Positions 1 through 64,000 of a stretch of 64,000 bases of DNA are shown one piece after another. Source of the stretch: Psammoneis japonica (lineage: Eukaryota); assembly GCA_008632985.1 (NCBI GenBank), contig QPGO01000092.1, forward strand, positions 1 through 64,000, in the 5' to 3' direction. Numbering within the stretch: the stretch's first letter is position 1; every line of letters begins with the position of its first letter. The notes under the pieces are model-generated. The model saw only the letters and a program-made list of their open reading frames with translations. It had not been told where the DNA came from and did not search any database. Position numbers and translations under genes: made by a program.

Positions 1-413
1 TTGATGGCTTTGCATCCAACGAAGATATCACGCTGATTTTCATTGCAGCCACAAACCGCGCCGATGTGCTGGATCCCGCAATCCTGCGACGATTTGATCG
101 ACGTGTCCATGTGGGATATCCTGACCAAGAAGGACGGCGTGCCATTCTGGAAATACACGTGCAAAACATTCATCATGGACACTGTTTAGATCTTGATCAG
201 TTGGCGTCTGATCGAATGACAGCGGGATTCTCGGGCGCTGATCTTCGCAATGTCGTGAATGAAGCTGCGCTCTTAGCTGTTCGAGAGAAAAGCGCAATCG
301 TGCAACAAAGTCATTTGCTGCATGCGGCACGACGAGTCAAGCAAATGAAAACAAATCTCAGTCACAACGATACGGATGTTATCCTTTCGAATCTCCCGCC
401 GGGATTGCGATGA
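1..413 (+). CDS. C-terminal part of an AAA+ ATPase (FtsH/CDC48-like ATPase core and lid); 5' end outside window
   Basis: Frame from position 3 reads DGFASNEDITLIFIAATNRADVLDPAILRRFDRR (second region of homology, arginine finger) and GFSGADLRNVVNEAALLAVRE (AAA lid); stop at 413; no M41 protease domain follows. Confidence 0.9.
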   Translation, partial: DGFASNEDITLIFIAATNRADVLDPAILRRFDRRVHVGYPDQEGRRAILEIHVQNIHHGHCLDLDQLASDRMTAGFSGADLRNVVNEAALLAVREKSAIVQQSHLLHAARRVKQMKTNLSHNDTDVILSNLPPGLR

Positions 414-492
414 CAAGCGACGACAGTCTTCTGGCGAAAGTACATGAACAATTTCTGCCGAACAATACGATGACAATCTATGAAAATTAACG

Positions 493-2080
493 TTATGACC
501 GACTCTTGCTTCTACGATTACTGCTCCTTTTGCGACTTCCACTTCTATAAGAGCTTCTGCCATTGGTAGCCTTAGATTCACCATCATTTGACCATCCGTT
601 GCTTCCTCGGCCCCGTGTCCTCCTGTAGCTACGCGGTGGGCTTGAAGTTCGTCCATTTTCTCCTTGACCCCACGATTTGCGTCGGCCATTCGGTCGACCA
701 CCTCTACTAGGCGGACTGCGACTGTTGCTTCTTGTAAATCGATGCGGACTCCAAGACCGTTCCCGATGATAGCCATTTTCTCTTCGATGTGGCGAACGGC
801 TACGGCTTCTTGAACGGTCGCGTCGACCGTTCTCTCTGCCCCATTGAGGGGACGAGGATCGATCATGTTGTGGATCATCGTCGTAAAGGAATCCATTTCT
901 GACATACCCCGCGGAATCTCCACCGATAGAGACCCCATTCTGATGGAAACGCTTCAACGGTAGATTCATGTATCGTCCTTGATATCGTCGTACGCCTCTA
1001 CCCTTGTACACGGTTCCTCCCGGACTTGTCCGTCCATTGGTTTGAGAGGATGAAGCGTCGGCTTGAATCAGTGGGTTGACATTGCTTTATCCTGTTCTGA
1101 AACATTGTCGTTCTTCTTCTCTTCATCTTCCACGGGATCTGCTTGGCTGCAGTGAATAGAATGACACTCAACACTCTCAGCTAGAGATCCGCCACAATCA
1201 TCTGTATCCACATGTGCAACAACATCACTACTTGCCACCGATCGCTGAGAACCAAAGGACCGGACCGATCCAGCACGAGATGAGGACCCTCCAAAAGACC
1301 GTTCTCCTGGTTGGTGCTGCTGAAGAAGGAGGGACCTTGAAAGTGGCGGCCCCATGTCATTCATGGGGATGGCCAATGTAGGCCTTAGGGTCGGAGAAGC
1401 ACGAGCGTTTGGTAGTGGCATGAGCGGTACCTGCTGTGGTCGGGATGCATGTTTCCAGCGGATAAACCAAGCGAGGGAGCAAACTCCACTGAACGAGGTG
1501 TACCAATACTGCCACTGTTGGATCGTCGAAGACTACTGCCTCCTCCAGGGTTCAGGGTTCCACCCAGGGATGATATTCTCTCTGATGTAGGCGTCTGAGG
1601 CACATTCATTTCTGCAGACAAGACGCTTGCTACATCGATGTCGTCCACGACGCTACCAGAGCATACAGTCGCAATGTCGCTCTTGGCCGCTTCACTCGTG
1701 GCATAAGACATTGCTGTAGGAAACCGTGTTTCAGAGTTCATAATGTGAGAAGCTCGGAAAAACGGACGATGAGCGTAGCGTTCTTCAGATCCGGTAGAAC
1801 CAACCGAACGCATTGACGAAGCGTGTCCCGTAGCACTATTTGGAGCGCCATCACTGAGTGCACCAGATGAATGGTATCCCGAGTTGTCGCTTGTGTAGTG
1901 ATGGGACGATAAGGATCGAGAATGGTCCAGAGTCAACGTTTCTGGAGGCCGTTCGCTGCTTCTCCATTTTGGCGGTGGAGAGGAACGAGGCTCCGATGCA
2001 CTATCATCGTGATGATCTCGTTCGACCCATTCTCGTGGTGATGATGATCTTTGACCATCATTAGTCAGGGGCTTGTCCAT
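493..2080 (-). CDS. Ser/Arg-rich low-complexity hypothetical protein, one gene split by two apparent 1-bp deletions
   Basis: ORFs 1385-2080, 1068-1421 and 493-1011 join if one C is added in C-runs near 1443 and 1074; RS/RSP-rich C-terminus; normal TpA content. Confidence 0.6.
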
Positions 2081-2524
2081 TACAAAACGGTAACAGAGCT
2101 ATGGGAGAACAACAGCGTTCAGAGATCTTTCGTTTTTTAGGAATTTCTAAAGGCTCAGGCGTTTCAAGCTCAATTTTTTACCTCTTTACTTCTCCGTTTG
2201 GTTGTGAAAGCTTAACGCTTTGCAATTAAAATGAAGATTAATGACAACGTTGTCATTTCATCTCAGTAGCTCAGTACTAGAGCAACCACAACGATGACAA
2301 ATTCAATAACATGAGACGACTCCAGGCCAAGCCAAGGGGTGCAGATACCGGTACTGTAGGGCCCTACTGTAGAACTCGCAGACCGCGAAAACATGTGTTA
2401 GTCTACTTAGTACTTGAAAACGTGATGACAAATTCTTCAATGGAACCGGCTTCTTACGTCATTGGTGTCTTTAACCTTTTTTGACATGCGCACTTGAAAA
2501 ATGACGTCAACTGTTAGTCCTTAA

Positions 2525-5085
2525 TTGTGAAACGTCGTGATGACGCCTGTTTCTGAAATCTGCCACACAGATGACGAAGGCAGGATGATGACATGAACCC
2601 AACAGGTGGTGGTGCTGTTTGGTGCGGTGCGGTGGTGTGGTTGGTGCATGTCGCAACATGACAATCACAATTCCACCAACCAAGAACACGCAGTTGCGTG
2701 ACTGCCACAACAGCATGGAGGAGAACAGGTGGCCAACAAATGCTGCAAGCAACATTTTTTCAGCACTTCCACCATGTTGGGAAGAGCCAGCAGACAGTGT
2801 TGTCTCACAGCAGAAAAAAAAAACAAAGAGAAAAGCACCCTGCAGAAGAAGGCGCCAAGCCCCCCTCAACACCTGCTTGGTCAGATCAGAGATGAGGGCC
2901 GCAAGCAACATTTGCTCAGCACTTCCACCACATTTGGAAGAGCTGGCCATGTGAAATGACAGGGAAAAAGTGCCGCTCCTCTGCACTGCAAAAAAAAAGG
3001 GGCTGTGGGCACCACCGCCGCTGTCGGGCTGATGTGCTCTCCGGGCCAGCAGTGCACCCACCACCCGCTGGGCAACTCCCGAGAGGGCTCACATTGTGTG
3101 GTCATGCTGACTGCTTGCATGTGTGACATTTTTCTGTCACAAATGCGTGCCTGCAGGTGTTTGCTGCCAGGTTCAGCCAAAACGTGGGGCACAAACTTTT
3201 GAGCCACTGGAGCACAAGAGCGCGTGAAAGGCCAGCCCTTCATTTGAAAGCTCACACATCTGGGACAGAAGCACCAGCACAGCAGCTGTGTCTCTCAGCA
3301 CAGGTGAGGTGCTGTTGTTGTTGTTCATGATTGTTGGCAGCACAAAGCAAGTGCCTGACAAAAGTTTCTTGTTGACTTGCTTGGCTTGCGCGCAGGCCTG
3401 GTGGAGTGCTCTGCTGGCTCTGCTGATGGCTCGGCCATCAGGGTCTCAACAACTCCTCTGAAGCCCCCCCTTGTTGCCACTCTTGGAGCCACTTGGGGTG
3501 GTGCTGACATGAAATGCCTTGCAAATTTCATGACTTGCTTGACTCTCACAGGCCCGCCCCCGCCCAGCTCCTCAGCTGCTTGCCTGGAGTCTTCCTTCAT
3601 TGCCCTTGGCGGCACTCTCCATCGTGAGTCCATGCATTGACCAACACACATGCACTTCACACACCTGGGTCACTGTTGGAGAGTGCCTTGGCGGAGCTGC
3701 TTGGGGGGTGTTGTGCCGCCCACCTGGCAGCGGCTTCTCAGCAAGACACTTGCAGTGTGCCAGAGCCCTGAGAGTCGAAAGGGGGCTGCTCCAGCCATGT
3801 CAATAAAAAAAACTTAGTGCATCAAACTCCTCTGGCCACATGCTGTGCTGCACCCCCCTTGGTGGCACATTGGGGCTGAGCAGTCATGGAGCAAGGGAGG
3901 CTTGCTTTCCCGGCCCAGCAGCCAAGTCATCTGTGCAAGGCAAGGCCAGTGAACTTGCTTCTGAGCCCTGAATTGCCAAGAAGTTGTGTTTCTTGACCAC
4001 CTCCTCTTTGTCTCAGCAGGACCCACAAATGTTGCTCCTTGAGGAGGTGGGCGCTGGTGCCAGAAAAGAGAGATGATGGGACTTCGGCAATGGCTGAGCA
4101 AGTGTTGGCAGCCAGGGAGCAGATGGTGTCAAGCTGCCAGAGCACAAGCCTGTGGCTTGCACTCGATCTAACAGGGAAACACTTTGGTGACCTGGCGGCT
4201 CCTTGGCAGCACTGACACAGCAAGTGTCAGGGCCTTGTTGCCTTGTCCCATCCTTCTGCACCCCTTGCATGGGCACCGGCCTTTCTCCTCTTGACTGATG
4301 AGAGTGGCAAGGACATGTGGGTGCATGAAGGCAAGTGAGTGCTCGAAGATCTTGGTTTTTTTACTTGAGTCATGCAGATTTTTGCAGGCTTGGCACTTGA
4401 CATCACAGACACCCCATGAGCTTCTGTTTGTTGAGAGAAAGGGGTGCCTGAAAGAGGAGTGACACCAGGGGGGACCATGCAGGAGGGTCTGCACCCAACA
4501 GCGGCTCCAACAATCACAACACTTGGAGAACAACCTGGTGCCCTGACAAGAAGGCAGTGGTGGAGCAGGAGGAGGAGGAGTGTGCACTGAGCCATGGCAT
4601 GAGCATCTTGCTCAAACTTGGGCAGCAAGAACAAGCAGCAGGAGGAGCCAGAGTTGAAGGCCAGGAGTGGGCACAGGCTCCAGTGAGCTGCAATGTGCAA
4701 TGCAATGCAGAGCACAGTGTTGACACCAACAGTCCAGCAACCTTCGGGCAACTGAAATGCCAGTGGCATGGAGCACCGGGGAGGCAAAGGGGTGAGACAA
4801 GCCTTGCCTGCACAAATTCATTGCCAAAAAGGACAAAGGCAAGTGTGCTTGCATCATCAACGAGGCCTTTCTTGATCCCAGTGGCAATCATCCAGTGCCC
4901 ATGGAGGTGGATCCAAAACTGTTGGAGCAAGGATCAGCCACAATCAAGTCCAAAAAGTGCAGCAAGGACACTGGTGACAAGCAGAAAATGAAACCAAACA
5001 AGCGCAAGCACAAAGTGATGGAAGAACAAAGCAGACAAGGGGGGACAACAGCCAAAGTGTTGTTGGCCACCACTCAATCTAACCA
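2525..5085. other. TpA/CpG-depleted hypermutated domain 1 (unidentified decayed repeat or pseudogene sequence)
   Basis: Only about four TA dinucleotides by hand count in ~2.5 kb; strong CA/TG excess; overlapping Tyr-free, Cys/His-rich ORFs in all frames. Confidence 0.8.
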
Positions 5086-5153
5086 TCTAGACACCGCTTT
5101 GTTGTTCTGTTTAGTTCTCTGTTAAAAATGCACTTGTTGCGTCTTTCAAAATG

Positions 5154-5475
5154 GTGTGCAAACTAACCGCCAAGCCACCAACCAATCTACATTTCAGTGT
5201 TTAATAAAAGTTATTCAGCACTTTAGGACTCAAAATGGATGATGCACTGCACTGCACTCCTCCACCCTTCACTCTCTCACTTGGTTTCTCTATCTCCATC
5301 TCTCTGACTGCGATTTGTGTGCAAACTAACCGCCAAGCCACCAACCAATCTACATTTCAGTGTTTAATAAAAGTTATTCAGCACTTTAGGACTCAAAATG
5401 GATGATGCACTACACTCCTCCACCCTTCACTCTCTCACTTGGTTTCTCTATCTCTATCTCTCTTACTGCGATTTT
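5154..5475. repeat. Tandem duplication of ~160 bp
   Basis: gtgtgcaaactaaccgccaagcc...ctgcgattt occurs at 5154-5316 and again at 5317-~5475. Confidence 0.9.
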
Positions 5476-5524
5476 TTCCTAACACCCTGTTTCCCGGTAA
5501 CCTTCCTCCAAACACCCTTCCTTC

Positions 5525-5908
5525 CTACTCCTCCACCGCTTTGGGTTTCTTTCTTTTCCAAGATCCGTTGCGCTTTTTCTTTTGCTTCTTCTTGTTGTTC
5601 GACTTGGGCGCGGCCCAGCATGGATGAATAATCAAGCCGTCCATTACCGTTCCATCGAGGTCCTCCATGGCCGCCAAGGCGTCTTCGTGCCACTGAAAAG
5701 TCACAAAGGCAAATCCGCGATTTTGTCCATGCTCATTGAGGGGGACGACAATATCCTTTACTGCCCCCCTGCCCTGCATTGCCTGGCGCACGCTATGGTA
5801 GGTGGCTGTGGGGGGAATCGGGAGGAATAGCTTCTTGGGGAAGCAAGAAGTGGCCGTTGTGGAGGCGGTAGTGGCGGTGGAGACGGAGTTGTTGGAGGAG
5901 GCGCTCAT
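5525..5908 (-). CDS. Small single-RRM RNA-binding protein with basic C-terminal tail
   Basis: RNP1 motif RGFAFVTF followed by EDALAAMEDLDG; Lys-rich tail; ATG at 5908. Confidence 0.75.
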   Translation of the reverse strand: MSASSNNSVSTATTASTTATSCFPKKLFLPIPPTATYHSVRQAMQGRGAVKDIVVPLNEHGQNRGFAFVTFQWHEDALAAMEDLDGTVMDGLIIHPCWAAPKSNNKKKQKKKRNGSWKRKKPKAVEE

Positions 5909-6365
5909 GTTTGTGTTTTGGTTTAGGGTTTGTGTTGTTTTAGTGTTGGATTTTGTGAGACGAAAGGGAGGTGCAACAATAAAAGCGGAAATCACGTTTC
6001 ATACCCGCATACGTTTGAAGATGAGGTCGCACGTTCGTTTGGGTTCGAGGGTTGGATCGAGTCGTGCTTTCAAAACCGCGCGACACCAGCACCGGTAAGG
6101 GCGCTTCATTATCGGTTCCATTATTCGCTTCTGCTCTGCCCCCTGCCCAGGCAATTTTTCCTTGTGCTTTTTCTCATGAGCATGCACCAATGCTGTGGTG
6201 ACGTTTACCAACGCCGCACAAACGCAGGCACGATTCGGCTCAAACGCGTTTTGATCTTCACGAGTCCCATTCGGAATCAGACCGGCTAATTACGAAAAGA
6301 CTCAACGGTTCTGCTCTGCTTCCATAAATTGCACACCCTTGACATTTGCTTCAGATTGATAGTGC

Positions 6366-6900
6366 ATGACTGCTCGAAATGATGGAGTTGATGATACCAC
6401 CAGCTGGGAGCTCGACGAAGACGAATCGGATTCCCTCTCGTGGTTTGAAACCTCTTCAGAGTTACCCTTGGATATGTCGTTGACCTCAGCGGCAACTTTG
6501 ACGAGTGTCGTGATAAAGACCAACGATGTCCTCCTCGGACGGTCGAAGCAAGCCTTTGCCCAGCCGGGAAACGAAGCGTTCCGCGCTCTCATTCGTCAAC
6601 GCTCGGATTCGTACAAGTCAAGCGATTGTCACAATACCAAACAAGCGATTGCTCGAGGCGCCGTTTAACAAAGTCAAAGCTCTGGTGGTCGCTTTCTCAA
6701 AGTGCAGCAGAATGGCTCTATATTCCTCTCGTCGTCGAGTCCATGACACGAAAAAGTTTGCCACGCTCTGAGTAGTGCTGGGAGAGTGCGAAGCAAAACG
6801 AATAGCCAGCTGCAATCGCTACACGTGTGGTTTTCAGATTTCTCCTTTGCCAGACGTGCAGCAGAAATGCTAAATGTACTTGGTACCGACAAAACTTCAT
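6366..6900 (+). pseudogene. DUF6824-domain gene, frameshifted (pseudogene or assembly indels)
   Basis: DVLLGRSKQAFAQPGNEAFRALI...KQAIA, then GGRFLK and EKVCHAL interrupted by indels and stops; 3' end approximate. Confidence 0.6.
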
Positions 6901-9399
6901 ACTACCTGGTAAGGAGCTTCATTGCCATCCATGTTCAGGTTTCAGGCCTTACGTGGCGGCCACACCATTGCATCGGCTGTTATTGGTTGCTTGTTGGCTG
7001 TACCGGTATGTTCGCGGTTCGCATCGCGGGCGGCTGTCGGCCCTCCGTGCCGTACGTACCGTACATACCGACCGACTCTTGTTTTTGACTTGATTTCGGC
7101 CCTCTTTTTCTCGTTTTTACATAGATTTTTTAGTTCAAAAAATAGAATTCATTTTATATTTTCGATTCCCCGCGCTCTAAACGGACTGAAAGAAGTCCCG
7201 ATTTACCGGCAGAGATGTTCTGCTCCATCGCACCCCCAACACATCAATGCATCGCAGCGTTCTGTTTCCTTTTGCAGTACATGCATCCCGTGATGGATTC
7301 ATTGTCACATGCCCGCCATCCACTCATGGCTCAAAACCACACAGCAAATGCTTGCAGCAAGAGTGCGGCTGTGGGCGGCGCGCACAAAAGACACCCTTCC
7401 CCGGCGGCTCGAGATGTCGCTGTGCAGCAACCCATGCCTGAGCACCATCAGGGAATTGACTGTAGAGGCAGTCTTTTTGCTGGGCAGCACCCACCTCAAC
7501 ACAGCACCCACCTCAACACAGTTTTGTGGTTGCCTCATGGATGGTGCTTTGATTTGTGTGTTTGTGGCAGGGCCTGGCAGCCCCCCCTGCAAGGGGCTGC
7601 TTGGGTTGCAAACAACCCAGGCTGAGCCACAGCTGCTGAGTTGCCCCAGCCCATGGCCTGCTGCACATGAGAATTTGGTGGTCTCTCAAGTTGAGAATGT
7701 TTCGTCCTGGCACAACCAGCCCCGGTGTGCAGAAAAACAACAAAGGTGGTGCGAGCAAAAGCAGCCAAATTGAAGACTTCAACAACAGTGACAACTTGAG
7801 TGATGAGAGTCAAAGGGTCACAGCAAAACGTTTGTGAGCAGCAAACACAGTGCTTTTGATGAACTTGTGGAGCTTGGGCTCTGGTGTTGCTGTGCAGCAA
7901 GCTTGCGTGCTGCTGTGCCAAAGGTCTGCTGTTGCCTGTGCAGCTGTGCAGCTGAAAGAACAAAGCACTGAGAGCAGTTGGTCAAAGGCTGGAAAGATGC
8001 TCATTCTTGCAGCTGGTGGGCTGGAACTTCAGTTTGCATCACAAGCACTCAAGGGCTCCCCCTTTTGAAATGCAAAGTGTGTTGGTCTGGCTGGCTTGAA
8101 GATCCTTGACTCTTTGAGCAAGTTGCAGTGTGTGAGCCGCTGTGGATTTGTGCAAGCTCAGAGGATTTCTCCCAGCCACTGCTTTTTTGCTCTTCTCATC
8201 ATCTCAGCTGCAGCCACACACATCTGAGCTGTCAATCTTGTCATTGCAGCTGTTGCTGTTCTTGCCACACACTGTGAGTTGCCACAAAAGGGCGGTCATT
8301 GGCTGGCCACATGCAGCAAAATCACCTGATTTTGGCAATTTGAGAATCCAGACATGTCACCTGGATTCCTTTGGGCAGTTTTTGCTGCCACATTCTGGTG
8401 ACTTGAGATTGAGCTACAGAGCCTTGGGCTTGCACAGAGATGTCTGGCAAACAAAAATGTGTGCGCCATCATCTCCACACAGAAAACTGCACATTTCTCA
8501 CAGCACACCACATGTTTTGCAACTTGAGCTTGCACCCAAAATGCAACACACAACAAACAACAAAAAAGTGTTTCTCCCACTCCAGAGCTTGCCACCCAAT
8601 GCAAGAAGTCCATCTGGAACAACTTTCCTGCACAAAATTTGCACCAGAAAAGCCAACGAATTCTGGATTGGTGAGATTTTTTGTGTTTTTCTGGATGTTC
8701 TACACACAGTTTTTGGCAAAATTGGATGTTCCAGACTTTTTTGACCCCCCCTGGTGCTGATTCCATGCCAGTTTTCACTAGTGTGCAGTTCAACATTCCA
8801 GGCTTCTTGCATCAGGTGGCTTGCTTGTCTGTGTGTCAACGGCTGTGTGTTTGGCCAAGGTGAAAAAAATTGTGTTGCTGTTCAATGTTGGCCATGTGTT
8901 TGGACATGCCAAAACAGTGTGCTTGCCGACTTTCGTCACATTCTCACAACCATGGTTGGTGTGAGTCTTGAGCCACTTCACTCATTTCCACTGCAGACTG
9001 CACATGGGATTTTTTCATGCCAGGTGCCAAAAATGACATTTTCATTTCTGAGCAAGGCAACAGAGTCTGTGTCAACAACACACAGTGTGTGATTTTCAGC
9101 AAGGGCTGTGGTGCATCTTGGCCAACTCAAGGCTGAGATGCCAATGTGCTGCTGAGTCTGCAACATCAAGCTGATCTTTGTTGCCATGGGCCCTTGCACC
9201 ACTTTTGACGCCTTGTGCTTGTTGCTTGTTTTTTGCTTTTTCATCCAATGCTGCAGCCTGAGTTTGTTCATCTGCTCCTGCAGCTTCACAGGGCAGCATG
9301 TGCGCAGTGTGCTTTGTGATGGGACAAGTTGGGGAAAGCCAAATGATGCAATGCATGGATGGGAGCTCAAGACCACTGGCAACCAGATCTGCAGTCAGC

Positions 9400-11832
9400 T
9401 TGTCAAGCTTGTTGCAGGTCTGTGCTCAAGCAGTTCAGAGTGGCTGCCCTTCCTGGCCTTGCATCTGTGCAACATCTGTGCTGGAGCTCAGCTTGTCACC
9501 AGAAAACTTGGTTTGGTGTGTCCTTCTCTTCTCCAAAGAAGCCCAACTGTTTCTTTCTGCATTTTCACGTGCCCCTTCCAGCAGCAGACATGTGCAACAG
9601 AGAGAAAAGGAAAGAATCAGGGAGCCAGCAAGCTCAGTTTCCGATGCAGCATGACTTTTGCTGCACTTGTTCTCAAAAATGCAATGGCTTTTATGCTGCA
9701 GCAACAATGCTGTGAGACAAGATGTCAGAACCAGCCCCACACCCCACCTTCACTCCACTCACCTGGGTTGCCGCAACATGCCATGTTGCTCATGCTTTTT
9801 GTGCACACTGAGAAAAAAGTTGTTGGCAGAAAGTTGTGGGCCCTTTGTCCAAAATTTGAGCAAAACACAAAACAAAGGGCTTTGTGGCCACTGCTGGTTC
9901 TTGTGGACAGTGGTTGGAAGAACTTGAAACAAAAGCATTTGCAACAGTTGTGGCAGCAGGAGCAACATTGCCTGGCAGCATGAACAAAAAGATGTGGTGC
10001 CCACCACAGCTCCAGCTTGACTCAACAAAAACTGTCAGGTGTGCCAAATCAATGGCAGATCAGCTTGTCAGAGGCAGTGCTTTAGCTTGGTTGCATTCAC
10101 TCTTTCAGTGCTGTGAGATGGGCCTTTTTGCACTGCAGCAGAGGTGCTCTGTCTGCCAGAGTGTGTGTTGTGCTTCAACTCCTGTCTCACTCTCTCAACC
10201 TCTCTGTGTCTTCTCACACAAGAAGCTCTTCCTCCTGCTGATGGCATGTCTTCTTGTGCTGGCTCACCTGCTGAAAAGCTGGCTTCTGCAAGAGTGAGTG
10301 CACCAAGAGCAGGAGCACAAGAGTGCAGCACACCAGGAGCAGCACAGGATGCTTGGGTCCTCTCAAGAAGGTCAGATCTGCAGGGGTTTGTCAGCTTCTC
10401 TGCCAGGACTCTCAGAGTCCAGTGGCAAGTGCAGCTTGCTTTTGAAGCCACCACCTCAGCAACCACATTGGCAGCCTGCAAAAGATGGAAACTTTTGCGA
10501 GCAGCATCAGCTCCAAAGGCAGTGTGTGTGGCAAACAATGTGGCAGGCAGCAAGCTGAGAGTGTCACAACAAACAGTGCTGGCTGCAAAAAGCAGGGTGC
10601 AAAGCACTGCACATGAATGAGTTAAAGCAAGGGGGTCTGCATGCTTGCTTGAAAAAAAAGAAGAAAACAGGATGATCTTTGCAGCCAAAGACAGCACTGG
10701 CAGAGCTTTGCACACTTGCAAAACATGCACATGGAGCTTTGAAGCAAGTTGGTTGTCAAGGCACCCTGCTGCCCTTCTTGCTTTTTCTGTCTTTGACTGC
10801 TGGGCTCTTCAGCTGACTCTCTGGTCAACTGGCCATCCACAACCAGATCAACTTCCTGCACCAAAAAAGATTTTCTTCTTAAAGCCATTGGGAGGAAGGA
10901 GCAGAGTCACATGCTGCTGAGTTGTGAGTCTTGTCACCATCACAGCTGCTGTTGCCACATGCTGCTGCGAGTGCCACAAATCACATCATGCCTCAAAAAT
11001 GTGCTTGGCTGAGCTCCAAGTGCACTCCTGTTGTGCTGACTGATTTGGTCAGTTGACAACTTTTTGAAACAACTTGCAACTTTCCCTTCTCTTTCCACTT
11101 CAAAGAAGTGCTTGCACCTTTCTACATTTCCACACACACGCCCCTCCAGACATGCACAGCAGAAAGAAAAGGAAAGAACCAGGGAGTCAGCAAGCACCAA
11201 TTCTGATGCAGCATTTGTTCTCAAATGACATGGCAGCTGTTGTGCCGCAGCAGCAAGAATGCTGTGGCAAGAAGATGAGTTGCCAGCATCACCCCACCTC
11301 TGCTCCATTCACCTGGACCATCACAAGATGCCATGGTGCTCACACTCTTTCAGCTGAGAAAGATTGTTGTTGGCAGAAAATCAGAAGCTTTGTGTTCAAA
11401 ATTTGACAAAAAAATCAAAGAGATTTGTGGCCACAAAAATGGTTGGGTGGTTTCAAGCAAACAAGTTTTGGTTGCGACAAGAGGAGTGGCAGCGCTGTGA
11501 TGGCAGGAGCAGCATTTCCTGGCAGCATGAAACATGAGCTGATGGTGCTTGCAGCTCTCCACTTTGTTGGCTCAACAAGGGCTGTCAGGTGCACCAAATT
11601 GACAGCATCAGTTTGTCAGAGGAGATGCTTCAACTTGGTTGCACTTGCTTTTCTCTGATGCTGCAAGATGGGCTTTTTGCACTGTGAAGGTGTTTCGCCC
11701 ACCAGACTTTGTGCAGTGCTTCAGCTCCTGTCACACTTGCTGCATCTCTGTCTGCTCACGCAAGCTCTTCCTCTGGCTGGTGGCACATCTTGTGCCAGCT
11801 CACCTGCTGAAAAGCTGGCTTCTACAAGAGCA
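9400..11832. repeat. Two diverged direct copies of a ~0.8-0.9 kb unit (~9400-10295 and ~11040-11832)
   Basis: Colinear shared blocks, e.g. aaaaggaaagaa(t/c)cagggag(c/t)cagcaagc near 9605 and 11167, and gctcacctgctgaaaagctggcttct(g/a)caagag near 10262 and 11798. Confidence 0.75.
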
Positions 11833-12339
11833 GCAGGTGTGATGCAAGAACACGGGGAGCCCTCAACTGAGCTTTCTCTGCCCCAGAAGAGCAGGTCAAA
11901 TGCCAAAGGCCTCACAAGCAAGCACAGGCAGGTGGTGCAGCATCTGTGCACCTGTGACCAAGCTGTGTGACACCAGCTGCAAAAAACAACAGGAGGAAAG
12001 AAAAATGCTGTGCCCCTGCTGTTTGGGCAGCTGGCAAGACCGATGCCCCAAAGTTGTGTTTCAGGGGGGAAGCTGCTGAGGGCTGTTGGCACACCAAATG
12101 AATTGAACCAGTGGCTCAATTTTTGTGTGGGTGGGGGGAACACATCACTGAGTGAGATTCCACACTGGCACATTTTCCACACAAACACAAATTCACTGTT
12201 GATTTTTTTTTACACAACAAAAATTATGAAGAAAACAGTTTGCAGACAATTGCAGCATCACATCATCACCTTGTTTTGATGATTGCACAACTGTGACAGA
12301 ATTTATGACACAATGCATGTGAACATTTTTGAACAACAA

Positions 12340-13520
12340 CGTTGAATGATGTCAAAGTTGGTGATTTTCAGCACTGGAAATTTGGTGTTGCACCAAAAAT
12401 TGAGCCACTGCTGGCACTGCCAGGTGTGACTCTGGTGGACAATGATGTGAGACTGGCCCTTTCATCCACCACCACAAACAAATTTGCAGAACCACCCATC
12501 AAACATCCAATGGAGTCTCCATCAAGCAGAACTTTGAAGCAGGCACTCGCGCACGCACTTGTCACACCACCTCATTGACTGTGCAGCTGCTCCAAATTCA
12601 CCACAGCCATCCACAAGGACATGACATGCAAGGTGAAAATGGTGGTGGCCAAGAGGAAAGCAAAAAAAGCATGAGAACACTCTCAAAACTGTCCTCTGCA
12701 CTCCACCCTGCATTGAAGCCTGTGCAGTGAGGCACAGCACCAAAACTGGTGCTTTGTTGTCAGGGCATCCATCTGCACTGAATGTCACCCTTTTCCTGCA
12801 CCGCTGTGTCAATGAGCTCCCCTCACCTGCCAGCATGGGCTTGTGATGGATGCAGCTGCAACAAGTTCTTCATTCAGCAAGCCCTTCAGTGCAAGAAGGG
12901 TGGGCTGGTCATGTCTGGACATGATGAGATCCACCGTGATGAGCTCAGCTGCCCAAAAGCTCATTGGCATTCAAGCCCTCCATGGTGCATGATAAACCTC
13001 TCATGAACCCTGCTGGTTGTGCCTCTGGAAGCCTGGCCACCAACAGTGCAGTCGCCAATGTCAACAAGTCAAGAGATGGTGATCGTGGAGATCTTTCAGC
13101 CAGAGGAGGCTGCCTTGTGGGAAACAGATGTCAACATGGATGTTTGTTGCCAGTGCTGATGCACCACCCCATTTGTCCAAGACCCCAGAACAAGTGCTGC
13201 TGGATCCCTGATGGAGAAAAAGCACAAGCATGTCAAGCCATGCCTTGAGCAATGCCACCATTTTTTGCCTGCAGCGGTGTCATGCTGCAACGGGCTGACT
13301 GGTCAGGAAGCTCAAACTGGCTTGTGACAGACAACTGGAAAGATTTCAAACAAGTGGCAGAGGCCATGTTTGGTTCATCAGTGCAAGGTTCAGCATTGTT
13401 GCAGCTGTGAGGGCAGCTCACTTCTGCCTCAGAGTCAGCTCCAAATGCCCCCCCACTGGGAGGATGGAGCCAGTTCATCTGTGCACTGCTGCCTCCAAAC
13501 CATGACATGCCACCCAAGGA
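12340..13520 (+). mobile_element. Decayed 3' portion of an RLE-encoding non-LTR retrotransposon (CRE-like)
   Basis: Colinear degenerate motifs across frames: CDGCSCNKFFIQQALQCKKGGLVMSGHDEIHRDEL (zinc finger), AFKPSMVHDKPLMNP, GDRGDL, EKKHKHVKPCLEQCHHFLP, KWQRP, ARFSIVAAVRAAHFCLR. Confidence 0.7.
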
Positions 13521-13724
13521 CTCCCATCAAGACACAATGCCATTGACTGGATCCAGGACAACATCCATTCATGATGCTCAAGACAAGCCATGAAACAACG
13601 GAGCTCTGTGCAGGGTCACACACGGAGATGCACGGCTTGAAAATGTGGTTGGCGTGAGTGGCAAACCCTGCCAATGCTGGGTCAACTTTGCTGACTCGGA
13701 CTTGTTGTTGCACGTGCCTCTTCT

Positions 13725-13728
<4 letters not shown>

Positions 13729-13766
<38 letters not shown>
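13729..13766. repeat. (GA)19 microsatellite
   Basis: Direct read of the sequence. Confidence 0.95.
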
Positions 13767-13769
<3 letters not shown>

Positions 13770-14735
13770 ACGGACTTCGAAGGGTGCAAAGCCGATCGCC
13801 AGCTGGGGTTCATTGCAGTGTCAGTTCAGTTGAATGTGCAAATGACCTTGCAACTCCTTGTCAAACAACAAGAAAAAAAGATAGTGATCTTTGATGGAGA
13901 TTCTCATTTGCATCTGTGGTGATGAACGAAACACACGCACTGCCCGTCACACCAGGAATTGCATTTTGGTCGCGCACACGCAGCACACATTGCAAGCGCT
14001 CCTTTGCGAGAAGAAAGAGGCAGGTGGGGTTGTGGCAGCTTCTCTGTTAAAACCTCTAATGACAACTAGCTGTGGCAGCTGGTTACCTGGAAACTCATTT
14101 CATGCCAACTCGCACTTTGGTTGACTGCACAAGTTCATTCTCTCCCTTCTTCTTGCTCTGGTTCCTGGGCAGACTGCAGACGGGCACATGGTCGACATCA
14201 TTTTATGAAGCCATTGAGTGTCAACCAAGTGACAGTTGGAGCACAGGAACTTATCAGGCCTGGATTTCATCCGACGATATGATTCTCCTTCATCACTGAC
14301 GGCTGGCTTAGTTTCCTTCTTGGTCGGTTCCATGGAGATGGCAGTGGTCATTAGTCAGGTCAAAGGGTTCAAAGAGCACGGGCGCCTCAACACCAATGGA
14401 TGCGCGTGTGAGGTTTTGAACAGCAGAGCACTCTCTGAGAACGACAGTTGGTGTGTGTTTGAACTTGACCCTACCTTTTGTGATTGCGATGATGCTGTGC
14501 CGCCACACGCAGGAGCTTTGTTTCAATGAGAGGGCCGCGGTTGGTCAATAAACGATTTCATCACCTTTTTGGCATGAAGTTCTCATGCTTCTGCTCGGTT
14601 CAGTTCGTGCATTGGGGCGGGTGAATGAAACAAAAAGCTCAAATTGATCCGAGATTGTCATTTGAGTTACCTCGAAACGCGTTTCACTGTGATCCTGAAG
14701 TTCACGGATCTCTAGCTAGAGCTCTAGCTAGTTTG

Positions 14736-14975
14736 CGGGAGCAGAGTACAATCTGAATTTAAAATGGATCAGATTAAGTCGTGGGGGGAGGAATCAAAAC
14801 GGAGTTCGCGGATGTCTTTCCTCACTTGTCAAGTTCGTGAATCTTTAGCTGGCTAATGCACGGGAGCAGAGAGCAGAGTTTAACCTGAATTCAAAGTAGA
14901 TCAGAGATTAAGTCGTGGGGAGTCAAAACGGGTTTCACGGCAACTTGCAAGTTCGCGGATATCTTCTCTCACTAG
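14736..14975. repeat. Imperfect ~120-bp tandem duplication upstream of the membrane-protein gene
   Basis: cgggagcagag...tgaatt...gatcag...attaagtcgtgggg...tcaaaacgg appears twice, starting near 14736 and 14861. Confidence 0.65.
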
Positions 14976-15088
14976 TTTTTGCCTTGGTCACAATTCAAGC
15001 ATTGCTTGAGGCCGAAAGTGATACGCACGGGCAACCCTCAATTCTATACCAGGATTGCTCTCCAGTGTGCAAAATTGTCGACCGCAAC

Positions 15089-16834
15089 ATGAAATTCGAA
15101 GGCGTCGACCCAACGCTTTTCAACTTTGCATCCGACGTTGTTGGTCTCGTGATAGAAGTCGCATTGGTGCAAACCATTTCGCATCTATACACTGTCGTTA
15201 TGAGTTGGCATCTCAAGCGGGGCTTCGAAATTCCCATCAAAGCTCTCGGATGGGTTCCCAACGATGCCTGTAATGCTGTAATGCTGCAATGCTCACGTTT
15301 CAGGGTTATGGCATTTTCAGAATCTCTCTACAGGTGTTTGTTCTTGTGTTGCTTTGCATTGTAGCCACCTTTTCGCACCCATTGGCAGACCTGGGACTTC
15401 ACTTTGTCCCCAGTCAGCAGGAAGGACCTGTTGATACTGGTCTTGAATTTATCCACGGAGAACCGCAACCCCCAGCGCATGCTGCAAACGGGTGGCGATC
15501 CAATCAATAATCGGAATCTAATTGCCCCCGCTGTCATTATGCAGAACCCAGAACTGGAAGGAAGTGGCCTGGATATCGTTCGCCAGCAGGTGAAGCTTTC
15601 CTCCTCCTTTGTATGGGCGTGGGAAACCATTGCTCTGGGTGAGTCACCATTGATCGAATCTTTGAGTGATTCTCAAGTTCGGGTGGATGCCCTATGGGGT
15701 GGTTTGCAATCGGTGTATTATGTCGGCCTCAACGGGAAGCCACTGGCACAGATAGACTTGGAAGTACCTCTAAACTGCTCAAGCACAGAAATGGTGACGA
15801 TTGAACAGCAAGAGGGAATAGATTTCTGGTGGGGGGAATCTGGAGTACGATCAACGGCACTTGTCCCGAACTGCACTTTCTCTGCGAGACGAGAGTCAGG
15901 GATCTTTGGCGACACTGTGGGCAAAGCTTCAATCTTGGAAAAAGCCAATATTTACTCGTTTGAGAACAAAAACGTCTTCGTGAAGGTTGGCGAGACCCTC
16001 CTGAACAAAAAATTCTGGGTTCCGCCTGAAGCAAAACGGCTTTCGCGTGATCGCGAAGACTGGAAGAAAGGCCGCTATATCGACGGAGTAGACGCTTTTC
16101 GTGTCGGCAATCAAGAAATTCCTCTAAATTCCGTTTTGCTTGCTTCAGGAAGAGAAGATATTGCTGAGCCGGGAGAGTCCGATCCTACCACGATCGAGCG
16201 TCGCAATTTTTACACTATGGTTGGAGAGGTTAAACAGGGATGGTGCCCGCCACGTCCCTCGCGTGGATTTGTAAACGATTCCACACAATGTGTGGCATTT
16301 CTTGAGCTCTCCTGTGAGACATTTTCCGAAGACTATCTTTCTCCGTTCCACTTGACACCGGCAAAATCAGTCTGCGAGATTATTAACTTTGACTTTGTGT
16401 GGGGCGTAGGATTTCAAGCTGACAGCGAGCTTGTCGCCGTCATTGCGGGGCTGGCCGCAAGAGTCCAACCCAACAGGTTCAACGGCGGCGAGCATCACAA
16501 TTTTATCGTGCACTCTCTTCTCGGTGCGATGTTTGCGCTTGGTACGCTCGAAGAGCGCTCCAGAGTTGAAGAAACTGTCGTCCCAGAAATCAATGGCGTA
16601 TATATTGTCTTCACAGCGCTTCCTGTCACTCTTGCCTTAGTGGGGCTCTTTCTAGCGTTCTTCGGGAAGAAGAAGACTGTTCCCGTTCCCAAAAGCGGTT
16701 GGGAGCTTCTGGTTGTTGGTCGTGAGGAAACTTGTCTTCCGTCCCGCGCTGACAAGAAAGCTAACTTTCCCGACAAGGACTGCAGCCTGATGTTCAAATT
16801 GGACAACGGGATTGGATCGATAGTTAGGCCGTAG
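15089..16834 (+). CDS. Uncharacterised membrane protein (N-terminal and C-terminal hydrophobic segments, Cys-containing middle); this copy has an 8-bp and a 1-bp insertion relative to its duplicate
   Basis: MKFEGVDPTLFNF... from ATG 15089; 476-aa ORF 15404-16834 with TM segment VYIVFTALPVTLALVGLFLAFF; the duplicate at 17230-18680 reads through the N-terminal part in one frame. Confidence 0.65.
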
Positions 16835-16892
16835 TTGTCTTTCTGTGTAAAAGCCCACCATTCATTTTGAAAGAACTTGCACACCTTACAGT

Positions 16893-17230
16893 ATTTCGCC
16901 TTACGCATAGTCAGATTGCTGCTTGAACTCGCACATTTGGGCTTGAGCTAAATCTCAAATCAAGTCTAAATAAAGAAACGTAGGGAGGCTTGTCCCACGA
17001 TCCGAAAGGTAGAAATGATTCTGAGCTATCATTACAATTCTTACGCTTGTAGATAGACTGATACTAGGGGAGCTGCTTGGTCAAGAAGAAAAGCACCATC
17101 ATCCGCAAATAGATGGCCGCAGTTTGGGATGCTGTGAAATTTAGTTTGCGTGTTGGGTGCAGCCACAGCTTTGCAAAAGAACTCTCGGCCCTTGTCAAAA
17201 GAACAAACGTAGTCACCTTCGGGCCAAATT
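16893..17230. repeat. Duplicated fragment of 31492-31828 (3' ends of the convergent 270-aa ORF and alpha/beta hydrolase)
   Basis: Minus strand encodes IWPEGDYVCSFDKGREFF...IPNCGHLFADDG...VSVYLQ, nearly identical to the hydrolase C-terminus; nucleotide match extends through the intergenic region. Confidence 0.9.
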
Positions 17231-18680
17231 TCTACACCAGGATTGCTCTCCAGTGTGCAAAATTGTCGACCGCAACATAAAACTTGAAGGCGTTGACCCA
17301 ACGCTTTTCAACTTTGCATCCGACTTTGTTGGTCTCATGACAGAAGTCACATTGGTGCAAACCATTTCACATCCACACACTGTCGTCATGAGTTGGCATC
17401 TCAAGCGGGGCTTCAAAATTCCCATCAAAGCTCTCGGATGGGTTCCCAATGATGCCTGCAATGCTGCAATGCTCACGTTTCAGGGTCACGGCATTTTCAG
17501 AATCTCTCTGCAGGTGTTTGTTCTTGTGTTGCTTTGCATTGTAGCCACCTTTTCGCACCCATTGGCAGACCTGGGACTTCACTTTGTCCCCAGTCAGCAG
17601 GAAGGACCTGTTGATGCGGTCTTGAATTTATCCATGGAGAACCACAACCCCCAGTGCATGCTGCAAATGGGTCACAATCCAATCAACAATTGGAGTCTGG
17701 TTGCCCCTGCTGTCTTTTTGCAGAACCCAGAACTGGAAGGAAGTGGCCTGGATATCGTTCACCAGCAGGTGAAGCTTTCCTCCTCCTTTGCATGGGTGTG
17801 GGAAACCATTGCTCTGGGTGAGTCACCATTGATCGAATCACATGGGTGGTTTGCAATTGGTGCATTTTGTCAGCCCCAATGGGAAGCCGCTGGTGCAGAT
17901 GGACTTGGAAGTGCCTCCAAACTGCTCAAGCACAGAAATGGCAACAATTGAACAGCAAGAGGGAGTGGATTTCTGGTGGGGGGAATCTGGAGTGCGATCA
18001 AAGGTGCTTGTCCCAAACTGCACTTTCTCTTTGAGACGAGGAGTCAGGGATCTTTGGTGGCACCATGGGCAAAGCTTCCATCTTGGAAAAAGCCAATGTT
18101 TGCCTGCTTGAAAAGAAAAACGTCTTTGTGAAGGTTGGCCAGACCCTCCTGAACAAATTTTTGGCTCCACCTGAAAACGCCTTTTGCGTGATCACGACGA
18201 CTGGAAGAAAGGCCGCTGTGTTGACAGAGCAGATGCTTTTCATGTCGGCAATCAAGAAATTCCTCTAAGTTCTGTTTTGCTTGCCTCAGGAAGCAAAGAC
18301 AAGATGTTGTTGAGCCGGGAGAGTCCAATCCTGCTGCAATCGAGCATCACAATTTTTGCACAACATGGTTGGAGAGGCCAAACAGGGATGGTGCCCATCG
18401 CGTCCCTCTCGCGGACTCATCAACAACTCCACACAATGTGTGGCATTTCTTGAGTTCTCGTGTTGGACTTTTTCCAAAGACCATCTTTCTCTGTTCCACT
18501 TGACACCAGAAGACTCAGTCTGCAAGATTGTCAACTTTGACTTTGTGTGGGGCATGGGATTTCAAGCTGACAGCAAGCTTGTCGCCGTCATTGCGGGGCT
18601 GGCCAGAAGAGTCCAACCCAACAGGTTTGACATCAACAAGCATCACGATTTTGTCGTGCACTCTCTTCTTGGTGAGATGT
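17230..18680 (+). pseudogene. Hypermutated, 3'-truncated duplicate of 15042-16532
   Basis: Colinear alignment; ATG changed to ATA; ~30-bp deletion near 17840; many TA->CA/TG and CG->TG/CA changes (GRYIDG->GRCVDR, ANIYSF->ANVCLL). Confidence 0.9.
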
Positions 18681-18699
18681 GACAAGAAAGAAGTGAAAT

Positions 18700-19960
18700 T
18701 TGTTGTCAGAAGAGCAGGTTGAAAAACTCAAGAAAATTGGATTCGAGTGGTGACCGTTGGAGAAAGAAAAGATCACAAAAGTCATGACAAAGAAAGGCGC
18801 AAAGCCAAAGAAGCAACAAGACAACAAAGATGAATCCTGGAACAAGATGCACACTGAACTTGTCAAGTTCAAACAGCTTCATGGGCACTGCAACCTGTCA
18901 AGGAAACACATGAATCACAAGCTTTGTCTTTGGGTGTGTGCCCAAAGAAGAAACCAAGAGAAAATGATCGATCAATGAATGGCTCAACAAGCTCAAGTCC
19001 ATTGGATTCAAGTGGTTGGAAAGCAATGTGGAAGATTGGAGCTTGATGTGCAAACAACTCGTCCATTTCAAAGAAGTTCACGGGCACTGCAATGTGTCCC
19101 ACAAAGATGAAAATCAAAAGCTGCATCTGTGGGTGCAACGTCAGAAGGACACAAAGCAAGCAACAACAGAAGAAAGAACCAAAAAACTTGAGTCTGTTGG
19201 ATTTGATCTGCCCAAAGACAAGGAAAGGACCCCAAAGATGGCAAGGACAATGAACCAAGTCAATGTCATTTTTCCTTTTTCATGCTCGCATTGCCAATCG
19301 CTTCTGGCACAATTGTCACTTTCTTGACAGAATGCCAAGCTTGAGAAAGACTGGAATGAAATCCTTGGTCAATGCATTGCATGCAAGAAAGCAAAGGATG
19401 CTGACCCCATGAATGTGAAAATGGAGCCAAAACTCTGTGGTTGGTTGCATGGTCAGTGACAAAAAATTCCAGAGGAAAGAGCTGTCCCCTGTTGGGATTG
19501 CGAAACTCAATTCAGCAGGGTTTGGTTGGTCCAAAGAGCAAAAATGGGACAACATGTTTGATCAACTCAAAACACACAAGGAAGTGCACTGAGATTGCAA
19601 TGTTCCAAGCAGGTCTGGCAAACTTGCAAATTGGGTTTTGACACAATGCATTTGCTTCAAGGACAATTTGTTGGATGATGACAGGGCTGAAAAACTGCAG
19701 TCCATTGGATTTGATTGGGAGAGAAAATCTGACATTTTGAACAATGCAGCGGATTCTCCTGAGGTCAAGAATGACGCAGAAGATTCTCCCAAGGTCAACA
19801 ACAGTGCAGCAGATTCTCCCAAGGTTGAGAACAATGCAGCGGATTCTCCCGAGGTCAAGAACAAAGAACAAAGCAGCAGATTTTGACAAAGACAAAGAGA
19901 ACATGGAGAATTGTTGGCAGCACATTTTGGATTCCATTGACAACATTGAACAGGTCTAAA
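18700..19960 (+). pseudogene. Decayed gene with several helicase-associated (HA) domain repeats
   Basis: WNKMHTELVKFKQLHGHCNL...LCLWVCAQRR, WSLMCKQLVHFKEVHGHCNVS...LHLWVQRQK...KKLESVGF, RAEKLQSIGFDW; stops and frameshifts present. Confidence 0.75.
19740..19859 (+). repeat. 30-bp x4 coding tandem repeat (NNAADSPEVK)
   Basis: Four aacaatgcagcggattctcc-like units. Confidence 0.9.
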
Positions 19961-22900
19961 TTGGTGTGTTGAGCCAAGAAGTGGCAAGATTGCAGTTTGG
20001 GGATTGTTTCATGCATTGTTTGGGGAAGAGATTGTTTTGGGTGACAAGTGCAGTGATTTCATTGTTGTGCAGATGCCCGGGAAGCAATGAACAACCTGGC
20101 ACTCAGACTGCTGTTGTGGTTGTTGAGGCACTGCCACGAAACCACAGCAGCAGCAGCAGCAGCAGTTGCACCAGCAGGAGCAGCAGCGCGCCGTTCACAG
20201 CAACAGCATTGGAGCAGCAGCAGTCGAAAACAGGAGCATCCATGTGCCGATCTCAACAATTGTGTCCACTGTCACCACTGCTGCTCCCACTTCTAATGCC
20301 GCTGCTGCTTCTGCTGCCGCAAATGCTGTTGCGACTTCTGTTCTTGCCGCTGCCATCTGCAGACGTTCAGCCAATTCATGCCACAAGTCATCATCCATGT
20401 CAAGAACCTGGTTCACTTCACAGTCATGAAGATCTTCTGAAAATTGCTCTGTCTCCAATTCTTCATCACAGTCCAAGAGAGCCACCTGGTCATGTGCTTG
20501 ATTGTCTTCTTTGTGCTCTGCAAGGCAGAGAACTGGTCGCAGTGGTTCACCTGGATGGGTGGTGGAGTGGTGCTCCTGCCATGACCCAAGACACTCTTCA
20601 CCTGCATTGGCCCTCATGTGAATTCTCTCTTCAACTGTTTTTCTGCTCCAACGTGCTTCTCTGAAGACAGATTGAACATCAAGGGACAGCCACACTCTTG
20701 AACATTCCAGCATTGCCAGAGAATCTTGGACTTGTCACCATTGCATTTGGAGAGACAAAAGTGTTTTAATTCTGTCACAGGAAGAAACTCATTGTCACTG
20801 CATGAACAGTGCCAACATTTCAAATTTTCCTTGCAGTGACCAAGGCAAATGTCCTCACTTGACTTCCATGCATTGATGAAGCAAGGCATTGCATTGAGGT
20901 TGTTTCCCACAAAAGTTGCATCCATGGCCCGCTCAAGAAGATCCAATCACTCAGTGAAGACATTCATCAACATTGCAACCACGCCCATGTGGCCCCCATC
21001 AACTTCATGTGGTGCACCTGCTTTTTCTTTGCCGAGAGAAACTGTTCTGTCATCAATCGTGTGAGCTCATTGTCTCCCATGCCCAAGCATTCCAGAGAGG
21101 ATTTGTTGATCGTGAAATGATTTTTCTTGCTGCACATCTTCAATCTTGCTTTCTGAGTTGTTCTTGTCCTCAACAGCATTCTGCACATGGGATCGTGTTT
21201 GAGGTGGAACTTCAAAGCAAGGTTCATTGAAAGCCTGGCCAGTGCTCTGGCAAAGTTGCAATGGCCACACACTTTCTTGATGAAGATCATTTTGGCGCAC
21301 TTCATCAAGAGCAAAATCTTGAAAAGTCACCTCGGTGATGCTGCACTTCCTTTTGGTGGCTGCAAAATTTCTGGATTCTTCTTCCATGCAAATGTCAAAC
21401 AACTTTGCACACAACGAAATCATTGGATTGCCTGTCATTGCAAAAGTGCTACAAAGGTCTTTCTTTTGGGTGATGGAGTGTTGCTTTGCATTCTCCTTTT
21501 CTTTTTTCTCCTTTGGACGGGTTCCAGTCCCAGACGGAACTCTGTGTGACATTTTGCCCGCAGAATTCTGCGTGCGAGCTCCACTGTAAATTTGTCAAGC
21601 AATGAAAATGTGAATGATCGCCAACAGAAAAAGAGGCAATTTTACGAAAGCATTGGTGTCTCCTCCTTCACACTTGGAGTTGATCCCAAAATGAGACCAG
21701 GCACAAATTAAGACCCGCGTGGGGCGTGGTGCAAAAATGCACAGAATTTTCTGTTGGTGAAAAAAATCAAGAGGCATCGCGTTCAAAACAGCATGATGAG
21801 AGCGTTCGATTGCCACCCTTTTTGCCCCCCAGAAAAATGCTTGGCCCTTGCGGGGCGCATTTGATCTCCAGCACTGAAATCACACATGTTTCTGTGTGGG
21901 TCTTAAATCACCACACCTGCCCATCCACATTGGCTTGTCAGACATTTTGGTTGTTGTGCTGAAACTCATGAACCAACCAGATTTGAAAAAGAGGGGAGGA
22001 TTTTTTTGTGACAAGTTCAATGAGATCTTTCACATCCATGCATGAAAAGTTGCATTCCATGCATGCAGAGAAATGTCAGTGGCTGTTGATCTCAGGTGGG
22101 TCTTGATGTGGGATTGACTCTGCTGGAGTGTGTCATCAACAGTTTGCCCCCGGGTGCATCCTGCAGCTCATTGAAGAACACACCCAGCGCATTTTCATTC
22201 TCACAAATGTTGAAAATGGAAAGCATTTGGCTTCGCAAAACAGGGAGCATGAAACAATTTTGTAGAATGTCACATGCAGAAATGCATGTGCATGACATGC
22301 GACACGATCCAAAAAACTGTTGATGTCACAGTTCAGCAGCACCCGCACAAGGTCCCACCCAGAGCTGGAGTGCATCTTGGTGATTGTCCCAACCTGTTTC
22401 CACAGGATCACTTGCATCAGGGTGTTTGTCCACCGGCAGTTTTGCAAGAAGAGATTCAAACAATTTTTGCCAATCCCAAGCAACCATCATGTTGCAACCC
22501 ATGTCTTCAATGACCTCACATTGAGCAAGTGTCAAATCTGGATGATGTTGTGGTCTGCGGTTTTCAAGCAACGACCTCTTGCCTTTTTTCGCCACCAGCC
22601 TTTGTGAATTTCACAACACAGCACTCCAACAAATCACTGGGACATTGCACATGAGTTTGTTCCAATTGACACATTCGTGCATTCAACAATTTGAACTTTG
22701 CACTGTCTCAGGCGCTCCATGTTCTTCTTCCACCTTTCTTCCCTTTCCAAATTTTCAAAGTCGTTCCCGTCCCAGAGGAGCCCAATGTTGTTGAGACACT
22801 TGACATGCCATGACAACAACCATCAACTGTTGACAGCCTTGGCCCTTCTAATTTTTTTAATGCTTTTGCACATGAAACAAAACAGGTTGCTCTTTTTGAC

Positions 22901-24986
22901 AGCGGATGAGCCGTTTGTTTCCTTTTTGACCACACACAACAACCACAGCAGTTGGGTTTTGCCCGTTTGGGGATTCCCCAAAATGGCAAGGGCAAGGGGG
23001 GAATTGCCTCACCCTTTTGGGGAATGCCCAGGAAATGAGGGTAATTTGGTGGGAAGGAACAACTGAAAGGGGCCAGGGGAAGGAACAAAAAATGAGTGCA
23101 GTGCGACAATTCCTGTCTCATTTTATGTGGGCGGGTGTGCTTTTGAAACATTCAACCAGAAAGCGAAAGCAAAGCCACGCTCTGCCGCCGCCGACCATGA
23201 TGGATGCATTGACAAATCAGCACAAAGCATCCCCTCATGGCAGAGCAAGGGAAGAATGAACATTGTCATTTTAAATCACACATGTTGATGTTGCTGACAC
23301 GCGGCTCCATTTTTGCCTCAGCCTTTGCTCTAGAGCCATTGTGGTTTGCATTTGTGACCACACAACACAAAAAGGAAAAAATGATGCAATGTGTTCTGTG
23401 CGTGAGACAGGTCAAAGGGAAGAACAAACACCATCAATCAATTTGCCATGCTTTCATTGACCATGTGCAGTTCCCATTTTGCCTCATCCTTCACACTGGA
23501 TGCCTTGTGGCTTGCCTTGCTGAATGCATGACAAAAGAGCGATCTAAATGATCCCCTTCATTCTGCACATGAGATGTGTAAATTGGAAGAATGAGGGTGA
23601 CTGTTCAATCCACCATGTTGTTGTTGTTGGCTGTGTGTGGCTTTGCTTTTGCCTTGCCTTTGCTGCGCACCTTGTGGCTTGCATTTGTGGCTGCATGACA
23701 AAAGAAAAACCAACGACTGACGACTCAATCGCACCAGTGTTCTGCACATGTGCAACCACATTTCATCTTGTGTTTTGTGCTGCAGATCCCGCTCAATCAA
23801 TGTCATCGATCACATTGAACGGTGTGTGGTGATTGACAGACAACAGCCAACATAAATGGGGTGCGAACGTGCCATGGCGTGTTGCCCATTTTTGTTGCGG
23901 TCAGTCGATTGTCTGGCTCCAATGTCCCGGCCCGTAGAAGGCACAGAAATGCACGAGAAGGGAAGCACGGGGAATTGCCAATGCACAATTTTTTGTTCAT
24001 GCATGGAGCATGTGTGTGACGAAGTGCAATTTGCTGCAATTCCCTGGGAAATCATGCTTCCCGTGGAAAATCACGGCAAAAGGTGGCAATCCCGGGGAAT
24101 TTTGGGGAATCCTGCAGCAAACCAAACTGAGGGCAACAACTCGATGCAACAGTTGAAGGAGCCAATCCTGTCCACATCCAGCTCAAAAAATTCATTGTCT
24201 TTCCAGCACTCTTTGGGACTCATGCCACAACAGTTGACTTCTTTGTCCTCTTTTTCTGTTTCGCACTCTGACATGTCTTCCAAAGCTTCTGCCACAAACA
24301 AAGTCCCTTGTTTCTTGAACTTTTCTGGGGTGATCCCACGAATCTTCAAACTGTCACAAACAAGCAGCTCTTCTGCTTCAAGCACAAGAAGAGGCTGGCT
24401 TTTCCACTGGGGTGGTGTCAAAGAAGGAGAACTCATGAGATGACATCATGCGCGGTTGTGCTCACAGAACAACCAACAAGCAACATCAATTGCAGCATGA
24501 CTTTTTCAAAAGACAAAAACGATTGTTGACAATGAATGCACTCAGTGCATCTGCTTTGCCTGCTGCAGCAACAGCAGCTCTCCTCTCCTCTCTGTTCTCT
24601 GGTGGCTGCTCTAGAGAGTGCAGCAGAGTGGAGAGTGCCGCACTGCAGCCACCAGAGCAGAGCAGAGAGTGCCAAGAGAATGAAACAAGACAATGGAGCG
24701 AATTCATTGTGACCCTGGTAGATTCTTAGACTTTTCGCTTTTTGTCTCATCAACAACAATTTCTCGTCCAGTGCAGTGCTGCTGGGAACAATGTAAGACA
24801 TGACATTTGGTGCTTTTAAAATTCACTAAAGTGGACATTGTGCAGTTGATGCAGTCATGATTAGAATGACTTGCTGTGGGGCATTTTTCAATGACTTGTT
24901 TGCAGTCATTGCGAACAAACCGAACAACATTGTGTACATTGATGAGTGACGAAATGCTCAAGAAAAGCAAAGAGCGTGGAGAAACA
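19960..24986. other. Hypermutated domain 3, middle part: unidentified decayed coding remnants, mostly minus strand
   Basis: TA-depleted; protein-like but Tyr-free fragments at 20614-21552, 22092-22595 and 24071-24436; no family recognised. Confidence 0.5.
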
Positions 24987-24991
24987 ACTTG

Positions 24992-25175
24992 TGCAAGATC
25001 CAGCTTGAGATGACTTGACAAAAGTTGTGGGAGAACCAAGAAGAGACCCAATCAGCGCAATTGCTGATCGGAACTGACTTCCAATGGCTTCCTGAATGTC
25101 CAATGTGTCAGTTGACACACGTGTGTCAGAGAGGGCACACTCGGTCATAAAGCGCACATGTGCCTGTCTCATTCA
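24992..25175 (-). repeat. 3' LTR (hypermutated copy)
   Basis: Aligns end to end with 30523-30704; adjacent to the PPT. Confidence 0.92.
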
Positions 25176-25286
25176 CTCTTCCCCTCCATGGTGCAAGGAA
25201 CACGCACACCATTGGAACCACTTGACTAAAATTCAAACCCAATGTGCACGCACGGAGAAGGGAACCCAGATGTTGGGAAGAAACCC

Positions 25287-28200
25287 TCAACTCCGATGCG
25301 GCACCACGCGGCGAATGTCAATTCGCTCAATGACGTGCGGTGCTCGCAGCACCGAAACAGTCCCGTTGGCGTGGACTTGTGCAATTCGAAACGGACCACA
25401 GGCTCGTTCTTCCAACTTTGAAGGATCCACCGACTTGATTGATGCATCTTGACCAACTGGATGATCGCAGGAATGGCGCTTCGCATTCTGTCGTCGCAGG
25501 TTCTCGTCGATCAACACTTGTCGGTTGGCTTGTGTCGCAGCAAGGTCGGAGACAACAGGCAAGTCCAAAATCACATCGCATTGAAACACTGGAGCTCCAC
25601 TTGAAACACCCACAGACCTTGAGTGGGAGCATCGCAAAGCACAAGAGGCTGCAGCAAGGGCATCGTCCACAATCTGCTTGGCCTGTTGAACATTTAAAGG
25701 TGGGTCAGCGACAACCACAGTGCGCAAGATGTTAGCTGCTGTCTGGTGCATTCATTCACAAACAGAGTTGGCTGCAGGATTTTGAGACGTCGTCGGCGCA
25801 TCAGCAACACCCGCTTGATTTAGCAGCATTTGGAACTCCCAACCAATGAATTCTCCACCATTGTCATGGATGCATCGATTCGGTCTGGGACAACAAGCCA
25901 ACCAAAGATTGTGAAACTTGTTGGTCACATGCTGAGAAGTTTTGTCATCAGCGCGCACGAGTTCAGTCAATCCAGTGACAGCATCAATGCAAGTGAGAGC
26001 GCTGAATTCAATCTCTTGGTCTTGAATCGGCATTTTCCACGGTCCAATGAGATCAACCGCTGCTTCCATCCACAGAGCTAAAGGTGCTTGACGTTGAGGC
26101 AATTCTCCACATCCAGGGCCCAGTTGTTTAAATCGTTGACACGCATTGCAAACAAATTCGTTACAACGTCGACGCAATGCAGGATGACACACATGAGTCC
26201 GAATGCTTTCATGCAATCGCACAACTCCACAATGGCCCAACACGTGATGGTGCCATGCAATGGCATCCGGCAACAACGCAGCAGGAATGCAAATTTTCCA
26301 GGCTCCAGATGGATCATTCAGATGCAAACAATGACAAATCAGGGGGTGATGATTCACAATCTTGACCACAAATTGCTGCGGATTTTGTTGTCTTTGCTGG
26401 TTCAGTTGGAGGTCTTTGAACTGGAGCTGTTGTGTCCTTGGCATCACAGTGGGGTTCGGCATTTCGTCCAGCGTCGGGTGATTCAAAAAGCATTCAAACA
26501 ATTCAGGCTCATCAAGCAGAGAGGAAAAGGCGGCGCGAGACTCATCAGAAGGATCAATGGGAGCACGGCAACACTTGAACCTGCAAGCGCCCAACTCCAA
26601 ATCTTCCTCTTCCTTGGCCCTGCTTAGTTCTTTGGAATCCAACTTTCAAAATGAACAATTTTTCCTTTGCGTTTGCTGCTTGGCCCAAGGCTCTTCCCCT
26701 CCAAAGGCGGTCCATGCATGGGAGACGAGAAAAACAATCGGCGAGCACGTCATCCTTGCCTTTGACATGTTTAAAGGCAGGCGCGAAATCTTTGAGGAAC
26801 AGTCGCCAACGAAGGACGCGTTGTGCATTCAAAGCATGAAAGGTGAGATTTTTGTGATCAGTGTGAACAGCAAAATCAGCACCAAGCAACATTGAGCGAA
26901 ATTCCTTGAAGCACATGATGACGGCCAGGAGTTCTTTTTCCATTGTTGAGCAATTGTGTTGAGCCGCCGAGAGCTTCTTAGACCAATGCGCCACAGGTTT
27001 GCCATCTTGAATGACAGCGGCGCCCATCTGGCAGTCTGATGCATCGGTGTAGACATGGAATGGTGGGTTGTGGTTGGGGTGGGCCATCAACGCCATCACT
27101 GCCTTCTTCTCCTTGAACGCTTTCTGACATGATTCTGTCCATTGGAAATGACTCTTGCCTGTCAATTCAGTCAGAGGTGCAAGCAGGTGAGAACGGCAAG
27201 GCCACATGTTACGATGGCAGGTTGCTGCACCGAGAAACGACCGGAGCTGAGCAGTGTCCCGTGGAGGTTGCATTCGTGGGATCGCCTCGACCTTCTTTTT
27301 CCACAGTTTGGTGCCAGTTGGAGCAAGCCAATGCCCTGGAAAATCGGTTTCTTGGACACACCACTCGCATTTCAACGGGTTGACTTTCAAACCATTCTCC
27401 TCAAGACGATGTGGCACCTTGTCAAGACGAGAGAGATGGCAATCAAAGTCAGTGTCAAATGCGCCAATGTCATCAATGTAAGTTTCAACATCCAAACCAT
27501 GCAGGATCTTTTCAATGATGGACTGAGCAATGTCTGGAGCTGGCTTCAATCCCACAGCCACACGACAACACTGGAATTTCCCGCACGGAGTTGCAATTGT
27601 AGCGAGCTCCTTGCTTTCATCGTCCAACTCCAAATTGCAGCAGAACACAGTGAGATCCAGTTTCGTGAAGAACTTGTAGCCCGCTCTCCGCTGCAGCACA
27701 TCTTGAACAACCGGTGAAGGACACACTTTTCGCTTGAGGACCTTGTTGAGCTCCCGAAAATTGGATGCCCATCGCACTCGGCCATCCTTCTTCGGAGTGA
27801 CAAAGGTGCCAGCTGCCCATTCCGCAGGTCCACATGGTCGCAGTGCGCCAAGATTCACCAAATGCTTCAACTCCTTTTTGAATGCTTCTTCATTGACTCC
27901 AGCAACAGGAAATGGTTTTGAGTGACAAGGAATGGCATTTTCATCCACTTCAAGGTGCACCTTTTCATGAGGACAGTGCCCCAAAGTTCCATCAAACAAA
28001 GTTGAATGTTTTTCCAACACCGTCAACAGCTTCTTCTTTTGCTCTTCTGTGAGATGGTCTAAGTTCCGAACCACTTCCGCTGGATCCGTTGCTTCATGCT
28101 TGGCGTCGAGCACACAGTTGTCACATCCATCATCGCATCCATGGTCCGACTCGTCTTCATGATCTTCATCAAATTCATCCATTCGATCTAAAGCCACATG

Positions 28201-28755
28201 CCAATTGCAGGATTTGGACCAATGACGTGGTTCCTTCATTGGGATCACACGGTCCAGCCATCGCAGTGTCCTCGTGTCGCAGTTCAGGTTGAGGCCAATC
28301 TTGTCCAAGAAATCTTGACCCAAAATGATGTCACACGCACACGGAGCATCGAATGCGTGAGCCACACAGCCGTCAATCCTCCCAGTTTTGTTGAATTCCG
28401 GCAACACGACATCACTCAAGGCCACCCAACGACCCAATTGGAAAGGACCTGCAACGGTTTGAAAAGCTCGGACTCCATGTTCGTCAACAGATGGCGCGGC
28501 TCCTCGAGGCAAAACTTGGGACGAAATCACTGTGTGAGAACCACCCGAATCGAACAAAACACGCATCACACGATTCGACTCATGCCGTTGGATTGATTTT
28601 GCAACAAGTGGTGCAGATGGGACCAATGTGGTGCACGAGACTTGCGAGCCCATTTTGGGGAGAGGAGTGTCATGTTCAAATGCATCTTGATCAAACACAT
28701 CCCCCTCTTCATTCACGCAATTTTCTGTGGTGTTTTCAAATTCAACAGGCAACAA
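25287..28755 (-). pseudogene. Gypsy pol remnant: protease, reverse transcriptase, RNase H, integrase
   Basis: RVLFDSGGSH (PR), PKKDGRVR and YIDD (RT), TDASD and EKELLA (RH), HHHVLGH..C..C, VDLIGP, HDNGGEF, NSVCE and GPF (IN); frameshift near 26600 and in-frame stop at 25752. Confidence 0.9.
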
Positions 28756-28899
28756 TTCATCAGGATTTTCAAAACAATCAAAAGCAAAACATTCATCATT
28801 TCATTCAGGCAAAACACAATCATTTTCTTCAACAAATGCTTCTCTCACAGGCAATTGGGAGCACTCAGCTCCGGAGCATTCAGCTCCTTCTTCTCAGAA

Positions 28900-30200
28900 C
28901 TGCCAAGGAAACTGCCCGTCCAGCTGAAACCTCACCACACCTCCGCATCATGGAGGGCCTCGTCCGATCACATCGAAATGGTGCACATCACCACCAGGAG
29001 CTTCTCAAGCCTGGTTGTCATTGTTCACATTGTCTGCTTGAGCAGCACATCCGTCGGCCTGTCCTTGGCCTCCACGGTTGTTGTTTTCATTGCAACAATG
29101 TTGACCACCACCTTGGTTGCCATTGTTGTTTTGATTTCCGTTGTTTTCATTGTGACAATGTTGACCACCACCTTGGTTGCCATTGTCACTTTGATTTCTG
29201 TTGTTGTTGTTGCAATGGGTGCCACGACCTCCTTGGTTCTGGCTGCCACGACCACCAAAGCATCCACCGCCTCCACGGCCTTGACCACGGCCTCCTTGGA
29301 AACGACCTCCGCCTCGACCTCCACCGCCACGGCCTCCTCCTCGACCGCCACGGTTCTGAGGCCCACGACAGTTGGGGTTGTTTGGATTGTCATGACACTG
29401 GCCCCACACATGTCTTCCATGGTGCCACAGGACCGGACACGGATCACCTGCCTTCGGTTGGCCCTTGCCATCCTTCTTGTCACGGTTGCCCTTTTTGTCA
29501 CTGGAGTTCCCTCTGTTGCCATTGCTGGACTTGCGTTTCTTGTTGTCTTGACCATCGGCAAACACCTTCTCGTTGCTCATGCAGGCTTGGATGTCCACCA
29601 TAGAATCTGCAACGAGGTTCTTGCCCGCACGAATGCAGGGCTGCTGCCAGGTCAAAGGAAAGGTGCAAAAGATGACATTTTTCTGCTCCTGCTCTGTAAG
29701 TGCAGGAACGGTTCCAGGCAAACGGTCAGCATGACGAAACAACATTTCCATGCAATCAATGTGAGTTCAGATTCTGCTGAGTGAGGCTTTTTGCAAGCAG
29801 GCAAATGCATCTTCATTGTGTCGCGAGCTGTCGGTTTCACGCAGTGCAAACAACAGGCTGAGACAGCCTGATCAAATCGAGCTGCCGTCCGTTGATTCTG
29901 TTGGATGCCCGCGGCAACATTCTGCCATTTTGCTTCCGCAGTTCCTTGGAGACAATCCTCAAAAGCATCAAACAACTCTGTTCCGGCATCATAATCCAGC
30001 TGTCTTGCCACCTTCCGGAGCCTGTCCTCCACGTGCAACAATGATTCAATTCCATGCTCTCCTGTGAAAATGGGACACAGTTTTGAAAGTTCAGCACCAT
30101 CATCAAAGGTTTGAGTGAGCTTCACTTCCTGCAGTTCAGAATCCACGAATTTGGTTTTACATTCAATGCACACTTTCTCCAAGGCTTCTTGACACATGGC
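28900..30200 (-). pseudogene. Gypsy gag remnant with zinc-knuckle-like motif, RGG tract and 60-bp x2 repeat (29081-29200)
   Basis: ORFs 29652-30287 and 29005-29751 linked by a frameshift; CPVLWHHGRHVWGQC followed by RGGRGG; lies between the 5' LTR and pol; ends approximate. Confidence 0.75.
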
Positions 30201-30522
30201 GATGAACAATTTCAGCGATCGAACAATCAACAATCCACAAGACAAACGAAATGAAACGTTCCCAATTGATCCACACAACGAGAACAATCAACAACCAAAC
30301 AACAACGAATTCAAGAGCAGCAACACGAGATTCACGTTCAAACAAACGCTGCTCCGAATCACCAATTTCACGAGCACAATCACGCTGCGATTCTGATCGA
30401 CTTCGAATGAAATTTTCTGCACGAGCTCGCAAATAAATTTTCTCTCTTCTCGATGACACTCTTCGCGTTGTCATAAATTTGATAATGTAATGAACAAGCT
30501 ATAACAACGACTGTAATTACAG

Positions 30523-30704
30523 TGCAAGATCTAGCTTGAGATGACTTGATAAAAGTTGTGGGAGAACCGAGAAGAGACCCGATCAGCGCAATCGCTGATC
30601 GGAACTGACTTCTAACGGCTTCCTGAATATCTAATACGTTAGTTAATATACATATATCAGAGAGGGCACACTCGGTCATCAAGTACATGTGCCTATCTCA
30701 TTCA
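30523..30704 (-). repeat. 5' LTR (largely unmutated copy)
   Basis: Aligns with 24992-25175; retains TA and CG sites; followed by TSD ACTTG. Confidence 0.92.
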
Positions 30705-30769
30705 ACTTGGTACTTTCTCCGTGATAAGACACAAGACACAAGACGCAAAGCACCGGTACCACAAGCAAC

Positions 30770-31582
30770 ATGAGCGACGTCAAGAAAGGAGAATACGAAT
30801 CTGCCTTTGACATCTATCCAGATTTGGATCTAGTGGAGCCAGTTTTGGAGCCAATGCCTGACTATGAAATTGTCAACCGATTGATGCGACGTACAATGAA
30901 AGAAAGGAACGACACTTTCAGAGAAAATCTGAAGAGAAATTACGACTTGCAAGAGGTGTTTCTATTAGTATCTGATCCAAACAATGAGATAACTTTAGAG
31001 AGGCTGATGACTGACAGATTGTTGCTGTCTGGAATCAAGAGATTTGAGGAAGAGTTTGTGAACATAGTGGAGTTTTCCATTCGTCAATTGGAAGAAATGA
31101 AAGATTTGAGCGAGCGTGGCCTCCTTGTCAATGATGCAATGGTAGAAGCAAGCAACTTGTGCTTTCTCGTAGAAGAAGGGGAGATGCCGATGTCTTTTTT
31201 TCGAGCAGACGTTCAAGTCAGGAGACTGTACAAATTTCTAGAAAAATGGAACTCCACGTCCATGGATGTGCTGTTGAACAAAATGGACAAATGGCGAAAG
31301 ATTCAGAGAGGTCAATTGACACTCGACAAAAACGAGGAACTGCCTTTCCATTTTCTGAGACCATTTGACATTCAAATTGTCACTCCAATCGAAGCAGGGA
31401 GAGAAGTCATGGAGGAATCTGAAGCGAAAACAGAGGTCGAAGCTAGGGCCCTAGGACACTTGGATCAGCCAATGAAGATGAGGAAATTGGCATTTCGCCT
31501 TAAGCATAGTAAGATTGTGCTTGAACTCGCACATTTGGGCTTGAGCCAATCTCAAATCTATGGTCTAAATAAAGAATCGTAG
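30770..31582 (+). CDS. Hypothetical 270-aa charged, probably helical protein
   Basis: Clean ATG-initiated ORF with normal composition; no recognised domain. Confidence 0.65.
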   Translation: MSDVKKGEYESAFDIYPDLDLVEPVLEPMPDYEIVNRLMRRTMKERNDTFRENLKRNYDLQEVFLLVSDPNNEITLERLMTDRLLLSGIKRFEEEFVNIVEFSIRQLEEMKDLSERGLLVNDAMVEASNLCFLVEEGEMPMSFFRADVQVRRLYKFLEKWNSTSMDVLLNKMDKWRKIQRGQLTLDKNEELPFHFLRPFDIQIVTPIEAGREVMEESEAKTEVEARALGHLDQPMKMRKLAFRLKHSKIVLELAHLGLSQSQIYGLNKES

Positions 31583-31638
31583 GGAGGTTTGTCCCACAAT
31601 CCGAAAGGTAGAAATGACTCTGAGCTCGCTTACAATTC

Positions 31639-32628
31639 TTACGGTTGTAGATAGACTGATACTAGGGGAGCTGCTTGGTCAAGAAGAAAAGTACCATCAT
31701 CCGCAAATAGATGGCCGCAGTTTGGGATGCTGTGAAATTTAGTTTGCGTGTTGGGTGCAGCCACAGCTTCGCGAAAGAACTCTCGGCCCTTGTCAAAAGA
31801 ACAAACGTAGTCACCTTCGGGCCAAATTATCAAGCGTTCCGCATCACCCGACGGATCAAGGTCCTTGGTGCAGAGGAACATGGGATCTTCATCATTCAGG
31901 AACGTGTACATCATGGAGCGATAATGGTTGGATGGCGTGGTCTCGAGCTGTTCCCGATACACACCTTCAAGAAAGAACTTTGGAATTGGGTCCTTCTTCT
32001 TGTGATTGGGCGTACCCATATCACGAAAACAGGTCTTGACATCGGCACGGCTTTCGAAGCAAAAGTGATTTTTTCGGTCGTTTACAAAATCATCAACGAA
32101 TTGGTCACTCAGGCATGCCCGTATTGCAGGAGAAACAAGGACTACCCTGTGGATCTTGACGCGCGGCTCTGGATGATGCTTCAAAAAGTACACCAGTGCG
32201 CCCCCCAAGGAATATCCAACCATGTGGCATTCTTCAACGTTTACAGCCTCCAGAAAGTCAAAGGCCATTTGCAAAATCTCGGCTTGCGAAGCGTGCTGAT
32301 AGGAATCTGAAAACGCGCGCTGTTTGTCACTTCCATGTCCCGGCAAATCTGGAGCCAAGATACGATAGGAGTCGCCCAAATTCAGGGCCGTGACAAAGGC
32401 CGCAAAATTCTTGGCTTCGTCCGTCATACCGTGAAAGAAAACAATCGTAGTTACTTTTCCTTTACTATTTTTGGGTTCGCGTTCATAGTAATGCACGGGC
32501 AACCCATTTCGTCGCAAAACGACCGTCTTGGGGACCAACTGAGCTTCCTTCAAAAGCTGGCTGCTGGCCAACCGAAGGAGTCTTCGACCCACTGCAGCTT
32601 CGACACGTCGAGGGACGACTCGCACCAT
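31639..32628 (-). CDS. Alpha/beta-fold hydrolase (lipase/esterase-like)
   Basis: FHGMTD oxyanion motif, PDLPGHG, nucleophile GYSLGG, C-terminal IPNCGH. Confidence 0.9.
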   Translation of the reverse strand: MVRVVPRRVEAAVGRRLLRLASSQLLKEAQLVPKTVVLRRNGLPVHYYEREPKNSKGKVTTIVFFHGMTDEAKNFAAFVTALNLGDSYRILAPDLPGHGSDKQRAFSDSYQHASQAEILQMAFDFLEAVNVEECHMVGYSLGGALVYFLKHHPEPRVKIHRVVLVSPAIRACLSDQFVDDFVNDRKNHFCFESRADVKTCFRDMGTPNHKKKDPIPKFFLEGVYREQLETTPSNHYRSMMYTFLNDEDPMFLCTKDLDPSGDAERLIIWPEGDYVCSFDKGREFFREAVAAPNTQTKFHSIPNCGHLFADDGTFLLDQAAPLVSVYLQP

Positions 32629-33469
32629 AGTTCATTCTCTCTTTTAAGAGTACGGAACGACTAATACCTTAGGAGCACGAAACGAACGGAGACTGTGGGA
32701 ACTTTCGGTCGTGTGTTTCTTCTTATCTTTGCTCATGGCAATTGAACCGTCACCTTGAGCCACCGCACGCGCCGCACCGTAGCCACCAGTACAAACGCAT
32801 CGTAGAGTACATCGCCACGTCCAAAATTTCAAATTTCTCCCTCCGACCCAGACCTCCGCGCGGTTCACGCAATACAACAGCGCTTGAACTCGATCTACTC
32901 TCTCTACTGAGAAGCTAGAAGTAGGGCCCTCTCTAGTAGCTAGAGAGTCTCCAGTAACATGGCTCCACGGATTCGCATTGCTGTCGCGATGATGTGACAC
33001 TTTGAAACTACGAAAAGCTGCACAGCATGGAATATCTTTAGAAAGCGAGAGGAAACAAAACTGAGCTTCGCAACTTGGCTAGTGGCCAGGCCATGGAACA
33101 CAAGGCTCCTTCAACTTTCGTGTGCCAGTCCACTGCACTGATGTTTTCTTCCTCAATCAGTCTCTCTCTAGAGAGAGTCATTGCTACAATAGGCAGCAGA
33201 GCTTCTCGTTTACTCCAAACCGCCAGTATGCTGTTTGCTGTGGGATTCACTGTTCACTTCTGTGCTGTTTTCCGGCAATACGGACAAGGGACACAATTGA
33301 GGAATTCTCCCCTCGTGCAGCAAAGACATTCGTTCGTCACCATGCCAGTGCAACAAACATGTTAGACGACGGACGACAAATGTTTACGATATATATTACT
33401 ATCATCCAGAATACGATTGTGTTTATGAAACAAGAGCGACCTCGATGCAGAATTAGAATTTCTCTCTTC

Positions 33470-34385
33470 TCAACTACAGAAGCACAATAATGCAATCAAC
33501 GAACACAAACTATCTTTGTCCACATGAACAGAACAGAATTTCAAGCATTCATCGTTCCACGTATCGCTAGAATCCACAGAAGTGGAAGACTCCTCCCTTT
33601 CCTTCACCTCCTCACTGCTTTTTCGGATAAGTTCCAATGTCCTGGTGGCAGCCTTGGCCGATTTTTCATCCCCATAGAGTGTAGATGGACGTCTTTTTCT
33701 CCTTGCCTTGGAGATTGCAATTTCCAACTCGTACATGCTCACAAAGACACTCGCTTTGCTGTCTGAATACTTTTCGTTTCTGGAACTTCGTCCCCGTGGC
33801 AACACCACCTTGCCATCGACAAGCACTTCAAACGTCGGAGACGAATCACCACTACCTCCAAATTGCTCGTCCATGGAAGGCAATATGCGCTTTTCAATAA
33901 TCACATCCGGATGGGCCTCTTTGATGCGTTTCGCAACGGTGAGATAAAAGGCTTTGAGGCCTTCGCAATAGCAAATGGTTACAACCACCCGTTTCTCCTA
34001 CAATAAAAGAGACAACAAACACAGCAACATGAGACAGACATAAGGATCGGTCTTTTCCCATAATGAGATACCACGGCAGTAAGGAGCAACAGCACATGAT
34101 ACGTTTTCTTACCTGCATCGTAATGTACTTTTCGTAAGACAATGCCGGTGCAAACGGCATGACTTGTCCGGGGTCGCTTTCCTCAGACTCGTCAAATTCA
34201 GCCAGTTTTGCATCAATATCGTCACCATTCACAAGAACATCAGCGGTCGTAACTCCAAACAGCGATCGTGTTGAGAATTTCCGTCGAGGCAATTGTGGAA
34301 CAAGGCCGTGGCATGTTCTTTGTACCGTCGCCGTGATTGCAAGCACACAATAACAGAAACTTATCGAGAATCTTCTTCTAGTCAT
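33470..34385 (-). CDS. Rdx/SelW-like thioredoxin-fold protein with N-terminal targeting peptide; intron 33998-34112
   Basis: Spliced MQ|EKRVVVTICYCEGLKAFYLTVAKRIKEAHPDVIIE...FEVLVDGKVV; GTAAG donor and TAG acceptor; hydrophobic N-terminus. Confidence 0.65.
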
Positions 34386-34840
34386 TTTCAATTTTCGGTT
34401 TCGATTCCACTTCAGTTTCAAGTCCGATTCGAGGAAACAAAGAGGTACTCAGTGGATCAATGGATGCGATGATGGATGCTCTTTGTCAGAGTTTGTATTG
34501 ATGAGAGTGTGTGTTGCGTGTTGCCATCGCCATCACTGCGGTTCGATTTTTTGGCACCTTGCAAATGACGTGTCGGCGATCGTCGTGATATCAGTAGAAA
34601 TTGTACTGAGTCATACGACGGTACGATTTCCACAGAGTTCTACAGAAATAATGAGGTTTCATCACCGATCGGCTTGCGTGCTGTCATGTGCTCCGATCGA
34701 CGGACGGACGCAAGAGCGAAACCTTGACGGACGCACGCACGACGCCAACGCATCGATCCACCATGGCAAAAACAGCCGGCGAGGAACAACCGTTCTATCA
34801 GCGACACGAGCCTTCTTTCTACACGCATCATAATTAAGCC

Positions 34841-35743
34841 ATGAGGTGTTTGATCAACACTTTATGGATAACTGCAGTTCTATTTCTGAGTCAGTTTCAA
34901 CATGCCGAATGCTGGACTATCGATAATCTGAACCGCATGCAGCATCAACCACCATCAAGACTCTTCACTGCTGCTCTATCGTCCGGATGCATTGCTCCTG
35001 AAACTACGGATACGCAACTTGAAGCGGTTCAGAAACGTCTTGATGAGGTTTTTGGAAGTGTCGACTCGAAGGAATGGAACGACAGAAGGCAAGCAGCCAT
35101 TGATCTTTCGGAGAGCGACAGCAGCGTTGCCTTATTGGAGCGGCATGAGCGTGTTTATGGCGAACTCGGACTGGAGGCTGTAGCAACTCTTTTGGATGCT
35201 GTTGGAGTCCAACCGAATGAATGCTTTTTAGACATTGGTTCTGGAGATGGCCTGATTGTGGCGGGTGCAGCCATGTTGTTTCCAGAGCACGTGCGAGTTT
35301 CTAGAGGACTTGAAATCATACCAGCACTCCATGAACGATCTGTAATGTATCATCAAAAACTTCTTTTGCTTCAGAAACAAAATGCTTTCAGCTGCAGTCC
35401 CATGGAATTTTACATGGGAGACATTCACGATGCAATTCAGGATTTTTCATCGGACGAAAACAACGCCGAGGAGACGACTGTGTTGGACATTGTTCAAGAC
35501 ACAACATTGGCGGTTTGCTTTGCAACTACATGGTCTCGAGGTAATGCTGGTAGACAATTGCCCAAGCTTGCTAAAGCGCTCGAGGCATTACCATCTGGCA
35601 GCCGTGTGGTTGTGGTGGATGGGGTGCTATCCTCCGACGCACTGGAGGACTGCGGCGAGTTGCGTCTTTACTGCCCCGACACGGCTCCGTATTCGACCGC
35701 TCGCCTATACACTAGGCGACGAGCGGTCACTGTTAATGATTGA
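34841..35743 (+). CDS. SAM-dependent methyltransferase, DOT1-like, with signal peptide
   Basis: VYGEL...FLDIGSGDG (motif I)...RGLEII; N-terminal MRCLINTLWITAVLFLSQFQHAEC-W. Confidence 0.75.
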   Translation: MRCLINTLWITAVLFLSQFQHAECWTIDNLNRMQHQPPSRLFTAALSSGCIAPETTDTQLEAVQKRLDEVFGSVDSKEWNDRRQAAIDLSESDSSVALLERHERVYGELGLEAVATLLDAVGVQPNECFLDIGSGDGLIVAGAAMLFPEHVRVSRGLEIIPALHERSVMYHQKLLLLQKQNAFSCSPMEFYMGDIHDAIQDFSSDENNAEETTVLDIVQDTTLAVCFATTWSRGNAGRQLPKLAKALEALPSGSRVVVVDGVLSSDALEDCGELRLYCPDTAPYSTARLYTRRRAVTVND

Positions 35744-35877
35744 TCAAAGGAAAGCAAAAGAACTCACAAAGTGTTGGATTGACGGTAACTGCAGTTTTGG
35801 AGAAGCCTGCGAGCTGGTGAAATTGAAACGTTTTTCTTTTGCAACACCGTTCATGCTGGTATACAACGGTATGAAAT

Positions 35878-36325
35878 CTACTCGATAGCATCCAAAATGG
35901 CCTTCAACCCAATCCACCCAACACCGTGTCCGAGCACTTGAGCAGCCAGGTGAATACCAGTGCCGCATGCCGGGTCAACTTCAATGGATTCCAGTCCGTG
36001 AAGACATGTCAGGACGACTGAACCAAGAATCATTAATTGGGCTAGTACCGAATTTGCTCCTCTCAAAGCATAAAAGATGTAAAGGGATCCAAGAACCACG
36101 GCGTTTTCCGTGTGTTTGCGATTGGCAGTCTTGGCTCGGACAGAAAAATCATGGATCCATTTTCCCAAACCTGCACCTGTCTGCCGATGAGGCGGAATGA
36201 TTCCAGTAAGCACGGACGAGAGCGACGCAGAAGTCGCGAGTAGGTATCAAAGAAGTAAGTCCTAAACCTGTCAGTCCACAAAAGACAAACGTAATGTCGT
36301 CCTTGTAAGAGGATGCTGCAGCCAT
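35878..36325 (-). CDS. Small membrane protein (possibly MAPEG-like), one apparent frameshift
   Basis: MAAASSYKDD... from 36325 joins ORF 35878-36213 by a 1-base shift; RAKTANRKHTEN followed by hydrophobic helices. Confidence 0.4.
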
Positions 36326-36649
36326 GTTGTTGCGAACAGAAAAGGACGTGCTGTTGAGACAATAAAATCAATAGATCGTCACTGTCACGATTTCAGGCCT
36401 ATGTCGAATTGTAGCGACAGGATCGGTCACGGTCAATCAGAGTACACGGCGTGATCAAAGGGAGATGTTAGTTACGGGTACATTTGCCCATTGTGCGTTC
36501 TCCGTTTCCAGTTTCTACCTGCAACGGTAACTTTTGAAATGTTGGAAACCCGGATGTACGGCACCAACTGTATCGACGCACGGACGCCGTCAAACAAAAA
36601 GAAACTAAAGCAAGAAAGCGCTCACAACATGCTGTATGATAGCACCGCC

Positions 36650-37522
36650 ATGATGATTGACTCTTCGTTCCTCTCGGTGCTGCTCTTGTTCGCTACAGTG
36701 TCCTTAACTGCTCATGCAGCTCATTCTCGTCGTCGTCCGACCGTAGTGGTTCGACAAGCGGAGCCTCGATATGATCGATCCATTACAACTTTTAGTGCCA
36801 ACGGGCGATTGCAACAGATTGAATACGGGATGGAGGCATCGAAACGGGGAGAAACAATAGCGGCCTTTTGCAACAGTGATGACGCGGTTATTGTCACGGT
36901 TGCATCGTCATCCAAGGTGTATCGATTGGACAATCACGTATACCTCTTTACCTGTGGTTTGGTGGGCGACGGCCGTGCTCTGGCGAGCGCGCTGCGAACC
37001 GAGTGCCAGCGATTTCGTCTCTCCAATGGGCAAGCACCAACGGTTCGAAATGTGGCTCGTGCTGCTGCACAAATACAACATGATTTGACACGAACCGGTG
37101 GAAGCAGACCGTTAGGGCTCACGGCAATGGTTGTAGGCATTGACGAGATTGGTGAACTTCAGCCTCGATTGTTTCAGACGGACCCTGGAGGGATTGTGGA
37201 GGAATGTCGGTATTGTGCAGCTGGCAAAGGGCGAGACATGGCAATGGAATGTTTAAAAGACGTAGAAGCACAGTGGTTGAGCAGTAAAGACAACGAAGCG
37301 ACTAGAGACTCAACTGTGGGAGATTTAGCACACGAAATGGCTTTGGCAGGCATCAAGGCAACAACGTCCGTCCTGCAAGAAATCAAGGAGCAAGATACGC
37401 CCAAGGCAGTAGACGTTTGGATTCTACAACCTGATAAAGGACACAGAGGGAACACAAGAGCCGTGTGCATAAAGAACGTGACTGCCGAAAATATTGACGA
37501 GTTGCGAGAAAGCCTCGAGTAG
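36650..37522 (+). CDS. 20S proteasome alpha-type subunit with N-terminal signal peptide (probably periplastid-targeted)
   Basis: Alpha signature YDRSITTFSANGRLQQIEYG; GLVGDGRAL; RPLGL; LFQTDPGG; preceded by FLSVLLLFATVSLTAHA. Confidence 0.85.
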   Translation: MMIDSSFLSVLLLFATVSLTAHAAHSRRRPTVVVRQAEPRYDRSITTFSANGRLQQIEYGMEASKRGETIAAFCNSDDAVIVTVASSSKVYRLDNHVYLFTCGLVGDGRALASALRTECQRFRLSNGQAPTVRNVARAAAQIQHDLTRTGGSRPLGLTAMVVGIDEIGELQPRLFQTDPGGIVEECRYCAAGKGRDMAMECLKDVEAQWLSSKDNEATRDSTVGDLAHEMALAGIKATTSVLQEIKEQDTPKAVDVWILQPDKGHRGNTRAVCIKNVTAENIDELRESLE

Positions 37523-38064
37523 GACAGAAAGAGAGTTTTGTCATTAACAGAAAGAGCTTTAAACGTTACTGTCAAATGCGGTGTTTGTGCAAAAAATCTT
37601 TCAAAGCAGGTGCTTTCCATTTACCGCTGATTCGATGATACGGTGCTTCTTCTGAGTATTGTGCACCGGCTGTTTGTTGTGTTTGGTGCCAGGGGTTTCA
37701 AAGCATGAGTGCCGGCAAAAGAGAGAGATGGAGTCCTTCTAAATCATTTATGTCGATTATCCTACTGTACCTATTTGTTTGCCAAAACGAATCCTCGTTG
37801 AATGCCTCAAAGTCAAAAGTTGTGAGTGTCATCGCCGTTCGAGTCGCCCAGAGGTTCACGAAATTTGCATCCAACGCACAAAAACGTCAATATTTGTATT
37901 CGACCACGATTAACACATTAAATGCCGGTACTCCGACTCACAATTTCGAAATTTCCTAAATCATTGCGTTGCTTGTCGATTGAATGGCACATTGCGTGAG
38001 CATCCACAAAAGCACAAAGCAATCTAAAGGTGCAGGTGTTCCTGTTTTTGTGATCATTCAAAGG

Positions 38065-39439
38065 ATGCTACAATTCGCAGTAGTGTTCTTCGTCGCGATC
38101 TTTTCACTCTCGAAGGTACTAGTTGAGGTACGTGGTTTTGCCTCTCGAAAATCACCTTCTGCGCACGAACTAATTGCTCTTTTTTCACGTGACCGACAGG
38201 GCAAATGTATCGACTATCCATTAGGCTCAAACGCTTCGAAACTAACGCTTGGGGGGTCGAGTTGTGCCTGGTATGCTGCTGAGGAGCAAAGATGCAGTAG
38301 CTATGGGAGATCCGTCTGGACAATGGATACACCGCCAATTATACATGTTGGTGGGTGCACATTTGCATCTCTCTTGGAAAAGACAGACTTCCTTACTTTC
38401 CAAAATAGCCCACTCACTCTTTCGAGGCACCTTTTCTTGCAATTTTCTCACAGCGTTTGTGGAGGTGGATTGAGCAGCCTTGAAAAATTTTATGCCTTGG
38501 CGGACACTCCATACAACATTGATCAACGATATTGCCTTCAGACTCAGTTGAGGGACATCGATCTCGCTTTGTCTGGTGCTTCGTTCGTTGCTCACATGGG
38601 TGACATCAAGAGGGGCAGACGAGTTGCATGTGACGAAGCAGCGTATAGGGATGTTGCTGATATTTTCTTCAATGCAACCAACGCGGCTAATTACGATCCA
38701 AGAGACGTGTTTATTGTGCCTGGTGACAATGAATGGTACGTACTAATACAAGGCAATAGGTTTGGCACCATGAATCTGTTCCTCAACATCCTTTCTCTTC
38801 AGGACCGATTGTAGTAACCGAACCGATGCGTGGGACAAGTGGACACGCCACTTTGGAGCTGATAGCCCTTATGGATTTGGAACCTTTTCCTCCAATAACG
38901 TGACAGTCAATCGACAAACTAACAGAACAGAAAACTTTGCCTTTTTCATGAATCATGTTGCCTTTATCGGTCTAAATATTGTCGGAGGTCAGGTCGTAGG
39001 CGACGAAAGCGTGCGTCTTGTCGACTGTTTTCAATGGGTGCGAGACCAGCTTTCCCTTTTCTCTGATCCAGCATTCGATATGAGGGCAGCAGTGATATTT
39101 GGTCACGCAAGATTCAGCGGTGCAAGAAGAATTCACTTTGGGATACCATTTGAATCGTTGCTAAACACGACGTACCCCGAGCTTCCTGTATTGTACATAC
39201 ACGGAGACGAGCACAGATTCAGCCTGTCATATCCATATCCATCTGCACCCAAGTTTATTGACCTGAGCGTTGACAACGGTTGGTCATCGCCACCGTTGGT
39301 TGTATCAGTATTACATCATAACCACAACCGCACTATAGAATTCGATATCGATGATCAAGGAGGCGCGTATGGAAATACGGCTTTGCTCTCGTGCCCTTTG
39401 GGGGACAGAGAGCCCACCTGGAGATCTGTAGCTGTTTAA
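38065..39439 (+). CDS. Secreted calcineurin-like metallophosphoesterase, paralog 1 (spliced)
   Basis: ADTPY, HMGDIK, PGDNEW, FGH and IHGDEH metal-binding motifs; signal peptide; GT donors near 38128 and 38737. Confidence 0.75.
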
Positions 39440-39535
39440 AAAGCAAAGTAGATTAGAAGAATATCATTATACAGTTATATAATATGAATGCTCTAGCTGT
39501 ACAACCAAAGCTCTAAACGGGGTGACGTTGCAGGC

Positions 39536-40165
39536 CTACAACTTCCTCTTGTGCCTTCTTACGGCTTCGCAAATCTCGCAGCTTGCATCTTTACAGCGCC
39601 GGTAGTGACACAACACATACTTGCTGCTGGAACAATGTGCAACGCTGCAATTTGGATCCTTACATTTTATGACGTGATGCCACAGGGTCTTCATTGCCTG
39701 GCACTTCGGAGAGAAAGCACAGCAACCGCCTTGTTCCTTGCAAACTGAGGCGTGCCATAAAAGAAGCAGACGCTGCTGCTTCTTCTTCGTTTCTTGAGAT
39801 TTGGAGACTGGCAATCTAATGATTCCATCAGAAAAATTGAACCCGTCTCGAAATCCACGATCCAGGTCGCTGGACTCGCTGTTGCCGTTCAAATACTGCA
39901 TGCGATCGTTGCTAGCCTTGCTAGCACAGAAGCTTAATTTTGGGATTCGTTTGCTTCGACTGAGTTCACCCCGTTGCTTCTCGTAGTCATCAATTCCCAG
40001 CTCTGTTGCCTGTCCTTGTTGATAACCACGCATCAGTGATTGGTCACCACAATCATACTGCCGTACGTTTACCTTGGAGAATTTGACAGTCTTTAGCCGC
40101 TTAGGAATGTGGCTTTCGTCGGCACTATAAGAGACGTGAAGCAGCTTGTTCGGTGGCGCTGTCAT
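39536..40165 (-). CDS. TAZ zinc-finger protein
   Basis: QQRLLLLWHASVC...C..MKTLWHHVIKCKDPNCSVAHCSSSKYVLCHYRRCKDASCEIC. Confidence 0.85.
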   Translation of the reverse strand: MTAPPNKLLHVSYSADESHIPKRLKTVKFSKVNVRQYDCGDQSLMRGYQQGQATELGIDDYEKQRGELSRSKRIPKLSFCASKASNDRMQYLNGNSESSDLDRGFRDGFNFSDGIIRLPVSKSQETKKKQQRLLLLWHASVCKEQGGCCAFSPKCQAMKTLWHHVIKCKDPNCSVAHCSSSKYVLCHYRRCKDASCEICEAVRRHKRKL

Positions 40166-41218
40166 TTTCTGATGCCAGATACCAAACCGGTACGCCTTTG
40201 TCGTGCTACGCTAAATGCGATTTTGGTGTGGATGATGCAGAAGTGAGGTGTGAGGTTCGAAACAGTGCGTTGATGGTGTGGGATTTGTGCCCTCGCCGAT
40301 GCATTATCGGCAGGAAATCGATCATCACGAAGGGACATTTTGGGATTTCCGATTAGACAAGACCACCATAAGTCTCAACAACTGTGACAAAACGGATATT
40401 GTGTTGAGCATAAAAGTTATGTGGAATAGACATATTGTTGGCTTTCCGATTCTCACCAGACATTCAAAAAGCACTTCAAGACACATAAGAACAGATTAAT
40501 CTGGAATCTACGACTAAAATTATGTTTAAGAATGAAAATGACTGAAATGATCAATACCTAGATGACATGTGGAAAAGACAAGTTGTTGGGTTTCCTCTCC
40601 TCAGCAAACACAATACGACCGATAAATCTGAAATCTACGACTAAAATAAAGGTCCTAAGTAAAATTGGCATTGATCTCATGCGGACATTGACATTGGTCG
40701 TGGAATATCACAACGTCATCACTATCGTCCACTGTACTGTACCGGTAGTATAGTAGTACCGTGCCGTACACTATAACTTCTCTAATAGCTCTAGCTAGAG
40801 AGAGTAGGAATAGGTTTTCCTAGAGCGAGAGAGAGGGCTACCGCACTCTACTCTCTAGCTCTAGAGGGCCCTAGTAGCTAGTAGAGTAGAGAGTAGGGCC
40901 CTAGAGATAGGGAGTCACCAAGCAGACCAAAAATATGGAAGTTAAGAGAAAGAGACAAGAGACACTGTCTCAAGGCTTTCTAATGCCTTGCTTAGCCGGT
41001 AAGTGCTGTAGCCTGTGAGCGAACCAGACACAAATTCTGTTCCGACTAGCCACATCTACAGTAATTGATAGAATTACGCGCGAACCCAGAGTGCTCTACC
41101 GAAAAATAATCCGCTCGCAATTTTGTACGTCCACTGCTGCTGCTACTGCCATGGAATCTCAGTGGTTGGTTCATTCGTGATCCGAAGAGAAGTTTGCAAA
41201 ACTGCCACTGACAACTTC

Positions 41219-42952
41219 CTATTCTACCATAGACGAAGCTGCATGCGTGGCTTCCAAGACGTGAGAAGTTTGTTCGCACCCAACAATCACTTTTGCAATT
41301 GATTCTTCTCTGAGTAGGAATTGTAGAGCATACTCCTGCAGAGTAAGATTATCTGGAATGTCATATGGAGGACTCTCCTTTCCGCCGTTCTTGAGCAACT
41401 CACGGGTCTTGTGCGCAGTGGCGTATCGAACTGCTTGACCGTGTGCAGAAAAGAAATTCTAAACGAACAAAGCCGAGAATGTAAAAAGCTGAATCAAAGT
41501 AAATAAGAATCGCAGTTGCACGGAAAGCTACTCACCTGCAATACAGAAGCACTCTCATCGTCTAGTTCCTCGAATGTGTCATGAATAAGGGGAATGATGC
41601 GAGTGTAGAGCTCGTGTTCGTAGGCGGCAAAACTTGTAATCTCGTCGAGCCCAACATCCAGGTCGTGAATCATGGAATGCAAGAGTTTGCATCCGTCTAA
41701 CGTTTCACGTTCTTCCATCGACAGTTTTCGTTCCTGCTGTGCTTCCAAAATTTCAGTTGCGTCGAAATGTCCCATGGCTGCATTGAGAGCCATACCGTAT
41801 CCTGGAGGTGGGCCCTCCATTTCGTGCGTCCAAATAGTTTCATTGTTTGAGGACCCCGCGACTGGTAAGGAATAGTCCAGCAGATTTAAGGGATGATCTG
41901 TACCCATTCCACCTTGAGAATAACATGTCAGGGGACGCATGGCGTAAACGTTGATACCAGAACTGAAATCACTCGATTCCTTTACATGCGCAGCGACATC
42001 TCGTGCCACCAAAAAGCCATTGGCCTCCAAGAGATTCACTGGCAGCTGCAACGTCGTCAAGCCTGAAGCTGAAGTCGAACCATGAACAGATTCAGAAGCA
42101 CGAGTCGCGGCATCCAACACGGTCTTGCAGGACAAATGGTACGGATGTTTCTCTGGTAGAGCTAAACCGTTGCTGCAAACACCAAAGGTTGAAATCTTTC
42201 CGGTTACAACCCCTCTTCTAATCCACAAAAAGCATCCACCATTCGATCCATAACATTATCTTTTCCCTGTACTTCAGGGTTGTGAAGCATGTACACAAGG
42301 TTTATTCTATCAGAATCTTCTTGACGCAGTTGAACGAGCGGTGATTCCTCCAGGCACAGTTCGACATGATCTTTGCTCAAATTGTGCACAACTTTTGCGT
42401 GCGACGATTCTTTATCGTTTTCAAATCCTGTCACGGGATGTTCTTCAATTGTAACATCATGTTGCAGGTGACGTGATTTATCATCCTCCTCGCCACCAAC
42501 AATAGTACGATATCCTAATCGAGCAGTAATTTCAACATGTGCTGGTGGGTTCTCAATTTTTCAATTGCTTGTTTGTAGGCGTCGGTCAAGGCACTCTCCC
42601 CGTCTTGTCCCGCCTCCAAGGTTGTTATTTTGTTTTGCAGTGCAGTCTGAACCACGGCAGCGTATTGAGAGGAGTCCATTCGTGCCCACTTATTCCCCCC
42701 GACACCGAGCTTGCTAAGAAACGAAGAGTTACTACTATTCGATGAAAAATTCTTTTCCATATTTGCTCGAACGAGTTGCTTCATCATTGATAGGTAAAGA
42801 CGTCGGTTGGAGGACATCATGGTCGATTGGTGATACATCAGGGCCCTACCCAAGAAGCTTTTTTTCCAGATCTTCGATGCGCTCCGCGTGCTCCGCGCGC
42901 GAGTTGAGCGACCTACTGGAATTCGGAATCTTAGATTATTGATTGATATCAT
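41219..42952 (-). CDS. Aldo/keto reductase-fold protein (spliced, with apparent frameshifts; start uncertain)
   Basis: SKLGVGG, YMLHNPE, FGVCSNGL, LQLPVNLLE, VYAMRPL and terminal ALQFLL...VIVG distributed over consecutive ORFs. Confidence 0.65.
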
Positions 42953-43070
42953 TCTGTATAAGTCGTATTGAATCTTTTTCCCCGCCCGCCCAAGAGATTT
43001 GAAGATGCGATTGCGGTTCTTTTGCGGGGCATGTTGATGTCAATGTGATTTGTGAGTTTTTCTGTTGACA

Positions 43071-44588
43071 ATGAGTAGTGCCATGAACTCAGAGAACGAC
43101 AATAATTTGAATAAAGTCTTCTTAAGTAGCTCTTGGACTGAGCTGCGTTGGGGCGAAGCGCAGCCGATCAACTTGTTTGGAAGCAGTGCCATAAAGGCCG
43201 AGAACCTAAAGATTGTTTTCGAAAAGAGCAGCGACGACCCCTTGACAGATGAGTATGACTTGACATATAGCGGCCCAATCGACGATGAGACCTTACACGA
43301 TGGAGTGGCTGAAAGGGCAAAGTATGAAAACGACCCTCTCATGGCACTCATCGAAATTTCGTTTTTGCTTGAGGATGAGATTGAGGCAGGGTTGGGAGCA
43401 ACGACAGACATACAACGCTGCTACATTGACTATCTTGCTGTTTCTCTATTTAACAGATCAGAGTCGGGCTCGTTGACTAGAGAAGCTCTCAAGAAATTTC
43501 GCTCAAGCGTCCGTGATGCGACGGAAGAGAGTGGAATCGTTCCGATTGACCCGCCCATCCCTCATCCCTTTTGCCACGGAGAGGTGAAATTTGTGCATTC
43601 GTTTCGAGTACTGAAGGTCTTGGAGGCGACATCACGGCCCAAGGCTATTCGATTGTTCTCTGATGTCGCCGATGGGCAATCAAATCCTGTGTTTCCTGAC
43701 GTGCTTTACAAGGTTGGTGACGATCTCAGGCAAGATCTTTTGATCCTTAGCTCTATCGCCATGTACAATGTGAATTGGAAGATTGCGTGGAACGAGAAGG
43801 AACACGTAAAGGTTTCAGACATTACAACTGTGCCAAAGACTCAGACCTACAGGGTTCTTCCATGGGGACCCCGTGACGGCCTGATTGAGCTAGTTAGTGA
43901 TGTAAGCGACCAGCGAGAATGGGTTGACAACGTTTCTGCTGAGAGTTATTTTTCTTCTGCAGCAGCCGCTGTAACAATTGGTTGGGTCTTGGGGATTGGA
44001 GATCGCCATAAGCGTAATGTACTCTCCACCAGTGACGGAGAAGTGTTCCACATTGACTTTGGCTATGCATTTGGGCTTAGTCCGCCACTTTTGAAAGGAG
44101 CAGCAGTCCCTGTCCCGAATAGCATGTATAAAGATCTCAAGAGTGAAGATCTATGGGATGTATTTGTCGACTTGTGCATGGTTCTCTTTGACGATATTGC
44201 GGCCCGCGTTGACTTTACGTCGAGGGCGGTTGAGGCAATGGCCAAATGATTGGCTATAAAGTGCCGAAAAAATCGACGACTCTCTAGAGGCTTATATTCG
44301 CAACAAACCTCGCCAAAAGGCCGAGAAAAGTTCCACCAGAGTATCCTCAGTGCGCCTTCCTCCGTGACAAATGAACTCAAAGAGTCAGTCGTACCAGTTT
44401 GGTACAGACATGTGAAACGGTTTGAGAAGCATAAACAAGCAGGTTTAGTAGATGTCGCTGGGCACGTAGAGGCCGAAGTTGAAGTTGTTCGCGAGACAGC
44501 AAGCGACGTCAAGAGTGCGGGACAACAACTTCTACCCAATCTGACGATTTGTTGCAGAGAGACTGAGCTCAAACTGCGAAAGGAGTGA
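43071..44588 (+). CDS. Phosphatidylinositol 3-kinase-like catalytic domain protein (C-terminus disrupted by apparent indels near 44245-44320)
   Basis: YKVGDDLRQD, YRVLP..PRDGLIELV, LGIGDRHKRNV, FHIDFGYAFG. Confidence 0.8.
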
Positions 44589-44719
44589 TTGTGGCTTACA
44601 AGCCACCACTTCCAACAGTTCGAGCTCTACCCTAGAGGGGCTCTCTAGTAGTACTCTAGAGTGCAGCTCTAGCTCTATTAGAGAGTACATAGGCCTCTAC
44701 TCTCTAGAGAGAGATTACC

Positions 44720-44771
44720 GTAGACAGATAGATTAGATACATAGATAGATAGATAGTCTAGATAGATAGAT
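44720..44771. repeat. Degenerate (GATA)n tract
   Basis: tagacagatagattagatacatagatagatagatagtctagatagatagat. Confidence 0.8.
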
Positions 44772-45150
44772 CCCACTACAGTAACCGCAGCTCAAACGCC
44801 TGTTCCGTGCTGAAAATCAGTTACCGTACTATGTACCGTATTGTATTTTGGTATGAACTGCATCGACTACAGTATATTTCTCTCGTAGTTTTGTCGTATG
44901 TAGACTTCTGCATAGATTTCAGTATGTACTGGCGTAATCCATTTTTCGCGTTTCGCGGTGCGTGAGCGAGTTCTCTCTGTAGACTCCGTACGAATCCTAC
45001 GTGAAACTCATGGCGAATCATCATCGCAGAAACCACACACAAACACACGCACTTCATTCGATCGCAGTCACCATCGATCACATCGACCCCATTGACTTGG
45101 TTGACTCACTTCATTCAAACTGATCTCGGACCACATCGATCCATCATACC

Positions 45151-46423
45151 ATGAAGATCAAAAGTCCCGGCGGAATTGGAGGCCAAGGCGAGACGAACAA
45201 CGAAGAGGAAGAAAAGCTCTGCCATGACGAGGCTGTTGCTACAGCAGTAGCCCTACAGGCAGAAGTCACTCTTCCTGCTCCTGCTCGTCCAAAAATCAAG
45301 TCGACTAGGATAAATGAGAAGGACTTTGTTCCCGGTGGACAGGGTATTGACGAACCGGGCGAGTTTGATGTACTGAATGGGCGTGGTGCATCAGTTAACG
45401 CGAGCAAGGGCAACCAGCGGTTCAGAGCTCTTTGCTTTCAGCGCAAACCGTACTTTGAAGGAGGAAACCACGCAGCCAAACGGAGGATCGCGACGGAAAT
45501 CGTGGACGCGACCTTTGCAGTGGAAGGCCGTTTCTTAAAAAGAGGGAAAAGGATGGTCCTTGGTTTGAGCTTACAAAGGAAAAGGCTATTCTCAAAGCTT
45601 GTCAGGTAATGCGTGACTTTGAGCGACCTGATCGCGTTGGGCTTCGGGAGATGGCGCGGCAGAACGCAAAGAAGCGAAACCGAGTCAAGCCTCCATCCAC
45701 CCCCATGCCTGACCAGCCGGTAAGTGACTTGTGTTCTTTAGAGCAGACCAAATGCAGTCTGCAACTAATTGTTCTCTTGCCTTTTCTCTTTACGACCCAA
45801 AAGCTACCCCCCATGCCAGAGGAATCCGCTTCAGAGAATCCTTTCGGCGTTCACGACCACGACGTCATTTCAGGACGTGGCGCCTTCGTAAATGGACACG
45901 TGGGGAATACCCGTTTCCGTAAGCTGGCATTGGAACGCAAGAGCCAGTTTGAGGCTGGAAACTACTCCGAGAAAAGGGCGCTGGCGACGGAGATTGTCGG
46001 CATTATTCGATCGCTCGAACCGCCTGGTCGCTTCCTGAAACGTGTCAATAAGACTGCAGAAGACTCCAAGGATGGCGAGGACGCATCATACCTGAGGGTT
46101 TGGATGACTCCTGGGAAGAATTGACCGATGACAAGGCCATTCACAAGGCTTGTCAAGTCATGAGGGATATTGATCGTCCTGACCGCGGACCGGATCGGCG
46201 AGCTGCCAAAAAGGCAGCCCACGAAGCCACAACTGTCGCAGAAGTTGTTGCGGCCGCCGAGGCAGCTCTTGACACAGTCGACACAGTCATGGATGGTGTG
46301 ACCGCGGTGCCGCCACCGCAGGCGTCCACAGAAACCCAGGAAGAGACGATGGAGGAGGAAGTCAAGGCAGTGGAAGGGGAGGAGGAAGAAGCGCCAGTTG
46401 TGGAGACTTCTACGGAAATCTAA
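45151..46423 (+). CDS. Protein with two DUF6824 domains (intron ~45720-45803; two apparent frameshifts)
   Basis: DVLNGRGASVNASKGNQRFR...KACQVMRD and DVISGRGAFVNGHVGNTRFR...PPGRFLK...KACQVMRD. Confidence 0.8.
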
Positions 46424-47482
46424 CGAAAGAAGGATGTTTGGTTTGGACTTTCATTGATATCAGAAATGTCACGGTACGGAGCACACGATATGCGTCGATC
46501 TTGCGATTGAAAACTTGTAAGCGCTTCACGTCAGACGAATTTCAGTGGGATTGTTTACCGAAGGATACTCCGTACTCGTATGATGGTACGACTAGGTTCT
46601 GTTTTTTGCATGGTAAAAACTGACAATGCTTCAAGCATATCAGCATATATTAGGTAGTTGTTTGTTGATGGTCGAGACCAGTTACCTTACAGTGTTCCAG
46701 TGCCGAACGCTCTTGTCAGTACCTCTCTCTACTATGGTACTCTGACTTGAGAAGTGAAGCTGAGTGAGAGTAGCACTCCCAAAATGGGCTCTAGCTAGAA
46801 CTCTCTAGGGCCTAAAGTGTAGCCAGTAGAGCATGCCGCTAAGTACTTGCGACTCGAGCTAGAGTAGTAGGGTAGAGACTACCGTACAGTAGAGCAGTAG
46901 AGGGCTAATGCGCGGCTCGTCGTGGCGGCAAAAGCAAGAAGCAAGAAAAAGGTTGAAATTGAGAAGAGACCCGGAAGTTCAATCACTCTCGTCATCACAG
47001 CCCCCCCTGTTTAGGTATTCAATTATTCAATGTTGAGGTTATGTAATGTTCGGGATGACGTAGTCCCTGTAGAAATCTACGATGCATCGGTACGGGAAAA
47101 CAAGAAAGTCGTCGCGACGACCTCACAAAATGCGCGGTCAAGACGGACGACTTGATCATTTTTCTTTCAAAGCAAGTTGACGTTCACACGTTGTGTTACC
47201 GAACGCATAAGCACAAAAGGCAATCGCTAGGAGAGGAAAAGATCATATTCAATTGTAAGTGTCAATTTTCAGCAGACGAAATTCTGAATCCTTCTGATTT
47301 GGTCCAACTCGTTTCCCGCGTTGTCGGAGGGAGGTTTCAGTTTCAGACACGTGAGCTCTTTTGTGACGTCGTGGAATCCTACGCGTGGGTCTCGTATGTA
47401 GTACTCATATTTTCGATTTTTTCGTTGTCACAAATTTCTTTGAAAAATTAGCCTTAACTTGTTTGACGACAGAAAAGATCTC

Positions 47483-50400
47483 ATGGCGGAGGTTGAAAGC
47501 AATCGCCCCGAAGAGGACGATGTCTACGCCAGGCGTATGTCGCGGCGAATATCTGAGTTGTCTCATCGTCGATTTCCAACTGTTGCGGACTACGTCGACG
47601 TGCTGGGCGGCGAAAAGGGCACGGTTATCGAAAAAGTGCTTATAGCCAACAATGGTGTTGGCGCCGTCAAGGCAATCCGGTCCATTCGAAAATGGGCGTA
47701 CGAGGTTTTTGGAAATGAACGCGCGGTAACTTTTGTTGTAATGGCCACACCAGAAGATTTGCGGTAAGTGCCCGCCAGGGAAAACAATAGGGTTGTAATA
47801 ATTGAATTTTCTTTCACCGCTTTGCTTTTATATCATTTCTGATTAACCAATAGGGCCAACGCAGAATACATTCGAATGGGTGATGTTATTGTTGATGTCC
47901 CTGGAGGCTCGAACAATCACAACTACGCCAACGTGACTCTCATTGTTGATATTGCGAGACTTCACGGTGTCCACGCTGTATGGGCAGGTTGGGGTCACGC
48001 AAGCGAAAACCCTGCCTTACCCGACACCCTTTCACAGAGCAAGCCACCGATCAAATTCATCGGTCCTTCAGGACCGCCGATGCGAGCTCTTGGTGATAAA
48101 ATTGGAAGCACCATCATTGCTCAATCCGCTGGTGTTCCTTGCATTGGCTGGAACGGTGCCGATGTGATTGCCAACTACGACAAGAGCGCCGGAACGTTAC
48201 CAGACGAAGCGTATGACCGCGCTAGTATTTCAAACGCGACCGAAGCCTCAGCTGCCGCAGAGAAGATCGGATTTCCGGTCATGATCAAGGCTTCCGAAGG
48301 AGGTGGAGGGAAGGGAATCCGTATGGTCCACAGCGCTGAGCAGGTCCAAACGGCATACAGACAGGTCTGTGGCGAAGTACCTGGAAGTCCAATCTTCATC
48401 ATGAAGTTGTCAACAAGATCAAGGCACCTTGAAGTTCAGCTCCTCGCAGATGAATACGGGGACGCAGTAGCTCTCAATGGCCGCGATTGCTCTGTCCAGC
48501 GCCGGCATCAGAAAATCATCGAGGAAGGACCGCCTGTTGCCGCGCCTCCAGAAGTATGGGACGAGATGGAGAAGGCTGCAGTTTCTCTAGCAAAAGCGGT
48601 CGGCTACGCAAATGCTGGTACCGTTGAGTATTTGTACTCGGAACCTGATGAGAAATTCTACTTTCTGGAGTTGAATCCTAGGTTGCAGGTGGAGCATCCG
48701 GTGACCGAGATGATAACACGTGTGAATCTTCCAGCCGCTCAACTCCAAGTGGCTATGGGAATTCCTCTTCACAATATACCGGAGATTCGGGAGCTTTACG
48801 GAAGAAATCGTTTTGAGAACGACCCGTCGTCTCGAAGTACGAAAATCGATTTTGACTCTGAAAAGGCTGTCGGGACTGCCGGGCACTGCATTGCCGTTCG
48901 CATCACTGCTGAGAACGCAGAGGCCGGTTTCAAGCCAACGAGTGGAGGCCTACAAGAAATTAATTTCCGTTCAACTCCCAATGTTTGGGGCTACTTCAGT
49001 ATGGACAGTTCCGGTTCCATTCACGAGTTCGCTGATTCCCAATTTGGTCACCTGTTCGCCAATGGCTCGGATCGCGAGCAGGCAAGACGAAATATGGTTC
49101 TTGCGTTGAAAGAGTTATCTATTCGAGGTGATATCAGTACCACGGTGGACTACATTTCTAAATTAATTGAGTTGGATGATTTCGTGAACAACAACATTGA
49201 CACGGGATGGTTGGACTCCCTGATCAAGACAAACGTCGACGGGATGGGCGCCGCCGATTTTGGCTTAGAGAGAAAGGAGAGTACAGACGAGATGGACAAC
49301 CTTACATACGTTGTAATGGGAGCTACGATTATGGCTTTTGATGAATGCGATAGCGGTGAAAGTCGTTTCGTCGAACATCTGGAAAAGGGCCAGCTGCCTG
49401 CCCAGTCCTTACTGAACATGGTCCATGACGTTGAGCTCATTCTCTGCGGCGTGAAATATAAGCTTAAAGGCACTCGCAACGGGCCGAATACGTTCACTAT
49501 AGCGGTTGCTGGAGATGAGAACGAATGTGTGACCACCCAAGTGAGAAAACTGAGTGATGGTGGATACCTGATCGACATTTGTGGGAAAAGCCGTGTTGGC
49601 TACGTGACGAGCAAAGGCGATGCGGCAACTGGAATGCGATTGAACGTTGGCGGTGCCAACATTGCGTTTTCACCTGATTACGATCCGTCGACACTGCGAA
49701 CAGACGTGGCAGGGAAGCTAGTGAAGAAGCTTGTTCAAGACGGAGCAACGGTGAAGAAAGGCGAGCCGTACGGCGAAATCGAAGTCATGAAAATGTTTAT
49801 GCCGCTGAAAGTGGAAGAAGCAGGTGTGATATCTTGGTGTGTCAACGAGGGTGCTGCACTCTCTGCTGGCGACATGCTCGCCACACTGGAGCTTGCAAAT
49901 CCAGAAAATGTCGCTCATGTGACGGTGTTTGAAGGCCAGTTGCTGGTGAATCAAATTCAAGACAAGGGTGAAAGTAGAGTCACCAGTGCCAGCAGACCCC
50001 ATATTGTCTTTCGTAGTGCTGTCCAGAAATTAATAGGAGGCATGGCTGGGTATGTACTGAGTGAAGAGGACGTCGAGTTGTGCATGTCTGACGTGGAAGC
50101 TGCATCTATGAACCCCATGCTTCCTGTTCTTGAAATCGATGAGCAGCTCTCTGTGCTTAGCGGAAGAATCCCCCAAGATTTGTTTGACGAACTCGCGGGG
50201 ATGATAAGTGACTTCAAAAGCAGCGTCCAGCCTAGGTGAGACAGTGACCGCTTTTCATGCTGATCATGTTGGTTATTCGAAAATGCTAACGATTCTTCGT
50301 TATTTTGCTAGATCTTCTAGATTCCCGGCAGAGAAAGTGGTGGAGCTGCTCTCTCAGCAAGCAGAATCCATACAGGAACCTTCAGAACGGTCCATGTTCC

Positions 50401-53400
50401 TTTCTCTTACTGAACCGTTGCTTTCAGCAGCTTCTCCATACGCGAAAAGTCATGCCGCGGGTTCGCCGGGATCCGAGCGGGCACTAATCAGTTTCCTTGC
50501 GATCCTACGAGACTGGATTGCCACCGAGAGATGGTTTTGTGACGGGAAGTCTTACGCAGACGCAGTGGACAACCTAAGGAAAGCGAACAAAGAAGATTTC
50601 CAGAATGTCCTGAATATTTGCCGTTCTCATGCGCAGTTGAAGTCGACGGCTTCCATAGTGAACAGAATCATCGGACTGATAGGAGAAGGTTCGAGGGTGG
50701 GAACGTTGACGAGCACGACGTCGCACATCGGCAAGAGAGCGTCAATGCTAACAGGAGCTGAAAGCCTGGCGACCGCCGTTCCGTGTCTGTCGGAAATTGG
50801 TGCGATGGGAAATAGCGACGAGTACGCCGATGTAGCTTTGAAAGCAAGGAAGCTCGTGCTGATGGAAAGCATGCCGGCAATGGAAGATCGAAAAGGAAAA
50901 GTTTGGGATGCTGCGGTTAAGCTTGCCGCTGCTCATCCGTCGGAGGGGGCGAAAATTGCGACTGAATTTCTGGCGGAGCATTTACCATTGTTTGATACGC
51001 TATTTCCCCTCCTCGAAACGCACCCCAACAAGCCTGATGAGATGTCGCTTCTTCAGTTGTATATTCGGGACCTATACCGAATGTACACAATGAACAATGT
51101 TTCCCCAGATTCGGAGAATCGATTGCTAAGCTTTTCATTCTCTAGTAAACCCACCGAAAGCGCCGTTTTCACGAGGAAGTCTCTGACGAGTTTTACAGAA
51201 CTCGCGAGTCTTGTGAGCAGTTCGTCGCTGCGGAACATGTCTATGTCTTCTGATACAAGTTTTGACACAAGTGTTGACCAAGCTTCCCAGAATGCGCCAC
51301 GGACAGGCGTCTGCTGCATCGTTGACCGATTAGATGATCTGCAGGATGTGACGAAGTTTGAAACGATTTTGTCAAGGTTTCCTCAGTTTGTGAGTGACTC
51401 GCCGAAATGCCATTCTGGCCCGTCGAATGTTCTTTATTTTGTTGTCGTTGACGATAATGTTGAGCATGAATCGATGGACGACATGGGGAAGCGCTGCGAA
51501 GCAATTCTTTCTCCTCTCAGAAGCCAACTCGCTCAAGCTGATATCCGTCGTGTTAGTTTCACTTTCAACCGAAATGACAGTGAAGAATTTCCCCTACCTG
51601 CCATTTTCACATTCGGAAGTCACCGTAATTTCGCGGAAGATTTCCTTTTCCGCCACATCGAGCCATGCCACGCTTTTCACCTCGACTTGGCTCGGGTTGC
51701 CGCTAACTTTAGCATACAGACGCTTGGATGCAGGCATACAACGACATGCCAGGTCCATATGTATAAGGCTACACCGAAGTCGTCAGCATTGTCGAAAGAT
51801 GCAAAGGCTAACAAGGCTCCACGGGTATTTGTAAGGGCAGTGAGTATCGGACTTGACTTTTACTCTGCTGGATTTGAAAGAATCCTTGTGGATTCCCTTA
51901 ACGCATTGGATCTTTCTGAGACGAAAAGTAAATCAGATAATCATCTGTTCATCAATTTCGTGAGCGACGTTGAAAAGGTTATTCTTGACCCAGTGGTAGT
52001 TGAACAGGTTGTGGCTGATATTCTCAAGCGTCACGCTGAGAGAGTTTCGAGCTTGGGTATTGTTGAGGTTGAAACTCGCGTCGTTTGCTGCTTGAGTGAG
52101 GGGGCGGCACCGATCGCGCTACGTCTCGTTGCTAGTAACCCTACGGGGTATGTGCAGGTGATGAACACCTATGTTGAAGCCACTGGTGACGAAAGCACAG
52201 AGGTCGTCTTCCAACCCATTGGAGGAACCAAAGCGAGTTTGGCTGGTACCGGTGACAGTTCATGGGAAAACATGGCTGTCTCCACACCCTACCCGTTGAC
52301 CAGACCATTCGATGCCCAAAGGAAGGCTGCCCTGAGGGCGTCAGATACGCTATACTGCTATGACTTACCGGCTTTGTTTGAAGCGGCCGTAGAGCAGCAG
52401 TGGAACGAACATCGTTCAGGTGCACGCCCATTGATGGTTATGTACACTTCTGAGCTGGTGGTTCAGAAGAAGTCGTCAAACGACACCGCCGGGAACTGGA
52501 CGATGAAGGACTATCTGAACGGCGACTTAGAGCTGGTACAGTTGAGTCGCGGTGCTGGTGCCAACGATGTCGGGATGGTGGCATGGCTTATGGTCCTAAA
52601 AACAGTGGAGTATCCCGATGTGAGTATCGTGTCGGCGTGGCCTTTTCAATTGTGATCTACCTTTCTGCTTCGCGTGACTCATACGTTGGCTTTCCATGGT
52701 GGATATCCTTTCTTGTCCTTGACAGGGTCGCCAAGTGGTTCTGATTGCCAATGACATTACCCACAAGGCCGGTAGCTTCGGGACGAGAGAAGACGTAGTT
52801 TTCAAATTGGCGTCAGAATTCGCCAGAGAGAAGCGAATTCCTCGCCTTTTCGTGGCTGCCAACTCAGGTGCACGAATTGGATTGGCTGAGGGAGTCAAGC
52901 AAGCGTACAAGGTTGCGTTTAAGGATTCCTCGAAGCCGGAGAACGGCTTCGATTACTTGTATGTGGCTGAAGATGACTACAAGAAGTTTTCAGAAGGAAA
53001 GGAGCTGAAGGCAGAGTTGGTTTCACTTGATGGACAAAATGTTTACAAGATCACTGATATCATTGGGTCTGAGGCAGATCTCGGTGTAGAGAACCTTAAA
53101 GGTTCTGGTCTAATCGCCGGAGAAACGAGTGCTGCGTACGAGGATGTATTTACAATGACAATTGTCCTCGGAAGGTGAGTCCCCTGCCCACCGTAGTGTC
53201 GGTAGTGCTTGTTCTCGATTTATCTCATTTTTCTCTCTGTTTGCGCAGAACTGTTGGTATTGGCGCTTACCTCGTCAGACTCGGTCAAAGAACAATTCAG
53301 AAGACTACCGGGTCGCCCATCATCCTCACGGGATACCAAGCACTGAACAAATTGATGGGTGTTGACGTGTATCTGACAAACGATCAGCTCGGAGGACCGG

Positions 53401-54836
53401 GCATAATGTATCCAAACGGCATTTCTCATATGGTCGTTCCTGATCATCTTCTAGCTGTGAATGCTGCCGTGGATTGGCTGTCATACGTCCCGTCCGTCAG
53501 AGGCGGCCTCCTTCCCATTGTCAATATCGCAGGAGATGACGAGGTTGAACGCCTTATTGATTTCTCTCCATCTCCCGGCGTCCCGTACGATCCCCGGGTG
53601 CTGCTTCAAGGGCAGGAGGACGATAACGGTGTCTGGCAAAGTGGATTCTTTGATAAAGGAAGTTTCACTGAAGCACTTGCTGGATGGGCAAAGACTGTTG
53701 TTGTTGGTAGAGCCAGACTTGGCGGAATCCCAATGGGTGTAGTCATCACGGAGAACCGTTCCGCTGAGGCAATTAAACCGGCTGACCCGGCAGATGTCAA
53801 GGCATCCGAAGCCGTCATCCAGGAGGCTGGTTGCGTTTGGTTTCCAAACAGCGCGTACAAGACTGCGCAGGCCATCAATGACTTCAGGACAGAGGATCTT
53901 CCCCTCATTGTCTTTGCAAATTGGCGCGGGTTCAGTGGTGGGCAGAGAGACATGTTCGACGAGGTTCTGAAGTATGGGTCTTTGATTGTCGATGCTTTTG
54001 TTGCCTACGAGCAGCCTGTGTTTGTATTCATCCCTCCTTTTGCGGAGATCCGTGGTGGGGCATGGGTGGTTCTCGACGCTTCTATCAATGCTTCCGTGAT
54101 GGAGATGTACGCAACTGCCGGAAGCGCTCGGGGAGGCGTCCTTGAAGCGAACGGTGCCGCTAGCGTGAAGTACAGAAAGAAGGACTTGATCAAATCAATG
54201 CACCGACTGGACAATGAGTTGAAGTCTCTTGACTCGAAGCTATCGACAGCGTCGACCGAGCAGGAGAAGGACGATTTGGAGAAGTGCATCGAGGCAAGGG
54301 AGCGAGCGCTGCTTCCAGTGTACGAACAGATCTCCGTTCAGTTCTGTGAACTCCACGACACCCCAGGTAGAATGAAAGCGGTTGGAGTAATCGAAAAAGA
54401 AGTTGAATGGAAACAGGCACGATCCTTCTTCTACTGGCGTCTACGCAGAAAGCTCGCGGAGTTTGATCTTAGGAAGAAGATAATCGAAGCCTCACAAGTT
54501 GGCCGCGGCCTGAAGTCACCCACTCCGTTGGAAGCGAGCGCTATTGTCAAGGATTGGTTCTTGCAAACTCCGGGAATGACGATAGACCTGTGGCAGAATG
54601 ATAGCGTCATGCTGTCCTGGATGGCAGAAAACAACCAAGTCCTAGAAGCCAAGGTCGCTGATTACACCAAACAGTGTGCCGCCCAAGAAGTTTTTCAGGT
54701 GTTAACGCAAGGTGGTAACACCGCACGTATTGGTGCCCAAGGGATTGTAGAAGGCTTGTCTCGTGCTTGCCAACACCTCGGACCCGAGGAAAGCCAAGCT
54801 TTGAAACGAATGCTAAAGGACGCTTTACAACTTTAG
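47483..54836 (+). CDS. ACC: Homomeric acetyl-CoA carboxylase (BC-BCCP-CT), probably the cytosolic isoform; introns 47764-47853, 50236-~50320, 52620-52725, 53175-53248
   Basis: [42 protein letters not shown], biotin site [25 protein letters not shown]; acidic N-terminus without a signal peptide. Confidence 0.97.
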
Positions 54837-54882
54837 TTCTAAGCTAATCCGCGTATTTGCATAAATCATGAGTTTGCGTCAT

Positions 54883-57800
54883 CTACGGCTGTAAATCGTT
54901 CCAGAGTTGATCTAGTTCAGACCAACGCGAGTTCTCGACGAGTTCACGGATCCTTGCTTGGAGTTGAAGAGCGTTGGATGGCGTCACCTTCATACTCGTG
55001 GTAGCATTGTTCAACATTTCATCCTCGAATTTTGAACTGATGACCGCTGCGTTCTCCAGAACTTCGTCAGGTAGAGCCGCAAGCCGCGCCACGTTGATTC
55101 CAAAGCTTTTTGGGCACGCGCCTTGGCCTAGGGTATAAAGGAAGGTGATGTTCTTGTTGCCGCTTCCGTCTTCATTCTCTTCTTCATTGGTTCCATGTGT
55201 CGAGTCTTCCACATCATCACTGGAGACGGTGCCCTCGACGATGCATTCCATGTGACCAAGTCTCACATTCGGAGCGTTCTTCCAATCGTTCAGCAAGGAG
55301 TGGTAATGGGTGGCAAACAACGTCAAACAGCGATTCTGTTCGACCAGATGTTTCACTGTGGCACTTGCGATGGCAGTCCCATCAAACGTTGCTGTACCTC
55401 GGCCCAGTTCTAAATACAGGAGATTTCAAGACGAAACTGTAAGCAATCTCTACGTTACTACAAAACACGATCCAGCCCAAAACAATCTCCTTACCGTCCA
55501 TAATGACGAGACTGCGTCGTGTTGCACCACGCAACGCCGCAGCAGTTTCTGCGAGTTCCACGAAGAACGTAGATTGGCCGAGAAGAATCCGGTCTGTCGC
55601 GCCAAGGCGAGTGAAGACTCGATCAATCGGCGTGAGGGCACATTCCTCCGCAGGGACGTAGCATCCGACCTGAGCAAGAATAGCAATGAGACAAGTCTGT
55701 CTAAGAAGAGTGCTTTTTCCACCCTATTTGACGAGGCACACAAGTAATGGGTGAGAGACAGGGTGAACCGCATTACTAGGGAAACAAACAACGGCAAGCG
55801 TACCATGTTTGGTCCACTGAGAAGCAAAACTCTTTCTTGACCTTCAGCATCATCACTTGAGCCAAGGGAAAGATCGTTTGGAATGAACTCGCCCCCATTG
55901 TGCGTATTGTCTACACATGGGTGACGACCTTGGATGACGCGGATGCATGGCTTACCGTCCAGAGGGCAATCCAGAATCTGCGGACGCGTGTAGCCGGGGC
56001 GGGTGGCCATTTGTGCAAGCGAGCCCAATGCATCGAGCATAGCTGTCGCATGGGCCGCTGCAGCCCATAGGTTGCGCATGGAATCGAATTTGGCAAACAC
56101 GAGTTGCATGCCTTTTTCCTTGCCGACCTTTTGCACGTCTAGCGCATACTCGAGTTCCTCGACAAGCTATTACACGGTAGTGACAAGAAACAAACGTTAG
56201 ACGCAAGAAAGCATTATTACTGGCCAGCGCTGCTCAATCTTGATTCATACCTGTGCAACCACCGGGGTTCGGTATTTATTCACTTGCTTATCCCCTTTTC
56301 CTCTATCGTAAAATAGAAAGAGGCGAGGAGAGAATTACGAATCAGGAAGTGATGCCTCAAAGGTGAGCCAGATAATTAGAAGAGCAATGTCGGCGACTTT
56401 CGTACTCACCGCTTTCCCTTTACATGAAAGTCGTCTGGAACCCGCACTCTTGCGGGAAGTTCAATAAGGTACTTATCCTTGCTCTCCTCCTTGGTGTTGA
56501 CGTACTTCCACTGCGACCTTGCCATACTACTTGGACTCAATACCTGGCTGCACATTTCATCCTTGTAGTCCGCCAGTTGTCGCTTGATCTTTTCAACCGC
56601 GTCACATGCATCGTCGTAGCTCTCGTCGGTTCCCCTGCTGGGCTCAAAGGAACCCCGAGCAGCCTGTTCGCAATCGAAATTGTTAAAGAACCAATCGAGG
56701 TCTTCCACCATGTCAGGAAAGCAGCCTCCGTCATTGGTGGTCTGTACAATCTTTTGAAGCATCCCGCTCTGGATCTCCACGCCTTGAAACAACTCCGGAA
56801 TCTGCGTGGCATGACGCAATCCCTGTAGAAGTTTGGAAAAGTCTCCCACCTTACGCTTGGTGTGAGTGACCGTCTCGTACAATACAGCTCGTTCATTGGG
56901 GTGGTGGTTCGCGGTGCCGTCGTCCTGGTTGCCGGCCGTGCCACCCATGCTGTGGACACGGCTCAAAAGACGTTCAATATCACCACACTTGCCAAGGACA
57001 TTGCGCGCCTCCGACATGGCCATGGCTGCCGCACCCGACACCAACTCTTGGACAGCGTCGGCTCGTCGATCAATGTCAGCCTTTCGAAACAAGGGGCGGA
57101 GCAACCAAGCACGCAAGAGACGAGAACCGTGAGGACTCTTGGCGTGATTTATCTTGGACCACAAACTGCCAGCGCCGGTATGAGAGTGGGCGTTGTAGAG
57201 TATCTCTAGATTCTGCAAGGTCGTTCCGTCCAAAGCCAAGTGGTTAATGAGACTTTCATCCGTTGCTCCCGGTGCACCCACAGTCTCCAACTCCATGGTA
57301 CTTGGTTCAGAGTTCTGTGCTGCTCCAGGAGACGCCGCGCTGTCTTCGAGTCCGTCTTCCATTCGCTGCTGCTCCCGTACAGCATGCATGAGAGGGGTGG
57401 GACCACCCTGGCTAGACGGCACTTGAGTTGGAGGCATGTATGCCTTGACTTGTCCCATGCCCAAAATATCTTGATCAATCAGATTGCGTTGAAGGTAAAA
57501 GAGCGCCGCACCAAAGCTGGACAAGGCCAACTCCGCATTTCCCTCGACCGCCATGCGCAACACACTGGGCCATCGACTGGTATCTTTTTCGCCAGTTGCC
57601 TTGCGAGATGCACGGGGATAGTACCCGCAACGATGAATCTCATCCAAGGCTTCTTGGACATCCCAGGGGCGTACGGTGGGACTGGGTCGTTCCATTTTGC
57701 GGCGAACGCCAACGTCAATGGCGGTCGATTTGGGAAAGGTCTCCTTGGTATGGATGCGTTCAACGCGAGCCATGCCGCGGGCCGACTTGAGAAGAGACAG

Positions 57801-59562
57801 CAAAGTGGGAGAAGCTCCCTCCTCGCCGCCCTCTACCAAAATCTAAATTAGAATGCGCAAAGAGAACAATACGGTTAAGCCAAGGCAACCGGAACGGATA
57901 GAATAATCTCAATCAGCATTGTATCCAAAAACATACCTCGGATGGTGAAGCGCTGGTCAAGAGCGTATTCATACGGCTCCGCAAGACATCATCGGCAAAC
58001 TGACCAATCGTGACGGTCGCTCGGACAGCATCCACCAGAGTGATTCCGTACTCACAAACGGGTTGAACTTCATCCGTGTCTTCTTCTTGCTGCATAGTAT
58101 TGCTCTCCATCAAGACTTCACGAATCACCAAGAGCGGTCCGTGACTATTGGTACAACTATCCATGGATGACGACGACAATCCATTGACATCATCCAAATA
58201 ACAAAACGTCCGCGTTCCAGACGTGAGAATGGAACACACTTCCCGATTCACCACCTTGGCGGCAGGCGCCGACTTGGGTCGGTTCTTGTTTCGTTCTTTG
58301 AGTTGTTGTGGCGTTTCCGTTTGTTCAACACGCGCCACCTTGTATCCCGCTTGGACGAGCCGTTCGGCAAATTGACCGTAGGATACTTCGGGAAAGCCCG
58401 CATGTGCCACGTGTCCCTTCATGTAGATAAAGTCCAAGACTTGGACTCCCACGTCGGCGTCCATGTGGAACATTTCGTAAAACTTGCCCGTTTTGAACAA
58501 GAGGACCGTGTCCATGTATCGTGCTTTCAATTCCCACCATTGACGTGCGGCGGGACTGAGGGCCTTGCCTTTTCCCGCCTGTAAGCTATCGAGCTCGCGA
58601 TAATCCACCTTGAGGGACTTGCCGTCGTACAAAGGATCATTTGGAGAGCGGCCGTGGGCGTCTTTGGGATTTTGGAGAAACTTGAGGTGATTGTGTACGT
58701 GAGAACCGGCGGGGTTCACGGCGCCTGGTGTGTACGGCAGAGGATTGTGTGGTGATTTTGCGCCTGTCGTTCGTGGGATCGTAGAGGGTGGTGTGGGTGC
58801 GGGTGGACGCCTTGTCGCAGAATAGGCCGGAGTCACCTTGTTGCTTTCTGCAGAACTGTTCTTGACGGCACTACTACTTGCAGAAGCCGTACTGGAATTG
58901 GTGACAGCTGTAAGGACACGAGGCGTTTCAAAGGACGACTTTTGCTTCTTGTACGGCGGTGTCTTGCTGCTCAAAGAGGAATGCTGTGTGACCTTCAAGG
59001 CTGACTGCTTCTTCTGCTTCTTGTAAGGATTCTTCTTTTGCACAACCTCGTCTTCATCATCGGTCACCATCCACTGAGCTTCCTCCTCTTCCTCCTCCTC
59101 TTCATCTTGATGATTATCTTCATACGCAGACTCTTCTGACTCCTCGTTCAAGTCAAATTCTTGTTCTTCACCGTCGCTCTCTTCTTCGTCTTCTTGAATA
59201 CGACGCTTCTTCTTTTTCTGAGAAGAATCATCCTTTATGATTCGAAAGGTTTCTTGAGATAAATCCAAGCTTTCCATTTCACCATCGTCATAAAAGAGCG
59301 TAAAGTGTGATTCTCCACTTTTCTTGGGAATTCTCTGTACCGTGGCGTCGTAGTATTCATCATCGTTGGGCCAATACACGGAAATTTTAGATCCAACACG
59401 GAGTGTTTGCCATGGCTCCTTTTTCAGAGGAGATGCAGCAGCTGGTTTGCTGTTGTTTGCTTCTGTACTCTTTGGAGCAGCAGTAGCCGGATTTCTTGAA
59501 AAGAAACTAAAGAGAGTCATTTGACCCGGCTTGGCGGCGGCTGCGGCCTTTTTGCTGCTCAT
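54883..59562 (-). CDS. MSH6: DNA mismatch repair protein MSH6 (multi-exon)
   Basis: PIP-box QMTLFSFF, Tudor-like [16 protein letters not shown], mismatch-binding [17 protein letters not shown] split by an intron, [20 protein letters not shown]. Confidence 0.95.
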
Positions 59563-60027
59563 GGTGGATGACAACAATAGCAACAACAAATAATGACACT
59601 GCTGTTGTTGTTGCAACGAAAGAGTGTGGTGCGGCCGCCCGAGATAAAAGATGCTTTTGGCGCGCCAACCGAAGTGCTACGTAAGTTTCTACTGAGACTG
59701 ATGTATGTAGAAATCGTATTACATCCAACGTCATGCAGACAATCAGAACACGAGAGGCAGTCACAGGATAGAATTCCGAATTCCATCTCTCTCAGAGCTC
59801 GTGAGAACTCGCGGCTCGCTGCACAAATTGTAGCACCGCCGACACACGGACGACGATGACAGAGAAATCCTTGCCGGCCGTTGCCGCACTTTCTAATGGT
59901 AACTAGAAGTACAACAAGCTTACGGCTCTTGCTGATTTGATAATCTCCATAAGTTACCGCTACCAAGCCCCTACAAGCGATTGATAACAAGGAAGGAACG
60001 AGAACGCAGTATTCGTTCAATGCAACC

Positions 60028-61104
60028 ATGACGACTCCTGCAACAACTTCACCTTCTCCAGAACGCAAGCCTCGCAGCAGCAAGAACAGCAACAACACTC
60101 CGCGTAACAGCAAGCAGCCGTCGACGGCTCCACAGCTCGATACTAGCAGCAGTGACGCCTTGTCTCAAACCATTGCGTCTCAGGCGTCCGCAGCCTTGAT
60201 GCATCCCCAAGTCACATTGACCGTGTACATTCCCNNNNNNNNNNNNNNNNNNNNNNNNNNNNNNNNNNNNNNNNNNNNNNNNNNNNNNNNNNNNNNNNNN
60301 NNNNNNNNNNNNNNNNNNNNNNNNNNNNNNNNNNNNNNNNNNNNNNNNNNNNNNNNNNNNNNNNNNNNNNNNNNNNNNNNNNNNNNNNNNNNNNNNTTGG
60401 ATTGGTCCTGCAAGGAATGGACTCCCGTGGTGATTCGAGCCGATCCCAATGCGGCCCTTCACGCCGCCTATCAATTGCAAAAGTTGACCGAAGACAACAT
60501 TGATGATGTTGTCTTGGATTTGCCCATTTCTCGGACCCGCCATGCGGCGCTCGTGGGAAAACGGGGAGTCATTTTGCAAAGTCTATCGGCCGATACCCAT
60601 GTGCGAATCATGGTGCCGCGCAAAGACAAGCGTCATGATGTTGTGCAATTGGAAGGCGAATTGCGCAAGGTTCAAATTTGTCTTGCTCGTGTTCTCGTCT
60701 TGGCGGCCGAAAGCGGTAGTCACAACAAAAAGAGCAACAACAACAAGGCTCAAGTCGCACCTGCTGCTGCGGCTGCGGCCATACAACAACAAGACTATGC
60801 GCTTTCGGAAAACATTACAGTGGCCACCTTGCCACCACAAACCAAGCTTCGTCAGATTGGACGCAAGACCGATACGGCCACGAAACGCAAAAAGGAAAAT
60901 GACGAGTGGATTTTAACCGTCATGGGCAATTCGGACGATGATATTCAAGCCGCGATTGTCCTAATTAATAAGTTCTTAGAGGCGGAGCGTCCTAGGAGGT
61001 CGAGGAAACCGACGCGAGGCCGAAACAACAAGGGAAGAGGAAGTGGTGGCGGCGGTTCCAACAACAGCAACACGGCAGCACCGGCAGAACCTTCGTCGTC
61101 GTAA
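60028..61104 (+). CDS. KH-domain RNA-binding protein (spans an assembly gap)
   Basis: HAALVGKRGVILQSLSADTHVRIMVP (KH GxxG loop); N-run at 60235-60396. Confidence 0.7.
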   Translation: MTTPATTSPSPERKPRSSKNSNNTPRNSKQPSTAPQLDTSSSDALSQTIASQASAALMHPQVTLTVYIPXXXXXXXXXXXXXXXXXXXXXXXXXXXXXXXXXXXXXXXXXXXXXXXXXXXXXXLDWSCKEWTPVVIRADPNAALHAAYQLQKLTEDNIDDVVLDLPISRTRHAALVGKRGVILQSLSADTHVRIMVPRKDKRHDVVQLEGELRKVQICLARVLVLAAESGSHNKKSNNNKAQVAPAAAAAAIQQQDYALSENITVATLPPQTKLRQIGRKTDTATKRKKENDEWILTVMGNSDDDIQAAIVLINKFLEAERPRRSRKPTRGRNNKGRGSGGGGSNNSNTAAPAEPSSS

Positions 61105-61739
61105 TACTTGAAGGGATCAAATCTTAAGAATGCTGAAAGCTGATCAAAACAAAAAGGATGGTATTGTATCCATCTTGTTTTATGGGGACGAGTTGAAAAA
61201 AATTTAGTATGTTATCTAATCTTGATCAAGCTAGATTGATCTGTCGAGGATGTCGTCATTGATTTGGCGATCTCTAAGGCTGCTTTCCGTAGTCTAGCTG
61301 CTCTACTCTACTAGTAGCTCGAGACCCCTGACGCCCTTGGGCGTTGCCTTGGGTGGTCCGCGCCACTGGAATAACCATCGAGAATCATCGGCATCGAGGG
61401 TTTCTCAGGTTATGAGGGTAAAGCCGCATATGGAAACATTCATGCTCTTATAATACATGAATTATTGACTTTATAGTGACTTGTATAAACGAAACAGACC
61501 GGTTGAGTTTGCCTCACAAAATCGACTCTCAAAAAGCCAAACGCGCAAGATTGGAAGATAAGAAAGAGGTAACAGCCATCACATGACTTTCAGCCGGAAA
61601 AGATTTCTGTCGGATCAACCGTTGCTGACGTTGGTGCTCTCATTGTATCTTAATCGCGGAATGTGTGTCGGTGCTTCTCTAGTCCAGCAGCTGTCGGGCT
61701 AAACAACCACACTGCCATAACACGAAAAATCGGAGCGTC

Positions 61740-63253
61740 ATGAAGCGTTTTAGTTGGTGCATCTTACTTGCGATCCTTGTGAATACCAAAGGAAGGATTC
61801 CTATCTATGTGAAGGGGCAAGCACAGTCCGAGTCTAGTAGGAAGGAGGTACGTGTAACATATAAACGAGGATGAGACTCGCTCAGTGGAAGATCGTTTCT
61901 AAGCTGATACCTACTGTTTTTGGGTTCCCCCAGGATAGCAACTTTTTTCGACGTGATTTATTGGAAAACTGTGTCGATGATCCGCCAGGCTTCTATGATG
62001 CCGGAGGACGTCTTTTCGACTGTGCTTGGTATGCGGAGGGAAACCGATGCAGCTACTTTGGGCATTTGAACGAAAATAACGGACGTACCGCGAATGACGC
62101 ATGCTGTGTGTGCAACGGTGGGATCACCAAGACTTCACTGCCGACTTTGTCACCAATCCAGTCTCAAACGCTCGAGCCTACCATGCATCCTACATTTCCA
62201 CCAACGCTACCTTCGCCGTTCTACCTTCCGACACTGTATCCCACCGCAGGGCCAACCAAACCCGACATTACACAAAGTCCGTCAACGAAACCTGCTGATT
62301 TTACCTCATCGCCTTCCACCCAACCGTCACAACAACAAGGCCAAAACAAGACTATTATTAGCTTCTTTGGGCTAGCCGATAGTCCCTACAGCGTGGACGA
62401 GCGGTTCTGCTTGAACATGGCATTGCGTGATCTCGATCTTGCCGCTGCTGACGCCTCCCATGTTATTCACCTTGGTGACATTAAGAACCGGCAGTCGGCA
62501 TGCAATGAAGAAGCTTACAATGATATTGCAGAAATATTTATACACCCTTCCAACGCAATCAACTACGACCCTCGTGATTGCTTCTTTGTGCCGGGAGACA
62601 ACGAATGGCATGATTGTACAAACGCTTCCGAAGCTTGGGATCGTTGGACAAGGAACTTTGGTATCAACAACCCGTATGGTTTTGGCACTCTTTCAGATGG
62701 TGAAACAGTCGTCACACGTCAGACGGGTGTGTTACGAGAGCCAGGTGTAGATCGCAGCGAGAACTTTGCCTTTTTCAAAAACCAAGTTCTTTTCATAGGG
62801 CTAAACATGGTCGGCTCCAAAGAACTGATCGGCGATGAGTCAATTCGACTGGCTCAAAATTTTGAATTTGTAAGAGAACAGCTTGAGGTGTACTCCAACG
62901 GAACCTTTGGAATGAAAGCGGCTGTTGTGTTTGGTCATGCAAGTATCGGAAACTTCCGTGCCCAGTATTACGGCCAACCCTTCAAGACGTTGTTGAGACA
63001 AAAGTATCGAAATCTTTCAGTATTACATCTACATGGAGACGGACACGTATATAACAAGGGTAATCCTGATCCGCATAACCTCAACTTGGTGCAAGTTCAG
63101 CTCGATTCTGGGAGAAAGGCTCCTCCGGTGTTGGTTTCAGTGATTGAAAAACGTGATGGGAGCCACGAGTTTCAGATAGATAGGAGGCAAGGTCGATTTG
63201 ATGGCTTCTGTCCAATGGGAGACAAGGAGAAAACTTGGCTCGCTCCTATGTAG
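61740..63253 (+). CDS. Secreted calcineurin-like metallophosphoesterase, paralog 2, with Cys-rich module and Pro/Thr stalk; intron ~61848-61933
   Basis: Signal-like MKRFSWCILLAILV; CVDDPPGFYD...CAWY...ACCVCNGG; ADSPY, HLGDIK, PGDNEW, FGH, LHGDGH. Confidence 0.85.
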
Positions 63254-63542
63254 GTGCCCCCAAGCGTAAGCAAGGACCTCGGTCATCTCGGGCAGATAGG
63301 TATCTCGTCGTGGACGAGTTTGTTTGGCCTAGTGCAACCGGTATTTTTTAAAATTGAAAATTTGACGTCGGGCGTTGAGAGCATACAACAAATCCAAAAG
63401 GATGTAATAATACATTGACTGCATTATGATATATTACATAGTTGTTCATTCTAAAGAACATTAGTTGCCGACCGTTGAGATAGCACAGAAATCAATCAGA
63501 CGTCCAAAAGGCCACAAAATGAAAAAATCAGTGATTTCAAAC

Positions 63543-64000
63543 ATGGGAGGATTAGTCTCTTCGCTCCTGAATGAAACTACTCCCGAACCAACAATAAGCC
63601 CTACATTTTCGCCGACGCTACCTTCGCCGTCCTACCTTCCGACAACATATCCTACCGATTCTTCATCTCATCAACCTACTTCGGCACCGACCCTGTCCCA
63701 AACGTTCGAGCCCTCGATATATCCTACATTTTCGCCAACGCTACCTTCGCCGTCCTATCTGCCGACAACATATCCTACCGGTTCTCCACCTACGCCCAAG
63801 ATCACACAAAGTCTATCGATAAAACCTGATTTCACCTCATTTCCTTCGATCCAACCATCACAGCAAGGTCCAAATAGGACAATAATCAGTTTCTTTGGAC
63901 TGGCTGATACTCCATATAGTGTCAATGAGAGGTATTGCCTCAACATGGCATTACGAAACCTAGATGCTAGCTCGGAAACATCCTTCATTGTTCATTTGGG
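63543..64000 (+). CDS. Metallophosphoesterase paralog 3, 5' part (runs off window; true start may be further upstream)
   Basis: Open frame from ATG 63543: duplicated PTFSPTLPSPSYLPTTYPT stalk, then TIISFFGLADTPYSVNERYCLNMALRNLD...VHL. Confidence 0.8.
   Translation, partial: MGGLVSSLLNETTPEPTISPTFSPTLPSPSYLPTTYPTDSSSHQPTSAPTLSQTFEPSIYPTFSPTLPSPSYLPTTYPTGSPPTPKITQSLSIKPDFTSFPSIQPSQQGPNRTIISFFGLADTPYSVNERYCLNMALRNLDASSETSFIVHL

Follow-up and report, generated by a model that had tools for sequence, protein, structure and literature searches.

It is probable that chromosomal DNA of the diatom Psammoneis japonica undergoes an in-place process that converts TpA to TpG or CpA within sharply bounded, transposon-rich domains. 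The trace of this process is found in a window of 64,000 nucleotides (contig QPGO01000092.1, positions 1 to 64,000, the whole stretch analysed), where the change is polarised, specific to TpA, strand-symmetric, later than integration of the affected element, and confined by sharp edges. The domains themselves are presumably silent chromatin. The process is probably of one kind with the TpA-only hypermutation of Bigelowiella natans (Mettrop et al., bioRxiv 10.64898/2026.01.13.699255), an unrelated alga and so far the only organism in which this kind of targeted mutation has been reported.

Three TA-poor blocks

The blocks are located at 2523-5079, 7205-13881, and 17234-30433, and contain 4 TA in 2556 bp, 15 in 6676 bp, and 54 (32 + 22) in 13198 bp, respectively. 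This corresponds to 1.6-4.1 TA per kb; the genes at 32000-60000 have 38 per kb (1067 TA in 28000 bp), and at the outside density the Poisson log10 P values are -36, -87, and -144 for blocks 1, 2, and 3. The edges were set from TA positions and lie within ~160 bases of those in the original prediction, which had described the same three near-TA-free blocks. When the window is divided into 500-bp bins, those within the blocks have 0-4 TA each (a single bin has 8) and a TpA obs/exp of 0-0.21 throughout, while bins elsewhere mostly have 10-30 TA and a TpA obs/exp of 0.3-1.3.

Which dinucleotides have replaced TA? Inside the blocks, CpA+TpG obs/exp is 1.3-2.0, reaching at least 1.5 in most 500-bp bins, with values of 1.30-1.48 in a few (18001-18500, 21501-22000, 26501-27000, and 30001-30500). 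The ratio (CA+TG)/TA is 48-140 in the blocks and 4 outside. Blocks 1, 2, and 3a have a CpG obs/exp of 0.03-0.6, and the gypsy element described below has one of 0.6-0.9; the original prediction touches on CpG only briefly. The losses of TpA and CpG both feed CpA and TpG; thus, G+C stays flat, at ~0.48 inside the blocks and outside alike. Summed, the YpR dinucleotides (TA, CG, CA, and TG) make up a fraction of 0.233-0.243 inside the blocks, compared with 0.240 outside and 0.244 in 78 metagenome relatives, a constancy that is expected from pure transitions within the YpR class.

The description of the domains as transposon-rich is borne out for block 3 only, since blocks 1 and 2 have neither a recognised protein family nor a recognisable transposable element (TE) protein. 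CpG obs/exp is 0.1-0.4 in block 1. Block 2 is the most decayed of the three (CpG obs/exp 0.03-0.16 across most of its length) and carries two plus-strand copies of an ~800-bp repeat, at 9521-10323 and 11088-11858 (span 9521-11858). Pairwise comparison of these copies gives 68% identity in bases and 85% after purine/pyrimidine collapse, and the most frequent adjacent double mismatch is CA opposite TG (13 of 57), as expected if an ancestral TA or CG had been resolved independently in each copy. An island of normal composition with a minus-strand RRM-domain ORF (5525-5998) separates blocks 1 and 2 (5080-7204). Nested in block 3 are a mutated copy of a gene fragment, repeats of high copy number (contig depth 1000 to over 20000), and a gypsy element; the block also holds plus-strand gene remnants with the helicase-associated domain (HA, PF03457) at 18968-19883 (18968-19324, E 2e-14; 19593-19883, E 1e-5). 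Contig depth places block 3 on one haplotype only, as measured over 17438-21241. As a control, the two haplotypes were compared outside the domain, where they differ by 18 transitions and 16 transversions, of which six touch TA, in both directions.

Paired copies and the direction of change

Only two pairs in the whole window have one member inside a block and the other outside, a duplicated gene fragment and the LTRs of the gypsy element. Both bear out the claim that TA in the outside copy is replaced by CA or TG in the inside copy. The first unit of the tandem duplication (15042-17230, plus strand) has normal TA and provides the unmutated reference; its 489-aa ORF (15365-16834) matches no Pfam family. 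Pairwise alignment identifies the head of the second unit (17230-18680, plus strand) as a copy of 15042-16532 that is mutated and has no recognised TE protein domain. Identity rises from 86% in bases to 96-98% after purine/pyrimidine collapse, which means that the changes are transitions. Among 42 TA in the reference, 32 are converted (16 to CA, 16 to TG), five are kept, and five are otherwise changed or gapped; 50 of 84 CG are converted (29 to CA, 21 to TG) and 28 are kept. There is no gradient of conversion in this copy, the first 300 bp already having 8 of 9 TA converted. The tail of the second unit (31488-31828, plus strand), a copy of 16889-17230 that lies outside the domain, keeps 15 of 17 TA at 94% identity, and both members of this pair (about 16893-17230 and 31492-31828) are outside the blocks. 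The left edge of block 3 is exactly the junction of the tandem duplication (17230), a position that chromatin spreading does not explain without an extra event.

The second pair belongs to a complete Ty3/gypsy LTR retrotransposon (24992-30704, minus strand). Its pol region spans 25290-28746, with reverse transcriptase and RNase H in the ORF 26554-28800 and integrase in another frame (25752-26645), and a purine-rich tract adjoins the 3' LTR. The element is TA-free throughout but for the last ~270 bp at its 5' end, and the domain edge falls within it. The 3' LTR (24992-25175, minus strand) is inside the domain; the 5' LTR (30523-30704, minus strand) is outside with its TA intact, and the 88 bp of internal sequence beside it (30434-30522) retain eight TA. 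All 14 TA of the 5' LTR are altered in the 3' LTR (eight to CA, six to TG, none kept), 5 of 8 CG sites differ, and there are only two other differences. Both LTRs of an element have a single RNA as their template and start out identical when it integrates. Since these two share a target-site duplication, ACTTG (24987-24991 and 30705-30709), and differ at 14 of 14 TA, the change arose in DNA after integration.

Over both pairs, conversion is strand-symmetric, with 24 CA and 22 TG. A>G is found at 46/108 TpA sites and at 29/714 other NpA sites (odds ratio 17.5, P 6e-26); the latter are made up of ApA (12/246), CpA (13/229), and GpA (4/239). The original prediction had named enrichment at TpA over other NpA beforehand as a test of its central proposal, a separate strand-symmetric A:T->G:C process specific to TpA and restricted to domains, and these counts uphold it.

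Is TA or CA/TG the ancestral state? Polarity was examined in the gypsy pol ORF, for which 60 homologues define 298 conserved columns. Conserved Tyr is kept in only 3 of 20 columns (nine are now Cys, five His, and three other residues), compared with 240 of 278 other columns (Fisher P 3e-11), and most of the non-Tyr changes are of the types expected from transitions at TA or CG, namely I>V, M>V, V>A, L>P, R>C, and D>N. The 78 metagenome relatives have a TpA obs/exp of 0.42-1.08, none being below 0.4. The replacement of Tyr by Cys or His, together with the normal TpA of the relatives, indicates that TA is ancestral, and the outgroups thus speak against CA/TG as the original state. The TA-free footprint is not general to this gypsy family. 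Two relatives, L071 and L075, have a CpG obs/exp of 0.11 and 0.27 but normal TpA. Conserved Tyr is likewise replaced by Cys or His in four further public gypsy pol proteins (P0136, P0337, P0374, and P0375, of 270), with an outcome that varies column by column.

Proposed mechanism and alternatives

TpA is self-complementary, and the conversion would turn A:T into G:C at this step on either strand. It is estimated to run at roughly 100 times background and about twice as fast as CpG decays within these domains; the former figure is a rough ratio of at least ~100 drawn from the footprint, namely the LTR pair (14/14 TA against two other differences) and the (CA+TG)/TA values. Decay of CpG to TpG/CpA would proceed alongside as a second, separable process, most simply by deamination of 5-methylcytosine. 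The trigger would be the domain and not sequence repetition, because one gene-fragment copy and one LTR carry the changes and their counterparts, a few kb distant, do not. The label 'reverse-RIP' given earlier is therefore misleading with regard to the trigger: a single copy of each duplicate is mutated, and homology is not sensed.

Which enzyme might be responsible? The leading guess, a tentative one, is a candidate DNA-acting adenine deaminase that requires a 5' T. An enzyme of the ADAT2/TadA type would fit, because its natural tRNA target, A34, always follows U33.

It is unlikely that the process acts on thymine instead, through a JBP/TET-like dioxygenase in the same domains: oxidation of T at TpA would yield 5-hydroxymethyl- or 5-formyluracil, and mispairing of the product with G would give T->C. 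In dinoflagellate DNA, TpA and TpC are enriched in 5-hydroxymethyluracil, and 5-formyluracil is a base that pairs with G; such a process would account for the specificity to TpA and for the strand symmetry no less well than adenine deamination. The sense strand of the gypsy element has more TG than CA (625 versus 467), and this excess, if real, favours change of A on the non-template strand. The TG/CA skew has a mean of -0.087 in the relatives and a predicted value of -0.057 after symmetric conversion; with one relative at +0.16, the excess gives no more than a hint. Moreover, neither this analysis nor the available text of the B. natans preprint shows such a base or enzyme.

Slightly less likely still is collateral damage from repair, in which T:G mismatches from 5-methylcytosine deamination would recruit non-canonical mismatch repair and a Pol eta-type polymerase would miscopy nearby A:T pairs at WA. 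Pol eta favours A->G at WA, and TpA and CpG losses do share the same domains. However, ApA is not clearly affected (12/246, compared with 4/239 at GpA and 46/108 at TpA), and TpA is lost faster than CpG, both in the LTR pair (14/14 versus 5/8) and over the gypsy element (obs/exp about 0.06-0.1 versus 0.6-0.9). The CpG-poor relatives L071 and L075 have normal TpA, and the hypermutable regions of B. natans, as described in the available text, are without C>T.

It is very improbable that an ADAR- or ADAT-like enzyme edited retrotransposon transcripts (A to I following U) and that reverse transcription then carried the edits into the genome, even though the largest identified element is a retrotransposon and A->G with a 5' U preference is typical of RNA adenosine deaminases (bioRxiv 10.64898/2026.01.13.699255, Discussion). 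This explanation is contradicted by the LTR pair, which differs at 14/14 TA despite one target-site duplication. In addition, the duplicated fragment without a recognised TE protein domain is mutated equally, the changes are strand-symmetric, and the domain edge lies inside the gypsy element.

Could TA be missing because modified DNA was sequenced, base-called, or polished incorrectly? Base modifications can give motif-specific miscalls in long reads, and the runs found come from one sample only; an artefact is nevertheless just as improbable as transcript editing. K-mer contigs from the X1 DNA run, at a one-haplotype depth of ~38, match 18065-21617 (3553 nt) with 0 differences and three further TA-free stretches (13000-13720, 22317-22984, and 24083-25020), also with 0 differences, although X1 is probably the assembly's own source sample and this check is therefore not independent of the assembly. 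The basecalling concern raised beforehand is thus answered by contigs that reproduce the TA-free sequence. The changes are also clean transitions that preserve a 748-aa reading frame, the same Tyr to Cys/His pattern occurs in independent public proteins, and the process is visible in Illumina mutation-accumulation lines of B. natans. That the blocks are foreign or selected DNA that never had TA is hardly credible, since this would account for the bare dearth of TA only and is contradicted by the replaced Tyr codons, by the sister LTR and sister gene copy that keep TA, and by the absence of any TpA obs/exp below 0.4 among the 78 relatives.

Comparison with known systems

In fungal RIP, C->T changes at CpA enrich TpA and raise A+T, both duplicate copies are mutated, and a cytosine methyltransferase homologue of the RID/DIM-2 type is needed. 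The diatom blocks resemble ascomycete RIP in the dense, dinucleotide-specific transitions that wreck mobile DNA within bounded stretches of the genome. By contrast, they lose TpA and keep their G+C, and each duplicate has a single mutated copy, 15042-16532 and the LTR at 30523-30704 retaining TA; a RIP-like mechanism was rejected on these grounds. Methyl-CpG decay of silenced transposons likewise gives TpG/CpA, and CpG obs/exp falls as low as 0.03 in the blocks. However, it cannot remove TpA, is slower than the TpA process here, and occurs without TpA loss in L071 and L075; it accounts for the CpG part of the changes only. The pattern of Pol eta in phase 2 of somatic hypermutation, A->G at both TpA and ApA, was also considered and does not match the context counts given above. 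Natural adenosine deaminases that act after U are known on RNA, namely ADAR in hyperediting of double-stranded RNA and ADAT2/3-TadA on tRNA A34. These enzymes and engineered adenine base editors share the chemistry that would give A->G and a taste for 5' U/T, but the natural members are known from RNA, whereas the LTR asymmetry places the change here in integrated DNA.

The closest counterpart is B. natans, where integrated giant-virus and virophage DNA undergoes TpA-restricted hypermutation (Mettrop et al., bioRxiv 10.64898/2026.01.13.699255). According to this preprint, of the 231 de novo changes recorded for two viral regions in mutation-accumulation lines, 230 were A>G or T>C, all of those at TpA, at a rate ~1000 times background; TpA-poor genes are enriched in TE domains (reverse transcriptase, DDE), and single-copy DNA can be targeted. 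Literature searches found no report of TpA-erasing hypermutation in diatoms, in agreement with the original prediction, but the overall novelty is smaller than it had implied, given the same hypermutation in B. natans. The two cases share an identical signature, made up of TpA to TpG/CpA changes on either strand and of no others, which affects discrete regions at rates far above background, and leaves a long-term footprint in which TpA is low and CpA+TpG is high, seen here in 500-bp bins and there in 1-kb windows. In neither case does the target need to be repeated: here, one copy per duplicate is mutated and 17438-21241 is at one-haplotype depth.

The two cases differ in host, a diatom (stramenopile) versus a chlorarachniophyte (rhizarian), and in target, an LTR retrotransposon nest with an adjoining gene-fragment copy versus viral inserts. 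Depletion is near saturation here (TpA obs/exp about 0.03-0.1) and 0.45 in the B. natans NCLDV region, and the evidence is a footprint here but a measured rate there. The available preprint text makes no mention of CpG, heterochromatin, or diatoms. CpG decay accompanies TpA loss here, unlike in the B. natans hypermutable regions, which lack C>T; thus, a single process with two specificities, TpA and CpG, may operate in the diatom. It is tempting, though more doubtful than the deaminase itself, to suggest that a dedicated enzyme system for genome defence is common to diatoms and chlorarachniophytes: a naturally occurring editor of adenine in DNA with strict 5'-T specificity, sent to silenced domains and not to repeats, faster on TpA than methyl-CpG decay, and leaving promoter-proximal sequence to escape. 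If so, this defence would strip mobile DNA of all Tyr codons and of TAA and TAG stops, the promoter-proximal sequence that escapes being in this case the 5' LTR and its surroundings. It would also be ancient, extend through the SAR supergroup, and be nature's equivalent of the adenine base editors used in the laboratory.

TA-depleted blocks and their surroundings

Three stretches of the window are almost devoid of TA: block 1 (2523-5079), block 2 (7205-13881) and block 3 (17234-30433). Their presence, claimed in the original prediction, is confirmed by 500-bp bins, by the positions of individual TA dinucleotides and by Poisson probabilities. Within 2501-5000, 7501-14000 and 17501-30500, each 500-bp bin holds 0-4 TA (8 in one bin) at a TpA observed/expected of 0-0.21, whereas the remaining bins mostly hold 10-30 TA at 0.3-1.3. 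Block 1 opens after the TA at 2522, with the next only at 3804, and TA is back at 5080; TA is sparse past 7204 in block 2 and returns at 13882/14048, while in block 3 it is sparse past 17233 and returns at 30434. TA density is 1.6 per kb in block 1, 2.2 in block 2, 4.1 in block 3 counted apart from its gypsy element and 4.0 in that element, against 38.1 per kb at 32000-60000. With the outside TA density as the rate, the Poisson log10 P of the block counts is -36, -87 and -144.

CpA+TpG in the blocks is 1.3-2.0 times expectation. CpG is also low, with observed/expected of 0.03-0.16 over most of block 2 and 0.6-0.9 at 25000-30000, and G+C does not differ between blocks and outside. Together, the YpR dinucleotides (TA+CG+CA+TG) account for a fraction of 0.233-0.243 inside the blocks and 0.240 outside; among metagenome relatives of the gypsy element the fraction is 0.244 +/- 0.007 (n=78). 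Because this fraction is constant, the blocks differ from normal DNA solely by redistribution within the YpR class, which is what transitions at TA and CG would yield.

A complete minus-strand Ty3/gypsy element (24992-30704) makes up the right 5.7 kb of the block 3 nest, with reverse transcriptase and RNase H in a 748-aa open frame (26554-28800) and integrase in a different frame. Its LTRs (24992-25175 and 30523-30704; 182-184 bp) start with TG and finish with CA, and the element is flanked on each side by an identical 5-bp target duplication, ACTTG. The left 1.45 kb of block 3 (17230-18680) is the head of unit 2, a tandem duplicate of the 2.2-kb unit 1 (15042-17230), whose 489-aa ORF belongs to no known family; the head copies 15042-16532, and the tail of unit 2 lies outside the block at 31488-31828. 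HA-domain remnants and repeats of very high copy number lie in the middle. There, the summed contig depth over 21242-22509 exceeds 20000, compared with about 38 for single copy, which marks this stretch as a short repeat family of very high abundance. After purine/pyrimidine collapse, inverted matches of 35 nt appear at 21515-21549 and 22343-22377; a large number of contig joints start at 21643.

A Pfam scan of 121 block ORFs returned the gypsy domains, two HA-domain remnants and otherwise chance-level matches, with no protein family in the 59 ORFs of blocks 1 and 2. Searching with 40 gypsy homologues (tblastn) gave just one pol, and a search for terminal repeats bounding block 1 or block 2 found none. 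A tandem pair of a unit of about 160 bp (5154-5474), 95-99% identical and normal in TA, abuts the right edge of block 1. About 300 bp beyond the 5' LTR, a patch at 31001-31440 is partially depleted (7 TA in 500 bp, observed/expected 0.18).

Ordinary nuclear genes lie in the right half of the window; they encode acetyl-CoA carboxylase, a MutS homologue, a proteasome subunit, DOT1-like and PI4K proteins, and TAZ and KH domain proteins. The homomeric, multi-exon carboxylase gene (47843-54836, plus strand) and the MutS-family gene (56406-59676, minus strand; domains I and III) lie in DNA of normal composition and have no evident tie to TA loss. The carboxyltransferase part of the carboxylase is 78% identical to its homologue in Cylindrotheca closterium, 77% in Nitzschia inconspicua, 76% in Seminavis robusta, 72-73% in Thalassiosira/Cyclotella and 57% in Nannochloropsis, which identifies the host as a diatom.

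Three sequencing runs were found, from one sample of one study, probably the assembly's own; the third (X3) contributed no matching contigs. In one run (X1), contigs of about 38-fold depth match 18065-21617 (3553 nt) with zero differences, and further X1 contigs match 13000-13720, 22317-22984 and 24083-25020 equally without a difference. As far as can be told, the TA-free stretches are not an assembly artefact; since the library type is not on record, the X1 match is supportive and not an independent check. X1 depth is about 38-46 over 17438-21241 and about double, 62-75, over 14268-16803, where alternative letters occur at half depth. A contig of a second run (X2) links 16937 to 31563, leaving out 14625 bases. 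Depth and joint together indicate that a second haplotype, about 3-5% diverged, has a single unit and lacks the nest, so that block 3 is hemizygous. At 15809-16109 and 30759-31551, X2 depth is 10-12 for the window haplotype and 46-78 for its counterpart, and the nest is uncovered; if X2 is RNA, a guess as to its kind, the allele beside the TA-free domain would be less expressed. The gypsy element has a depth of about 2000-2800, which corresponds to some 60 copies' worth of sequence with a similarity of 90% or more, and the six best-supported family-wide differences listed are all CpG-type.

Timing, specificity and direction of the change

The LTRs of a retrotransposon are copies of one template and are identical when integrated. 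Here, each of the 14 TA in the 5' LTR has changed in the 3' LTR, to CA in 8 cases and TG in 6; CG differs at 5 of 8 sites, and just 2 other sites differ. As the LTRs were identical at integration and now differ at TA, the mutations arose in the chromosome after insertion. The unit heads tell a similar story. For the 42 TA of 15042-16532, unit 2 has CA at 16, TG at 16, TA at 5 and another change or gap at 5, and for the 84 CG it has CA or TG at 50 and CG at 28. The two heads are identical at 86% of bases, rising to 96-98% after purine/pyrimidine collapse. The tail of unit 2, outside the block, keeps 15 of 17 TA. In a repeat pair of about 800 bp within block 2, CA opposite TG accounts for 13 of 57 adjacent double mismatches, more than any other type (the next has 4), an excess predicted if each copy independently resolved an ancestral TA or CG.

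Context counts, pooled over the LTR and unit-head pairs with the outside copy as reference, give A>G at 46 of 108 TpA, compared with 12/246 at ApA, 13/229 at CpA and 4/239 at GpA (TpA against other NpA contexts: odds ratio 17.5, P 6e-26). The 46 changes represent 46 of 54 TA dinucleotides and are balanced between CA and TG (24:22). The original prediction of a separate, strand-symmetric, TpA-specific A:T->G:C process is thus borne out, while the defence function and the enzyme that it suggested stand as hypotheses. C>T occurs at 55/182 CpG and at 3-8 of 183-232 each for CpA, CpC and CpT. Sites without TA or CG in either copy show 37 transitions and 16 transversions in 1161. In a control outside the domain (14487-15604), contigs of the two haplotypes differ by 18 transitions and 16 transversions; 6 of these differences involve TA, in both directions. 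ApA is not a significant secondary target (12/246; changes the other way, 5/268).

Is TA the ancestral or the derived state? The gypsy pol ORF was aligned with its best 60 homologues (public proteins P0091-P0150, 44-63% identity), giving 298 conserved columns, in which 80% or more of the homologues share one residue. In the window copy, 3 of 20 Tyr columns and 240 of 278 non-Tyr columns are retained (Fisher P 3e-11). The lost Tyr residues have become Cys in 9 columns (TAY->TGY), His in 5 (TAY->CAY) and other residues in 3, and Tyr makes up 0.4% of the window ORF compared with a mean of 3.5% in the homologues. Other conserved-column changes are largely those that TA or CG transitions predict (I>V, M>V, V>A, L>P, L>S, R>C, D>N). 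At the DNA level, TpA observed/expected is 0.42-1.08 in 78 related elements from metagenome contigs, none falling below 0.4. The loss of conserved Tyr and the TpA content of the DNA outgroup together show that TA is ancestral and CA/TG derived; the reverse polarity, which the original prediction had raised against itself, is ruled out by both sets of outgroups.

CpG is lost more slowly than TpA: within the gypsy element, TpA observed/expected is about 0.06-0.1 while CpG is still 0.6-0.9, and in the LTR pair the loss at CpG is likewise the less complete. Inside the blocks (CA+TG)/TA reaches 48-140, compared with 4 outside, from which TA would be destroyed about two orders of magnitude faster than it is re-created, and the TpA process would be recent or continuing. 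The 73 TA that survive in the blocks are enriched in TTA/TAA (5' T in 0.44 of flanks, 0.20 outside, on small numbers) and poor in ATA/TAT (0.10, compared with 0.25 outside). This enrichment agrees with conversion in the pairs, which falls in the order TAC>TAG>TAT>TAA (0.57 at TAC, 0.29 at TAA; also small numbers), and suggests a flanking-base preference.

Domain boundaries and candidate agents

What determines which DNA is mutated? In each duplicate a single copy is mutated and its twin spared, so the trigger is the domain and not repetition. The analogy with repeat-induced mutation drawn in the original prediction ('reverse-RIP') was therefore wrong, and RIP itself is ruled out by its opposite direction and by the mutation of a single copy. 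Block edges do not track element ends. The right edge of block 3 lies inside the gypsy element, leaving the 5' LTR and the neighbouring 88 internal bp (30434-30704) with normal TA; the LTR promoter seems to sit here in an island that was shielded within a once wider domain. The left edge coincides, within a few bases, with the tandem-duplication junction at 17230. This edge would be accounted for if unit 1 arrived, unmutated, at a time when unit 2 already carried its mutations. No mutation gradient from the domain edge was found, 8 of 9 TA being converted in the first 300 bp of block 3. The islands of normal composition between blocks bear ORFs, namely an RRM protein (5525-5998) and the 489-aa ORF of unit 1. 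Transposable element content, CpG decay and these gene islands suggest that the domains may be silent chromatin.

The process is a transition process that acts on DNA after integration, is specific to TpA, is symmetric between strands and is bounded by domains. The simplest fit to these sequence patterns would be an adenine deaminase requiring a 5' T. Deamination of adenine at TpA would give inosine, read as G, and the self-complementary TpA would offer an identical target on both strands. In tRNA, the A34 on which TadA and ADAT2/3 act is, as far as is known, always preceded by the invariant U33; a 5' U is also preferred by RNA adenosine deaminases. The sense strand of the gypsy element has 625 TG and 467 CA, a slight excess that would suit deamination of the non-template strand but is a hint at most, lying within the range of the relatives (maximum +0.16).

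Two weaker rivals to the deaminase would be a route through thymine oxidation and errors of a repair polymerase. Error-prone synthesis of the Pol eta type, a candidate in the original prediction, fits poorly: such a polymerase would act on the WA motif, and ApA is not hit. CpG decay alone does not account for the blocks. RNA hyperediting of the gypsy transcript is ruled out by the TA asymmetry between the LTRs.

Breadth and relation to known hypermutation systems

Does TpA loss extend to related elements? The 78 metagenome relatives show no case. Two of them, L071 and L075, have CpG observed/expected of 0.11 and 0.27 with normal TpA (0.76 and 0.81); CpG decay without TpA loss thus occurs in other hosts. 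A survey of Tyr loss among 120 listed homologues and 150 cluster representatives found four Tyr-depleted gypsy pol proteins (Tyr 0-0.8% of residues). Conserved Tyr columns are kept at 3 of 17 in P0136 (Cys at 8, His at 4), 0 of 18 in P0337 (Cys 6, His 9), 1 of 11 in P0374 (Cys 3, His 5) and 0 of 11 in P0375 (Cys 4, His 3), whereas three normal-Tyr controls keep 12-16 of 15-17. At most conserved Tyr columns the outcome in P0136 differs from that in the window copy, which indicates independent events. The four proteins appear to be gene calls on TA-erased elements, and may or may not come from the window species.

TA-free DNA contains neither TAA/TAG stops nor Tyr codons and so gives rise to long, spurious ORFs and peculiar 'proteins'; public protein collections already include at least four of the latter. 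Decay dominated by transitions also masks repeats from ordinary similarity searches. A DNA adenine deaminase, if the true agent, would be a natural enzyme of biotechnological interest.

Cytosine-based targeted hypermutation against mobile DNA is well established, as RIP in fungi and APOBEC in vertebrates. Its adenine/thymine counterpart rests so far on a single preprint on one rhizarian alga. Of the 302 nuclear single-nucleotide mutations in Bigelowiella natans mutation-accumulation lines, 231 fell in integrated giant-virus and virophage regions, at about 1000 times the background rate; 230 of the 231 were A>G or T>C, those all on TpA (bioRxiv 10.64898/2026.01.13.699255). Mettrop et al. also described 124 clusters of TpA-poor, CpA+TpG-rich windows, enriched in transposable element and viral domains, and proposed an ADAT2-like DNA adenine deaminase, a candidate in B. 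natans being Bn78255; the text of the preprint does not mention diatoms, CpG or heterochromatin (bioRxiv 10.64898/2026.01.13.699255). Full-text literature searches returned this one relevant work and no diatom case, in agreement with the original prediction, which knew of no description in diatoms. The diatom case is thus new as far as these searches reach, its novelty lessened by one 2026 preprint.

The window locus carries both the mutational signature and the compositional footprint described for B. natans and surpasses them in degree, which points to the same kind of process in a second lineage. With a footprint at saturation, the process is extended to an ecologically dominant group. Three features go beyond what is reported for B. 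natans: an LTR retrotransposon has been struck after its integration; the twin copies demonstrate independence from repetition, with guidance by the domain; and TpA loss is co-located with CpG decay, a spatial tie that makes a chromatin-guided mechanism testable.

Follow-up and report, generated by a model that had tools for sequence, protein, structure and literature searches.

How can one long terminal repeat (LTR) of a retrotransposon lose TpA sites that its partner keeps, when both were identical at insertion? The question is raised by an element in the diatom Psammoneis japonica (GCA_008632985.1 QPGO01000092.1:1-64000; this whole stretch of 64,000 nucleotides is referred to as the window), whose left LTR contains 1 TpA and whose right LTR contains 14. 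An initial annotation of the locus had noted the contrast, and its claims were followed up here by alignment, domain searches, composition analysis and comparison with sequencing contigs.

The element and its two LTRs

The element at 24992..30704 is a Ty3/gypsy-type LTR retrotransposon on the minus strand of a diatom chromosome. It has the structure of this group (direct LTRs with TG..CA ends, a 5-bp target site duplication (TSD) and a polypurine tract), and its orientation is fixed by the polypurine tract beside the 3' LTR. Pfam hits on the minus strand (RVT_1, RT_RNaseH, Integrase_H2C2, rve) follow the Ty3/gypsy domain order, and a DSGG protease motif lies upstream of the reverse transcriptase (RT). 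Searches by tblastn with five gypsy pol proteins gave matches collinear with the element and detected no second element in the window besides 24992..30704. The frame of the integrase region is broken by stops and shifted with respect to the RT frame. The features are:

24987..24991, unstranded: left TSD, ACTTG, identical to 30705-30709
24992..25175, minus: left LTR, the 3' LTR of the minus-strand element (184 nt; 1 TpA), within a mutated domain
25176..25187, minus: polypurine tract (a purine run on the minus strand, identified by eye), adjoining the 3' LTR
25293..26684, minus: integrase region, zinc-binding H2C2 and rve core (Pfam)
26554..28800, minus: open frame for protease, reverse transcriptase and RNase H, with 14 of 20 conserved Tyr now Cys or His
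28801..30522, minus: presumed gag and 5' leader, without a Pfam hit
30523..30704, minus: right LTR, the 5' LTR (182 nt; 14 TpA, 8 CpG), outside the mutated domain
30705..30709, unstranded: right TSD, ACTTG, pairing with the left TSD

Pairwise alignment of the LTRs (24992-25175 against 30523-30704) yielded 161 identical columns, 21 substitutions and one 2-bp indel, and the reported asymmetry was evident. All 14 TpA sites of the right LTR are changed in the left LTR, 8 to CA and 6 to TG; the initial annotation was correct that none survives, but had counted 13 clean transitions and assigned one site to an indel region, whereas the alignment gives 14 clean transitions with the indel sitting beside the last of them. 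At the eight CpG sites of the right LTR, the left LTR keeps three and carries TG at three and CA at two, in agreement with the five changes first counted. One site differs in the opposite sense, with CG in the left LTR and CA in the right (25121/30652); it is as first described, but is not the sole other substitution, as a single transversion (25149 A vs 30680 C) had gone unlisted. ACTTG on both sides (24987-24991 and 30705-30709) upholds the view that this is one insertion.

The changes are context-specific, as had been proposed: 14 of the 28 bases in TpA were altered versus 2 of the 138 bases that belong to neither dinucleotide (Fisher p = 5e-11), and 5 of the 16 bases in CpG were altered (p = 1e-4). 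Naive LTR divergence is consequently 21/182 (11.5%), compared to 2/138 (1.4%) once both dinucleotides are set aside, and LTR-divergence dating would be inflated, as anticipated, making this element approximately eightfold too old.

Mutated domains, direction of change and the duplicate pair

The left LTR lies in the third of three domains in the window that share sharp limits, near-zero TpA, low CpG and roughly doubled CpA/TpG (observed/expected in 500-bp windows; coordinates are approximate):

2523..5079, unstranded: mutated domain 1, TpA 0.00-0.08, CpG 0.12-0.42, CpA/TpG 1.7-1.9
7464..14047, unstranded: mutated domain 2, TpA 0.00-0.08, CpG 0.03-0.55, CpA/TpG 1.7-2.05
17235..30433, unstranded: mutated domain 3, TpA 0.00-0.21 per 500 bp, CpG 0.15-1.13, CpA/TpG 1.3-1.9

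A total of 70 TpA occur in the 21,813 bp inside the three domains versus 1,577 in the 42,187 bp outside. The TpA/ApT ratio of the repeats is 0.08-0.09; the right LTR, like its flanks, resembles ordinary DNA of the window in TpA level. Domain 3 (13 kb) comprises a host-derived duplicate, a repeat nest, and the gypsy element including its left LTR. Only the gypsy element is demonstrably foreign, and the host-derived duplicate is mutated too. Pfam returned no hit in 14 ORFs from domain parts beyond the gypsy element; for domains 1 and 2 the scan covered nine ORFs. Stop codons in the domains number 499 TGA, 33 TAA and 19 TAG; since TpA-free DNA is without two of the three stop codons, it yields long spurious ORFs on both strands.

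At the right border of domain 3, CpG density recovers from ∼30200, while the gag and leader part (28801..30522) is free of TpA through 30433 and then contains eight TpA in its final 89 bp. Because the two borders differ, CpG loss may be unrelated to TpA loss. The TpA border falls ∼90 bp short of the right LTR, and hence one LTR lost its TpA sites and the other kept them. The evidence supports position, rather than copy identity, as what decides which LTR mutated; the earlier statement that a single copy is hit is accurate for the LTR pair but does not stand as a rule, since position within the domain decides. A host promoter shielding the right LTR was considered and dropped, as the ORF beyond this LTR (30728-31582) had neither a Pfam hit nor a homolog.

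The direction of change in the element body, from TA to CA/TG as first proposed, rests on a tyrosine test and on the composition of related elements. Conversion of TAY to TGY or CAY codons is expected to replace Tyr by Cys or His. Among 327 columns conserved across 25 homologs, 20 are Tyr, and at these the pol of the element retains Tyr at three, with Cys at nine and His at five; other conserved residues were kept (Gly 26/27, Ala 14/14, His 8/8, Cys 5/5). Tyr accounts for 0.4% of residues in the element protein versus 2.8–4.6% in the homologs. TpA observed/expected was 0.08 in the element interior compared to 0.45-1.08 in 79 of 79 related metagenome elements, and no second TpA-depleted element was found among these 79 loci (80 kept of 283; the P0057 locus was not included). 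P0057, a database protein from another source, likewise displays the Tyr to Cys/His pattern. Judging from the domain that it shares with the element body, the LTR itself was probably TA in its ancestral state.

A second natural control is provided by a duplicated host sequence:

15042..16532, plus: duplicate copy A, outside the domains, the unmutated comparator (43 TpA, 84 CpG)
17230..18680, plus: duplicate copy B, in domain 3 (6 TpA, 36 CpG), 86% identical to copy A
31492..31828, plus: continuation of copy B past the domain, a negative control, matching 16893-17230 at 94%

Copy B has CA at 16, TG at 16 and TpA at 5 of the 43 TpA sites of copy A, and CA at 29, TG at 21 and CpG at 28 of its 84 CpG sites, with reverse-direction changes limited to one for TpA and five for CpG. 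Where the duplication lies outside the domain on both sides, 15 of 17 TpA and 11 of 13 CpG were kept. Mutation thus occurred in place, and transposon sequence was not required for it. It is possible that the assembler set two haplotypes in tandem as copies A and B and that there is no true duplication, which would alter the history and leave the signature intact: the process would then be allele-specific, with spread in cis from a hemizygous repeat nest. An alternative version of 17.2–18.7 kb, considered as a second haplotype and as independent support, was rejected, as it is copy A or its allele.

Outcomes were balanced by strand (CA:TG 8:6 in the LTR and 16:16 in the duplicate; Tyr to Cys 9, to His 5). 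As both strands were hit about equally, these data point to double-stranded genomic DNA as the target, not a transcript. Clustering of outcomes by strand would have pointed to processive single-strand editing common to the TpA and CpG changes; in the duplicate pair none was detected (36 runs versus 41.7 ± 4.5 expected, p = 0.12), and neighbouring events that differed in origin agreed in outcome 22 times out of 39 (p = 0.25). A pyrimidine followed the changed A as opposed to another base in a ratio of 29:17, versus 25:21 for the unchanged partner A (two control pairs, p = 0.53). Separately, an analysis of survivors found a context bias, YTAR, in the TpA that remain.

Alternative explanations

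The strongest alternative retains the process but alters its chemistry, with the thymine of TpA being modified (oxidation by a TET/JBP-type enzyme, for example, would give hydroxymethyl- or formyl-uracil) and mispairing with G. Because TpA is self-complementary, sequence alone does not distinguish T to C from A to G changes. Dinoflagellate DNA carries hydroxymethyluracil preferentially at TpA, and formyluracil leads to T to C changes. We regard this chemistry as improbable, though deserving of serious attention; the sole published proposal, in the preprint compared below, is adenine deamination (10.64898/2026.01.13.699255).

An assembly or base-calling artefact was also considered, in which modified bases of silenced repeats would be misread as CA/TG by a long-read caller. 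The sequencing technology is not on record, and a modification domain would affect both strands and have sharp borders, as seen here. However, contigs from sequencing run X1 match the TpA-free sequence exactly at 18065-21617 (3,553 nt) and 24083-25020 (938 nt), with 0 differences at a word depth of ∼38, and match the right LTR and its flank at 30650-31674 (word depth 32–38 overall); run X1 may be the assembly's own sample, so this agreement rules out consensus error and does not amount to an independent individual. Such assemblies from exact 31-letter words are unexpected from noisy reads, and P0057, from another source, carries the same Tyr to Cys/His pattern. An artefact is therefore very unlikely.

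It is a little harder still to credit that the LTRs belonged to two separate elements, which recombination or misassembly brought together, and were never identical. The family is indeed highly repeated (summed word depth of 2,300–3,700 versus ∼38 for unique sequence in run X1, which suggests tens of LTR copies), and some contigs connect LTR ends in other ways. Against this, identical ACTTG flanks both sides, the LTRs differ at just 2 of 138 bases beyond TpA and CpG sites, and contigs cross the junction of flank and LTR on either side without a difference.

Since a two-sequence alignment gives no direction, and CA/TG versus TA is the dinucleotide pair of fungal repeat-induced point mutation (RIP), the left LTR and the TpA-free body could instead be ancestral, with a RIP-like C to T change at CpA acting on the right LTR only. 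Under this scenario 14 of the 20 conserved Tyr positions would have lacked Tyr from the origin of the element. TpA is at a normal level in 79 of 79 related elements and at the ordinary level in the right LTR with its flanks, and in the duplicate pair it is the copy in ordinary DNA that carries TpA. We consider it scarcely tenable. The likeness to RIP of ascomycete fungi is nevertheless considerable: dinucleotide-specific transitions, inactivated mobile elements, a distorted balance of CpA/TpG versus TpA, and inflated LTR ages. RIP, however, makes TpA, while the diatom process removes it, and the excess of TpA that RIP leaves in repeats is absent here (TpA/ApT 0.08-0.09; direction TA to CA/TG). 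RIP also mutates both copies of a duplicate, whereas in both the duplicate and the LTR pair only the in-domain copy was mutated, and the diatom border falls inside the element, not where homology ends.

ADAR- or APOBEC-like editing of the retrotransposon at the RNA or cDNA stage, prior to integration, draws on the preference of ADAR-type enzymes for A after U and on retroelements being known targets (10.64898/2026.01.13.699255), but has a negligible chance of being correct, given that the LTRs of a new insertion share one template and would share the edits, yet differ, that non-element flanks and the host-derived duplicate are also mutated, and that the strands were hit equally.

Known systems, proposed mechanism and significance

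The closest known system is that of the chlorarachniophyte Bigelowiella natans, in which integrated viral DNA was described as acquiring A to G and T to C changes de novo, at no dinucleotide other than TpA (Mettrop et al., bioRxiv 10.64898/2026.01.13.699255). According to the text of that preprint, the changes are localised to regions and reach ∼1000-fold the normal rate; de novo events were episodic in mutation-accumulation lines, the affected regions are foreign in origin and the remainder of the genome is normal, and clusters low in TpA and rich in CpA+TpG carry an excess of reverse transcriptase and DDE domains. Adenine deamination by a tRNA-adenosine-deaminase-like enzyme was proposed, with an ADAT2-like candidate. 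Clusters were defined there by Rho TpA <= 0.43 and CpA+TpG >= 1.52 over at least three 1-kb windows, and all three diatom domains pass these thresholds, having TpA of 0.00-0.12 and CpA/TpG mostly of 1.5-2.05 in 500-bp windows, with CpA/TpG taken here as the mean of two ratios, which may differ slightly from the preprint formula (10.64898/2026.01.13.699255).

The systems are alike in converting TpA to CpA/TpG on either strand within sharply delimited regions, and A to G or T to C changes at TpA were found here at 14 of 14 LTR sites and 32 of 43 duplicate sites, accompanied by CpG changes. They differ in host (a rhizarian, as opposed to a diatom and thus a stramenopile), and in extent, as TpA is 0.45 in the giant-virus region reported for B. 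natans versus 0.00-0.12, near saturation, in the diatom domains. A term search of the preprint's main text returned no mention of CpG, whereas TpA loss in the diatom co-occurs with CpG loss. De novo events were recorded in B. natans, while the diatom case consists of LTR and duplicate pairs from one assembly and the contigs of one sample (10.64898/2026.01.13.699255).

Two further systems each share part of the pattern. APOBEC3 and ADAR of animals likewise produce deaminase-type, context-specific hypermutation of mobile elements, but act on cDNA or RNA pre-integration, are strand-asymmetric and leave the LTRs alike, while in the diatom integrated double-stranded DNA and its flanks were changed symmetrically; strand-asymmetric edits shared by the LTRs, with clean flanks, were not what we found. 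Decay of 5-methylcytosine at CpG resembles the CG to TG/CA changes, which are limited to repeat domains (50 of 84 sites of the duplicate and 5 of 8 LTR sites), and would account for the CpG part only, with methylation presumed at this locus. CpG methylation is known from diatom transposons.

We consider it likely that the locus reflects post-insertion, in-place, region-limited hypermutation at TpA. The element would have inserted first, after which hypermutation at the DNA level would have turned nearly every TpA into CpA or TpG, i.e. A:T to G:C transitions on either strand, from ∼17235 to ∼30433, taking in the host-derived duplicate, the repeat nest, the left LTR and the element body, and stopping ∼90 bp before the right LTR. 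Much of the CpG there has also become TpG/CpA, probably through cytosine methylation of the same silenced region. By analogy with B. natans, the most likely chemistry would be deamination of adenine after T in DNA by a tRNA-adenosine-deaminase-like enzyme. The whole may serve as a genome defence that cripples mobile elements, here by turning Tyr codons into Cys and His codons.

A broader scheme can be offered tentatively, and we think it more probably wrong than right. Diatoms would possess a chromatin-domain-directed DNA-editing defence that converts TpA and CpG, both self-complementary, to TpG/CpA, possibly through a single dual-specificity deaminase; it would act in bursts soon after a mobile element lands and spread in cis into adjoining unique DNA, confined to a single haplotype and halted at defined borders. 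It would be a counterpart of RIP guided by position and not by homology, opposite in chemical direction, and common to stramenopiles and rhizarians.

A literature search found no report of a TpA-only signature in a diatom, and the one precedent for targeted hypermutation of integrated DNA from A:T to G:C is the 2026 B. natans preprint (10.64898/2026.01.13.699255). The LTR and duplicate pairs serve as natural before/after controls on chromosomal DNA, in place, and indicate that the limit is set by position, not repeat identity, and that spread into host sequence is possible. Elements mutated in this way evade homology-based annotation. The near-saturated signature in a diatom suggests that such a system is widespread among marine algae, and since diatoms are genetically tractable, the question becomes testable.

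LTR divergence at a domain border

The repeats at 24992-25175 and 30523-30704 each start with TG, end with CA and have ACTTG directly outside, and they are the LTR pair of one insertion, as the initial annotation held. In a global alignment 161 columns were identical, the remainder being 21 substitutions and a single 2-bp indel. All 14 TpA sites of the right LTR were converted in the left (CA at 8, TG at 6, none retained), while its 8 CpG sites read TG at 3, CA at 2 and were unchanged at 3, in agreement with the earlier counts. The earlier list of differences was likewise accurate, including a single site with CA in the right LTR and CG in the left, except that the pair's one transversion was left off. 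Changed bases depended strongly on context (14 of 28 within TpA vs. 2 of 138 in neither TpA nor CpG; Fisher p = 5e-11). The original interpretation was essentially right and the finding real.

The profile of the window contained three domains with sharp bounds (~2523-5079, 7464-14047 and 17235-30433), in which TpA observed/expected was 0.00-0.12, CpA/TpG was ~1.5-2.05 and CpG was lowered (down to 0.03-0.15 in the second), as opposed to ~0.3-0.9 for TpA and ~1 for CpG in the remaining window. In total, 70 TpA were found per 21,813 bp within domains vs. 1,577 per 42,187 bp outside. Inside the third domain lie the element body with its left LTR and a further 7.7 kb leftward; CpG density is back up from ~30200, and the first TpA past the domain, at 30434, falls 89 bp short of the right LTR. 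The difference between the LTRs thus reflects the position of that border: the claim that one LTR only had changed stood insofar as the left would have lost its TpA and the right is normal, with the domain border, not the LTR itself, accounting for the difference. Shielding of the right LTR by a host promoter was unsupported, as a database search found no homologs of the adjacent ORF.

Contigs from sequencing run X1, which may be the assembly's own sample, matched 18065-21617, 24083-25020 (into the left LTR) and 30650-31674 (right LTR into flank) with zero differences at word depths of 32-38, arguing against consensus or base-calling error.

Several other features of the window were observed. 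A 163-bp tandem pair (95% identical) lies at the right border of the first domain (5154-5474), and a direct repeat pair of ~700 bp (70% identical) within the second (9585-11830) may be a relic of an old LTR element. Summed contig word depth of ~25,000-28,000 vs. ~38 for unique sequence identifies 21536-22669 as a very high-copy repeat inside the third. Reading frames of 402 and 395 aa stay open antisense to the element, at 28395-29784 (+) and elsewhere in the domains; they had no Pfam match and most likely arose as artefacts of TpA depletion, given in-domain stop triplets of 499 TGA vs. 33 TAA and 19 TAG. Short intergenic TpA-rich patches, the opposite of the domains, occur at 40501-41000, 44501-45000 and 46501-47000 (observed/expected 1.0-1.3) and probably represent AT-rich DNA of intergenic regions or introns.

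Direction of change in the element

Long minus-strand open frames encode a protease motif followed by RVT_1, RT_RNaseH, and the zinc-binding and core domains of an integrase, the order that identifies a Ty3/gypsy element. A minus-strand purine run (25176-25187) adjoins the left LTR, making this the 3' LTR and the right the 5' LTR. The copy is defective, its pol frame being shifted once and interrupted by stops. The nearest database proteins to its pol, named diatom sequences among them, were at most 69% identical. The family is highly repeated (summed contig word depth 2,300-3,700), and sites differing among its copies in run X1 were mostly transitions (959 vs. 167 transversion places).

Since a two-sequence alignment gives no direction, and CA/TG vs. 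TA is also the pair of fungal repeat-induced point mutation, direction was tested in the coding body using 327 columns conserved at ≥80% across 25 homologs. Of the 20 Tyr columns, 3 are still Tyr in the element, while 9 hold Cys, 5 hold His and 3 hold some other residue, with conserved Gly (26/27), Ala (14/14), His (8/8) and Cys (5/5) retained. T to C or A to G transitions at TpA likewise predict the further excess changes (Val to Ala 4, Leu to Pro 3, Ile to Val 5, Thr to Ala 3, Met to Val 2, Asn to Asp 2). The element interior holds 29 TpA per 5,347 bp (observed/expected 0.08) vs. 0.45-1.08 in 79 of 79 related metagenome elements fetched (80 of 283 loci kept). Both results indicate that the body lost its TpA, and an ancestrally TpA-free body was rejected. 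The left LTR has the TpA-poor state of the body and the right the normal state; the ancestral LTR would have been TpA-bearing.

A duplicated host segment as second control

Self-comparison revealed that 17230-18680, in the third domain (copy B), is 86% identical to 15042-16532 in ordinary DNA (copy A), and that 31492-31828, beyond the domain, matches 16893-17230 at 94%. Where copy A has TpA (n = 43), copy B has CA at 16, TG at 16 and TA at 5; where copy A has CpG (n = 84), copy B has CA at 29, TG at 21 and CG at 28. Changes in the reverse direction numbered 1 for TpA and 5 for CpG, and the first conversions lie only a few bases in from the start of copy B. A control segment outside the domains on both sides retained 15/17 TpA and 11/13 CpG, with transversions making up 8 of 14 substitutions. 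Copy B was thus mutated and copy A was not, so the process is not limited to transposon sequence and spares a homologous partner.

As arranged, a ~2.2-kb host segment is duplicated in tandem (15042-17230 vs. 17230-18680 plus 31492-31828), the second copy being interrupted by a 12.9-kb repeat nest. Between the right-LTR flank and the continuation of copy B, 31000-31499 is moderately TpA-poor (7 TpA, observed/expected 0.18), without the strong CpA/TpG excess typical of domains, and may have been mutated in part. A contig from a second run, X2, passes from 18680 to 31563 via 431 letters, the exact length of the matching copy A piece, and continues for 1.1 kb; a version without the nest therefore exists, and A and B may be two haplotypes at one locus, one with a hemizygous nest, set in tandem by the assembler. 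Variant letters on 17.2-18.7 kb derive from the A-like version and were rejected as independent evidence.

Target preference, chemistry and precedent

Conversion of TpA to CpA/TpG, with CpG to TpG/CpA, took place after insertion, at the DNA level and within positional limits. Both strands were mutated about equally (CA:TG 8:6 in the LTR pair and 16:16 in the duplicate pair; Tyr to Cys 9 vs. to His 5), and strand clustering of outcomes was not significant in the duplicate pair. TpA loss was fuller than CpG loss, at 14/14 vs. 5/8 in the LTRs and 32/37 vs. 50/78 in the duplicate pair, counting in the latter only sites reading TA/CG or CA/TG. In the young LTR pair, TpA loss and CpG loss each far exceed the 1.4% background, which suggests, albeit from small numbers, bursts rather than clock-like decay. 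Surviving TpA in domains had a strong YTAR bias (survival relative to outside density: TTAA 0.355, CTAA/TTAG 0.25, ATAT 0.02, GTAC 0.015, ATAC/GTAT 0/226), suggesting that the best target is A followed by pyrimidine and the worst A followed by A.

Adenine deamination in DNA is the most likely chemistry and would fit a tRNA-adenosine-deaminase ancestry, as the tRNA target A34 comes after the conserved U33. Oxidation of the thymine in TpA is a less likely alternative; because TpA is self-complementary, sequence does not separate it from a change at adenine. The simplest account of the CpG loss would be that this silenced region is also methylated.

An acetyl-CoA carboxylase fragment in the window, with 72-77% identity to the enzymes of diatoms, shows the host to be a diatom.

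Ordinary host genes of normal dinucleotide composition
31639-32631, minus strand, alpha/beta hydrolase
36455-37522, plus strand, proteasome alpha subunit
47843-54836, plus strand, multi-domain acetyl-CoA carboxylase
56406-59676, minus strand, MutS homolog

Traces of the process also appear elsewhere at the protein level: P0057, a database gypsy pol protein from another public source (56% identical to the element pol), has Tyr at 3, Cys at 9 and His at 4 of 18 Tyr columns, and two control homologs retained 22/23 and 17/18. The composition of P0057 is 0.8% Tyr and 7.2% Cys+His.

No report of a TpA-erasing process in diatoms was found in the literature covered, which includes few subscription journals. 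A preprint that followed mutation-accumulation lines of a chlorarachniophyte, Bigelowiella natans, describes 230 of the 231 changes within two regions of integrated viral DNA as A to G or T to C, at TpA only and at ~1000x the genomic rate, along with 124 genomic clusters depleted in TpA, enriched in CpA+TpG and enriched in reverse transcriptase and DDE domains; its authors propose an ADAT2-like enzyme deaminating DNA adenine, and its main text never mentions CpG, diatoms, LTRs or retrotransposons (10.64898/2026.01.13.699255). The present finding is best seen as marking the edge of TpA-erasing hypermutation that covers a whole domain in a diatom, and it adds a new host lineage and a new target class to a process that has one recent precedent (10.64898/2026.01.13.699255).

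Follow-up and report, generated by a model that had tools for sequence, protein, structure and literature searches.

A Ty3/Gypsy retrotransposon stripped of tyrosine codons in a TA-erased chromosomal domain of the diatom Psammoneis japonica

The window analysed, a stretch of 64,000 nucleotides from Psammoneis japonica (contig QPGO01000092.1, positions 1 to 64,000), carries on its minus strand a degenerate Ty3/Gypsy LTR retrotransposon of 5.7 kb (24992-30704). The element has direct LTRs ending in TG...CA, identified by self-BLAST, alignment and reading of the termini (3' LTR at 24992-25175 and 5' LTR at 30523-30704, both minus strand), and is bounded by a 5-bp target-site duplication, ACTTG, read directly at 24987-24991 and, in an identical copy, at 30705-30709. 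Diatom Ty3/Gypsy elements share these LTR termini and the 5-bp duplication. Next to the 3' LTR, GGAGGGGAAGAG (element sense strand; 25176-25187, minus strand) is a probable polypurine tract, judged by position and composition. The protease-RT-RNase H part of pol is a 748-codon ORF (26554-28800, minus strand) with Pfam matches to RVT_1, RT_RNaseH and RT_RNaseH_2, in which a DSGG motif kept in the alignment to a 1142-aa relative (P0001) probably marks the protease. The integrase part (25287-26645, minus strand) comprises two ORFs of the same frame split by a TGA at 25752-25754; its Pfam matches, to Integrase_H2C2 and rve, were weak, and it was 58% identical to residues 682-1141 of P0001 (tblastn). 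The tblastn frames place the shift from the protease-RT-RNase H frame into the integrase frame near 26650-26700. The match to P0001 was collinear and showed the pol order protease - RT - RNase H - integrase, which the element has in common with its diatom relatives, among them proteins of Pseudictyota dubia and Cyclotella meneghiniana. Identity to diatom relatives reached 69% over residues 250-748 (BLASTP) and was 58-60% over the whole of pol (tblastn). Two overlapping ORFs at 29005-30287 (minus strand) are presumed to represent gag, solely by their position upstream of pol; a Pfam search of these ORFs for gag with a zinc knuckle returned no match. Contig depth summed over the Gypsy element was 1835-2809 compared with 38.5 for its neighbours, and these sums, which are not copy numbers, suggest that the family is multi-copy.

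TA dinucleotides were nearly absent from a 13-kb domain at approximately 17280-30430, which contained 53 TA where 901 were expected from base composition and showed a CG observed/expected ratio (O/E) of 0.36-0.72 and a TG/CA O/E of 1.4-1.7. Two further blocks were similarly erased, one at 7500-14000 (TA O/E 0.03, CG O/E 0.14; no recognisable domain) and one at 2500-5000 (TA O/E 0.05, CG O/E 0.25). Over the three blocks TA O/E was 0.03-0.06, compared with 0.46-0.60 (about 0.5) elsewhere in the window, and the number of TA per 500 bp fell from 10-30 to 0-4; CpA and TpG were enriched in the erased DNA (O/E 1.4-1.9). Pfam searches of the three blocks revealed a recognisable mobile element in only one of them, and none of 32 ORFs of at least 130 aa taken from 2400-5100, 7400-14100 and 14100-25000 matched a Pfam entry at E <= 0.01. 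The edges of the 13-kb domain are graded across about 0.5-1 kb. On the right the edge falls within the element, about 270 bp short of its outer end, and spares the 5' LTR, which retains 14 TA; the 3' LTR lies inside the domain and has 1 TA remaining. The left part of the domain (17230-24990) is non-element DNA and was equally erased. The erasure belongs to the 13-kb chromosomal domain and is not specific to the element. Within the Gypsy element TA loss (O/E 0.06) was more complete than CG loss (O/E 0.72), indicating that the two processes are separable.

The 13-kb domain sits in a hemizygous island. A direct repeat of 340 bp flanks the island, its left copy at 16893-17230 (plus strand) being 94% identical to 31492-31828, and both copies retain TA (15 shared); in run X2 one contig passes from 16937 to 31563 and so lacks the island.

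The original prediction held that seven motifs of the Gypsy pol carry Cys or His where Tyr normally stands. All seven were found on translating the minus strand at 26554-28800 and 25752-26645; six of them fall in columns where 86-100% of relatives have Tyr. VHTDH, the seventh, is weak evidence by itself, since among 50 relatives its column held Tyr in 25, Phe in 13 and His in 8. The three pol ORFs together have 3 Tyr in 1199 codons (0.25%), all of them in the 748-codon ORF, compared with a median of 3.55% in 270 relatives, and contain 3.2-6.1% Cys and 4.5-5.1% His (about 2% and 3%, respectively, in the first 30 relatives). In an alignment with 50 full-length relatives, 25 columns had a Tyr consensus (at least 60% Tyr); at these the element kept 3 Tyr and showed 11 Cys, 10 His and 1 Phe. 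Conserved columns other than Tyr were kept at 473 of 575 positions (Fisher p = 2.3e-13 against 3 of 25), including Trp at 15/15, Gly at 39/41 and Lys at 32/34. The relatives do not share the replacements: Cys occurred in only two of the Tyr columns, in 1 of 50 sequences each, and His was rare save in two variable columns (16/50 and 7/50).

The remaining changes in pol followed the same dinucleotide. All 15 second-position T>C missense changes were followed by A (GCA, CCA, TCA or ACA codons), and at 18 of the 22 first-position A>G changes the preceding base was T. Of the departures from the pol consensus, 54 of 124 were TA-type, compared with 23 of 1007 in 10 intact controls, and 16 of 124 were CG-type (28 of 1007 in the same controls). 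In agreement with the expectation that inactivation was mostly by missense change with long ORFs persisting, pol contains about one frameshift and two in-frame TGA over 1151 codons. No stop codon can be made by A>G or T>C, which explains the persistence of the ORFs; among CG changes a stop can arise solely through CGA>TGA, as at one of the two in-frame TGA, that at 25752-25754, where the consensus is Arg. To judge from about 70 hypermutation-type missense changes at conserved pol columns, the frameshift and the two TGA, this Gypsy copy is dead. A few Tyr had indeed escaped, as anticipated: three survive and YIDD is kept. All three are TAC codons with C or T on their 5' side, in the flanking context generally refractory to erasure, and their escape, that of YIDD included, need not reflect selection.

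The two LTRs give the direction and the timing of the change. The ACTTG duplication on both flanks indicates that both LTRs derive from one insertion, at which they were identical. All 14 TA of the outer (5') LTR, however, read CA (8) or TG (6) in the inner (3') LTR, as the predicted direction requires; the mutation therefore occurred in situ after integration. Five of the eight CG of the outer LTR are likewise TG or CA in the inner one, and the pair shows 23 differences in total (87.6% identity by self-BLAST).

A 1.5-kb paralog pair, both copies on the plus strand, gave the same direction in non-element DNA. Copy a (15042-16532), in DNA of normal composition, has 43 TA and 84 CG, and copy b (17230-18680), in the depleted zone, has 6 TA and 36 CG. 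Copy a overlaps an open ORF of 489 codons (15365-16831), in which a Pfam search found no match. In copy b, 33 of the 43 TA of copy a were converted (17 to TG and 16 to CA) and 5 were kept, and all 6 Tyr codons of copy a were lost; 50 of its 84 CG are TG or CA in copy b. On the other hand, only 1 of the 6 TA of copy b differs in copy a, and sites that are neither TA nor CG differ at 4.4%. The per-strand rate of A>G was 0.40 at TA, compared with 0.05 at AA, 0.06 at CA and 0.02 at GA, and that of C>T was 0.30 at CG and 0.02-0.04 in other contexts. The process acted on both strands symmetrically, as seen in the LTR and paralog pairs (6:8 and 17:16) and in Tyr>Cys against Tyr>His in pol (11 and 10). 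A processive single-strand deaminase would be expected to leave strand-coordinated clusters of conversions; counted by hand, the 33 TG or CA outcomes, taken in order, fell into 14 runs where about 17.5 were expected, which is not significant. The TA that survived were biased in their flanks: by hand tally, 9 of 132 strand-views had a 5' A (629 of 2546 in normal DNA) and 62 of 132 a 5' T (529 of 2546), which points to a sequence-reading enzyme, of adenine or thymine type.

These results make it very probable that a post-integration, domain-limited process turned nearly every TA to TG or CA and killed the element. On this explanation the process acted on DNA of either strand, converting almost every 5'-TA-3' in about 17280-30430 to TG or CA and, more slowly, many CG to TG or CA. 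Almost all Tyr codons were lost because nearly every TA in 13 kb was rewritten: TAY codons became TGY (Cys) or CAY (His), NTA codons yielded V>A, L>P, L>S and I>T, while I>V, M>V, T>A and N>D arose across T|A codon junctions, and CGN codons account for one stop and for R>C, R>H and R>Q. We infer that an enzyme carries out the erasure and that its target is the silenced chromatin of mobile elements. The TA step may be deamination of adenine to inosine, which is read as G, by a putative DNA-acting deaminase, by analogy with the proposal made for Bigelowiella natans, and the CG step is probably deamination of 5-methylcytosine. The loss of CG resembles 5-methylcytosine CpG decay in its products, seen at 50/84 paralog and 5/8 LTR sites, and methylated transposable elements do occur in diatoms, according to the available text of a P. 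tricornutum DNA methyltransferase paper (PMC9998398); CpG decay nevertheless covers a smaller share of the pol changes than the TA type.

The same domain-limited erasure in situ could have come about by thymine rather than adenine chemistry and without a dedicated deaminase defence, for example if an enzyme oxidised the T of TpA to a G-mispairing base, or if an adenine or thymine modification serving as a chromatin mark had the change as its by-product. The symmetry of the products (11 and 10; 17:16) is silent on which base of TA was attacked, and the flank bias of the surviving TA fits a sequence-reading enzyme of either kind; adenine deamination, on the other hand, is the sole published proposal for the signature found in the consulted part of the B. 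natans preprint (bioRxiv 10.64898/2026.01.13.699255). We regard the thymine route as possible, though unlikely. Native composition of the element family, or selection against TA/UpA through codon usage or RNA stability, would agree with the under-representation of TA in the normal parts of the window (O/E about 0.5). It would also agree with that in 78 related metagenome loci, none of which had a TA O/E below 0.45 (range 0.45-0.95) in a scan that retained the best 80 matches and favours intact copies. The ratios of 0.03-0.09 are, however, far beyond the range of these relatives, and the stretch at 25287-28755 has 16 TA in 3469 bp (4.6/kb) compared with their 28-85/kb. Moreover, invariant residues were destroyed, non-coding DNA was affected alike, and both the LTR and the paralog comparison show loss in place. 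Contradicted by the two pairs and by the TA O/E of the 78 relatives, this explanation is extremely improbable.

Equally improbable is that the element was altered before integration, by ADAR-like A-to-I RNA editing or error-prone reverse transcription. The 5' U preference of ADAR-type enzymes noted in the consulted part of the preprint (bioRxiv 10.64898/2026.01.13.699255) does fit the TA context, and ADAR hyper-editing and APOBEC hypermutation, like the process seen here, inactivate retroelements by deaminase-type, neighbour-dependent transitions. They act, however, on RNA or on replication-intermediate cDNA, are strand-biased and confined to the element, and would leave the LTRs alike in their edits, whereas here the change was post-integration and domain-wide, both strands were hit equally, the LTRs of one insertion differ at 14/14 TA sites, the edge of the erased zone falls within the element and the non-element DNA at 17230-24990 was erased equally. 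The LTR comparison and the flanking DNA refute pre-integration editing unless the outer LTR was later gene-converted. A sequencing or assembly artefact, such as long-read base-calling errors at modified bases, is scarcely more credible. The affected CG and TA could be modified, and the window contains a 162-N scaffold gap. A k-mer contig of run X1 (3553 bp, depth 38.5), however, had 0 differences to 18065-21617, and further X1 pieces of 668 and 938 bp also matched the erased zone exactly, as noisy reads would not; run X1 is possibly the assembly's own read set, so that the match excludes noisy-read artefacts with incomplete independence. In addition, the changes obey coding logic, the 5.7-kb element can be aligned to its relatives throughout, and the same replacement of Tyr by Cys/His is seen in four unrelated proteins from databases.

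The in-situ erasure favoured here closely resembles what has been measured in mutation-accumulation lines of the chlorarachniophyte B. natans, in which integrated viral DNA undergoes TpA>TpG/CpA hypermutation and an adenine deaminase was proposed for the signature (Mettrop et al., bioRxiv 10.64898/2026.01.13.699255; as given in the consulted part of the preprint, to which the comparisons below also refer). In both cases TpA is hit, giving TpG or CpA by strand, and the process is restricted to regions of foreign or mobile origin with the remaining genome spared, as judged here within the window, where one of the three blocks has an identifiable mobile element. B. natans also has TpA-poor clusters rich in CpA and TpG, and reverse transcriptase and DDE domains are over-represented among its genes of low TpA content. 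The present case differs in that the host is a diatom (stramenopile) and not a rhizarian, the target is an LTR retrotransposon with adjoining non-element DNA in a hemizygous island, CG is lost alongside, the edge of the erased zone cuts through the element, and erasure is near-saturated (0.03-0.09, compared with 0.45 for the giant-virus (NCLDV) insert of B. natans). The B. natans process is a measured rate, whereas the diatom case is known from its historical footprint alone. A literature search for diatom reports of TpA, RIP-like or other hypermutation found none, the B. natans preprint being the sole match; TA-targeted mutation of this kind has so far been reported in one other alga only.

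Ascomycete RIP offers a second likeness, in that dense context-specific transitions kill repeated or mobile DNA in place, with some spill-over and with frames littered by missense changes. RIP is a C>T process acting mostly at CpA, and TpA is its product. Here TA was lost and CpA/TpG enriched, where RIP, which causes C>T (consulted part of bioRxiv 10.64898/2026.01.13.699255), would leave an excess of TpA. RIP also mutates both duplicates, whereas copy a is untouched and copy b saturated, and it readily makes stop codons, which TA erasure cannot.

We lean towards the wider reading that diatoms own an active chromatin-domain defence that erases TpA (A>G on either strand) in transposon islands, the same as or convergent with that of B. 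natans; it would then be widespread among stramenopiles, alveolates and rhizarians (the SAR supergroup), a counterpart of RIP with opposite chemistry. Counted against the main explanation, the domain-limited erasure, is mutation accumulation in P. tricornutum, where CG was the most mutable dinucleotide with a GC>AT bias and the consulted text makes no mention of TpA (PMC6604790). If the erasure holds genome-wide, mobile DNA would be subject to TpA-specific hypermutation in two independent eukaryotic lineages, of which the second, described here, has the much cleaner footprint, saturated and sharp-edged, in a window whose LTR pair, paralog pair and hemizygous island serve as internal controls. 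An enzyme that deaminates or modifies TA in DNA becomes testable in diatoms, gene knockout having been done in at least one of them, P. tricornutum (available text of PMC9998398). A TA O/E below 0.1 together with a TG/CA excess, or Tyr-less pol genes, gives a computable marker for other genomes and metagenomes, and long Cys/His-rich ORFs in such regions should be annotated as mutational debris, not as genes. Four Tyr-less Gypsy proteins with the same Tyr>Cys/His pattern were found in public data (P0127, P0164, P0165 and P0055), and on the wider reading these would be further footprints of the same defence.

A minus-strand LTR retrotransposon contains the pol gene in which Cys and His replace conserved Tyr residues. 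When the window was compared with itself, a direct repeat emerged (24991-25175 and 30522-30704, 87.6% identity), and base-level reading placed the inner (3') LTR at 24992-25175 and the outer (5') LTR at 30523-30704, both on the minus strand with TG...CA termini. The same five bases, ACTTG, lie directly outside either LTR as a target-site duplication (24987-24991 and 30705-30709), indicating that the two LTRs belong to one insertion. Between them are presumed gag ORFs (29005-30287, minus strand), for which a Pfam search gave no match, a 748-codon pol ORF (26554-28800, minus strand; Pfam RVT_1, RT_RNaseH and RT_RNaseH_2) and two minus-strand ORFs in a common frame (25752-26645 and 25287-25751) with weak integrase matches. 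The best relative, protein P0001 (1142 aa), was collinear with the entire pol in tblastn at 58-60% identity, with the frame changing once, near 26650-26700, and TGA occurring twice in frame. Named pol relatives came from Pseudictyota dubia and Cyclotella meneghiniana.

The original prediction listed seven pol motifs with Cys or His in place of Tyr. All seven were found in the translation, six of them on columns that are 86-100% Tyr in relatives; the seventh, VHTDH, is also present, but its column holds only 25 Tyr, 13 Phe and 8 His among 50 relatives and says little alone. The three pol ORFs retain 3 Tyr in 1199 codons (Cys 3.2-6.1%, His 4.5-5.1%), and the median Tyr content of 270 related proteins is 3.55%. 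The pol was aligned with 50 full-length relatives, and 600 columns with occupancy of at least 80% and consensus of at least 60% were taken as conserved. At the 25 Tyr-consensus columns the element has 3 Tyr, 11 Cys, 10 His and 1 Phe, whereas 473 of the 575 other conserved residues are retained (Fisher p = 2.3e-13). Cys at these Tyr columns was nearly absent from relatives (two columns, 1/50 each) and His was rare apart from two variable columns.

The residues ranking next for poor conservation were Ile (16/29 retained; 9 to Val, 2 to Thr), Val (20/32; 7 to Ala), Met (9/13; 3 to Val), Asn (17/24; 4 to Asp), Arg (35/46; 4 Cys, 3 His, 2 Gln, 1 stop) and Thr (23/30; 6 to Ala). All 15 codons with a second-position T>C change now read GCA, CCA, TCA or ACA, the product of TA>CA, whereas 24 of 100 retained NCN codons end in A (p = 1e-8). 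T precedes 18 of 22 first-position A>G changes, against 58 of 141 retained G-first codons (p = 4e-4). Departures from consensus were then classed by whether one TA>TG/CA or CG>TG/CA step suffices, and ten intact related elements from metagenomes were classed likewise as controls. The predicted excess at TA-containing codons was evident: TA-type changes made up 54 of 124 departures in the element and 23 of 1007 in controls (p = 3e-39), and CG-type changes 16/124 and 28/1007 (p = 5e-6). The residual 53 differences were not above the control range (54-140).

The persistence of long ORFs was also borne out by the 748-codon frame and by a whole pol with one frame change and two TGA. In the standard genetic code no sense codon becomes TAA, TAG or TGA through an A>G or T>C change, and CGA>TGA is the sole stop-creating CG change; the stop at 25752-25754 is Arg in the consensus. 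Over all frames, stop density falls only modestly in erased DNA, from 32-38 per kb per strand to 23-28, since TGA becomes commoner, indicating that the long pol frame is due to the mutation spectrum and not to a general scarcity of stops.

The direction of change, TA to TG/CA, was established by two pairs of sequences within the window. Since LTRs of one insertion are identical at integration, their present differences arose afterwards. Every one of the 14 TA of the outer LTR is altered in the inner LTR (8 CA, 6 TG), as are 5 of 8 CG (now TG/CA), out of 23 differences in total. The second pair consists of two paralogous segments, copy a (15042-16532; 43 TA, 84 CG), embedded in compositionally ordinary DNA, and copy b (17230-18680; 6 TA, 36 CG), which falls inside the depleted zone. 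In copy b, the 43 TA of copy a have become 17 TG and 16 CA, with 5 retained, and 50 of the 84 CG have become TG/CA; conversely, 5 of the 6 TA of copy b are common to copy a. Per strand, A>G reached 40% where T precedes A and 2-6% after other bases, and C>T reached 30% at CG and 2-4% elsewhere; sites of neither type diverged by 4.4%. This pair differs by 127 transitions and 27 transversions; in ordinary DNA (14487-15604) the second haplotype differs from the window by 18 transitions and 16 transversions, counted on the 34 best-supported difference rows, with 370 more covering the whole 18-kb stretch. Copy a carries an open 489-codon ORF (15365-16831, plus strand) without a Pfam match, whose duplicate in the island (17145-18680) has become a pseudogene through hypermutation, differing by 81 amino-acid changes over the 372 codons compared. 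The duplicated part of the ORF has 6 Tyr in copy a and none in copy b (3 Cys, 2 His, 1 Phe).

TA erasure is a property of the chromosomal domain. The observed/expected ratio (O/E) of TA was 0.46-0.60 in ordinary parts of the window, whereas three blocks, at about 2500-5000, 7500-14000 and 17280-30430, had only 0.03-0.06; there TG and CA O/E reached 1.4-1.9 and CG O/E was 0.14-0.72. Block 17280-30430 contains 53 TA against 901 predicted from base composition. At block edges TA drops from 10-30 to 0-4 per 500 bp. The left edge of this block coincides with the start of copy b, whose first 530 bp carry 4 of the 5 retained TA; the right edge falls inside the Gypsy element (0 TA at 28190-29600, 4 at 29601-30433, 8 at 30434-30522), leaving the 5' LTR beyond it unaffected. 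An ORF starting at about 30770 adjoins the spared LTR, and open chromatin there may be what halts erasure. TA loss is uniform but CG O/E varies from 0.14 in the second block to 0.72 in Gypsy, indicating two separable processes. CG loss is far stronger in 7500-14000 and 2500-5000 (O/E 0.14 and 0.25), where AT is low (0.68); a Pfam search of their ORFs of at least 130 aa gave no match, and these blocks may represent debris of greater age or heavier methylation. Just beyond the first block, about 160 bp are duplicated in tandem (5154-5316/5317-5474, 95% identity).

The 66 TA surviving in the block cores (2500-5000, 7500-14000 and 17800-29500) are biased in their neighbours. In strand-views tallied by hand, A is the 5' base in 9/132 survivors against 629/2546 in ordinary DNA, and T in 62/132 against 529/2546. 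TTA/TAA contexts account for 50/66 survivors against 483/1273 in normal DNA, and ATA-type survivors are nearly nil (ATAC 0, ATAT 0, ATAG 1), which suggests that the mutator prefers certain flanking bases. As predicted, a few Tyr codons escaped, YIDD among them; all three left in pol are TAC preceded by C or T, a refractory context, so that selection is not needed for their survival.

The reality of the sequence was supported by public sequencing run X1, which contains 44% of the element's sampled words. A k-mer contig from X1 matched 18065-21617 (3553 bp) with 0 differences at depth 38.5, and two more pieces, of 668 and 938 bp, matched the depleted zone exactly, making an origin in noisy long reads unlikely, although the assembly may itself derive from X1. 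Single-copy parts of the island had depth 38.5; the flanks had 55-82, with a second haplotype visible there at half depth. A contig from a second run, X2, links 16937 to 31563, omitting 14,625 bases with 26 other letters at the joint. A direct repeat of 340 bp flanks the island (16893-17230 and 31492-31828, 94% identical, normal TA in both), and the break falls between its copies. The whole erased island (16938-31562) thus appears to be hemizygous, carried by one haplotype with a single-haplotype depth. Within it, 21212-22413 looks like a very high-copy repeat (summed X1 contig depth about 22,000-25,000 against 38.5 adjoining, many joints, loose ends at 21643 and 22339).

Taken together, the changes arose in DNA in situ after integration, affecting the two strands to the same degree (Tyr>Cys 11, Tyr>His 10; paralog pair 17:16; LTR pair 6:8), specifically at TA with flank preference secondary (80-100% of sites converted, other sites diverged by 2-4%), and within bounded domains. 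Three other readings, namely pre-integration RNA editing, artefact and native composition, conflict with the evidence of the two LTRs, the erased flanking DNA, the exactly matching contigs and the relatives. The Tyr>Cys/His changes are a by-product of domain-limited, TpA-erasing hypermutation, in support of the proposed interpretation. The process would be enzymatic and directed at silenced mobile-element chromatin, the TA step probably being adenine deamination to inosine, as proposed for Bigelowiella natans, and the CG step 5-methylcytosine deamination. T-side chemistry at the TA step, in place of adenine deamination, is a less likely alternative.

Our literature search found no diatom report of comparable TpA hypermutation, the sole printed match being a 2026 B. 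natans preprint. According to its available text, mutation-accumulation lines yielded 211 mutations in an integrated giant virus, 210 of them A>G or T>C, and 20 in a virophage, all 20 of this type; all of these A>G or T>C changes lay on TpA. Rates were about 1000 times background, and reverse transcriptase and DDE domains were over-represented among low-TpA genes (bioRxiv 10.64898/2026.01.13.699255). A process so far known from that preprint would thus extend to a diatom host and a retrotransposon island, at saturation. A P. tricornutum mutation-accumulation paper, in its accessible portion, gives CG as most mutable and leaves TpA unmentioned (PMC6604790). Diatom DNMT4 enzymes are described as akin to the fungal RIP factor RID (PMC9998398), a kinship that bears on cytosine and not on the TpA signature. 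Fungal RIP is the functional analogue of TA erasure, but two defining features of RIP are absent here: the diatom process destroys TA where RIP creates it, and only copy b of the duplication was mutated.

Among 78 related loci kept from a metagenome scan limited to the best 80 matches, which favours intact copies, TA O/E was 0.45-0.95 with 28-85 TA per kb, against 4.6 per kb in the pol region 25287-28755. Four of the 270 related proteins (P0127, P0164, P0165 and P0055), Gypsy pol proteins with about 50-56% identity to this pol, have 0-0.8% Tyr and carry Cys/His at 17/21, 10/14, 8/13 and 14/19 Tyr-consensus columns, whereas four control proteins retain Tyr at 16/19, 18/19, 14/18 and 19/20. The Tyr-poor proteins derive from NCBI, ENA and JGI records, on contigs up to 123 kb. 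The footprint is thus present elsewhere, in other element families and possibly in other organisms.

Host genes of ordinary composition occupy 47843-54836 (plus strand) and 55450-59676 (minus strand). The former comprises several long ORFs of acetyl-CoA carboxylase, its central part showing 58% identity to Attheya sp. and 56% to Seminavis robusta, in keeping with a diatom host; the latter is, from the look of its translation, presumably a MutS/MSH6-like gene. Near 60.2 kb the sequence is interrupted by 162 N.
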